From contig JAAOMT010000009.1 of the NCBI GenBank assembly GCA_016748015.1, positions 81,861-140,700 of the forward strand: a stretch of DNA of 58,840 bases, read 5' to 3'. Positions 1 to 58,840 of this stretch are shown piece by piece (the stretch's first letter is position 1; the number at the start of each line of letters is the position of its first letter). The notes under the pieces were generated by a model. That model did no database searches. It saw only the letters and a list, made by a program, of their open reading frames with translations, and was not told where the DNA came from. The position numbers were made by a program, and so were the translations under genes. The stretch comes from Geosiphon pyriformis uo1. Its lineage: Eukaryota; Fungi; Glomeromycota.

Positions 1-1146
1 ACCTTGAGGGCCTTTATCTCCTTGGGGACCCTTGTCTCCTTGGGGACCTTTATCACCTGGTTTGCCGTCAGCGCCATTAGTACCGTCAGTGCCGTTTGTA
101 CCGTTAGTACCGTCAGTGCCGTTAGTACCATCAATGCCGTTTGTACCGTTAGTACCGTCAGTGCCGTTAGTACCGTTAGTACCATCAGTACCATTAGCAC
201 CTTGAGGGCCTTTATCTCCTTGGGGACCCTTGTCTCCTTGGGGACCTTTATCACCTGGTTTGCCGTCAGCGCCATTAGTACCGTCAGTGCCGTTTGTACC
301 GTTAGTACCGTCAGTGCCGTTAGTACCATCAATGCCGTTTGTACCGTTAGTACCGTCAGTGCCGTTAGTACCGTTAGTACCATCAGTACCATTAGCACCT
401 TGAGGGCCTTTATCTCCTTGGGGACCCTTGTCTCCTTGGGGACCTTTGTCTCCTTGGGGACCCTTGTCTCCTTGGGGACCTTTATCACCTGGTTTGCCGT
501 CAGCGCCGTTAGTACCGTCAGTGCCGTTAGTACCGTTAGTACCGTCAGTGCCGTTAGTACCGTTAGTACCGTCAGTGCCGTTAGTACCATCAATGCCGTT
601 TGTACCGTTAGTACCGTCAATGCCGTTAGTACCATCAATGCCGTTTGTACCGTTAGTACCGTCAGTGCCGTTAGTACCGTTAGTACCATCAGTACCATTA
701 GCACCTTGAGGGCCTTTATCTCCTTGGGGACCCTTGTCTCCTTGGGGACCTTTATCACCTGGTTTGCCGTCAGCGCCATTAGTACCGTCAGTGCCGTTAG
801 TACCGTTAGTACCGTCAGTGCCGTTAGTACCATCAATGCCGTTTGTACCGTTAGTACCGTCAGTGCCGTTAGTACCATCAATGCCGTTTGTACCGTTAGT
901 ACCGTCAGTGCCGTTAGTACCATCAATGCCGTTTGTACCGTTAGTACCGTCAGTGCCGTTAGTACCATCAATGCCGTTTGTACCGTTAGTACCGTCAGTG
1001 CCGTTAGTACCATCAATGCCGTTTGTACCGTTAGTACCGTCAGTGCCGTTAGTACCATCAATGCCGTTTGTACCGTTAGTACCGTCAGTGCCGTTAGTAC
1101 CATCAATGCCGTTTGTACCGTTAGTACCGTCAGTGCCGTTAGTACC
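1..1146 (-). CDS. Collagen-like Gly-X-Y coding fragment with the same repeat units as protein A; open at both ends
   Basis: Minus-strand frame from 1146 is open to position 1 (~127 triplets of [24 protein letters not shown]) with the same codon choices as 2135-3910. It is bounded by a 20-N gap, so it may be a misplaced part of gene A, a later exon, or a tandem paralog. Confidence 0.7.
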
Positions 1147-1166
1147 NNNNNNNNNNNNNNNNNNNN

Positions 1167-4135
1167 ATAAATAATACCTGTGTTTTGATTGATACTACCT
1201 GCCCCTTGATTATTACCACCACTTTGGGTATTGCCCCCATCACTGCCTGGATTGCCATCAGGGCCTGGTTTACCATCAGCACCTGGTTTACCATCAGAAC
1301 CGTTAGCACCTGGCTGGCCGTCAACCCCGTTAGCACCTGGTTTGCCGTCAGCCCCGTTAGCACCTGGTTTGCCGTCAGCCCCGTTAGCACCTGGTTTGCC
1401 GTCAGGACCTGGATTGCCATCAGAACCTGGTTTACCGTCTCCACCTGGTTTGCCGTCAGTGCCGTTAGTACCATCAATGCCGTTAGTGCCGTTAGTACCG
1501 TTAGTACCGTTAGTACCGTCAGTGCCGTTAGTACCATCAATGCCGTTTGTACCGTTAGTACCGTCAGTGCCGTTAGTACCGTTAGTACCATCAGTACCAT
1601 TAGCACCTTGAGGGCCTTTATCTCCTTGGGGACCCTTGTCTCCTTGGGGACCTTTATCACCTGGTTTGCCGTCAGCGCCATTAGTACCGTCAGTGCCGTT
1701 TGTACCGTTAGTACCGTCAGTGCCGTTAGTACCATCAATGCCGTTTGTACCGTTAGTACCGTCAGTGCCGTTAGTACCATCAATGCCGTTTGTACCGTTA
1801 GTACCGTCAGTGCCGTTNNNNNNNNNNNNNNNNNNNNNNNNNNNNNNNNNNNNNNNNNNNNNNNNNNNNNNNNNNNNNNNNNNNNNNNNNNNNNNNNNNN
1901 NNNNNNNNNNNNNNNNNNNNNNNNNNNNNNNNNNNNNNNNNNNNNNNNNNNNNNNNNNNNNNNNNNNNNNNNNNNNNNNNNNNNNNNNNNNNNNNNNNNN
2001 NNNNNNNNNNNNNNNNNNNNNNNNNNNNNNNNNNNNNNNNNNNNNNNNNNNNNNNNNNNNNNNNNNNNNNNNNNNNNNNNNNNNNNNNNNNNNNNNNNNN
2101 NNNNNNNNNNNNNNNNNNNNNNNNNNNNNNNNNNACCTTTATCACCTGGTTTGCCGTCAGCGCCATTAGTACCGTCAGTGCCGTTAGTACCGTTAGTACC
2201 GTCAGTGCCGTTAGTACCATCAATGCCGTTAGTACCGTTAGTACCGTCAGTGCCGTTAGTACCGTTAGTACCATCAGTACCATTAGCACCTTGAGGGCCT
2301 TTATCTCCTTGGGGACCCTTGTCTCCTTGGGGACCTTTATCACCTGGTTTGCCGTCAGCGCCGTTAGTACCGTCAGTGCCGTTAGTACCGTTAGTACCGT
2401 CAGTGCCGTTTGTACCGTTAGTACCGTCAGTGCCGTTAGTACCATCAATGCCGTTTGTACCGTTAGTACCGTCAGTGCCATTAGTACCGTCAGTACCATC
2501 AGTACCATTAGCACCTTGAGGGCCTTTGTCTCCTTGAACACCTTTATCACCTGGTTTGCCGTCAGCGCCATTAGTACCGTCAGTGCCGTTAGTACCATCA
2601 ATGCCGTTTGTACCGTTAGTACCGTCAGTGCCGTTTGTACCGTTAGTACCATCAGTACCATTAGCACCCTGAGGGCCTTTATCTCCTTGGGGACCCTTGT
2701 CTCCTTGGGGACCTTTGTCTCCTTGGGGACCCTTGTCTCCTTGAACACCTTTATCACCTGGTTTGCCGTCAGCGCCATTAGTACCGTCAGTGCCGTTAGT
2801 ACCGTTAGTACCGTCAGTGCCATTAGTACCGTCAGTACCATCAGTACCATTAGCACCTTGAGGGCCTTTATCTCCTTGGGGACCCTTGTCTCCTTGAACA
2901 CCTTTATCACCTGGTTTGCCGTCAGCGCCATTAGTACCGTCAGTGCCGTTAGTACCATCAATGCCGTTATTACCGTTAGTACCGTTAGTACCGTCAGTGC
3001 CGTTAGTACCGTTAGTACCATCATTACCATTAGCACCTTGAGGACCCTTGTCTCCTTGAGCACCTTTATCACCTGGTTTGCCGTCAGCGCCGTTATTACC
3101 GTTAGTACCATCAGTACCATTAGCACCTTTAGGACCCTTGTCTCCTTGAGCACCTTTATCACCTGGTTTGCCGTCAGCGCCATTAGTACCGTCAGTGCCG
3201 TTAGTACCATCAATGCCGTTTGTACCGTTAGTACCATCATTACCATTAGCACCTTTAGGACCCTTATCTCCTTGGGGACCTTTGTCTCCTTGAACACCTT
3301 TATCACCTGGTTTGCCGTCAGCGCCATTAGTACCGTCAGTGCCGTTAGTACCATCAGTACCATTAGCACCTTGAGGACCCTTGTCTCCTTGAGCACCTTT
3401 ATCACCTGGTTTGCCGTCAGTGCCGTTAGTACCATCAATGCCGTTATTACCGTTAGTACCGTTAGTACCGTCAGTGCCGTTAGTACCATTAGTACCATCA
3501 GTACCATTAGCACCTTGAGGACCCTTGTCTCCTTGGACACCTTTATCACCTGGTTTGCCGTCAGCGCCGTTATTACCGTTAGTACCGTCAGTTCCGTTAG
3601 TACCATTAGTACCATTACCTCCTTGAGGACCCTTGTCTCCTTGAGCACCTTTATCACCTGGTTTGCCGTCAGTGCCGTTTGTACCGTTAGTACCATCAGT
3701 ACCAATAGCACCTTGAGGACCCTTGTCTCCTTGAACACCTTTATCACCTGGTTTGCCGTCAGCACCGTTAGTACCATTTATGCCATTAGTACCGTTAGTA
3801 CCGTTTTTACCGTCAGTGCCATTAGTACCATTAGTACCATCAGTACCATTAGCACCTTGAGGGCCTTTATCTCCTTGAGGGCCTTTATCTCCTTGGGGAC
3901 CTTTGTCACCAGTAATGGCTTTGTCTACGCCTCTTTTCCAATATCGTTTTTCCTTTAAAGAAATGGTATCTATACTATTAATTCCCTTGACTTCACGTTT
4001 GCTAATGATTGATGTGGTATCTAATTTTGTAAATGGTCTGGCTTTGAGGATTACGGGTATAGTTAGTGTCAAACTCAATAAAAATATGAAGGATCGGCCA
4101 TTGCAAAGGTAACTTTTTTTTTTGGCCATTTTCAT
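1167..4135 (-). CDS. Secreted collagen-like (Gly-X-Y) protein A; prepro leader plus very long repeat body; 3' partial and interrupted by gap 1818-2134
   Basis: First ATG at 4135 (the track's 4183 start is TTG). [32 protein letters not shown] looks like a signal peptide, and the propeptide has KR sites (ISKR, EKR, YWKR ending 3932). About 197 uninterrupted Gly-X-Y triplets run 3910-2135. After the gap, the correct frame reads ...GANGSDGKPGADGKPGPDGNPGSDGGNTQSGGNNQGAGSINQNTGIIY to 1167. TATAAAAAG lies 94 nt upstream. Confidence 0.88.
1818..2134. other. Assembly gap (others at 1147-1166, 18643-19066, 19439-20083)
   Basis: Runs of N. Confidence 1.
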
Positions 4136-5184
4136 GCAATTTAAATGTTTTAATATATAAATTAGCTGTTTCAAATTTCTCAAAGGTGAGATAATAGTTT
4201 TTCAATTACAAAATTCTTGGCTTTTTATAAAGAATTTTTTAATAAGAGACCCCACCATAAAACGAACAAATTTTATTTTGACAAAAATCTTTCTTCGAGA
4301 TTTTTCTTTACATTTAATTAACCTTAAAGGTACTGTTAGTTTCAATAAATTAAAATTTATCAAAATAGAACTCAATTAAGATTTTATATTTTATATTTGT
4401 TGCATTAAAACGTAAGATCTGCAAATGGTAAGTCCTCAAACCGGTAAATGGGATATCTTTATTGTTGACTGCAAATTCTAAAAACTAATTCAACTCTTTT
4501 CTCGGGAAAATTTATTTGTACAATTAAGGTAAGATACTTGAATAAAAAAAGTAATATTTCATTATCGAGCATCTAATTTTAAGGTTTTAGACAGGTAAGC
4601 TGGATTTCGTCATAGATGCCACGTTTTCAGAACACTAGAATTTCTAGCTTCGAATCCAGATATTTGTAATACAAAGTAATAAAAAAACATTGATTATTTG
4701 AAGCCATTTTTCCAAAGACGTTCAAATTTTGCCAATTTTCATTTGAGAATGGGAAGTATTACCTAAATTATATCGTCAACTAAAAGTTTTTTTATTTAAT
4801 TAATAAATTTGATAATATATTGAACGGTAAAAGTTGAAATTCCTTATTAAAGTCCCATCAGGCTTAATAATAACCAAATGAATTAAAAGTACTGTGAAGC
4901 CGTTATTTTCATTTATTTGACAATATTTTGTCATAAGTTACACAGAGAGCGTTTTTGACTTGAAAGAATCAAATTAATGGGAAATAGTCAATTCCCGGTT
5001 TTAGAAAGGGGGCATGGAAAAACACACTGATGATATTGGTTCGTTGCGTTTTATGAATACGTATTGTGATTAATTGGTTACGCACACGTATCGTAATTAA
5101 TTTTTATTGTAGGAATTTTCTTCTACATTTGACTTAAAAGCCGAAAAATAAAATCAATTCAAGTTTTACTAAATATGAAAATAT
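3932..5184 (-). repeat. Left arm of ~1.25 kb inverted segmental duplication (upstream region plus prepro leader of collagen-like gene A)
   Basis: The reverse complement aligns by eye with 56911-58232, e.g. 5041-5184 with 56911-57054 and the leader coding sequence, with a few indels. Confidence 0.93.
4221..4229 (-). promoter_or_regulatory. TATA box of collagen-like gene A (TATAAAAAG)
   Basis: 94 nt upstream of ATG 4135; conserved at the same distance in the paralog (57938). Confidence 0.65.
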
Positions 5185-5199
5185 TTATGATTTTTTGCC

Positions 5200-8100
5200 A
5201 ATAATTTTGCAATAAACTGTATTTATTAAAATCATATCAATAACAAAATAAAAAATTCATTTATTAATTTTAACATTATTAATTTTACTTTATTTTGATA
5301 TTAAAAAATATTATTTTGATATTGTAAAAAATTATAATTATAAAATATATATATACCAAAATTTTTACCTAACAATTCATGTTAAACTTTTTATTTTGAA
5401 TCTTTATTTTCATAATAATTGTTTAAAAGTTACAAATGAAATATATAAATTAAAATATATGTATTAAGTTTTTTAATTTCTTTGTTAAAATAATAATAAA
5501 TTTATTATTTATCAATAAATCAATAATAAATTGCAGACTTTCATACTCTCAGAACTATACTTATTAGAAAATATTTTACAGTAATTAAAATTCAAATATT
5601 GTCTTTTAGAAAAATTAAAAAGTTCTATTATATACAACTTTTTCTCTTTTATATTTTTATGATCACAATTAAAAAAAAAAAGCTATTGTTTTTAATAGCT
5701 TCAAAATTTACAAAGTCTTTTTAAAAGTAAAAAAACTAAAAAGCACTTTTTTAAAGCATTCTTCTTAAGAATAAAAACACAAAACAGTATTTAGCTGTTA
5801 AAAAAGCACTTTTTTTAGCTTCAAGTAGAGTTTTCTTTATTTATAATTTTTTTAAGCAACTAACTAAGATCAGTTTTACTGTAATTGATACTATAATAAA
5901 AAGTTGTAATTACTTTTGAGCCACTTTTTTTATCTTTGCTTAAATGGCCAAAAAAGTTAAAAAACAATTTTTTTTCTTCTTTAAAAATACTGTTGCTAGT
6001 TTTTTAAGATATTTAAAAAAAGTATTTTTCATAGTACTTTTAAAGCATTATTTTTAATTTCTTCTTTTGTAAAAAATAAAATTTTTTTTAGTTTTTTTGT
6101 TGTTTTTACTAATTTTATTGCAACTGTATTAATTAAATGTTTTATCTCAATCTGGCTGTAAACAATAATTTCCTTTTTATTTTAGATAATAATCGTAATA
6201 ACATATTTGTCAAAATTAATTCAAATTAGTACATGATTGAATTGCTTAATATATTAAATTTTAATTAATTTTTGCTAGTTTTAAAAGCAAAGCAAATTAT
6301 GTTTTTATGTGCAACTTTAATAAATTAACTTATTAAATTACTTAATTTTAAAGATTAAATTAATAAAATAAAAACTAAACCATTTTTTTTTCTGTTTTCT
6401 AAAAAAAATTACTGGTTTTGGATGTTTAAAACAGTTATTAGTTATTAAAAATATTTTGAATTTGTGGTTTCTGTTGTTATATTTGGTGGTTTTGCTAAAA
6501 TTAAAATAATTTATGTAAAGACTATGTTTTATTCTATATTTGGTTTTATTAGTATAAAGTTGATTGCTAAAAACAATATTAGATTTTTTGGTAAGATTCT
6601 TAGTATTAAGTTAAAGTTTATATGTCTTTGGCAACATATTATAAATCAATTCAAATATTCTAAAAAATTTTAATCTTATTTTTGCTTACTCGTTTGTTCT
6701 GATAAAAAAAACAGTGTTTGGTTTTTTCTAGTTTTGTGTTAAAAAAAGTTAATTGTTTTTTAAAATACTTTCAAATCAGTTAATTAACTTTTTATTAAAT
6801 TGTATTCTCTTTAAAATTAGTAATATAATTGTTAAAAAATGCAGTAAAGCATGGTAAATTTTAACTATTATTAAAAAGAGGTTGTTGTTATATTCAAGTT
6901 TTTAATAATAATATTACCAAAACTGATATTTTAAAAATTGTTATTTTTAATATAAAATCTTTGAATATTGTTATTGTTATAAATATCCAGTTTAAATTAT
7001 TTGGTTTTAAACTATAAACCTGTTTTTTGTGTTCTTTTAAAGTTTTTTTTAAAAAATTATGTTTTATTCAAGATTTTTTTAATTGGTTTACTGGTTTAAT
7101 ATTATATATTAAAACTACTGATTTAATAGAGCTTATTGAGTCTTTAGTAATCACAATTGCTTTTTTTAATACTAAAAAAGTCTTAAATAAGATTATTAAT
7201 GCTAAATTTATTTTATAATAATTTATATTACTTATTTTAATAATTTAATTGGTAGTTTAATAAAAATTTTGCCAAATATAAGAGAAATTGTAATATGTAT
7301 AAATTTAATAATAATAATAATAAAGATAAAGTAAAAAAACTTTTATTATATAAAAATACAGTAAAAAAAATTTTGTTTTTTTAAAATTTAGCAAAAAGTT
7401 TATCAATGTTTAGTTAAGTAAATTTGTTTATATTTTTATTAAAATTAACTTTATTGTTAGTAAAATGATTGCTAGAAAGTTATTTGCAGTTTTTAATTTA
7501 GTTTAGCGTAGTTTAACTTAAGTTTTAATAATAAATTGTGTATAAAAAGCATGTAAATTACATTTAACATTAACTTTTAACAGTTATAGTTAATTTAATA
7601 ATAGAATTATGCTTAATTAAAGCATATAAATAAATAATATTAACATTTGAAAAATATTTCAAATTTTTAATTTTGTTTTAATTATTCAATTAATTTTGAT
7701 TTTTAAATAATATTATAAATAAGTAATAGTTGGCTTTAAAAATTAGTGTTTTTATTGGTGTTAAAATACTTGGTATTGGTTTGTTTGAATTAAAACATTC
7801 GGTTTTTGCTGACATACATAGTAGGTTGAAATGTTTTTCTTGTGTAGTCGATTTTGTGGCTCAGACTTTTGTGCATAATAGGTTTGATATTGTATTTAAC
7901 ATGATATAGTACAGTTTTAACTGGCTTGAGTGGCTGGTTACATGTTAAAAATACGTAATTTGCAGCTGTTTGTAGGATGTTATTATTTTTTGTTTTAGTT
8001 AATAAATAAACTACACTTTATTACAGCATAATAAAATTAATAAATAAACAAATAATAATAATAATAATATTTAAATGTTTTATAAAAAAAATTCAATCTA

Positions 8101-10330
8101 TTAAATCAAAATATTAGATTAGTTGAATTTTTTTTAAAGATTTGTTTTTAAAAATAATAATTTTTATTATGTTTTAATAAAGTATAATTTTTTTCAAACT
8201 TATTTTAATTTCTATATAAAGTTAAATTATAATTTAAATTAGGTATTTTTTATATATTACCAATTATTTAGACTTATGTTAAAATTATATTAGGTTAACA
8301 TAAAAAACAAAAAATCTTAATTTATTTAAAATAATTTAAATTATTAATTTTAAAACAAATTTATCTAATCAAAGAATAATTTTTTTAACATTAAATTTAA
8401 ACATTTAAAATCAATATTATTTATATTAGAAAACCTTTTTATAACAAAAAACTTTTTACTATTTATGTTATTATAATCTATTATTATATATTTTTATAAT
8501 ATTAACAAAAAACTTAATTTAATTTTTTACAAAAGAAAACCAGATTTTTATTTTATTATTAAATTTATTTTTAATAATTAGCAAATATATAATAAATATT
8601 ACTAAAAAGTTAATAAAATTAGCAATAAATTTATTAATTAAACAGATTTCAAATTTGGACTTTTAATAAAACTAAATTTATTATTAAATATTAAAAAAAC
8701 AGCAATTTAACATAATTATTAAATTAATTAACTATTTTACAAAAAATTTTAACACAACAAAAAACTATATAATTAAAAGCAAATAATTCAAATTTTAACA
8801 TTTATAACAAAATTAATACTTAAAATTTTTTTATTAAATATAACATTTTTTTAAAATATTAATCTTAATAATAGTAACATTAAAAGTTTTTTTGAAGTTA
8901 AATTAACAATAACATATTTTTATTAATAATTAAACTTAAAAATTTAAAGAATAAAACAAGTTTAACTATACATATTAGCAATTATATTATTAATCTTAAA
9001 AACAATATAATTAAACAAGAACAGTTTTAAAAACTTTAAAAAATTTAAAATATACAATAAAACATTATTACAAATTAGCGAATTTTAAATTAATATTATT
9101 AATAAAAATGCTCAAAAAAATTTATAAAAGACTATAACAATAAGAAACAAAATTTACAGAAAATTTAACAATTTAACTTAAAAAATTTTTGATAATTAAT
9201 AATTGTTTTAAAATAATATTAAAATTAATGTTTAATTTTTATTTTATTAATTCAATAATATAATTAAATAAAGTTATATGTTAAAACATAACTTGTTTTA
9301 TTTCTAAAATTGGCAATAATTAACCAGAATTTATTTTATTAAACAATATAGTTAATTGTTAATTCAAGTCAAATTTGTTAAATATGTTATTGTCGCTATT
9401 ATTGAAATAAGAAAAAAATTATCGTTTATAGCCAAAAAGAATTAAGCATTAGTATTAATATAATAAAACTGGTAATAACACCAAAAAAACCAGAAAAAGC
9501 CAATGTTTTTTTTTAAAAAAATTGCTTCTAAATTGCTTTGGTCTTTTTAATTATTTAAACAATAATAGTTTGGCTACTATTTTTGATTGTAAGTTTTTGG
9601 GCTTTTAATAATAATAATAATAGTAACATTAGGATTACTTCTAATAAACCACTTTAAAAAAACTTTGCAAAAAAAAAGTTTCATTTAAAAACAAAATTAG
9701 TGCTTTTTTAGCAGTTAAAAACTGTTCTCTTTTTTTATTATTTAAGAAAAGTATCTTTAAAAAGTACTGTTTAGCTGTTTTTATTGTTAGAAGGACTTTT
9801 TGAATAGCTGTATTGTTAGAAACTACAGAAAAAATATAAGTCGCTTGTTTTTTTACTTTAAGTACAGTTATAAGAAAAAGGATTATATTATTTTTGCTTT
9901 TTTGTTTATTAAATAATATCTGTAAGTTTTTAATTTATTATTCAATAAAAAAACACATATAATCAAATTTGAAATACAAAAATATTAACTTAATTATTAT
10001 TAACAGTATCTTTATTTTAATATATAATTTATTATTTCATTCATAAAAAATAAATAAAGAAAAATCTAAATTTTAAAAACAAGTTTTTAAATGAAATAAC
10101 AATTTTAAATTTAATTAACTAAATAAATAATTGATTATTGGCATAACTAATTTTACATTACAATATAAACAGAAATCTGAATTTTGTAATTTTTTTTGAT
10201 ACATAAACAATACAATCAACTTTGATTTTTTTGTTTAAATTATTTTTTATTGTTTATTATTTGGTTTTTGTTGATAGAATTTTTATTTTTCTTATTGATA
10301 CACAATTAACATATGGATTTTATGTTACAA
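5200..10330. mobile_element. Heavily AT-decayed element with long diverged inverted termini; family unassigned
   Basis: 5711-5810 matches the reverse complement of ~9699-9800 (aaagtcttt...aagcactttt...ttcttaa...aacagt...ctgttaaaaaagcact). Weaker inverted matches: ~5520-5545 with ~9919-9942, and ~5235-5258 with ~10278-10300. CpG is nearly absent and there is no intact ORF. Boundaries are approximate. Confidence 0.45.
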
Positions 10331-10769
10331 ATAGTGGTTATATGATTTTAATTTTATAGCTTTTTAATCATTTCGATACTAAGCAGATGTTTAAACAAAT
10401 TAATGAGTTTAATAATTTTTTTAATATTGGTATTGAATGCTGTTTTCCCTAATATGTTTATAGCTTTGTTTACATTATTGTAAATACAATCAAAATCTAT
10501 TTCAAATATAAATGAGAGGTTTTAATCTAATAATAATGTTGAAAAACTTTGTTAGATTATTTCCAAAACATACATAATTATTTTTTAATTCTTCTAAAAG
10601 GTTGACAGTAATCAAAAAAAAAGCAAAATGCGAAATTTATTTTGGGAAAAAAAGAATTTTAAATTGAAAATCTAAAATTGATAAATCGTTCAATAGCAAA
10701 AAAAATAATTTTACAAATGAATCACAGTTCCACGGAATTATATAATTAATATATTTTTAGAAAGGCATA

Positions 10770-11620
10770 AGTCACTCGATAATCAACTCGCAACGCTGCA
10801 ACATTGAATTTACTAAATTTATTAACATAGGTTTGACAAAGAATTCTATTCTTCAGTCATATGTCGTTCCAAGTTATCCACATTTTGTGGCATTTTTTTT
10901 TCTACTTCACGTTTAAAAATTGCCCACAGATTCTCAATAGGATTTAGATCCAGACTACACAACGGCCAGTCAATGACTTCAGGTACATTTTCCACAAGAA
11001 ACGCCTTAGATACTTGATTTGCATGCTTTGGAATTTTTATATTGTTGAAAGTGACACTTTTTCCCAAGTATTCCATTAACTTTTCCAACATGTTGTTTCA
11101 AAATTTTAATATCAAATTTAGCATCCATGATATGTCAAAACAAAATAAGCTGATATTTCTCTTCATAAAAAAACCACCCCACATTAAAATTTTTGTAAGC
11201 TGTTTTGGTGTTGGAAGAATTGGCTATTTTTCCTTGTATCAACGGTCAATTATGTTTGGAAACAGTTGAAATGTTGTTTCATCGAAAATAAGGTTTTTTT
11301 CCTGTTCTCATTAAGATAAAATTTGGGCCATTTAACACGTTTCTGCTTTTGAATTTTTTGCATGAGCATTGTCATAGTAATTGGTAGGCTTTTCATTATG
11401 CAAGTAATTTTAAATGTTTGCCAATTGTGCGATATAAAATTTTTACTCCATCTGTATCTAATTTAGTAGCATTTTTTTGCAAAGACAACGAATTTTTATG
11501 AACATATTGAATTTACTTTTCTTGATATATGTCCTATAATTTTCTTATGGTAACTATTACCGCCTTTGTTGTTAATTTTCTCAACGTTTTTGACATTGCA
11601 TCATACAATTAAGATAAGTA
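10770..11620 (-). pseudogene. Tc1/mariner-type DDE transposase relic
   Basis: Minus-strand remnants in the expected order: IF-DETTFQLF (~11260-11295), VWGGF (~11170-11185) and IDWPLCSLDLNPIENLWAIFKREV (degenerate WPxxSPDLNPIENLW, ORF 10846-11091). Frameshifts and stops throughout. Confidence 0.8.
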
Positions 11621-12900
11621 GATTAGTGATTATACTTAATTTTAGAGCGAAAAATTCACCCTCACACCAAAAGGAGATCAGCTTTTGCTTAGTACATTTT
11701 TTGACCAACAGATTCATTTCTAAATGTGAATTATAAATAAAGCTGCGAATTAATTTTATGCAGCCTATCGCATTGAACCTTACTTGATTTGGATTATATG
11801 TAATAATTTTTGTCAGGTGATTTTCAGATACACACTTTATATGAAAAACTGAAAAAGTAAAAATTTAATTGGTTTCACATTTTTTATAAAGGCGTTTTGA
11901 ACTATAAGGATAATCAAAATTTTGTTTTGTTTGCTGCATATATTTGTTATTAATATTATATTTCTATTGAATATTGGACATTGCGTGATTTTGAAATAAT
12001 TCAATTTTGTATTCAGAAATTATTTCAATATTTTCGCCATTTAATTTGATTTGATGTCTTTTTACAAATCAATATTGGTAAGGTATGTACTGTGAATCCC
12101 ATTTTTTCCAAATAATTTTAAATCTTTTCAACAATATTTTTTTGAAATTTTTGCATAATTTAAATATTGTTATTATTTCGACAGTTATAATTTAATCAAT
12201 ATTTATCATTGTAATTGAAATATATCTCTATTAACTGAAGAAAAATAATGTGAAAAAACAAATAGCAAATTAATAGCAAATTATTTATTTATTAATATTG
12301 AATCTTGACTGGAAAAAATTTGTATTTTTAATTATTCTTTTGGGTCAATTTGAAACTAGGAATAAATAAAATTAAATTCAGTTTAAGCAGAGTTCATTTA
12401 ACGACAAATAATTTAAAAATTTTGGCATATACAGCTTCTAAATCAAAATTAAAGACAAATATTTAATTCTTTTAAAGTCAGACGTGTTTAAAATTGTTTA
12501 AAAATCAAATCTTATCTCAGTTAATAGCTAAAAAAAAATTAAAATAGGAAAAATAAATTTCATTGTACCACAAACCATGAAAAAAATGTACTTTTTATGT
12601 TTGAAATTATATTTTTTATATCGAAATTTATAAAATTAAATATTTAAGTATATATAAAATTTAATGATAATAACCAAAAATTTATAAAAAAAAAACTAAT
12701 TTCAAAAAAAATTGATTAGAAAATTAAAAGTCAAAATTTATTTTTTAATTAATAAATCTTTAAATTATAAAATAAATTAATTTAAATATTTTATTACCCA
12801 AAAACTAAAATAATAATATTTGAATAATTTTTTTTTTTTAAAAAATTAAACAAGTTAAGCATAAAAGCATAGAAAAAAAATCTTTTTATTTTACAAATAT

Positions 12901-12923
12901 ATAATAATAACAATAACAATAAC

Positions 12924-12953
<30 letters not shown>
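12901..12953. repeat. (AAT/AAC)n microsatellite
   Basis: Directly visible. Confidence 0.85.
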
Positions 12954-12954
<1 letters not shown>

Positions 12955-15900
12955 TAAATCTGAAATGATTGAAATAATATGTTTATATTATATATTTGTA
13001 AATAATTTTTTAAAACAAAAAATTATTTTAATTAAGCTCTAAAAAATTAAATAATTTTAAAATCTAAAATCCAAAAAATAAGTCTGGAAAAATTGTAATC
13101 AATTTATATAATTAAGAATTTAACATATTATTTAATTAAAAATATTTATTAAAAAATAATAATAAATTGATTTTTAACTTTTTTTAGTTTTTTATTCACA
13201 AAAAATTGTTACCGGTTTTTATATTTTACTGAAAAAGATTATATTTTTATATAAAAATTAATATTTATTTTAATAACTTATTTTACTATTAACAAATTCA
13301 TTTACAAAAATAATTTCATGAATAAGTACTTAAATAATTTAAAAGTATAATTATTTAATTTATTTTCAAAGTTTTCATCAGAATATAAATTTATTATTTT
13401 TGAATAATATGTCTTATAAATGTTTTTTTTAAAAATTTAAAAAATTTTAAAATTCATATAGTCAGTATATATTTACAATTTATTAAGCTTACAAATAATA
13501 ATTTTCGAAAATATTTAAAAAAAATTAATCAGGATACTCGCTCAAAAATCAAATCACTTTTCAAAGTTAAAAAAATAATTTTATTTAAAAAGTATATTTT
13601 AGCAATTAATATATATTTATTTTTAAATGGGATCATTATTATCCGATCTTAAAATACGAATTTTTTTATTTAAAAAAACTTTTCAAAGGATCTGATTGGT
13701 TGAAAATTTAAATGTATAATCAAAAATTTTCAGATCTTTTATTAGATTTCAATTGAAAAAAAAAAATTTTTCCCTTCAGCCCATTCAACCCCATTCAAAT
13801 GGCCGAGTTTTCAGAACAAAGAAAATTCCGAGCTTGTCTCTTTTTTAATCTAATTCATTCTTTGTGTGTAGTCTCGCTGTTTTTATCTTCTTACCAGATC
13901 TAAAAAGTTTTAAAAGATCTTGGATCACCATAAATTCAAATAGATTATTAAAAATTTTTTGCTAATAAATAATTCCTTGAAAAAAATTGAGGTTGAAATC
14001 TCATGATTTCTTACATGCAAATAGTTTTAGATTCTAACAAGTATTCAACCTGTCTGCCTGTCCCATTAAAAATTTAATTCAACTCCTTTGTTTTCCATTA
14101 AAAGATAATCCTTGAAATCTTTCAATGAGGCTTATTTCTTTTATTCCGAATTTTTCTTGAACAAAGTTTTTCAACTCTGCAAATACACAACAATCGATTG
14201 GTTTAAAACTAATACTCTTTAGATGGGGGGCCCTCTAGCCAATTTTTTGATAGCAACAGTTATCGTTACATCATAAAGAACCTTGGAATTATTTTCATTT
14301 AATCCATTGACCACGGCATAATTGATTTTAGATATTTAGAAAAATATTCCCCGCTTCAAATTCATTGAGATGCATGTTTACATACCTCTCCCACATTTCA
14401 TAGGCGTTTCAAGATTTTTTTAAACTTAAAAATCATCATTTAATTAATTTTTTTTGGAGTGACTTGATGATTTTACGTCGATATCTAATGGTCATTTCAC
14501 ATATAGAAAATTATTCTTGAACAGGATACTTTCTTTCAAAAAACTCAAATGGAAAAATGGCTAAATATCAACATAAAAATATTCCAAAAGATACTAAATT
14601 CCCTGCAAATCATGAAACCTAATCAATTGGAAAAACTATCATTTCCATTTATATTTAATATTTTCAATAAATTTCAGCCAAAATTTTTTTTGAATGTAAA
14701 GCCTACCTGATTTTTAGACATCTAGTATTTTTTAAAACGTTCCCAGAATTAAACTTTTCCCTAGATGTCACAATTTGGTTACACAACTCTGGTCAAAAAA
14801 TTATAATCAATGATCCCATGTATTACAATATAAAAAAGAAATAAAGTTTACACAGAAATAACATCAAATTTTTAGTTTTTCCCCATAAAAAAAAACTTTG
14901 CCAAATTATTCATTAAACTACTAAGAAGTCATTAAACAATAAAAATATTGAAAAATCATTCCTGCACAGGATTGCCGGTACTCTCCTTAATATGTAAAAA
15001 AAAATGAGGTGGGTTGTCACGTCTCAATACTTTTTCATCGTGGATACGATTGGAAATGAATCAATGATCTGACTCAAACAAAATTTTAAAATGATTGACG
15101 GCGTCTCGGTGTAAGGTCCCAGAACTCTCCGAGTCATAGATTGCTCAATTGAGAAATTATGCTTGGATGATCAAATTATGACGGGAGCAGACCAACTCTG
15201 ATACAATGATGCAGCCTATTTTCTTTAGCCAACACAATGCATCTTATAATATCCTAACCTTTTTCCATTGATACTTTGCACCGCGTTTTGCCCTCAAATA
15301 CCCTCATACCGATTGGGCGCCATCATGAACACCAACTATCCTGGAATTTCCCACGCTTGATTCTAGTATTTTCCTTGGTGAAGACCGAAGGCACTGGTAT
15401 AGTCACCCGACGTAATGAAAAAAAAATATATATTTTTTTTTTCTCAATAATCCTTTAACAAATATATTGGGGAATAATGCTTAAACGGTGAATTTTCGGA
15501 GGGGTTTTGCCAATTAAACTTTAAAAAAACCCAGTCCTAAAATAGTTGTCTCACAAATATGCCATTATTATAAAAAATATTCTTTTTAAGACTTCTATTT
15601 GGTAGTAAAAAAAAACCCGCCTTTTTATAATCCTAAAGTCATTTGGGTTTAATATTCATGGTTTCTGGTTTTTTTTTTAATTAATTAATTGTTAGAAAAT
15701 TTGTATTTCGAAAATAGAAAGAAAACTTGACATGTTCAAATCATTATTTCTATCAAGTGATTTAGAAATAATTAGGGATCAAAATTTTCTAACATTTAAT
15801 AAATTTTAATTGATTTTAAAACTTACTAATTGCTAATTATCATTGTCATAAATAAATAAATAAATAAAAATTGTAACAAAGAGAATTAAACAAGTTCAAA

Positions 15901-18453
15901 ACTTGTAAATTCTAAAAGAAGAACATGGCTGTGTTCTATCGTCAATTATGTTGAGGTACACTCTTAATTGTTTTTTGTTCCTTTGATACCCAGATCAAAT
16001 TTACATTTTTTTTTTTGATTGGCCAACTTAAAATGAAAATAATTTGGCTATTTTCTAATTATTGAATGGGATTAATTTTTGTCAATTTATCTTTTAATTT
16101 TTATTTGAACCTCAGATGATATAATATTTTTATTTTAAAAAATTAAAAGTCATAAAAACAGTTTTGATATTTTTCAGGACGTGAAATTGTTTAATATGAA
16201 TTTTTTTATTTGATTTACTACAGAATTAGGAGTAGTATTTTTAAAATTAGAAAAAATTTTAATTCTTATTTTAAAACATGAATCATTTTTTTGAGTAAAA
16301 AATGTAATACAAATAAAAAATATGATTTTATTGACATTTTTAGTCACAAAATTAACACAGAATAAATTAAAATTTAAATCTTTGGTTTTTAAAAAATTGT
16401 TTTTTATTTAGTCTTTTTATATGTTTGATAACAAATTCAATTTTAAAATATTAATTTTTATTATAATTTTTTTTTTATCTTTTAAGTAAATATAACATTT
16501 CAATAAATTGCAATTGGTTTTATATATTAATTGTTATATGATGCAATTTTAAATTATATAGTTGCAATTAATATAATACTTATTTGTCACATTTTTAATT
16601 ACATTCTTATTTTCAAAACAAATAAAATATTAATATATATTTTAAATTTAATTAAAGATCTTAGAAAAAAAATCTTTTTAAAAAAGTTTCCAAATAAAAA
16701 AACCTGAATAATCAATTTTAATCCACAAAAGGAATCTTTTATAGTATTATATGATGAATTCTAAACTTTTAAAATGTTATTGAATATAAAAAACATAAAA
16801 TAATAAGTTATTAAAAGTTTATGCATTATTAACCGACTTTTTTTATCATAACTTTTAAGGAATAAAATGAAAGAATGAGATATTTTACAATAAAAGCTCA
16901 AAAAAAAAGGTTATATCTTCAGGTTCAGTTTGTATTAATGTTCCTAATTTCTTTTTTGTGAGATTTTTCTCAAAGAAAACTCAAATTCTTTGAAAAGAAT
17001 ATTTTCTAATACACAATGGTCAACTTCATCATGTTGCTAAATTTAGATTTTACAAACTCATGACCACAAAAATAAATCACCACTCAACCTAATCTCATGA
17101 TTTAAGACAATTAATAATGCCTTTTATTTTTCAGCTATAAAAAATTAACTGATGTCAGAATTTCCAAAGAGTACAAAATGACTTAAAAGTATACTCGTGA
17201 CCGTTCACGTTTCCAAATTAATATTAAACGCCGTACCAATTAAATGATAAACCATTTAATATTCGTGTTGGAAAAGTAGTGTTTGACCACTTTTGTAGCT
17301 TGATTTACATTATTACAGCTCTTAATTAAACTTGGCAGGTTTCATGGTCAAATGACCTTGCACCTCCTTTTAAAAACTTCTAGGAGACAGAATGACTCAT
17401 TCCTTTCAAGACTATATGATAAAACGTAATGAATTGTCAGGTTTAAAAACTTTTTACTGTAGGTTCTAAATGTAATGTTAATCACACGTTGAATGACAAT
17501 GATCCAATAAATTCCTTTGAAAGTTTTAATGTCAAAAATTTGAAAAAGGATAGAAATACCAACTAAAACGAAAAATTGGGTAACCCCAAAGTACACCCAA
17601 AAAAGGAACTACCGAGAGATTTATACATCTGTCCTATTATTTCTACCTGCTAAAATGCATGACATATTTGTAATTTCCATTTTTACGCTGATTGGCAAAA
17701 ACCATCCTATAATAACATTTGCTGTATGTGTTTTGAGGTAATTTTTTTTTTTTGCAAATGATTACCTTAGAAACTTCATAAAGTTAATAATTTTTTCGCC
17801 AGTCATCTCGTCGTGTCTCGTCTCTCGTGTTCTGGATTCCGGTACTGACCTCCTTTTTCTGCTACACATTGATCATTACACTGGGTTAATCAGTGATGGA
17901 TAATAATTCAGTTATCTTAAATGAAAATGGTCACACATCAAAGATTGTAATAATAGTAATATTATTTTTACCATTTGCAATTACACCAGGGTTAAAAAAA
18001 AAATCAAAGGATATTAACTACTCTAAATGTTCGACTATGAGTTTCTGAATTTCAAATTGGGAAAAAGGGAATACAAAACTTATCATATTAACTAAAGACA
18101 ACCTACGATCTAAACAAAACGGCACCAAACCAAAATAATAAAATTCAAAGATGCAAGTCAAATAAAGTAAAACTCACCGTCCATGGTTAAAAAAAGACTG
18201 GTATTCAAAAATGTCACAACAATTTGGCATTGATATTTAATCAAAAAGAAAATGATTTAGCTTTTAATTTATATTAAATATAATGCCGTACAACTTAGTA
18301 CCATGGTCAGGCTAAATAAAATTAATTTATATGTTAAAAGAGTATACAAAATTTAAATTGAGCAATTAAAAAAAAATTTTATCGTCGTACATTGCATCAA
18401 TTAACTTGTACTACACCAAGTTAAAAAGAAAAAGATGTAGTCAAAAGAAAAAG

Positions 18454-18466
18454 GTAGTAATAGTAA

Positions 18467-18546
<80 letters not shown>
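18454..18546. repeat. (GTA)n microsatellite
   Basis: About 30 units visible; it explains the poly-Val ORF 18406-18606. Confidence 0.95.
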
Positions 18547-19182
18547 AAGCAAGATAATATTTGTGTAATGCTTTACAGCATTTATACGCATAATTTATTT
18601 ATGTAAAGCTATACTGACAGAAAGTATTAAAAAAAAAAAAAANNNNNNNNNNNNNNNNNNNNNNNNNNNNNNNNNNNNNNNNNNNNNNNNNNNNNNNNNN
18701 NNNNNNNNNNNNNNNNNNNNNNNNNNNNNNNNNNNNNNNNNNNNNNNNNNNNNNNNNNNNNNNNNNNNNNNNNNNNNNNNNNNNNNNNNNNNNNNNNNNN
18801 NNNNNNNNNNNNNNNNNNNNNNNNNNNNNNNNNNNNNNNNNNNNNNNNNNNNNNNNNNNNNNNNNNNNNNNNNNNNNNNNNNNNNNNNNNNNNNNNNNNN
18901 NNNNNNNNNNNNNNNNNNNNNNNNNNNNNNNNNNNNNNNNNNNNNNNNNNNNNNNNNNNNNNNNNNNNNNNNNNNNNNNNNNNNNNNNNNNNNNNNNNNN
19001 NNNNNNNNNNNNNNNNNNNNNNNNNNNNNNNNNNNNNNNNNNNNNNNNNNNNNNNNNNNNNNNNNNTTGGTTATTAATTGGCGTTTTCGAAAAAAAAAAA
19101 AATGGTGTAGAAATTCTATGTAAAACAAACAAAGGTTTTACAAAAAGAATTCCGAGTTTCAAATCTAATTTGTTTCATTAAA

Positions 19183-19235
19183 CACTCACTCACTCACTCA
19201 CTCACTCACTCACTCACTTACTCACTTACTCGCTC
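19183..19235. repeat. (CACT)n microsatellite
   Basis: Directly visible. Confidence 0.9.
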
Positions 19236-21252
19236 AAGTTATCTATTTCTCTCCCTTAAACTGAAACCAATTCGGCAAATTCACTGCAATACTTCGGAAA
19301 AAGGCTCATTCAAACTCCCCTTACATGCCTCTATTATCTATTTGAGTCAACACTTTTTTGCTTCCTTGCAATTTGAAAGGTTCTAAGAAAAGTTGATAGA
19401 GGGTGGGTACATTGTTACCAACGTTTTTTTTTTCTGACNNNNNNNNNNNNNNNNNNNNNNNNNNNNNNNNNNNNNNNNNNNNNNNNNNNNNNNNNNNNNN
19501 NNNNNNNNNNNNNNNNNNNNNNNNNNNNNNNNNNNNNNNNNNNNNNNNNNNNNNNNNNNNNNNNNNNNNNNNNNNNNNNNNNNNNNNNNNNNNNNNNNNN
19601 NNNNNNNNNNNNNNNNNNNNNNNNNNNNNNNNNNNNNNNNNNNNNNNNNNNNNNNNNNNNNNNNNNNNNNNNNNNNNNNNNNNNNNNNNNNNNNNNNNNN
19701 NNNNNNNNNNNNNNNNNNNNNNNNNNNNNNNNNNNNNNNNNNNNNNNNNNNNNNNNNNNNNNNNNNNNNNNNNNNNNNNNNNNNNNNNNNNNNNNNNNNN
19801 NNNNNNNNNNNNNNNNNNNNNNNNNNNNNNNNNNNNNNNNNNNNNNNNNNNNNNNNNNNNNNNNNNNNNNNNNNNNNNNNNNNNNNNNNNNNNNNNNNNN
19901 NNNNNNNNNNNNNNNNNNNNNNNNNNNNNNNNNNNNNNNNNNNNNNNNNNNNNNNNNNNNNNNNNNNNNNNNNNNNNNNNNNNNNNNNNNNNNNNNNNNN
20001 NNNNNNNNNNNNNNNNNNNNNNNNNNNNNNNNNNNNNNNNNNNNNNNNNNNNNNNNNNNNNNNNNNNNNNNNNNNNNNNNNNNTTTTTTTTTTTTTTTTT
20101 TTTTGGAAGATAAGCCATCGCATAACAAGCACGTATAAAAATAGCTTCTTAAAAAGATACCCTGATTTCTCGATGTTTTTGACGTCCTTGTGTTTCTGAA
20201 TACCATTATAATTGTCAACAGTGCCATTATTCACACACATCAATATTAAAGTTTAAATCAATTTATTAATCACATAAAGCTTTAAGGAAAAGGTAAAACA
20301 GCTAGATGTGAGTGTGACCTTAACCCTCATTTAATCTTCTAATCTTCTTGCAAATATTTTTTCCGTTTTTTTTATCTCTGAAACCTTTTCTTTGCCAACC
20401 CAGAAGAGAATACTCTTTGCAGTAAAAATAATTTCAACAATAAACTACCACTCAAACTTTTAACCCTGGTTGTTTTAATAACTTGGTGGTTGACAGTAAA
20501 GAGAAAACCATATTCAAATCATGAACACTACCGGTGTCGCGTGTACAAGAAACATCATTTGCGCCTAAACTAGTAATTTTTCCCATCCCAATTCAAGTGA
20601 GATTCTTCTCGTATAATAATTCGAACTTTCTTAATTAGAAACAAATTGCATCGACTAGACAAACAATTATTATTGGACACTTTAGAGTTGAAATTTAAAC
20701 TTTAGCAAATTTTAGAAATTTTTTGATTTATTTTATCTTTCCGAAAATAAATAACTATTGTTCCTCCAAATATTAAATATATATTTAAATATCTTTAACA
20801 ATTAAAAAAATAATAGGTTCAAACCCCGAATTTGAAATAACAACCATTGACAGTCAAAAATATCATCATCGAAAATCGGAACGAAAGCTCATACATAAAC
20901 AGTCCACAAAAAATTTTTGCTTTATATTAAGTGAAGTGCAACAGCTCACCATTTCCCGAGCCAAGCGCAAAATTCCGTTAAACAAAAAGTAATTGAAATT
21001 TGATTTTCTTGAGTAGTTTAAATTTAATCTATTTTAAACTATTTGAATATATTAAATTATTTATATTTTGTGTATCCAACCAAACGTATAACAGGAAGCC
21101 CTTTTCTTAAAAAAAAAAATTGCAATTTTTTCATTGGCGATTTTATTTCAACTAAACTCACATTATAAAAAGAACCACGGCCAGGTAACTCGGGCAACAT
21201 TAACGCGTTCTATCAACAAGTAAAAAATCAGCCAAGAAATCAACATATATTT

Positions 21253-21260
21253 TATAAAAA
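21253..21260 (+). promoter_or_regulatory. TATA box of the Reg1-like gene
   Basis: TATAAAAA 90 nt upstream of ATG 21343, similar to the 94-103 nt spacing at the other four genes. Confidence 0.55.
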
Positions 21261-21342
21261 TCTCTCTTGATTCATTCAAGTTTCTACAATTCTAGTATCA
21301 CAAACATAATTTCTCAATCTCAAAATATTAACTCAAGAAAAG

Positions 21343-23932
21343 ATGGAACACCCAACAATTACTGTCGTCACGGCCGCCCACTCTGTTGACTATCTTGGTC
21401 ACACTCATAGTTGGGAAGAAACTGATGCCATCTATACTTATAATGAAGTTTGCAAAGAACTTCACAACTTTCACAAAAAGTGTCGTGAAGATCATGAAAA
21501 GCCTGAATATTTGCAAAAGGTTGAACTCTATAAAGAACTTTCAAAAAAACGTGCACTCAAAGAGAATAAACGTGGAGCTCGATCTCTAAGTGTTTCTGCT
21601 GGTAGTGATGTACCAAGAAAACCTGTTCTTCAATCCAAGAAATCTAAGGATCCTCTTAAAAAATTGCAACAGGGGGAATGGTTGCAAGAGAAAAGGCTTT
21701 TAAGACAAAAGAATGCTCTTTGGCGCCGCATGGGTGTCATCAAGAGTGGAAGATTAGTTGATCCTTTGTCATTGAATTGGTAATTATAAAGTTTTGTCTT
21801 TTGGTTTTTTTTCTAAAAACATGGCGATGCACACCCTTTTTCAAATTTTAATCTCCCCCCCCCCCTCCCCTGAGTTTCAATTCTGGAAAACTTATAGATT
21901 AAATCCTTTTTCTCATCATATGACCTTAAATCTTATTTTTTATTATTATTCTTAAATGAACGAGTTTCCTTTTATGTTTTCAACGCAAACCAAAACTTCT
22001 TACCTCCCTTTTTTCCCGGGGAAAGAGCTCATTATTATTAATTATTTCTGGCAACATCACAATTCGACTTTCTATTTTACGACAACCAGAAATTCCCATA
22101 CTCGCTAAAAGATTCTCTGTTTCCTTTTTCGGCAAAAATTGATTAAGAGGCTTATCCATATCATCTTTGAGAGTTTGGCTTGTTTGGTTTTATTTGACCT
22201 GAGCTACAATGAAATTCAATCCTAACCCTATTATTTTACGCTACCTTTATCATATTAAAACTTGACGCCTTATGCGGCCAGCCCAACCCATTTCTCTTGG
22301 TCACACCGCTCTCATCCTTTCCAAAAAGTGATCAATTCGTTTTGATGGAGCAGCATGCTTTTAGTCATTATTTGTCTGCAACCCACCCAAAAAGTGACAT
22401 TGCGTACGTGTTACCATTGCCCTTATGGTGATGAATGAAAACTTTGATTGGGCTCTCAGAACAGGATTTAGCATAAAATTTTTTTTTTGCGGCTGTTGCT
22501 TAAATTTACCCAATCATCTCTTAATCTTATTGATTACTGGTTTGCTTTCTTGTTCTTTTTTACTTTATTTACGCCAATTTTAACAAATTTATCCACTATT
22601 AATTTTTTGAATTTTCGTGTATCGCCAAATAATTGCACAAGTCTTTGTTGAACAGCAAACAAACATCAAAGCTAATCAGTAGTTCTCAATTTTCTTCTAT
22701 CCCACATCAATAGGCAGAAGGAAAGCGATGTTTTATGGTTATTCGGGCCTTTGTACCAACCTGCGGAACCTGAACATCAAGATTTCGATGACGATGAATC
22801 GAATAATTGTAATTCGGATTCTTATGATGACTTTAAAACTGTGGTTAAGGACATTCATTCGATTAATTATTCCGGGTCAATGACTTCATATTGTATTCCA
22901 ACACCCAACTACACCTCGCCAATCAAACCTGTCCTCAAGAAGCACGTGGAAACTTCGCCGCTTGAAGACCTTCTTGCTTATTACACTTGCTCAGTTCTTT
23001 TGAACAACGATAATCAAAAGTCTGGAATTGATCGAAGCCAATTCAATTATGACTCTGACTCTTCATACACATCGGACTCTGATAGCAGTACTGACGTGGA
23101 AGATACTGACAGCGGCAATAGCAGTGATTCATCTTGCTCTTCTTCAAGTTCTTCAGCTCGACGACATGCAATGTCACGTTTTAAGCGGTTCACCGAAAAA
23201 CACATAATGACTCCTAAAAAGAAGAAATCTTTGAGATTTAGTCCGAAACTGGAGCAAGTTCATTACACCCCGACTCACTATACTAGAAAGCTGTCCGCTT
23301 CTCAATCGAAGAAACGCGCACCACCTCAACGAGTCAATCAAGAGGTCAAAAAGAATCTCGGTGGTGCTTACGACCCGGAAACCAATGCGTATAAGGCAAT
23401 TGATGACTTTGCCGCGTTGGCGGCTGGGGTAGGGATCGATATTAAAGGTGTTGGGATGATGGATCCTTGTAATGATTATGACCAGATTTTTAACTGGGCA
23501 AAATCTCAAATAAAAACCAGTGACACCTTTAGCATGTTCTGTGAGGATGGCAAAAAAGCCCCAACCATCTTAAGTCAGAATTTAAAAACTGCGACAAAAT
23601 TTTCCATCCCAAAAGCTACCCTAGCCACAAATAGTACAGAGAAATACGAAAAAATGTTGGCAGCTGCCAAAGCAGCCTCATTCAACACCACACCAAGACG
23701 CAAGGTATCCACACAATACAGCAAACCAATATACGATGTGGAATTGTTATCGTCTGATGATGAAGTGGAAATTTTAGGAAATAATTCCGAGACCAATTTG
23801 TGTTTTGAAGCCCAACCTAGCTCAAATCAGGAAGCCCCCAGTTTAGTGTCCAAATGCGTAAATATCGCCGAGAATGCAAAGGATGTCGTCAGTTGGTTTG
23901 GCGCCATGCTTTGGGATAGTAGCCTCGTGTAA
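21343..23932 (+). CDS. Reg1-like protein phosphatase 1 (Glc7) regulatory subunit family protein, DUF1752-type N-terminal motifs; join(21343..21779,22714..23932), 551 aa
   Basis: Exon 1 has SVDYLGHTHSWEETD and RQKNALWRRM...VDPLSLN(W). Splicing tg|GTAATT...AATAG|g restores TGG and gives LNWQKESDVLWLFGPLY, matching the Reg1-family VDYLSHxW / RLENASWR / LNWLKDxDVTWLYGPL signature. Downstream are KPVLKK, a Ser/Asp-rich tract and the RVxF-like KKKSLRFSPKLEQV (KSLRF 23225-23239). Confidence 0.85.
21780..22713 (+). other. Spliceosomal GT-AG intron, 934 nt, phase 2
   Basis: Donor GTAATT at 21780, branch-like GCTAATC at 22671-22677, pyrimidine-rich tract 22683-22708, acceptor TAG at 22711-22713. Removal joins a conserved motif in frame. 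Confidence 0.85.
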
Positions 23933-25580
23933 ATCTTCACAATTGAGCTAACACAAATCAAAAAGAATCCTATGAACAATTTTTAACTTGTAAAATAACC
24001 ATCTCCAAAATACATATGAACAATCGAGTCTTGGGTTTTTTGGCTGCTTTTTAAGGGATATTTATTCTTTGTATATTATATCTTATTATTCACATATACT
24101 CTGGGACAATTTAATTGATCATGTTCTCAAATTGTCGGAACATTAAAATATTCAAAGCCCCTGTTCTTTATTCTAACTAAATATGCCCAAGTTCCGTAAA
24201 CCCTTTGTGAATTTTGTTATATATTTTTCCTTTCTTGATCATTTCTTTAACTATTTTTTATGGCTATTTAGCCTGGACTCAAAGTATTTCTTCAAGTTCT
24301 CAATCTTGATCTCACCACAAATTGTCAACTCTCTGCTATCATATCAAAGACACGTGTAACACGTTTGTCTGATTTCCTTTTATCTTAAGCTTCTTCAACA
24401 AATCAAATCAAACCAAACCAGACCAGACCATTTTTTTCACTTGACCCAACTACATTTTTAGGTTTATTTTTCAATTTCTGTTCTGCACACTTTTTTCTTT
24501 ATAATCTCTGTTTTTGATTCAACTGTGTTTCTACCTATCCTATACCTTCATGAATCTCGTGCTCATGGATTCTGGCTATTTTACTCTTTGTTACTAGTCA
24601 CTGTTCAATTGAGGGTTCTTTCTGTTCACATTTTACAAATTTTCTTGATCATACAATTTACCTTTATTTCAACGCGTTTATCTCTCTTTGTTCTTGTTTT
24701 TGTTCTGTTCTTCAAAGTACGACGCGCGTTTTAATAACTCAGCCAATTCAATTACCTTTACACGAACATTTGCATTTTAAACTTCCTGACCTTTTTCAAT
24801 ATCGCCAACTTTTATATACCACCATTTAAAACATTAAGATTTTTTCATTTTTCCGCCAACTTACATCCTTTTTGCCTCTTTTTGTATTCTTCATCTTTAT
24901 GTGGTTATCTAGGTGTTTTTTTTGGACTAGCTACCCAAAAAAATGCACATTTGAGAAACCAAATAATTCGTCGCATAATTCATTGCATTTATTTGTTTCC
25001 CACGGTTACTTATCTCCTCAAATCTTAGCATTGTGTGTTTGTGATTTTTGCATTTATTTCTTACCTATCATCTTCATTTCAATGAAACTTCTTCGGAACG
25101 TCCCATTGGGAACGTTTTTTCGAATCATCCTATTTCTATGAGAATTCATATTTTTCTATGATAGACCGATCATTAACCGACCCTTTTTTCGCGTTTTCTT
25201 GAGACTTTAAAAATCAAGAAAACAGATATGCCCTCCTCATTTTTTTTGTCGATTCATAGTTACTTGATAACGAACGTTTTTGTTTCCTCGTTCTCCTTAT
25301 AAGATACTTTAGGAGCTTTGATTTTAAAGTATCTCGTTCATTTTCAACTTTTCATCTGTTCCAGTGCGCTTTCTTCATTCCTTCACTCTACCTCTTTCTC
25401 TCTCATTAAATGGCTCAAACTCTCTACAGCCGATAAATAGACCCTCTTATTTTTCACGTACTTGAAAGGTTTCCTTTTTAGGATTAGCACATTCATAACA
25501 ACTCTTACATCGCTGACAAGACCACCACATTTCATTCACACGCATACGACGCGTAAAGCATATATGGATGATGAAGTTCA

Positions 25581-25615
25581 TGTTCTGTTCTGTTCTGTTC
25601 TGTTCTGTTCTGTTC
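25581..25615. repeat. (TGTTC)n microsatellite
   Basis: Seven units visible. Confidence 0.9.
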
Positions 25616-27538
25616 ATTTGTGTCTGTTTCCCGAATTATCATTATGTAAATATGCTTTTACGACGTTCGTGTGTTTTCGGTGTGCTTTGAAAACTGTGAC
25701 TCGGGTTTTGTTAAAGATTGAGATTAGTATTTAATTTAGAATCCAGCTTTTGATTTAAAATATTAGCTGTTAATAACGCTTAGAGTACCAAATAGATTAA
25801 TGAGAGTTCTTGAGATAGAAGGATTGAATTAGAATTAGTAAATGATAATCCGTGATTATTTCCTTTTTGTATCATTTTTTACTTTTGATATTCAAAATAA
25901 AAAATTCGACCGAGGTGTTTTATTTTTCTGTTTGTTTAAACGTCATAATGACGGCAAAATGAGAACGCTGTTGTGTCAAGTTCAATGCTTAAAATTCGTA
26001 AAAGAATCTTTAAATGGGAAGTTCTTAAAATTGATATGTCAAACAGTTCTTTTCTTGTTACATTTTGAAAGGCTTAAAAGACTTGCATCCTTGGATTTCA
26101 TATAATAATAATAATAATAATAAAAAGGAAATGATTTTTTAGTCAAAAATAACAAATATTAAAGACTTCAATTTATTTCTTGTGTTATTAATTTATGACA
26201 TGGAATCAAAAGGTTTCTTTTTCGAATTTTCACAAATGGCTTAAAAAAATTCTTCCAATTTCCATCTCTAATTTACAGCATTGGAAAGATTTTGCCATGT
26301 TAGTGTGAACCAAACATTATGAAATTCCATTTCATTCAAGGCTAGTTAAAAAAACAACAACAAAATTTGGGATCACATTACCATTATTCCCATTGTAGGG
26401 TTTAGCTTTTTTTTTTTACATTATACATTATTTAATCCAAAATGGGTTAATCCGAAAGCAACAAAAAGAAAATGAACTAAATATTTTCTCACGTATCTGT
26501 CAAAGTGAAGCTCAGGAGTAAAATGTGACTGATCCACTAAAACACAAACTAATTTCATCACCGGAAATTCCTTAAAAAATTGGGTTCATTTTGTGCAAAA
26601 ATGAAGTCATTCGAAAAAAAACACACACACACATCAAAAAAGGGTTTTTTTTGCCATTTCATCATTATTACTTATAGTTGAGAATAGGTTCAGGGGTAGT
26701 CGTTTCTTTTTAATATGACTAATCTGCAGTAATAAACAAAAAAGTCAATAAGGTCTTTTCGTTTGCAAAATTTTACGATTTCTTTGGTTAGCGTGGATTT
26801 TGACACAACCATACAGATCTAACAAAATAGATGATTATCATCAAGAAAAGGGTTATGAGGAAACTTAATCACTAAAATTTGATGAACAAAAAACCTCTTT
26901 CTAATCCATAATAAATTCTCAAAGATATAAATATTTATTGATGTAGCGTTCATCATCATTCGGCAACTTAATATACCCATTTCTGACAAAGAATTATCCA
27001 TTTATTTTAATTTCATTAATTTTGTTTTTTTGTTTTTTTTTAAAGTGACATCCGAAATTCATTCTTTAAACAATCTCTTTGCGTTTTACCCTACTTTGGT
27101 CACAATGACAAATACATTTAGGTAAAGGCCAGGCTGTGGCCACCAAAAAGTATTATAACATACAGGTATCAAGAAAATTTTTTGCTAAACAGATGTTAGA
27201 ATGGGGCTGAATTGATCCGCAAATGACATTAAATTGTTAACAAATTATGCATGAAATGGAAACGTTCGACAGAATTTTGTAAATGAGTTGTGTTAAAATG
27301 GATTTTTATCATAAATAGTCAAAGATTTTGTTTCTCAATTGTTTTAATGCTTCTACTATATCAATTGAACGATTTTGCATCAAAGATATTCGGCAAAATT
27401 CGTACATTATAAGCATCGGAAATTCCTGATATTTTTAATCAATGATTAATATGCATATAAATCTGGTGATCCTGATAGTAGATGATCCTGTAAAAATATT
27501 GACAGGATTTTATAAATGGGAGTCAGAATGTATCAAAG

Positions 27539-27570
<32 letters not shown>

Positions 27571-30500
27571 GTGTTAATCAACATTTATAATTCGCGGGTA
27601 TCTTTAATGAATTAGGAGTAATATTTTATCGTGTGACCAGATGACCCATCAAAAGCAATGATCCCCAATGGCGGATCCTTTTTTAAGAAATAAAAATTGT
27701 CTCAAACGGTGCAGCGTGTCAAACAATCCAAGATCTGTCAATCGGTTGTCTTTTACCGATTTGGAATTTTGATGAAGAAAAGCCCCTCATGACCATAGTT
27801 CCCAAGATGGAATAATCCCTTGGAGTAAAAATTTTTGTGTTTATGTGACATTGCATTAAGCCACGACTTTTTTTAAATGTTAAAGGGATCGAGAATTAGT
27901 TCCATTCATGCTTAAAAATGAACCCTTCAAACTTTTAGGATCTGTGAAAAGCCATTGGGGGGATCACACAGAAGTGGAATGAATGGAGAATTTTACAATT
28001 CACAATCTGAAGCTTAGAATTCTCGTTAACATAAAACAACGAAATTATTTCCCCTGAATCCATAAATGATTTTAATTAAAGTTCAAGTAAAGTTTGGTCA
28101 TTAGTCTTCCCTTTGATATGATTAAAAACAAAAAAGAGAATATCATGAAAGGTTCTTCAAAATATTATTGTTACAAAAGGAATATCTTGAGGAAAACTTG
28201 AAGTTAATTTAGATAAAAAAATAAATCAAGAGTAATTGTTCAAAAGAAAAGTTGGCAATAAAATGATATAAAAGGGTTCTCCTGCCTTTGTGGAACCAAT
28301 TCGCTGCATTATTATGTTATGCCTGCTGGAGCTTTATTTTATCTGCTTGTTTATGTTTTGTAACGTTCAAGATTATGCCATGCATACTTAAGATTCCTTT
28401 TTTGTAAGCAAAGGTCAGACGACCCCAATTCTTCACAGTTTCCTTTTTATAGCTGTGATCAACCCAAGTGAAAGGTTTTTTGTGCATCTGGAAATTGAGT
28501 AGGTATGTTTATTAATGAAGAAAATTCAATAAATACTAAATTAAGGTAACTTGATTGTTGAGAGAACGAGCCTGTCAGTTTTTACCACCTTTGGGCCCTA
28601 TTAGATTTAACATGTGTACCAAGGTAATTGCTATTTAGAGATGATGAGTAATCCTGGCGGCTGGTTGGTGTTTTCCAAAACCTTGTCCCATCTGAGGAGG
28701 TGTTTGGAAAATTTGATTATCTTAAAGGAGTAAAGTTTAAAGCACGTTGTTGACATGGTTTTTTAAGTGAAAACCTGGTTTAGCTTTCACTATTGTACAA
28801 AGAAAAGTTGGGGAAATGGTCAAGCTTTGTATAATGTTGAATAAGTTTGGCAAAACAAATACAATATGATTTTTTTTTGATTTGAACATCTTTATAAACA
28901 TCTGGGGGGTATTTGATCGACAAATTTTAGATGCGATAGATATCTCGAAAGTTGTGTATATTTTGAGATCACAAGGACGTCTGCTTTCAATTGTTCATAA
29001 ACTATGTTACCAATAGAGGGGGGAATAGTAGTAGATTACAAAAAAATTGTGAATTTTATTTGGATTTTTTTCAAAGAAGGGATGATTGTGTGAAACATAT
29101 GAAAAAGGCATTTATTTTTTTTCCGAGATAAAATTTATTTTTGTAACCAGAAAAAATTTTCAGCGAAACATTAGTTTATTATCACTAGCAAAACTATCAT
29201 CATTTTGAATAAAGGTTTACCAGAAAGCTATATTTTCAAAGAAAATAAGAAGCATTTTATGTGATGAAATACATGGGCAAATGAAATTTTTTCTTTTTAG
29301 CAAACTTTACGTCAAAAGAATCAATTAATTAGAGTTTCGGTTTAGTTTTTAAATCAAAAGAAGGAAGCGAACGAAAAATTTAAATTAAAAAGATTTTTAC
29401 TTTAAATAAACAAGAGTTTAATGGATTATTCAATTAGTGAAAATTTTCCTTTCTTAAATTAATTCTACTTGAAAATTATTTAAATGTATATATTTAAAAT
29501 TTCATAAAAATCTAATTCATTAAGAAAAAATATTGTTACAATTATGCAATAATATGTTTTTTTACATGAACATTGAAAAGACATATATCATTTTTTTCAT
29601 GCAAGAAATAAATTGAAAATTATGATATTGATAACGTTTTAGCATATAGAGTATGTATTTTGAAAGCAAAATACAACTTTAACAAGTTTGATTTGGAGAT
29701 GGTCATGATGGTTGACCAGCTGAATTAGAGTTTGATGTAATGTGGTGTCAAAATTTATAAAAAACAAATTGCAATTTTAAAATGAGGAATTACAAATAGT
29801 TTGTGTATGAATTAATTTTGTGTAATTAAAAATAATAAATTATGATAATGAATCACGAAAGATTATATTATTTCATAAAAGGGAGAAATAATAGTTATAA
29901 TTTATTAAAATATTTCTTTGATAAAAACTATTTTGTATAAGAGGTTCTTTAATAATGTTATTCAACATTTATCGTGACTTTAGATCAAAAAAAAATTTTA
30001 TATTAAAAATCTCTGGATCAATTTGAACCAAAGAATTCATATGTTGTAATTCGACGAATTTGTAAAGTTGAAATCTTTTTTTCACCTCCTCGACTCGGAA
30101 AAAATATTCAAGTTAAATAAAATTAGTGAAGTTATTAGCATATTTTTGATTCACCAAGCATATATTAAAACGGAGAGGTTATACGATGTATATTTGTGTG
30201 CCATTTATGAATTTGTTAAATTTATATCTACATAATTAATCCTCATATTCTTCTGAGATTTTTAATTTATTAAACCATAATTTAAAAAATTAAAAGCTTT
30301 CCATTTGTTGTATATTAAACTCAATTTTTGCATAACTTTGAGATAAAATTTCATAATTCATCAATTTAGAGATATAATTCCAAAATTTACATGGAAATCT
30401 GAAAACATATCATCATGGATATATTCAATTGACTTTTTGAATATTCTTTTTTTTTTAAGAGCTGAAACCTTTCGAATTACACCATAAAATATTTAATTAT

Positions 30501-30929
30501 TTTTCCTGATCAAATCAATCAACCAAAAGCAAGTATGCTAAAAATTTAAATTTTTATTTGTATTTTCACAGATTCAAAAATTATTTTGAACATTTCAATT
30601 TCATAATTAATATATTTTATTGGAATGTGATAAAATCCTAATATTCGATTCATGAATTTAAATACGAAATTTCATTTTTAACAAAATTTTATATATTTAT
30701 TGCTGCTTTTTATAGCTTTTCCAAAAACAAAATTCACATTATTAATCAATTTATTTTTCTTGTATTCTGCTTTTAATTGGCTAATGGTATCCAAATTTGC
30801 TTTTAGTGCATAATCAAAAAATTAAACCAATTCTAGAATTTTTAGATTAGCCAATTTACTATATTTAAAAAACTTTAAAACTTCACTATACACACAAATC
30901 TTTTGATCAAATCTATGTAAACTTTATTA

Positions 30930-33900
30930 TTAGTATATTATATTTAATACATATAATTTTTTACTAATTGACAGTATATTATGTAAAAAAATTATTATAT
31001 TTGTATATAAAATACTGTTTTTTTACTTATTATATTAGTTTTTATTTAACTTAAACTATTTATAATTTTTGTGTTTAAAAATTTGCTTAATTATTAACTT
31101 TTTATTTAATATATTATACTATATTAAATAAATTATGGATTTATATGTTTATAATTATTTGCCAAGTTTGTTAATATTTGCTTTTTATTATTAAAAATAC
31201 TAGAATATTTTTTGATTTTAACCAAATTTACATTTAAATATTTATAATTAATATAAATATATTATTATTTACAATATTACATTTTTTTGTTAATAATATA
31301 TATATTAATATAAGTACAATCATTTTTAAATTTATAAAGTTAATAAAATCTTATATATTTTTACAATATTTTTTTTTATGTAATTTAATATTCAAATTTT
31401 TTATTTATATACTATTAATTTGTTTATTATATTATTTAAATTAAATTTTTTTATTGTTTTATTGTGTTTTTTGTTTTATATATATATATTGTATTATTTT
31501 TATTTTTATTTTATAATATATTAATATAATTACAATTTTAATAATAATGTATATTGTTTTTATATTGATTAATAATTTTTGTTTTTAATATTCAATTATT
31601 AAATTTTCAAATATTGTTAATGAAAATAATCAATATTTGTTTTATGTTTTTTGTAAATTTTTTTAAATTTATTATTATGTATTAAACAATATTTGGTTAA
31701 AATTCTGTTTTAAATTTTATATTTTTTGATGATAAAATTAAAAAACAATATTTAAAACTTTTTTTTTTAATTAATCTTTTGATTATAATAAAAATCAAAA
31801 GAAATTAAAAGAATATATTTTTTTTATGGTGTTTTTATAAATTATTTTTTTTAATACACTTTTTTTTATAGCAATAAATCTAATAATTTTTTTTATTAAT
31901 AAGTTAATTATAAATAAAACTAAAATAAATACTTATTTTAGTACCAAAAAAAAAAGATATATATTTATAAAAGTGCTAATAAAAAAGCCAAAAAATTCTT
32001 TATTAAAACCAAAACTATTAATTTGTTTATTAACTTTTTAATCATAAATTTATTGAAATTTAGTAGTATTTAGTATTTAAATTTTAAAATAATAAAGTAA
32101 AAAATAAAACTAATAATATTATTAATATATTAAAAATTAAGAATTTAAAAAACACTATTATAAATAAAATTAGTTATACTAATTCAAATATATTAAGCAA
32201 TCTTAAAGTTATAAATAAAACAATTCTATAAAAAAATTATATTTGGTTTTATAATTTGAAAAACTACTAAATTAGCTGTTTTTTAATAATTTAAATAATG
32301 ATAAAATTTTAAAGTTTTTTTTTAAGTTTGATAAATTAAAACTATTAATTGTAGTTTTAGTAAGCAAAAAAAAATTTAATTTGATTAAATTTTTTGTTTT
32401 AAATATTAATATCTTTGTTATTACTAAGAAAATTTTAAATAAAAAGCTAAAATTTATTAAAAAGTTTTTTTATCAATAAATTATTCTAAAAAAGTCTTTA
32501 TTTCTTTAAAATTTATAATATTATTAAGTTAATTTTTATTTTTAAATTAAATATAGCTTTAATTAAAAGTTTTATGATTAAAGTAAAAATTATTATAAAT
32601 ATTAATTTAAAAAAAACAAGTATTTTTATAATTTAAGAAGTAATAGTCAAGAAAATTTCAGTTGGTTTTTTTTAGTTGGCTGTAAAATTAGTTTTTTTTA
32701 AATTTAGTAAAATAATATTAAATAAATTATAATTTATTAGTTTATAACAAAAAACTATAATATAATTTAAAAATATTAATATTGTTAAATTAATTACTTT
32801 TAAGTAGTTAGTTTTTATAAAAAAATTCAATTTATATAGTTAGAATTAATATTAATAAACAAATATAAATTATTAAAAACTATTATTAAATTTTTTTGTA
32901 TATTTTACTAATATATATAATTGCTTAATTGTTTGTTTTAAAACAAAAAACTTCAAAAATAATATTATTTATTTAATTTTAGTTTTCACAAACTTAAAAT
33001 TATGTTGAGCTAATTTGTTTTTTTATTTTATACTATTTATAAATAGGTTAATTATATTTTATTAATATGTATATCTGGTAAAAATTCTAATAATTGTATT
33101 AAAAAAAATATTGCTGTGCTTAATAAATAATAATTAGTATATATATGTATTAAAAAACATGTTTTTATTTCTTATTTGGTTTTTTTTTGTAAAAAAACTT
33201 AAGTATAAATTGCTAAAAGTATTTTATTTTATTTTTTATCTGGTATTTTTTTGGCAATAGTTTATTTTCAGATATTAAATTTTTTTTATCAATATTTTAA
33301 TATCACAGAATTAAAATTTATTAATCTAAAATACAATTTTATTAATCTTATAAAACAAATTAATAAGTTAATAAAAAAATTAAATATATTTAAATTAGTG
33401 GTTTTTTAGTTTTATCTTGGATATAAACCATTTATTGTAAAATTAAATAAATAATATAACAATAATAAAAGTTTTGTATATAGTTACTTATAATAATACT
33501 ATTACAATTCAAGATTTTTTATAATTTAAAAGCTTAAATCTAATATTAAAAATCTGTTAAAAATTTTTAGAAATATTTTAATAAAATTAAATAATATTAA
33601 TGTTTTTTATTTTAATAACTAAATATATTTGAAAAATTACTACTTATAATATACATAATATAAATATTTTTATAAAACAAAAAAAAATTATATATTAATA
33701 TGAGAATATAAATAATATAGTCTTAATTATTACTAAAACAAAATTAAGAAATAATATAAAATCATAAATTAGATGAAAATTTAATGAAATTTATGTGTTT
33801 TTAATAAAGTTAAATTTGTGTTTTTTGAATTTTGAATTTATAATAATTATAAATAATAGTTTAATTAAATATGTTTTTAAGATTTTAAAAATTTTAAATC

Positions 33901-36900
33901 AGTTTTTTTTTAATTGTTTATTATTTTAAAAACAATCTTTTAATTATTATTCTTGGTTTATATACTGAAATATTTATTAATAAAATTAAACCAAACTTTA
34001 AATATTAATTTTTATTAAATATAGCACTAATTTTAAAAAATATTTTGATTTGCGTTTGTGTAATTTTTTTATTAACTGTTTTATAATAAAAATTCCAATT
34101 TAATACAATTTTAAAAGAACACAATAAGTTATTAACTATATATTTGTTAATAAATTTTTGTCTTTTATAATTATTAAATAATATATTTATGGTATTTCTG
34201 AGTTTTTAAATATTAATTATAAAACTGTTTTAGTTTTTATCAGTTTGAATAGTCTTTTAGATATTTATTTTAATGTTATATACAAATAGATCAATAAAAA
34301 TTAATAAAATTATAAAATTAAAAATGCTAATAATGCTAAATAAATTTGTTTTTAGAAGTTGTTCTTATTTAAATAACAATTATGACTAATAACTTTGATA
34401 TATTAAAAAATTTAGAAACTTAAATACTATATAAGATTTTTTTGAAAATATTTTGTTTTTAAGCTAATATAATTTTTTTTAAAACTTGTTTTAATGAATT
34501 TGATTGTCTTAAAAATAAGCAATTATTAAATTTTTTAAATTGAAATTTCTAATGTATAAAATTTTTAAAACATAGAAATTTTTGAATTTAAGTATTTTTT
34601 ACTTATTTGGTGTTTTATTAATAATATTAAAATATTTAAAATACAAATGTTAATATATAATAATATAAGTTTTATTAATTTTATTTATTTTTTATTTATA
34701 GCAAAAAAAAATTATTAAATATCTAAATACCACAAATTTTGTATAGTCAAAGCTGTAAAAATTAATTTGGTTATTAAATAATATATAAAATGTTTTATTA
34801 TTAACAAATATTATATAAATAAAATTATATTAATATATTTATTTAATTATATAGATATTAAAATTTTTAGTAATATTATAAATATATTAAATTGTCAATT
34901 ATAATTAAAAATCTGTTAAATAACAATATTATTAGTTTGTTTAATATTATAAATAAACTTTAAAAACATTATAATAAGTTTATTTTTAAGCTATTATTTA
35001 ATTTACTCAATATTTATTTAGTTATAAAATCAATAATTCTTAAATTTTATAATTAATATAATGTTTTTATTAATATTTAGCTTTTTATTTTAATTAAAGC
35101 AATAAGAAAAAATTTTTTAAATCATATTTTTTTTGTTTATAACAAATTTAATATTTTTTGTAATAACAATTTTTCTGTTTTAAAAAGCATTTTTACTTAA
35201 TTTTCTGTTTTTATTGTTGGTTTTTTTATAAAAAATATTATAAAAAATTGTAAATTATAACTAATTTTACAAAATATACATAAAATTTATAATTTATTAA
35301 GTTAGTCTTATTTAAAAAATAGTTTATTAAAGATTAAAATATGTAACTATTTTAACAAATTTTTAAAAATATCTATAAAAATTAGATTAATTATGTAATA
35401 ATAGATGTTAAGTTTATAAATAACTATAATATACATAATAAATTAAATTAAAAAGAGATATTTTTAATTTTATTCAAAAAATTTTTTAAAAACTTTGTTA
35501 TACAAAGTTAAAAAACATAAATATTTGTATGATTATTTAATTAATATTAACTTTGAAGTTAAAACATACAAAATTAAAATCAAATAAATTTGATATCTTA
35601 TTTAATAATTGAAAATTTTATTAATAATTTTATTTTAATAAAAAATAATTAAGTATTTATTTAATATATATTGAATATTATAAATAAATTTTATAGAATT
35701 AATAATATTTTAATTAACAATAACAAGATAGTAACTATTTTAATATTTAGCGAATTAAAAATATTTTTTGTTTATTAGTAACTTTTTAATTTTTTTATCA
35801 AAAAAGAGAAATCTTATAATATTTGAATATTTTTTATTTATGAAAGATTTATTTAAGTCTAGTTTGATTAAAACATATTTAAATATCAATTTTTTTTAAA
35901 CATAATATTAAAAAGTATTATTAAATAGACAGTTTTTATTTAATATTAATTGTTTTACAACTTATTATTGGTTTTAGTTTAGCTTTATTTTAAAAAGTGT
36001 GTGCTGTAAATAAAATATATTAATTAAAAAGATTTAAAGTTAAAAATTAGTTTACTTAAAATTTTCTAAATAAAATTTTATACTATTTTTTTATATGACT
36101 TAAAATTTTTTAAACAAATATAAACCAGATAATATTATTAATTGTTTTTTTAAATATTATTAGTGTTTTTGGTTGTTTATTTAATTACAAAATTTTGAAT
36201 TTACAAATATCTAGTTAGATTTTAAAAAATTTAATGCAGTTTTTATTAAATTAAAAGTTAATTTAACAAACAATTTTTAATAATTATTATAAAAATATTT
36301 TTAGATTGTGAAATTTTTTTATAAACAATTTACTTTGTGTATTTTATAGTATTAACAGTTTTTTAATATTTAATATTTTAAATATATTTTTGTATTATAA
36401 TATAATTAATTTATTGAAACATTTTTATATAGCTTTTATATTATACTTTTAAATAAACATGATAATATTTTTGATTAAAAAATATTTTATTATTAAAAAA
36501 GATTAAATTTAAAAAATCTGTGCTTTAATAATACAATTTAATTATTAAGTTTATATATATTAACAAATTTATTATTGTTAATTTTGTGCCAATTTATATT
36601 AAAATATTTTTGATTTAAATAGTATTTTTATAGTTTAAAAGCATTTACAAAAAAAGAATTTTAATATTATTAATATTTTTATGAATGAATTTTTAAAAAA
36701 TTTAAGTTTATTTGAGATTATTAATAAAGTTTTAAATTTTTTTACAAATTTAGATTTAAACATAAATATTAAAGTATATAATATTACTTATAAAGTAATA
36801 TAAAAAAACTATTAATAATTAAATATAGCAAAAATTAACCAATTATATATTAAAAATTATTAAATAATATAATATTAAAAATTTTAAAAATTCTAAAAAT

Positions 36901-38500
36901 ATTAAAAATTTTAGTAATAATTCAGAAAAGTATAAAAACTATTAGAAATTCCAAAAATTTCATATTACAAAAATTTATGTATATATAATAATAATATTAA
37001 AAACAAAAAAATAATAATTTTTTTATTAAATTTTTACTAAATAACTTTAATAGTTAAAAATTTAATATTTAAAGCAAATTTTTTTTAATAAAATCATTCA
37101 TAATTATTTTTTATTTAAAATACATAAATTGCTATTTATGTTGGTAAAATTATTTATTATTAATACTAATAATATTTATTTACAGAATTTAATATTATTT
37201 AAATAATAGTTTTTAATTATAACTATTAATAGAATATTAATTTTATTTTACTATTTATTTATTTTGTTTTTTTTTATTTTATTTTAATGTATTTACTAAA
37301 TAATTAAAAAATCATTAAGATTATAATATTAAAAATTATCTTGTAAAAAACATAAAAATAAATATAGAATTAATTTATTGGATTGTTTACCAAAAAATAA
37401 AAAATATTAGAATAAATTAGTTATTATACCAAAAAAGTCAAATATTAAGTATTGTTAATAATTATTAATAAAATTTGTTTAAGATATAAAAAGCTTAGAT
37501 AAATTAAATTTTTTTAATATCAAATTTTTCAAATTACATTATTTATTAATAATATTAACTTACAAATTAATATATTATATAACTATTTATAATAATAATT
37601 TAATTTTTTAATGTTAACTAAATTACAAATTATTGTATTAATTCTTAAGTGTATTTTAATATTTAATGTAATTATAATTAATTTAAATAGTTAAACTGTT
37701 TAAATATATGTATTTTTAAATTAAATCTAATTTTATCTAATTTTTATAACTGTTATTAAGTAAAAAGATAATATTTTATTATATTAATTAATATTAAAAA
37801 TATTTTAGTTACTTATTCAAAAATTAAAAATTATTCTAATAATATTAATAATAATTATACAAATATATTCATTAATAAGACTATTTTTTTATTTTATTTT
37901 ATTTTTATTTAAGAGCAATTTATTATGACAAATAATATTGTAATTTTTAAAAATATATCTATAATACATAAAAAATTATGTATTATATTTATTAAGAAAC
38001 TGGGTCTAATTTTAAAATACTATAATTAAAAACATAAATTAATTATATACTTTACTAATATAATATTCTAATTTATATATATTGTTTAAATTTATAAATA
38101 AATTTTTAATTAAATTATATACATATTTAATAAAAACAGTTTACAAAAAATTATTAATAATTGTTAAAAAATAATTTTATAACAAGTTTTCGTTTAATGT
38201 TTTTTGTTTATATTATATTAAGATAAAACTTTCAAATTATTTTTTTATATGCAAACTAAATATTAAAATTTACAAAATATTGTTATTAAATATATAATAT
38301 ATTAATAATTTTTAAATAACACTTATTATTATATTAATTTAATAATAGCTTAAATATTGTTTTATGTAAAAATTTGAATTTTAAAAATTAATATAATAAA
38401 ATATTTTTAATTTTTAAAAATATTGAGATTATTATAATAATAATAATAATAATATTTTGTATATTAATTAGTTAAATATTATTAAAATAAAATATAATTA
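30930..38500 (-). mobile_element. Heavily decayed DNA-transposon relic, tentatively MULE-like with a Ulp1/C48-protease-like remnant; AT-decayed sequence continues after the LTR element to ~46050
   Basis: Minus-strand ghost motifs: TIQTDKN* (~34230-34253, cf. MULE TDKD) followed by LLCSFKIVLNW (~34094-34127, cf. LCxFHVxxAW). At ~32950-33170 reads MFFNTYIY..LFINSINKKTN*LNII..YYF*S (cf. Ulp1 FFNTFFY..IPIN..HW..YYFDS). Recognition is weak. Confidence 0.35.
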
Positions 38501-38503
38501 TAT

Positions 38504-39037
38504 TGCTATAGTTGAATCTTTTACTTTTTAACTTTAATATTTTTACTTAATTATAATTAATTATATATATTAACTATTAATATTATTAATTAACTATTCT
38601 ATTTTTAGAATTAGTCATAAATATAATTATTAATCTAATTATTGACTTAATTATTAATTTAATTATTAACCAAATTATTAATATAATTAATTAATTTTTT
38701 TGTAAGAATATATAAGTAAGACTCTTTGAAATTATAAAAAAGTATTTATACTTAAATTATATTTAAATTAATATAAAAATATTAATTTTTTATTTTTTTT
38801 ACTATTTTTTTCTTGATTTATATAATTATTTACTAAAAAAATACAATTGATATCTAATATTGAATTTTAAAAATACTAATATAAAACAAATTTTTTATTT
38901 TCAGATTTTTTTGTTATATTTTAAAAAAATAGCTACTAAAATATTTATAAAATTAATCTTACATATTGAATTCTTACTAATTTAATTTATTTTTTAAAGT
39001 TAAATTATATTTTTGATTATTTTTTTACTATATAATT
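38504..39037 (+). repeat. 5' LTR
   Basis: Begins TGCTATAGTTGAATCTTTTACTTTTTAAC and aligns with 44279-44702; differences are mostly transitions. The 3' end is approximate. Confidence 0.75.
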
Positions 39038-42000
39038 ATATTAACTAATTAATATTCTTAATTATTTTTAGTTGTTAAAACAGAAGTTTTTTACTTTTAT
39101 TTTAAAAAAACTTCTAAAATCTTGTAAAATAACTTGAAGAGTTTAAAAGAACTATTACAACAAATTAATACAATAATGATTATAAGTTTTAAATAATTGG
39201 AAAATATTTTTAAAAACTTTTTGCTATATAATTTATTCAAAAAACTGCTAAAAAAGCAGCTCAAAAAATTATCTATTAATTCTTTAAAAATATTAACCAA
39301 AATAAAATTTTATTATTATTTAATCTAAAGAAAAATTTTGTACTATAATACTAATATTCAAATAGATTTATTTTATGTTTTATGGTTTTTTTTGTCATTA
39401 AAAATAATTTTACAGTGAATTCAATAATAAAAATAGCTTCTAAAAAAGAAAGTAATCAATAAATATATTTAAAAAATATGTTTTTTCTTTAATAATTGTT
39501 TTTGTTTTTACTTTTTTTTTAAATAGCTATTATATTATTTACTGCTTATGTTTAAAACTTTAATAAATAATTAATAGATAAATTAACAACAAATTTTGTT
39601 AGATTTCTAAAACTATTAACCAAAATAATGCAAAAAATTAAAAACTTTCAAAATTTTAATATTAAACTTATAATAATTAGTTACAGCAACTTTAATATAA
39701 CTCAAGATCCAAAAATTTAAGTTATTCAATTTATTATTAATGTAAAAACTTTAATTATATAATACAAAATTACAATAATTTGTTAATGTTTTTTTTAAAC
39801 TTGAAAAACAATAATTAGTAAAACAATAAAACTAATAATAATTAAGTTTTAATTTAAATACAAATTAAGTCTATAAACTTTTTTAAAAAAAAATTTTAAT
39901 TAAAACAACAAAATATCAGTTTTTAAATTGATAAATATATTTTTTAAGAATAAAAATACAAGCCAAAAAGAAAAAAATCTCTTTTTTAATTTTAATTTAA
40001 TTGAAAATAACATAAAACTACAAAAAAATAATAGCAAATTATTAAGTTATACCAAATTCAAAAAACAAAAAGTGAATTTTAATTTTAATTATATTGCTTT
40101 AATACTAAAAAAAAATAAAACTTTAAAATTAAAAGTATTTAAAAATTTGCTAAAAATAAAACTATCAAAAATTATTCAGAAATTAAGTCTTTATTTAAAA
40201 GCCAAAAACTTGATAAAAATTTTTTTTTATATTATTTTTGGTTAGTTTATAACTTATTTACAATTTCAAAAAATTTTTAAAAATTATTAGAACTTAAAAA
40301 ACAATTTAAGATTAACAAATACTTTTAATAAACAATCTTAGCTTTTAATAATAATATTACTCTTCTTATATACAAAACTTAAATAGCTAAATACTTTATA
40401 GATCTAATATTAGATAATGGTTTTTTGGTTAGTGTTATAATTTAATATTTACTGAATATAATTGAAAAAAAATTAACAAACTATTGATCAAACTTATAAT
40501 TAATGTTTATAGAAAAAAAAGCCTAGAAATTATTAAAACTGTTTTTATTAAAATCAATAATATGTATATTAAAATTAATATAAAAATATTAAAAACAAAA
40601 AATTACACTATAATAATAAAAAACAAATAGTTTAAAAAAACCAAAACTTTTTTAAATTATAAACTTTATAAATTTATAATTTGCAGTAAAATCAAACCAA
40701 TTATATTTAAAAATTATTATTAAACAGTATATTTTATAGTAATTTAACAACAGTAACAACAAAGTAACAATGATAATAATTTTGATGATTTTAAAGATTT
40801 TAAAAAAAAAGAAAAAAAAAGCTAAATTAATATTTATTATTTTAGTAACAATAAAAAACTTTTAAATAATATACAAACAAATAGCAAAAGTTTTTTAGTC
40901 AACAAAAAACTTATTTAATAGTTATATTATAATATGCTTAAAAAAATATTCAAATAATAACCAGAAAAAAAACAAAATAAACTATTAATAATATAATTTA
41001 TGTATTTAATAGTGATATAATTATTCTTTTTATTTTTTAAATAATAAATATAAAATATGTTTTTTTTAAAAATTGAAAACTAATTAGTTTAATTTTTGAT
41101 AAAAAAAATTAAAGCTGTGTAAAAAACATTCAAAAAAAAGTACTTAAAATTTAATTTTTAGCAATTAAACAAAAAAACCAAGTAAAAATAATCAAAAAAT
41201 TGATATTAAAAATGTGTTAATCTAAAATAAATTATTAATATTAAAAGAAAAAAAACATTCTGATTAAATAAATTTAATTTAATATATAATTAAAACCAAA
41301 AATTCCAATCTATTTATTTAGTCTTATTAATTAAATTAATAAAATAATAAATTTATTAAAAAATAAATAAATCAAATAAAAAAACTTGGATTTATATAAA
41401 AAACCAAGAGTAAATAAATATTTTTTGTTGTAATAATATCCAAGAAAAGTAAAATTTTATAATTTTATATAAATTATTAATAATTAAATATTATTCTTAA
41501 ATAAAATATGTATTACTTTTAAGAATTAATAATATTTTTAATTGATTTAAAAGCTTAGCATATTTTACAAAAATTGATTTAATTGTTGAATATTGACAAG
41601 TAAAAATAGATTTTGTTAACAAAAAAACCATATTTATTATAAAATATAAAATTTATGAGTTTATTATTATGTTTTTTAGATTAATAAATATTTTACTCAT
41701 ATTTTAAAAATTAATAGACAAAACATTTAAATTAGAACACTAAAAATTTGTTTCTATATATCTTAATAATATAATTATATATTTAAAAACATAGAATAAA
41801 TATTTAAAACATTTTTAAAAAGTTTTTAACCTTTTTAAAAATGTCAAATTCAAGATTAATCTTATTAAATTATTTTTTAAATAACAAATCACCCAGTTTT
41901 TAGAATATCTTGTAGCAAAAAATAGAATTTTTTTAAACTTAGCAAAAATTAAAAAAGTACATATACTTAAATAATCAATAAATATTTTAAAATTGCAATT

Positions 42001-44278
42001 TTTCTTTGAATTGGTTTTTTATTATTAAAAATTTATCAAAAACTTCTCCAAAATTGCATATTTTTTTAATTAACTTTTATAAAAAATATTAATTACTACT
42101 AAAATATTTTTTAACAAAAAGTATTTGAAACTTTTAAAAAAAAAACTAATTACTAAACCTATTTTAAAACAATTTAACTTTAAAAAGTCATTTATTTTTT
42201 ATACTAATAATTCTAATGTTTTTTTGGTGTTATTTTATCTTAAAAAAATAAAAAAAAGAATATATCATGATTTATAATAATAAAACTTTAAAATAAACAG
42301 AAAAAAATTATACAGTTATTAAAGAAAAATGCTTAAAAATAATATAATCTACTAATTATTAGAACAATTATCTTATAAAAAAAAATTTAATATCTATATT
42401 AATTATTAAATTTTAGTTTGATTAAAAAACAAAAAAAACTAAATCACAAAAAACTTTTCTGTTGAATTATATATTTAAATAAATTTAATTATAATATTAA
42501 ATATTACAAAAAACAAGGAATCAAAATACAAATGTTTTATTTTAATTAGTTGCTTAATAAAATAAATAGATTAACAACATTAATTAATTTAATTATTAAT
42601 AAAAATTTTAAATTAACAATAATAATAGACTTAAAATATTATTTAATATTTATCTAATTTTTAAATAAAAGATAATATTTATCCAAATATAATTAATAAC
42701 AAAAAAAATATTTGCAAAAACAATTATATTTTTATTTAATCTGCCAGAATTAATTATATTAAAAAACTAAAAAAATCTTGATCAATTATAAAGAGTTATC
42801 TAATTTAAAAAAATATATATAATATATAATATATATATTGATTTTTTAATAAACTATTTTGGAAAAACAAAAACTATTCAAAAAACATTTACTCTATATC
42901 TGTTGATTAATTTTTTAACAAAATTGGAATTAATATTATTAAAATATTAATAGTAATTTTCAATAGAAATAGATATATTATAATAACAATTGATTATCTA
43001 ACAAAATAGATAAACGTTAAAGCAATTTTAAATTAAACTGCTATTTTAAATGGCAATTTTATTTACAAGAAAATTATATGTAAACATAAATATTCTTAAA
43101 AAATATTTTTAAATAGAAAAAAGTTTTTTTAACTTATTAGTAAAAAAAGTATTCATAAACCAATAAATTAATAAAATATTTTAATTGAACACTTTGTAAA
43201 TCTTTAACAAAAACCAGTAAAAAAACAAACTTATAAAACAAAGTTTATCTTAAGTTTTTTTTTTTTATAATAAAAACTTAAAACAATATTAGATTTTTTG
43301 GTAAAAACATAAATAATAGTTTATAAAAAAATAAAAACATTTTAAGAAAAGCCTAAGAAAAAAAAAACATATAAAACACTTTTTTTAAATATTGGTAGTT
43401 TAGTTCTTAAATACAAATTAAACTAAAACAATATTTTTGATAACAAATTTTTAAGTTTATTAAAAAAACTATTTATAATTAACAAAATATTAAACAACAA
43501 ATCTTATATTTTACAAAACCAATATAGAATAATATTAATAATCAATTTATTTATAGTACATAAATTAAAAAATATTACAAAAAACCTGATTGGTTATAAA
43601 TTATTATAATACTTATAATATTTATCAATAAAACATCAAAACAACTATAAGAAAAATTATTAGTTTTAAAACAGATATATTTTTTATTAACATAAAAAAA
43701 TATTTTTCTTACAATTTACAAATATTAAACAAAAAACTATTTAGATATTTTATTTATTATTGAAAAACAAATAATAATTGGAAACAAAACTAAAGTATAT
43801 TTTATTATTAATTTATAAAAAACTGTTACAAAAAGACAAAAAATTGACAGTAAAATAAAAAAGCATATGTTTAAGTATAACTGCTAAAATACTTAATTCT
43901 TTTAATATAGTTAAAAAAATAATAAAAAAAATTTTGCCTATAGACCAAAATTGTCATATAAAAAACAGCTTAAAAGTTATAAAAAACTTAATAAAGTTAT
44001 TAAAAATATAAAGTTTTTAAAAAAAATAACATTAGAAATTTAAGTAAAAATCTTAAATATTATATGTTTAAATATTTTAAAAATTTTAACTATTGCAAAA
44101 AAAGCCAAAATATTTGTATAAAAGTTTAGTCTTTTGGATTCAAAACTAATATTGTTGTAACTTTTTTATACTTTGTTAGTTAAAAATTTTAACAAATTAG
44201 TTAACTTTAAGATAAAAATTTCAGAACTTTTTTTACATAATTTTATTTTGCTAAAGCTTAATTTTTTAAAAAAAATAA

Positions 44279-44702
44279 TATTATAGTTAAATTTTTTACT
44301 TTTTAACTTTTATATTTTATTTGGTTATAATTAGTCATATATATTAGCTATTGATATTATTAATTAATTATTTTATTTTTAAAATTAGTTATTAATCTAA
44401 TTAGTAATTTGATTATTGATCTGATTATTGACTAAATTATTGATGTAATTATTATTTTAATTATTGATTTTTTTGTAAAAATATATAAATAAAGTTATAA
44501 AAAAACATTTATATTCGAATTATATTCTAATTAATATAATAATATCAACTTTTTTTATTTTTTTTTTACTATAATTTTTCTCTTTTCTTTTTTTAATTTG
44601 TATAATTATTAGTCTTTGTAAATTATATTTATGAAATTAATTTTGCATATTAAATTTTTACTAATTCAAATTATTTTTTAATTATTTCATTACTATATAA
44701 TA
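44279..44702 (+). repeat. 3' LTR, with a ~100 bp internal deletion relative to the 5' LTR and a decayed 12-bp tandem array at ~44410-44470
   Basis: Begins TATTATAGTTAAATTTTTTACTTTTTAAC (TG>TA) and ends ...CTATATAATA (CA>TA). Confidence 0.75.
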
Positions 44703-45737
44703 CTGTTTTTTTTGCTATCTATTAGCTTGTTAATTAAACTATAATAAGATAAATTTAAGTAAAAAAAAGTGGTTTAGTTGACAATAATAAGCTTTTATCT
44801 TATATATTATATAATATATTAGTCAAGTTTTTAGGTTATATAATACATATAATTAAAATTGCTAAAGTTTTATTAGTTAATTTTGGTTTGTGTAAATATT
44901 ATTCTTTTTTTCAAATTTAGACAGTAATATAGTTTTAATTAATTTAAATAACTAATTATATAAAAAAAATATATAAATTATATTTAATTAAAAATATTTA
45001 GTTTGTTTTTATATATTAAATAGCAATTAAATCTTATTAATTAAATTATAATAAAAAAAATAAATTAAAAACCCAATTTTTATAAAATTATAATTAATTC
45101 AAAATTTTTAATTTTAAAAAATGTTAATTTGTTAAAAAAATTTAATTTAAAATTATTTTTAAATCAATTTTTTAATGTTTTTTATTATTAGTTTTTATTT
45201 TTCTTATTTTTAATTAAATTTTTATTTTTTTTATTTTTAATTAAAGTTTAAAGTAAAATTTTAATACTTATAATTCTAAATTTATTATATAATAATTTAT
45301 TAAAAATTAAGTTTAATTGTCAAATTTTAAAGTTTTTAATAATTTAATTTAATTATTAACTATTTATATATTAAGTTTATTAATAATAAACAAAAATATA
45401 ACAAATTAATAAGTTTAGCATATAAAAAAACTAATCAATCAAGTTAATGTCATATTTTAAAAAAAATATTTTAATAAATATTTTAACAAGCATTTATATT
45501 AGTGCTAATAGTAAAAAGTTTTTTATTAATTTTTTTTCAAAATACAAGTTTTAATATTATAATTACATATTTTTAACAACAATTAAAATTAGAAACCAAA
45601 AAGTAAAACAAGTTTAAATATATATATAGCCAATTATATTACTAATTTTTAAATTGTACAGCCAGAAAAAAGCTGACCAATTTGGTTTTAAAAATAATTT
45701 TAAAGTAATAGGATTATTATTATCTTTTTCTTCTTCT

Positions 45738-45739
<2 letters not shown>

Positions 45740-45780
<41 letters not shown>
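45740..45780. repeat. (TTA)n microsatellite
   Basis: Directly visible. Confidence 0.85.
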
Positions 45781-45785
<5 letters not shown>

Positions 45786-47300
45786 GTAAAAAAAATCTTA
45801 ATACTTTTTTTTTTTTACAAAAGTTAAACAGTAATTAAGAGTAATGCAATATTGTCTTAAACCAACAGATTTAACTTGACATCTATAATCTTACTAAATA
45901 CTTCAAAAATGCTTTTAATATTATTAAAAATGTACTAAAAAAAACTTTTAAAAAGTGCAATAACAGCAAAAAATTAATTTAAACATTACAACAAATTTTG
46001 CAATTTTTAGTGTATTGAAAAAAGTGATTTAGCAAGCTGAATTTTGAAAAGTATTTTATTTTTAATATATAACAATACTATTTTAATTTAAATATGTTTT
46101 TTTTTTAATTAATTTATTTTAATTGGTTCACATAAGCTGATTAAGCTATATAATAAAATTTTTTAAAATAATTTACTCAAAACTTTAAGAATTAATTGCA
46201 ATTTTAAAGTCAAGTATTCTTAAGTGTTAGATTAAAAATAAATGATACACTATTAATTTTAAATTATCACCAATATCCATTTCTTCAAAGTTTTGTTTAT
46301 TTTTTTCATACATACATAGGCAAAATTATGTCACTAAAGTCTAAACACATTTGAGTTTACAAAAAAAAATTTTAAAATCGCAAAATATTTTTAGTTCGGG
46401 AATTTCCTTTAAATCTTGAATTAAAGAATAAGTTGATTAAAAATCTAAAGTCAATCACTAAAAAATGTTCACATGAAAATTTGAAGATTTCTTAAATAAT
46501 TTTTAGGATTGAAAACTCACCTTTAAATTAGTTTATTAAGATTATTTTAGCGATATCTACATTGTTTTCACAATATCAAGTCAAATATATAAAAAGCTTT
46601 ACCAAATTTTATTTTTATTTTTTTTATTGAGTTTTAAATTCTTCCCGTCTTTTCAAAAACACTATTTCTATGTTAAAAACCTCAGAAAGAACTTGAATAA
46701 TTTGGTATATTCTTTAAAATATTCTTGATACTAATCTCAATATTCGAAATGATTAAATCAGAAATATAGCTTTTTTTGATTTCTTCTTTAAATCAACCCA
46801 AGATATATGAAATTTTTTTAATATAAATCTTGAGATTATTAATTTCTTTAAATCTGCATGCAAAATCTTTTAAAATATTTTTGAGTTTTAAAACCACATT
46901 AGTTGACTAGTTTCACTTTTTGCTTCGAACATTTCTTGCACAAATAGCGTTAAATCTATCTTCAAGGTTTTTAGATGAAAAATTTTGAGCTAGTAAAATA
47001 CAAAATGCATTTTATTTTCCTATAAAAGGCTAGTTGATTATTTTGAAAATTCTACAGGCGTTAAAAAACATTCGAATTTCAAAGTTTTCTTTGAAAATAT
47101 AATTTTATTTTTTTCAAAAACCTTCGCTTTTGGCACTAAAAGATCAAAATTTTTCTTCGTGCTCACCATTACCAGGGTAATATTTGAGAAAATGCAAAAG
47201 TTTAAAACGATTAATATTTCTAAAGTGTAATACGTTTTAAATCAAAATCACTTGCTACAACTTTGAAAATTGCAGTATAAAGGACCATAATCCCCGTTCT

Positions 47301-47333
47301 CAAATCAAATCAAATCAAATCAAATCAAATCAA
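47301..47333. repeat. (AAATC)n microsatellite
   Basis: Directly visible; a second tract lies at 50083-50124. Confidence 0.85.
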
Positions 47334-47984
47334 TTTCGCCTAAAATAGACATAAATCCAGAAAAGAAAGTTCTTTTAATAATTCTCTTTTCTCAAGTAGA
47401 AGAGATATTATTCATTTTTTTAAAAAGTAAAATATTTATGTATAAAATCATTAAGAATTGTGAAACATCATACATTCCACATACAATATCACTTGTCTCG
47501 CATTTTCTGTTCATGATTCATAATTATCGTAGCTGTCCCGATTAGTTTATGAATGATTGAATCAACGCTATCACAAAGATATGGTTAGAAGAGATTTCTA
47601 TTTTTGGGTTAATTTTCATTTTGACCTTTTTAAGGCATCCGTAATGGAAAATTCGATTTCAAAATGGGGTTAGATGAAATGTTTGCTAGTGTACGTTTGG
47701 TAATCAAATTTGTAAAAAAATATCTTTTTTTTTTTTTTTTTATTTTTTTTATTTTTTATTTTACCAACAAAGACTAGTCCTATTTTAAATTTTAATGATG
47801 TAATTGGAAAATAGGGGTGAGATTTTTGAAGTGAACCCATTATTGGTTGGTTTCGAAATTAAATTCTAGGAAATTCAAAACTGATTGTGATTTATGCAAA
47901 GTTACTAAATTTAGATAAAAAAAAAACCAAGAGTTTACCAATCAAAACCTAAATGCTTCTCGTCACGCCAAAAATATAGACTTT

Positions 47985-48072
47985 CAAAATAGTAACTTTC
48001 AGATTTAAAATGATTGTGTTGAAGGATTTTTTTGTGTTTAAGTAACCCAATATCCATTACATGCCGATAATA

Positions 48073-48144
<72 letters not shown>

Positions 48145-48511
48145 TTTTAGGTCTCGTTGTTTTTTATAAAGTTCTAAATCATTTCATTCATATCCATTCT
48201 GAAACCATGAATAAGATTAGTTAAAGGAAATTTTTTATTGTGAATATCCCGGCTAAATTTTCTGCACAGTAGTTTCTAAAAACTTTTGGGTAAATATGAA
48301 AATTTTGGTTTTGGGAGGCTTCTTTTGTTTCCAATGGAGGCCTTCGCTAAAAATAATAACTTTTAAAATAATAAATTTCAGATTTAAAATGAATAAAAGC
48401 TCCCAAAATAATTTTTGTGTTCAAAAAATTTGTGCTTAAGTAATCGAATATCTATTGCATGCCGATAACATATAATAATCCTAATTTTCAGGTCTCGTTG
48501 TTTTTTATAGA
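47985..48511 (+). repeat. Local diverged direct duplication (~47985-48171 vs ~48365-48511); the first copy contains an expanded (AAT)n at 48075-48144
   Basis: Shared blocks tttcagatttaaaatga, ttgtg.ttaagtaa.c.aatatc.att.catgccgataa and aggtctcgttgttttttata. Confidence 0.8.
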
Positions 48512-48831
48512 GGGGAATTTATATTTTATCACTGGTAAATTATCATATGAAGAAAAATCAAATTCAAACGCATGAAACATAATATTTTTAAGTATTGAAT
48601 TAAATGAATTCCGCACAAATTTATTTGACAAGTTATACATAAAAATAAACATGATTGTCATGACAAAAGAATAATCTCTCCACGAATAAAGCTTATTGAA
48701 AGATGTAGATGTAAAATAATGAGAGAATTTTTTCATGAATCGCGTAAGAAACTAACTTTTTTTGTTAAATAAAGAACCTTTAAATTTTTCTCAAAGTCTA
48801 GGAATCAAAAAGCTGTTAAAAAAAAAACTTG

Positions 48832-48839
48832 TATAAAAG
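48832..48839 (+). promoter_or_regulatory. TATA box (TATAAAAG) of the Asn/Gly-repeat secreted protein gene
   Basis: 103 nt upstream of ATG 48935. Confidence 0.55.
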
Positions 48840-48934
48840 GAATCTTTATTCTCGTTTCCAAAGTCTTGAGCAAAAGTTTCTCTACAAATCAATCCTTTTT
48901 TTTTCCTTAAAAGAACTTCACAAAGATTCACTTC

Positions 48935-49366
48935 ATGTACTCTAAAATTTTCACCTTTTCAGGCCTAGCCTGCCTTTTACTCTTGGCTATCTCGTTCACT
49001 ATGGCCGAATCAAAAATTTTTAAACGGTCCAGACTTGAAGTCCGTGGAGATTATAATGGAAATGGTAACGGCAACAATAATATTGGTGATTACAATGGAA
49101 ACCTCAATGGCAACGACAATAAAGGTGATTATAACGGAAATTTTAACGGCAACTATAATATTGGTGATTTCAATGGAAACCTCAATGGCAACGAAAATAA
49201 AGGTGATTATAACGGAAATTATAACGGCAACGATAATTTTGGTGATTTCAATGGAAACCTCAATGGCAACCAAAATATAGGTGATTTCAATGGAAACTTT
49301 AATGGCAACGAAAATGATGGGAAATATAAAAATTATAGAAATGACTATAATAATTACAATTGGTAA
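48935..49366 (+). CDS. Small secreted Asn/Gly-rich tandem-repeat protein (7 x 13 aa GD[YF]NGN[LFYG]NGNxNx), 143 aa
   Basis: ATG start, hydrophobic signal peptide (FTFSGLACLLLLAISFTMA), KR at 30-31, 39-nt repeats at 49046-49318 with synonymous variation, and an upstream TATA. Confidence 0.88.
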   Translation: MYSKIFTFSGLACLLLLAISFTMAESKIFKRSRLEVRGDYNGNGNGNNNIGDYNGNLNGNDNKGDYNGNFNGNYNIGDFNGNLNGNENKGDYNGNYNGNDNFGDFNGNLNGNQNIGDFNGNFNGNENDGKYKNYRNDYNNYNW

Positions 49367-49729
49367 CTTCAGTGGCAAAAAGAATCAAGAAATGCTTGTA
49401 TTTAGAATCAGTGTTTCTTTAGTCTAAGTAAATTACAAAGTTTCATTTTTAAAATTTACTTTTTTTTTTATTCTTTTTGAAAGTTTTATTTTTTAGCATT
49501 AAAATAAAAGGTCATTTTTTTTAATATTCAGTCGATGGAAAAGATTACCAAAAAAAATTTAATATTAAGTACAGACGGGTCACGATTTCCTCAAAATCGT
49601 AATACTAACAACCTTAAAATTGCACTTGGGTGATTTTTGTTCATAACAAAAGACATTCATCTTTACTTAATTAAAAGCAACTTAAAAGTTCGAAATGTAT
49701 ACACAAATTAGTTGTCATAAAAGATCTTA

Positions 49730-50740
49730 ATAAAACGAATGTTATACGGTAAAAATGCTCAAGAAAGAAGTTGTGTCCCCGGTAAAAATTGCAGGCACTA
49801 TTGACGATCCGTTACTTGTGTTAAAAATTAGCTTCAACGATCAGAATTAACAAAAGATGGTGTTTATTTAAAAGAAATAATAGTAGTTGAAAATATATTG
49901 TTGATAAAAGTTGTGAACGTTGAATTCAAAAAAAAAATCTGGATGCCAAAACATCTGCTTGCTGTCGAAGAAATCTCATCTAAAACCCAAATTTTTGTTT
50001 CCACTCGTACTTAATGAAAACTCAAAAAAAAACCAATATTAAATCTTATATAATACATAAGAAACCCAATTATTAATAAAGTAAATCAAATCAAATCAAA
50101 TCAAATCAAATCAAATCAAATCAAACAGTTAATGTGGGGCTAAAACCTACAAGCATTAAATCAAAGAGGATTCACCACATGTTCTTGGCACAGTAGAAAA
50201 CTATATATATAAGCACTGATTAATATGGAAAATTTCGTGTATGCTGTCATAAAAATAAGCATGTATAACTCTGATCATACATGAGCAAACGTCAAAAGTG
50301 TACCTAGATCTATTATGGTATGGGTACGTATTAGCGGTCAATATTTGAATCATTTGATTCATACCTCTTCACGTATGACTGGTGAAGCATATGGAAATCT
50401 TAAATTTAGATATAGTTTATCCAATGATTATGATTGGTGAAAAAGTAAAATTTCATTCAAATTCACAAGTGTAAAGCTTGTGAATAACTCCAGGATAATA
50501 TTTGAAATTGTGACTTTGTAATTGCCTCCACAATCGCCAGATCTTGATCAAATAGAAATATGTGGAAGGAAGTTAAAAAAATGGATTCATCAAAATCAAA
50601 AGCTACGAACAGAAGCTGACTTGGAGGAGGCAGTCTTTTACTGTGTGGAACGTAATTCCGTAAGAAACAATTCTTTAATTTTATTAACTCGATGTCAAAA
50701 CTTGTTAAAGAAGTTATAAAAAGAAAGATTTATGGGACCT
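49730..50740 (+). pseudogene. Tc1/mariner-type transposase relic
   Basis: IMVW(G)xIS remnant at ~50312-50336 and PPQSPDLDQIE..KLKK (ORF 50522-50719, cf. WPPQSPDLNPIE). Interrupted by (AAATC)n at 50083-50124 and by frameshifts. Confidence 0.7.
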
Positions 50741-52972
50741 ATGATAGTTGTTTGTTTTTCAATAATAATAATAATAAAGTTATAGTGAAAAGTTACTTTT
50801 ATTACATATATCGAGTAAAAATAATCGTGACATTATTTTTATGATGAGAAAATCGTCCTAATTTTGTTTACATTGATAATCCTCAAAAATTTGTTCTAAA
50901 AATAAGTCCTGGAATTTAAATTTAATGGACAGCATTTTTTAATCTAATTTGTGGTAAACTATATTTCATCAAAAAAATTTTCTTGAGAAGAAAATTACAC
51001 AATTTCTCACCAAAGAAGATAATTATAAGAATATATTTTTGCATTTGTGAAGGTGATAGATTATATTTTAATAGGTATAGTTTTTGGTCAGCAGGAAAGT
51101 GTTTTACAAATATTTATGGATTATGTTTGAAGTTCCAATTTTCTCTACTTCCAAGAATTAACATTTTTTGATTTTTAAAAATAGTGCCTCATAAGTAATG
51201 TTCAATCATTAATAGATCATAGGGTTCATTTTTACTTTTATTTTTTGTTAGTGCATTACTAGAAAAAACGTCTTTGGTAAAAATTTCAAAAATTTTCCGT
51301 GATTTTAAAAACACATGATAAACATGATCGATAAGACAAATGTTTTACTTTGATAAAATTTCAAAGAAAAACTTTAATATATATATATCTAAAAAAAATA
51401 TTAGATTTAAATAATCTGAACAAATATCTGTGTATTTTTAAAAAACTTTTCATTAGTGAAAAATAAATTTAATAAAACAAATAAATTATATAAATTTCAA
51501 AATTCTAATAATTTAATTATCTCATTTAAATCTTGAATATTTACATTGATTTTTTTTTCAAATTAATTTTTAAAAACAATACCAAACAAGTTTTTTTTTT
51601 TAATTCTAAAATTTATTATATTTGCATATTACTATTTATATTTAGTTTATGAATTTATATTATGTTTAATATTTATAATTAGATTAAAAAATTTCAATAT
51701 TTTTTATAAAAGATTTTTTTAAATTTTTTATAGAATTTTTGTTAAATATTTATTTATTAATGAAAAAATAATATTTGGGTTTTTAATTCATATAATTAAT
51801 AAAAAAAAATTTATAATATATATTAAATAATTAATTAATTAATTAATTAACTAAAATAATAGTTTACATAATTTTTTAAAGTAATTAATTATTTAAAATA
51901 AATTTTAAGCTATGAACCAATTACAATTTTTACAAATATTATAAATATCATTTATTAATTCAAGTTTTTATGTTAATATAATTTGATACTAATATATATA
52001 TATATAAATTAAAAATAATATTAATATATTTTCAAAAAAAAATTATCATATATAATTAATATTTAATTTTGTTATATTTATATTTTTTATTTTATTTTTT
52101 TATTATAACTGCTTTTCATTTCTATCTTAAATAAAAATAATTAGTTCTAAACTTTTATAAAATTTATATTAAATATCTTAATTTTTTAAAAAATATATAT
52201 TACTTAAATTATTAAAAATTATTATTATAATTTTATTTTTTATTAATAAATTTTTTTTGATATTTTAAAAAAATTTTTTATGTAAATAGATTTTCAAATA
52301 ATTTTCTTTTAATAAAATGTTATTTTAAAAATTAATATAATATCTAAGTAATTTCATTTAGTTTTATTTAATTTTATTTATTTATTAAAAATTCTTTGTC
52401 AAAAAAATTTTAAATATATATAGAGGCTATCTTTGTTATGTTAGTTTTTTTTATTTATTTATATTTTTCTTTAATGTATTTAAAATACAAAAATTTTTGC
52501 TAGTTGTTATACTATATGTTTAAAGGTAAAAATCTACCAAATAATTTAGATGTTTCCTTAAGAAAAAATAATAAAAAAATGTTTAACATATTTTACATTT
52601 TTTTTTTGTCAAAATTTAAATTAATAAATATTTTCTATTAAATGTTATTTTTTTAAAAAACACACACATTTCAAGTAGAGTAGTTTAATGTAATACACCA
52701 CATGAACGAATTGCCAACCTTAAAACCAGAATTTGTTACTTATTCGATCAGTTGATCAAAAATCAAATTAGTTTGCGTATTGTTAAATTGCTTTATTTTT
52801 ATAAATTTTGCATGTTAGCTCAAAGATTAATCGATAAATCTGCATTAAAAACAATTTAATTGGCTCTTCCTGAAACATATCTCGTTTATATTGCAAATTT
52901 TAGGAATTTCTTCATACTTCGAATAGATCAAGATTCAAATTATGAAGGTAATTAACGATTGAGCTTTACTGG

Positions 52973-53740
52973 TCAATAATAATTACAAAAAATTGCAGGA
53001 GGTTGTTTATGACCAATAAATTCAATCTTAACTAAATTATAATTAGGATTTTGGTAGGTATCCAATATTTCCTCGTATGTCCCAGAATTTTCAAGATTGA
53101 AAAAAGATGATTCACAACCAGGTTCAGAAAGCCTCAAGAAAGATTGATCTTGGTCAAAATCAGTAGGCCATTGTGAAAGTGTTGAAGGTGCTGTAGAAAA
53201 TGGATGAGCTTCCGGATAATAAAAGTTGTTCTTATATTGGTTCGTTGTGGATGCATAATGAAGATCAGTTCTTCCATTGGCTGTTGAGGAGTTTTCATGA
53301 GAAACAGGTGCTTCAATATGATTTAAGCCATCGATAAGATCCAAAGTTCCGTCTATTTGAGATTTTTGAGCAATTTGAAGTTGAACGATGTGCAAAGGAA
53401 ATAGAGAAGCAGCAAATCTTCTATATTGATCTAGAGCTTTCCTACTCAAATTATGGTAAAAACTCTTTACACGTTGTGGCTCTTTTCTCCATGCATTTGC
53501 AGCCATGCTCGAAAGGTCGTGCATTCTTTTATATCGCTTCTCATTAGAATATTGCTTTCTTATTGCCATTCGATATGCAAGGAAAGCATTAGAAATCTTT
53601 GATAGTTTCCCTGTTTTCTTTAATCTTTCAATGGCTTTCCCGATTAGATCTTCGGGGCATAGATCTGGTGGAAATGATGGTTTCCGAAATTCCGCTGTAA
53701 CAACATCGCTATCAACGTTTAACTCAGATGTTTCCACCAT
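52973..53740 (-). CDS. MATA-type HMG-box transcription factor, 255 aa
   Basis: KPSFPP..PEDLI N-flank, then HMG helices SNAFLAYR / MHDLSSMAANAWRKEP / VKSFYHNLSRKA, then an acidic Ser/Thr-rich tail. This layout is typical of the expanded MATA-HMG family of arbuscular mycorrhizal fungi. TATAAGA lies 97 nt upstream (53837-53831). Confidence 0.88.
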   Translation of the reverse strand: MVETSELNVDSDVVTAEFRKPSFPPDLCPEDLIGKAIERLKKTGKLSKISNAFLAYRMAIRKQYSNEKRYKRMHDLSSMAANAWRKEPQRVKSFYHNLSRKALDQYRRFAASLFPLHIVQLQIAQKSQIDGTLDLIDGLNHIEAPVSHENSSTANGRTDLHYASTTNQYKNNFYYPEAHPFSTAPSTLSQWPTDFDQDQSFLRLSEPGCESSFFNLENSGTYEEILDTYQNPNYNLVKIEFIGHKQPPAIFCNYY

Positions 53741-54633
53741 TCTTAATTTCTTAAAAATTTTTTTTAAAGTTTAAAATGAAAGGTTTCTTAATGTCAATTT
53801 GGTTTTTAACAGAGCCTGTTGTTTATTTCTTCTTATAAAATAGGTTATTAATGTTCTAATATCTTTGAAAATTTTGGCATAATATTACTTAAAACATGAT
53901 CAAAAAAGTCTTTATGCCTGTGGCAAAGGCCTCCACAAAATGTAAAGCAAGAGCTGGTGAGGATAAATACTTTGCTACCTGGAATTTAACGAGATAAGAA
54001 TCCAAGATTTTATCCTTTACAGGGATTTTCATTAATAAAAAAGAGTTTTCACTCCAGGTTTCAATAGAGTTTACCCAATCAGGAACTTTCATTGTGGACA
54101 ATGCATGCATGAACAACGGGAATAAGACCCAAAATAGTAAATTTTGGGATTTATTGACCTGGATAACTGATTGGTAAAATAACATTAAAAGGTTCACAGA
54201 ACGTTTTGACTTGAATCAAATGATAAAAGTTTACCAAGTATCTGTAAAATATTTTAATAACACAGAATTGGTAAAACGACAAACCGAGTTTAATAATAAA
54301 TTTTTAAAAATTTATTAGAGAGCAAGTTTTCTGAGCATTCTTTTTGTTTTAAGGAATCAGATTATGTTCAGTTTTTCTTTTTTGATGACCAGATTTGCAT
54401 CAAATAAATATTAAAAACTTATATCAACCTCATTTTCTTGGAAAAAACACAATTCAATCATAATAAATATATAAGAAGAAGATCTAAAAATTCCTTTTAA
54501 CCGTTTAGTTAAAAATTAGACCCTAATTTTATCTGGTAAATGTTGAGAAAAAAATTATTCTGAGTGCATAATACCATTTCGTAATCCGGGTTTTAATTAA
54601 ATAATGAGTTGCTACTGGTAAAAATTCGATAAC

Positions 54634-54676
54634 GGGGGGGGGGGGGGGGGGGGGGAGGGAAGGAAGGGAGAGGAGG
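54634..54676 (+). repeat. G22 homopolymer plus polypurine tail
   Basis: Directly visible. Confidence 0.85.
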
Positions 54677-56910
54677 ATATCAAATTTAAAGCTCAAGAAT
54701 AGATGTACCTAATATTCTGATTGGATAGTGTTTTAAAGTTGAAATTTTTTTAAATTTCGAACAGAATTTCTAGCATACTACTTTTAATTTTCATTTACGA
54801 AAATATTAGCTCTTTATTTCTATCATGTGTCATTTGTTGCAATTTTGAATTTTGAAAAAAATTGATTCAATAATACATGTATTAAATAATTCTCATACCA
54901 AATTGAGAATTTAGGCTCCTATTGTATTAAAGAAATCTCATGTTTTTTTTAATGTCAGATAAGAGATACTTATCATAGATTGAGTAACTCCATCAATTTT
55001 TATAGAATAAAACTTTTTGAGATTAAAAAATGTCCAATAACCGAAAAAAGATGAGAAATCAAACTTTTTCATTCAAGAATGGCCATGTTTTAACAAAAAA
55101 CGGAACTTTCAAATTTTCAATGAATGTCGGAATGACCATGTTTGGTTTCAATCAAGCATATATTTATCTTGTTATTTTGAACTTTTTAATAATATTTAAG
55201 TTTGATTCAAATATCCAAGATAAAGTTCACCAAGTCCTTTTATAGATTGGCTGGATTTAGCTTTTCCATCAAGCTGAGCCCGAGTCAGCCATTATTATTG
55301 AAGACGAGTTACATTTTTTCGTAGAATGGCAATGTACCCAAGCTTTAAAGGCTTTTTGCGAAGTAGTGCGATGTAACGTCGACGGGAAAGCGGATACCAG
55401 TTAGTTTTGCAATTCCGGTTGCATTACGGTAATATTTGCCTCAAAGTACTAAATAAAAGTACTAAATGACTTCACGGTTTGATTTTACGAGTAGCAGAAG
55501 GAATAAATGAGAGGTTGCGTGACATCAAACCAAAAATAACATTTATCAGTATTGCACCCTTGGAAGAAATATATGATAGATGAAACTAATAAAATCGAAA
55601 AATAAATGATGAAAGTGGGTCGTGAAACTATTCTTTTAATAATTAATAAAGTGGGAAAGAAATTTGAAAGTTGAACTCATTGATAAAGCTGTTTTGAGAC
55701 AAGCCAAAGCTAATAATTATTAAAGGTTGATTTGATTTAGCTCGACTGGGCTCTTGCCGATCTTTAGATAACACCATTCCAAAAAGGAATATACTTTTGA
55801 TTTGATATAACATGTCTTATGTAAGATTTCATTTTAATCAATATTGATATTTGCCAAATAAAACTAATTAACCGAAAATAACAACAATTGTAAAAATGGA
55901 ATTGATCTTTTATTAACTCCAAATCGGGTGAATTTTGTTGAATCTCAAAAAATTATGCTTACTTCAGATAGAGAAATCTTCTAATTGGTTTAGTGTGAAA
56001 ACTACCCAAAATTTAATTTTTATTAAATATGGTTAATCAACTCGACTCAAATTTAAACTTTTGGCCCAGAAGTCTATTCTCACAAAAACTTTTCCATTCC
56101 AAGTTTAGAACTATAGTTTGCTCCATCCTGATAACCTTGAAAAGTTTCTTAATTATTTTTTAGGAATGTTCATTGTTGGCAAGCGTATTTTTTAACTTTT
56201 CAAAAAGAATTATTTTGGCAAAGAAATTAATTTTATCACGTAAAAACAGAACAATTCCATTTTTGATGTTTGTTTTTACATAAAAACTTGGAATTATCTG
56301 AAAAAAGCTGTAGCCTTTTCAGTAATAATTTAATTAATTCCCAGGATTATCTGAGCTATTTTCTTTTACAACAAAGATAATTTTTTTTCAGAGAACAGGA
56401 GTAAAGAAAATGGAAGGCAAAAAGAGAAATTAAAAATAATTTCTGAATATCTTACTTTTAAAATAAAGTTTAATTGATTCTAAATAAACTAGAAAATTAC
56501 CTTGTGCATTTCAAGGGTTATGAGGTGTGATTGCTATTCATCCAAAGCAATCATCAAAGCAATTTAAAAGAAAAATTTATATGAAAAAAGAAATCGAATT
56601 ACAATTTTTGCAGCTTTTCAAAGAATTCCCGCTTAAAGCATGGTAGAAAGGATTTCTTTGATGGATTTCGAGGAAACATACACGATGTGAAATTTTCAAT
56701 CGTTCAAACATCAAAATATAAGTTTTTTAACATATTATATCTTTAATAGACAATAATACCATCTTTTTCCCTCATAAACAAAAGTAGCTAAACGCAGAAA
56801 TTGAAGATCCTAAATGAAAGAAAAAATTAAGAAAAGGAAATTTGTTGATATTTGTTTTGGTTGCAAAAATGAAAGACTAATTCCTTGATGGAAGATAACA
56901 TCTTCATTCT

Positions 56911-58232
56911 ATATCTTCATATTTAGTAAAACTTGAATTAATTTTATTTTTCGGCTTTGAAGTCAAATGTAGAAGAAAATTCCTACAATAAAAATTAATT
57001 ACGATACGTGTGCGTAACGAATTAATCACAATACGTATTCATAAAACGCAACGGACCAACATCATCAGTGTATTTTTCCATGACCCGGGAATTGACTATT
57101 TCCCATTAATTTGATTCTTTGAAGTCAAGAACGCTCTCTGTGTAACTTAAGACAAATATTGTCAAATAAATGAAAATAACGGCTTCACAGTACTTTTAAT
57201 TCATTTGGCTATTATTAAGCCTGATGGAATTTTAATGAGGAATTTCAACTTTTACTGTTCAAATATATTATCAAATTCATTAATTGTATAAGAAAAATTT
57301 TGGTTCACGAAGCGAACATATGTAAAAATTGATATAATATTGGTCGAAATTCGAACGTCTTTGGGAAAATGGCTTCAAATAATTATTGTTTTTTTTTATT
57401 ACCTTGTATTACAAATATCTGGATTTGAAAATATTTTTAGTGCCTGATATGGGACTGTCACTCAATCTTTAGGTTAACCTTTTTAGTCCTAGAAATTCTA
57501 GTGTGGAATTCAAATGTTTTTTTCCTTTTTCCCTGGAAATGTAACATCTATGACGAAATCCAGCTTTCCTGTTTAAAACCTTAAAATTAGATGCTCGATA
57601 ATGAAATATTTCTTTTTTTTGTTAATAATATACTTCAAAATGTACCTAGCACTTTTTGTCAAGTATTTTCACCTTGATTGTACAAGTAATTTTTCCCGAG
57701 AAAAATTGCTTGAATTAGTTTTAGAATTTGCAGTCAACAACAAAGATATTCCATTACGTTTTAATACATCAAATATAAAAAAAATCTTAATTGAGTTTCT
57801 ATTTTGATAAATTTAAATTTTTTGAAACAAACATTACCTTTAGGTTCAACACATGTAAAGGAAAATCTTTCTTAGAGATTTTTGTCAAAATAAAATTTGT
57901 TCGTTGTGGTGGTGGGATCTCTTATTATAAAATTCTCTATAAAAAGCCAAGGGTTTTGTAATTCAAAAACTTTTATCTCACCTTTGAGGAATTTGAAACA
58001 GCTGATTTATATATTAAAACTTTTAAATTGCATGAAAATGGCCAAGAGAAAAAGTTACCTCTGCAATGGCCGGTCATTCATATTTTTATTGAGTTTGACA
58101 TTAACTATACCTGTAATCCTCAAAGCGAGACCATTTACAAAATTAGATGCCACATCAATCCTCAGACGTGAAGTCGGGCAAATTAATAGTATAGATGCCG
58201 TTCCTTTTAAGGCAAAACAATACTGGAAAAGA
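56911..58232 (+). repeat. Right arm of the inverted segmental duplication (upstream region plus prepro leader of collagen-like gene B)
   Basis: Reverse-complement match to 3932-5184; carries extra sequence around 57430-57540. Confidence 0.93.
57938..57946 (+). promoter_or_regulatory. TATA box of collagen-like gene B (TATAAAAAG)
   Basis: 94 nt upstream of ATG 58032; same motif and spacing as in gene A. Confidence 0.65.
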
Positions 58233-58840
58233 ACTCAGGATGATGGTGAAATCTCATGTGGGAAGAAAAACAATTCAGAGGGTGGTGATGACGAGGGTTG
58301 TGGTGGTGGTGGTAACGAGGGTGGTGGTGGTGGTGGTGGTAACGAGGGTGGTGGTGGTGGTGGTGGTAACGAGGGTGGTGGTGGTGGTGGTAACGAGGGT
58401 GGTGGTGGTGGTGGTAACGAGGGTGGTGGTGGTGGTGGTAACGAGGGTGGTGGTGGTGGTGGTAACGAGGGTGGTGGTGGTGGTAACGAGGGTGGTGGTG
58501 GTGGTGGTAACGAGGGTGGTGGTGGTGGTGGTAACGAGGGTGGTGGTGGTGGTGGTGGTGGTGGTGGTAACGAGGGTGGTGGTGGTGGTAACGAGGGTGG
58601 TGGTGGTGGTGGTAACGAGGGTGGTGGTGGTGGTGGTGGTGACGAGGGTGGTGGTGGTCCTACAGGTTCTACAGGTCCTACTGGTCCTACTGGTCCTACT
58701 GGTCCTAGTGGTCCTAGTGGTCCTACTGGTCCTACTGGTCCTACTGGTCCTACTGGTCCTACTGGTCCTACCGGCAGTCAAGGTCCTGATGGCAATCCAG
58801 GGCCTACAGGTTCTACTGGTCCTACTGGTCCTACTGGTCC
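58032..58840 (+). CDS. Secreted Gly-rich/collagen-like protein B (paralog of A), 3' partial; not in the ORF track
   Basis: Hand translation: [67 protein letters not shown]|[23 protein letters not shown], then poly-Gly runs punctuated by 13 NE dipeptides, then from 58656 [24 protein letters not shown]...[18 protein letters not shown]. No stop before the window end. Confidence 0.9.

Follow-up and report, generated by a model that had tools for sequence, protein, structure and literature searches.

The closest described relatives in kind are the AGL/IDP proteins of Glomeromycotina (RiAGL1-5), secreted Gly/Pro-rich tandem-repeat proteins that lie in clusters, are hard to assemble, include zwitterionic ADGK-containing units, and keep conserved signal and GPI ends (83-91% identical) around very different mature regions (42-61%; Schultz et al., 2022, PMC8786786). 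Conserved ends combined with divergent repeats are a familiar pattern of surface-repeat proteins, known also from spidroins, whose paralogs have conserved termini and flanks, fast-diverging but internally homogenised repeats, and conversion between genes (PMC9779670). Geosiphon RIC1-3 and Gly/Asn-rich KR proteins, together with KEX2-processed repeat proteins, join a signal peptide to a short pro-region ending in KR (PMC8786786, PMC6339444); in KEPs and many RIC-like genes KR also lies between the repeats, and peptides are released. Collagen-like chains with Thr-rich, Hyp-independent triplets are found in bacteria and viruses (PF01391; Bacillus BclA/BclB-type GPT stalks), and MCL1 of Metarhizium forms a fungal collagen-like surface coat (as described in PMC7341153).

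We analysed a window of 58,840 nucleotides from Geosiphon pyriformis that carries two inverted genes, A and B, sharing features with each of these systems. Like AGLs, both genes pair a conserved signal end with very different tandem repeats, and ADGK recurs in the modules. AGLs, however, are at most 200 aa long, against more than 1100 aa assembled for A and more than 269 aa for B; in Rhizophagus most exceed 70% P+G+A, against 43% in the strictly Gly-X-Y gene A, and both A and visible B (66%, with no Ala) lie above the lower AGL figure of >40% P+G+A only through Gly. In AGLs an intron sits at the signal boundary, whereas the A and B leaders run intronless and in frame into the Gly frame (the sole plausible GT-AG intron in the pro-region, of 49 nt, would leave that frame and was rejected on inspection); AGLs have almost no N-glycan sites, against about 106 sequons in A; and the Kex2 pro-region is a further difference. 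That pro-region is shared with the KR-type proteins, of which this genome has at least 18 genes, some with leaders ending in aromatic-rich KR and one neighbouring the collagen-like gene of each arm. The dibasic sites of A and B are confined to the leader, and their assembled mature parts contain no Arg, so one long chain would be released, in contrast to the peptides of KEPs. Both genes match Pfam Collagen above cut-off and the nearest Atlas clusters of B are BclB-related (score 0.84, a lead only), but matches to bacterial and viral proteins are compositional, mostly at 32-56% local identity, and A and B have a eukaryotic prepro leader without homologues and no visible trimerisation domain. 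Horizontal transfer from bacteria was rejected, nothing beyond composition being in its favour. Spidroins are unrelated in sequence and analogous in evolutionary mode only. MCL1 may offer a plausible functional model.

Two inverted arms and their prepro leaders

An earlier note on this DNA had described inverted arms with common upstream DNA, a TATA box at -94 and a leader, similarity ending straight after YWKR. Local alignment confirmed this arrangement: positions 5184 to 3932 (minus strand) align with 56911 to 58232 (plus strand) through 1090 matches, 94 mismatches and 207 gap columns, an identity of 92% over ungapped columns. The alignment closes with the third position of the Arg codon in YWKR, and past it matches are at background (5/30 and 12/60 nt). 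The stop is sharp, but identity has already fallen from 93% to 82% over the 90 nt ahead of it. The upstream/promoter regions (A, about 1.05 kb, 4136..5184, minus; B, 56911..58031, plus) differ by 8% substitutions plus indels, less than the synonymous sites of the leader (19%); across the copies, substitutions amount to 5-8%, and the many indels together take up as much as about 97 nt in 150 columns. The TATA element is identical in A (4229-4221) and B (57938) and lies at -94 in each, in an AT-rich window with about four TATA-like words per kb.

The leader of A (68 aa; 3932..4135, minus) and that of B (67 aa; 58032..58232, plus) differ at one of their first 39 residues (K6R). In A, a basic n-region precedes a hydrophobic core at about residues 16-30, with signal cleavage predicted near A32. 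Codons 1-32 carry seven synonymous changes and one non-synonymous change between A and B (pS 0.34, pN 0.013), against pS 0.045 and pN 0.17 in codons 33-68 (p=2e-4 for the contrast), a comparison of coding sequence that shows purifying selection on the signal peptide. This selection and the hydrophobic core, with a Kyte-Doolittle peak of 2.5, heuristically mark an ER signal peptide. Positive selection on the pro-region did not reach significance (14 non-synonymous against 1 synonymous, p=0.17). YWKR is probably under purifying selection too, because it is unchanged while six of the eight preceding codons changed amino acid. Each leader has two dibasic sites, at KR 46-47 and YWKR ending at 67-68 in A, and at RR 45-46 and YWKR 64-67 in B. 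The genome has one PF01483 locus over cut-off, a Kex2-type P-domain gene, and A and B are probably processed by Kex2 at these sites.

Mature chains and their predicted form

Gene A is assembled in three pieces, with a contiguous stretch of 667 aa or more and a total of about 1190 mature residues. Piece 1 (2135..3931, minus; Pfam Collagen, 311 bits) opens with a 7-aa stub followed by 197 unbroken Gly-X-Y triplets (GTN 55, GDK 32, GTD 31, GPQ 19, GKP 12), in modules that join a [12 protein letters not shown] block to a GTN/GTD/GID block, and ends at a 317-N gap (1818-2134). Piece 2 (1167..1817, minus; 65 triplets) passes at 1463 into a distinct GKP/GAD/GNP/GPD block and ends in a short non-repeat tail, interrupted by a 20-N gap (1147-1166); no continuation of this tail was found elsewhere in the assembly. 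Piece 3 (1..1146, minus; 127 triplets) has the same modules and is identical to piece 2 over stretches of as much as 275 nt. It lies between the 20-N gap and another of 1405 N immediately outside the left window edge; the scaffolder probably misplaced it. There are no dovetail overlaps among the three pieces.

Gene B continues from YWKR into a 14-aa non-repeat cap and then Gly-run/NE blocks (58233..58655, plus), 15 Gly-run blocks being separated by NE or DE; its first Cys lies in the cap and its second within a degenerate Gly block. A (GPT)n region of at least 20 triplets follows (58656..58840, plus), running into a gap of 1758 N immediately beyond the right window edge. With its neighbours this region scores 32.9 bits for Pfam Collagen in the genome scan, above the cut-off of 27.2; the 269-aa piece alone falls below it in hmmscan. 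The repeat compositions given in the earlier note, (GTN/GTD/GDK/GPQ)n after YWKR in A and a two-Cys acidic cap, poly-Gly/NE and (GPT)n in B, held up in triplet counts and translation. The N-termini have no trimerisation or anchoring domain, and the stop codons and C-termini of both genes fall in assembly gaps.

Once they had entered the ER and been cut by Kex2 at both dibasic sites, A and B would be released as long hydrophilic Gly-X-Y chains, presumably extracellular wall or matrix glycoproteins. With its many sequons A would form a segmented rod or brush, in which GDK/GPQ blocks could form Lys-Asp bridges and the Pro-free GTN/GTD blocks would probably be labile. In B, a (GPT)n stalk would carry a flexible, acidic head of poly-Gly, and the stalk would need Thr O-glycosylation to form a triple helix; folding of GPT peptides requires Thr glycosylation (PMC11923368). 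A triple helix is predicted here from sequence only, as AlphaFold monomer models of mature A and B (pLDDT 36 and 41) are uninformative and a single chain cannot model a trimer. It is possible that the chains are instead disordered or polyproline-II Gly-rich matrix proteins working like mycorrhizal AGL/IDPs. A has only about 5.6% Pro, no KGD or KGE triplets and dense sequons, both models stay below pLDDT 45, and the ADGK of its modules is present also in the RiAGL1 repeat APADGK (PMC8786786). Set against this are Gly at every third position without interruption over 197, 65 and 127 triplets and 47 codon units, and 31 Lys(Y)-to-Asp i+5 pairs in A, the kind that stabilises triple helices (PMC11923368). 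This alternative bears on function and does not conflict with the duplication history proposed below.

A probable block duplication with repeat turnover

Beyond the repeats, the 3' flanks of A and B are homologous over at least 2.6 kb (2389 of 2520 ungapped columns, 95%) in the same relative orientation, each flank being joined to its gene solely across a scaffold gap. The flank of A runs from C701:80455 down to 77791, past the left window edge and the 1405-N gap; that of B occupies C701:142459-146684 (L004:2660-6885), past the right edge and the 1758-N gap, and is homologous from L004:3987 onward. Comparison of the flanks reveals a Gly/Asn-rich neighbour gene, intact and of secreted type beside B (355 aa, L004:5010-6077) and pseudogenised, of KR type, beside A (about C701:79570-78585). 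The 5' edge of block B carries a 25-nt motif (56887..56911, plus), and its second copy stands where block A ends on the 3' side (C701:77815-77791, 22/25 matching); these are its two copies in the 128 Mb genome (chance <6e-4, generous slack allowed). GAT (3 nt) stands at both ends of block B, and beyond the block edges homology stops at defined points and the DNA is unrelated. Reversed block order with mere microhomology at the junctions is a published sign of duplication through a circular intermediate (PMC7450558), and both are found here, although the permuted piece is just 22-25 nt.

From the flank homology and the permuted edge we infer that one block of about 8-9 kb was duplicated once into inverted position on the same scaffold, probably by a circular intermediate or equivalent template switch. 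The block would comprise a prepro collagen-like gene that lacks introns, 1 kb of promoter ahead of it and, downstream, its 3' flank and the Gly/Asn-rich secreted neighbour. Donor and acceptor are indistinguishable because the permuted piece is so short; A to B and B to A both fit, and a reading of the junctions that made B the parent was withdrawn.

The visible mature regions cannot be aligned and have one 9-nt unit type in common (of 47 types in A and 10 in B). They also share a 17-nt unit encoding GPDGNPG, at 58785-58801 in B, whose 16-nt core occurs three times in 128 Mb, twice in the late block of A (1423-1408 and 1261-1246) and once in B. A common run of at least 17 nt arose in 12/1000 and 8/1000 shuffles, in a test chosen after the motif was seen. 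Slippage, unequal exchange and the loss or gain of blocks would since have remodelled the repeat interiors, so that the two mature chains would now differ in the units nearest their N-termini; the late GPD-GNP unit would have survived in both. Gene conversion would have patchily re-homogenised the flanks, as suggested by a 258-nt identical tract beside A's gap (p ~2e-6 at 5% divergence) that could partly be a collapsed-repeat artefact.

The best explanation, and in our judgement a likely one, is therefore a single whole-block duplication followed by repeat turnover between a constrained leader and partly converted flanks. The alignment would stop at KR because selection on non-repeat sequence reaches no further: past it, A has only 7 and B only 14 residues before the repeats. 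Such a sharp stop agrees with a signal peptide, and probably YWKR, being held by purifying selection beside fast-turning repeats, with patchy conversion. So large a turnover at 5-8% flank divergence would require that the repeats evolved very fast, that the ancestor was composite or that conversion refreshed the flanks.

The composite ancestor is a special case of this explanation with a real breakpoint beside KR, and we consider it unlikely. B would consist of leader, cap, poly-Gly and GPT, then A-type modules and the same tail inside its gap, A having arisen by in-frame loss of an N-terminal block just past KR, or B by its gain. Similarity is indeed lost abruptly past KR, and the last visible triplets of B include GPD-GNP, confined in A to the late block, but past this unit B goes back to GPT. 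Subtracting the B flank (1327) from the estimated tail-to-flank distance of A (2571) gives about 1.2 kb that is missing from the assembly in both. The gap-flanked 1146-nt orphan piece (1-1146) would fit the 1758-N gap and might belong there; against this, it is exact over 131-275 nt to other A pieces, which exceeds expectation for paralogs diverged by 5-8% unless they were converted.

The earlier note had instead proposed a modular secreted-fibre family, with one promoter-plus-prepro cassette and different collagen-like cargoes; on the exchange reading, the cassette is reused and unrelated cargo would have been captured or exchanged by recombination at YWKR. The alignment ending exactly on the Arg codon and the unalignable mature regions would suit such an exchange, as would upstream DNA that is closer than the leader's synonymous sites, which could reflect promoter constraint. 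However, the count of leader copies that the note had called for gave two in this genome, and there are two collagen loci, A and B (a third Pfam Collagen match, on C595, is a purine-rich microsatellite), and therefore no family and no donor. No leader homologue was found in a word-index search or, with HMMER, among 1.84 billion representatives, using copy B as query (58032-58298 and 58032-58838; about 90% alike to copy A); two HMMER matches, a bacterial-type CUB/BACON protein and an aphid repeat protein, were rejected as repeat-summed score noise. The mature region of A drew compositional collagen-like matches, mostly metagenomic, with no named fungal orthologue among them. An exchange would also require a second exchange point ahead of the common 3' flank, and the rare unit in both cargoes, the block edges and the decay of identity before KR all argue against it, making it very improbable. 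Of the note's proposal that a conserved export front end precedes a hypervariable or exchanged mature part, the constrained signal region and the very different visible mature regions stand, while the family and the exchanged cargo do not.

It is barely credible that one locus was assembled twice, that the arms are allelic or that a KR junction is a misjoin. Pointing that way are a short-read-type scaffold with six gaps in or around the locus, the 258-nt identical tract and one probably misplaced piece. Against it, substitutions separate the arms by 5-8%, indels between them are many, homology ends at defined edges with unrelated DNA outside, and both promoter-leader-KR junctions lie in gap-free sequence with unique flanks and follow stretches 18% different between the copies. 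The gaps between the arms, at 18.6-20.1 kb, bear solely on arm spacing and relative orientation.

Putative surface-repeat proteins of Geosiphon

The comparison supports A and B as two predicted secreted Gly-rich repeat proteins whose front end for expression and export is conserved and whose visible mature regions differ strongly; the pair does not show a new diversification mechanism or a swappable cassette. A limited literature search found no collagen-like secreted proteins described in Glomeromycotina, and A and B are two orphan collagen-like additions to the short list of surface-repeat proteins of this group. They also form a compact case of fast repeat-interior replacement, with flanks 92-95% identical, visible repeats unalignable and junctions readable.

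Geosiphon pyriformis is, to our knowledge, the sole fungus with a cyanobacterial endosymbiont. One could imagine A and B as lineage-specific giant collagen-like glycofibres of this fungus, with the N-terminal block recombined beside the Kex2 site, co-expressed and serving the bladder wall or Nostoc capture, their chemistry predicted to be an N-glycan brush in A and an acidic poly-Gly head on an O-glycosylated stalk in B; we think this full picture quite unlikely. If expressed in the bladder, A and B would be testable candidates for the host-cyanobacterium interface.

Structure and extent of the duplicated block

The two collagen-like genes of the window, gene A on the minus strand of the left arm (leader 3932-4135) and gene B on the plus strand of the right arm (leader 58032-58232), are secreted-type paralogs that derive from one inverted, permuted duplication of 8-9 kb, and their repeats have diverged. 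As the earlier note described, the inverted copies are real: the alignment of 5184 down to 3932 (minus) with 56911-58232 (plus) comprises 1090 matching, 94 mismatched and 207 gapped columns, both arms carry a TATA element at -94, the leaders of 68 (A) and 67 (B) amino acids differ once in their first 39 residues, and a different kind of repeat follows each. The alignment ends at YWKR, the last four leader residues and a putative Kex2 site, and runs through the third base of the Arg codon; over the next 30 and 60 nt A-B similarity is at background level.

Homology extends beyond promoter and leader, and the cassette reading of the earlier note is not supported: the 3' flanks are homologous and the edges of the whole block are permuted. 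In a self-comparison covering 97.6 kb around the window, homology picks up again past both edge gaps, with C701:80455-77849 (minus; whole-contig numbering) matching C701:143786-146671 (plus) at 95% identity over 2520 ungapped columns. This flank holds a 355-aa Gly/Asn-rich secreted-type passenger gene, intact beside B; the copy beside A has lost its start codon and contains stops and frameshifts. The 25 nt directly 5' of the start of homology in B (56887-56911) are found again, at 22 of 25 positions, exactly at the end of the downstream homology of A, so that the order is motif-promoter-gene-flank in B and promoter-gene-flank-motif in A. A pattern built from both copies of this motif occurs twice in 128 Mb and its reversed control once; position, not rarity, is therefore what counts, and the probability of chance placement is below 6e-4 with generous slack allowed. 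Gaps included, the block measures ~7.9 kb in B, which has 3-nt microhomology at both ends, and ~9.3 kb in A. Permuted order with microhomology has been described as the signature of duplications that pass through a circular intermediate (PMC7450558), and such an intermediate may have given rise to this pair. Both directions of copying fit, and one observation, the intact passenger gene, weakly favors B as the parent.

The edge gaps (1405 N and 1758 N) swallow both gene ends, leaving no assembled stop codon in either gene, and ~1.2 kb is unaccounted for at the 3' ends; a search for a continuation of the gene A tail elsewhere in the assembly found none. Near-identical 3' ends would account for both C-termini being unassembled. 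A 258-nt identical tract beside gene A's gap and a promoter patch with identity near 72% of columns form a mosaic that points to patchy gene conversion, or partly to repeat collapse. Gene A is interrupted by two further gaps (1818-2134 and 1147-1166). The second, of 20 N, parts a repeat piece (1-1146) from the non-repeat tail; this order appears to be mistaken, the likely place of the piece being upstream of 1817. Gaps at 18.6-20.1 kb, between the arms, affect only arm spacing and relative orientation.

The proposed family of leader-sharing fibers is not supported. Across the 128.3 Mb genome (792 pieces), DNA and peptide searches alike found two copies of the leader, counts that are lower bounds; a genome scan placed Pfam Collagen above cut-off at the gene A and gene B loci only, and no donor appeared in the assembly. 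No credible leader homolog appeared among 5.8 billion proteins in a length-limited search or among 1.84 billion proteins, and the mature region of gene A drew only compositional matches in a protein search.

The KR boundary and the mature repeats

Leader codons 1-32 differ by seven synonymous changes and one non-synonymous change, codons 33-68 by one synonymous and 14 non-synonymous changes plus a codon indel (p=2e-4 for the contrast). Nucleotide identity is 93% in codons 1-39 and 82% in codons 40-68, where divergence exceeds the 8% rate of the flanks (p=0.003). The upstream dibasic site is KR in the leader of A and RR in that of B. The amino acid is changed in six of the eight codons preceding YWKR, YWKR itself is unchanged, and only seven (A) or 14 (B) non-repetitive residues lie past KR, the second Cys of gene B falling within a degenerate Gly block. 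Given the unchanged YWKR, the changed codons before it and the few non-repeat residues beyond, the KR edge is best read, from sequence, as a selected processing site adjoining fast-turning repeats.

A GPD-GNP unit inside the (GPT)n run of gene B recurs in the same codons twice in the late block of gene A (1463 downward; longest A-B match, 17 nt), and its 16-nt core has three occurrences in the genome, exactly at those sites (two in A, one in B). When the sequences are shuffled with their codon or triplet content preserved, a shared run as long as 17 nt arises in ~1% of trials; the test is post hoc. As judged by this unit, the two cargoes are related. The unit sets are otherwise nearly disjoint, with one common 9-nt unit. 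Simple repeat turnover has its greatest problem here, and the alternative of an entire N-terminal block deleted or acquired beside KR stays alive. The shared GPD-GNP unit speaks against exchanged cargoes, one of the two options in the earlier note.

Genes and relics around the arms

Two MATA-HMG-type genes (52976-53740, minus; L007:2-859) lie one near each arm, outside the duplicated block, and an HMG-box protein of the window groups with Mucoromycota MATA-HMG clusters (score 0.95). Between the arms, two plus-strand open frames (21343-21783, 146 aa; 22751-23932, 393 aa) are probably exons, with no Pfam match at E 0.01. The 15-kb block at 31000-46000 has a GC content of 11% and gives no sign of coding sequence; GC skew is opposite between its first and second half, and a 160-nt repeat occurs within it at 38541 and 44315. 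It may be centromere-like DNA or an element decayed by mutation. A degenerate inverted repeat (~70%, three pieces; 5706-7113 and 8677-9805) lies immediately upstream of block A and may represent the termini of an ancient DNA transposon. Tc1/mariner-type transposase relics occur at 10779-11656 and 50466-50729, left of the window at L005:4317-4610 (DDE_3 confirmed) and right of it at L006 ~7800-8500; ~65 kb to the right of the 10.8-11.7 kb copy, L006 carries sequence that matches it at 70% in direct orientation. A decayed TnpB/Fanzor-like fragment (L006:2956-3346; C701 ~152.6-153.0 kb) matched a Cas12f1-like TNB zinc ribbon below cut-off (E 6e-4).

RIC-like Gly/Asn-rich genes, which encode a signal peptide and KR sites, lie at 48935-49366 (plus), at L004:5010-6074 and L006:4783-5514, right of the window, and in L051-L068. 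Three intact genes and one pseudogene surround the locus and at least 18 more lie elsewhere, many with KR between repeats. G. pyriformis has Gly/Asn-rich KR proteins RIC1-3 (PMC8786786); of the RIC-like genes here, none of those looked up in the protein collection has an exact record.

The predicted proteins and known repeat proteins

In the leader, a basic n-region precedes a hydrophobic core; of two possible start codons, Met3 stands in a better initiation context than Met1. The genome contains a Kex2-type P-domain gene. Kex2 cleaves after KR or RR. The assembled mature chains of A and B contain no Arg, so one long chain is predicted to be released, unlike in KEX2-processed repeat proteins (PMC6339444); the same lack led us to reject identity with the KEP class. 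The 389 assembled triplets of gene A are organized in modules, each pairing a GTN/GTD block with a charged block of GKP/GDK/GPQ, with ~5.6% Pro, no KGD or KGE, 31 Lys-to-Asp i+5 pairs and ~106 N-glycan sequons. Lys-Asp i+5 pairs stabilize triple helices; for peptides of Gly-Pro-Thr, glycosylated Thr is a condition of folding (PMC11923368), which bears on the gene B stalk. These features make it reasonably likely that the products are extracellular wall or matrix glycofibers with stalks at least partly triple-helical; fully disordered chains are a lesser, though serious, prospect, and AlphaFold gave no usable model of either mature part.

Both proteins are collagen-like by sequence, a trait they share with the surface coat protein MCL1 of Metarhizium (PMC7341153); a limited literature search found no paper describing collagen-like secreted proteins in Glomeromycotina. 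Mycorrhizal AGL/IDP genes have signal and GPI ends 83-91% identical and mature repeats 42-61% identical (PMC8786786). The pair resembles them in this mode of conserved ends versus divergent mature repeats, as it does spidroin paralogs (PMC9779670). AGL identity was itself rejected for the pair on size, intron and sequon tests. A and B are two paralogous secreted collagen-like genes, of a known class of repeat protein.
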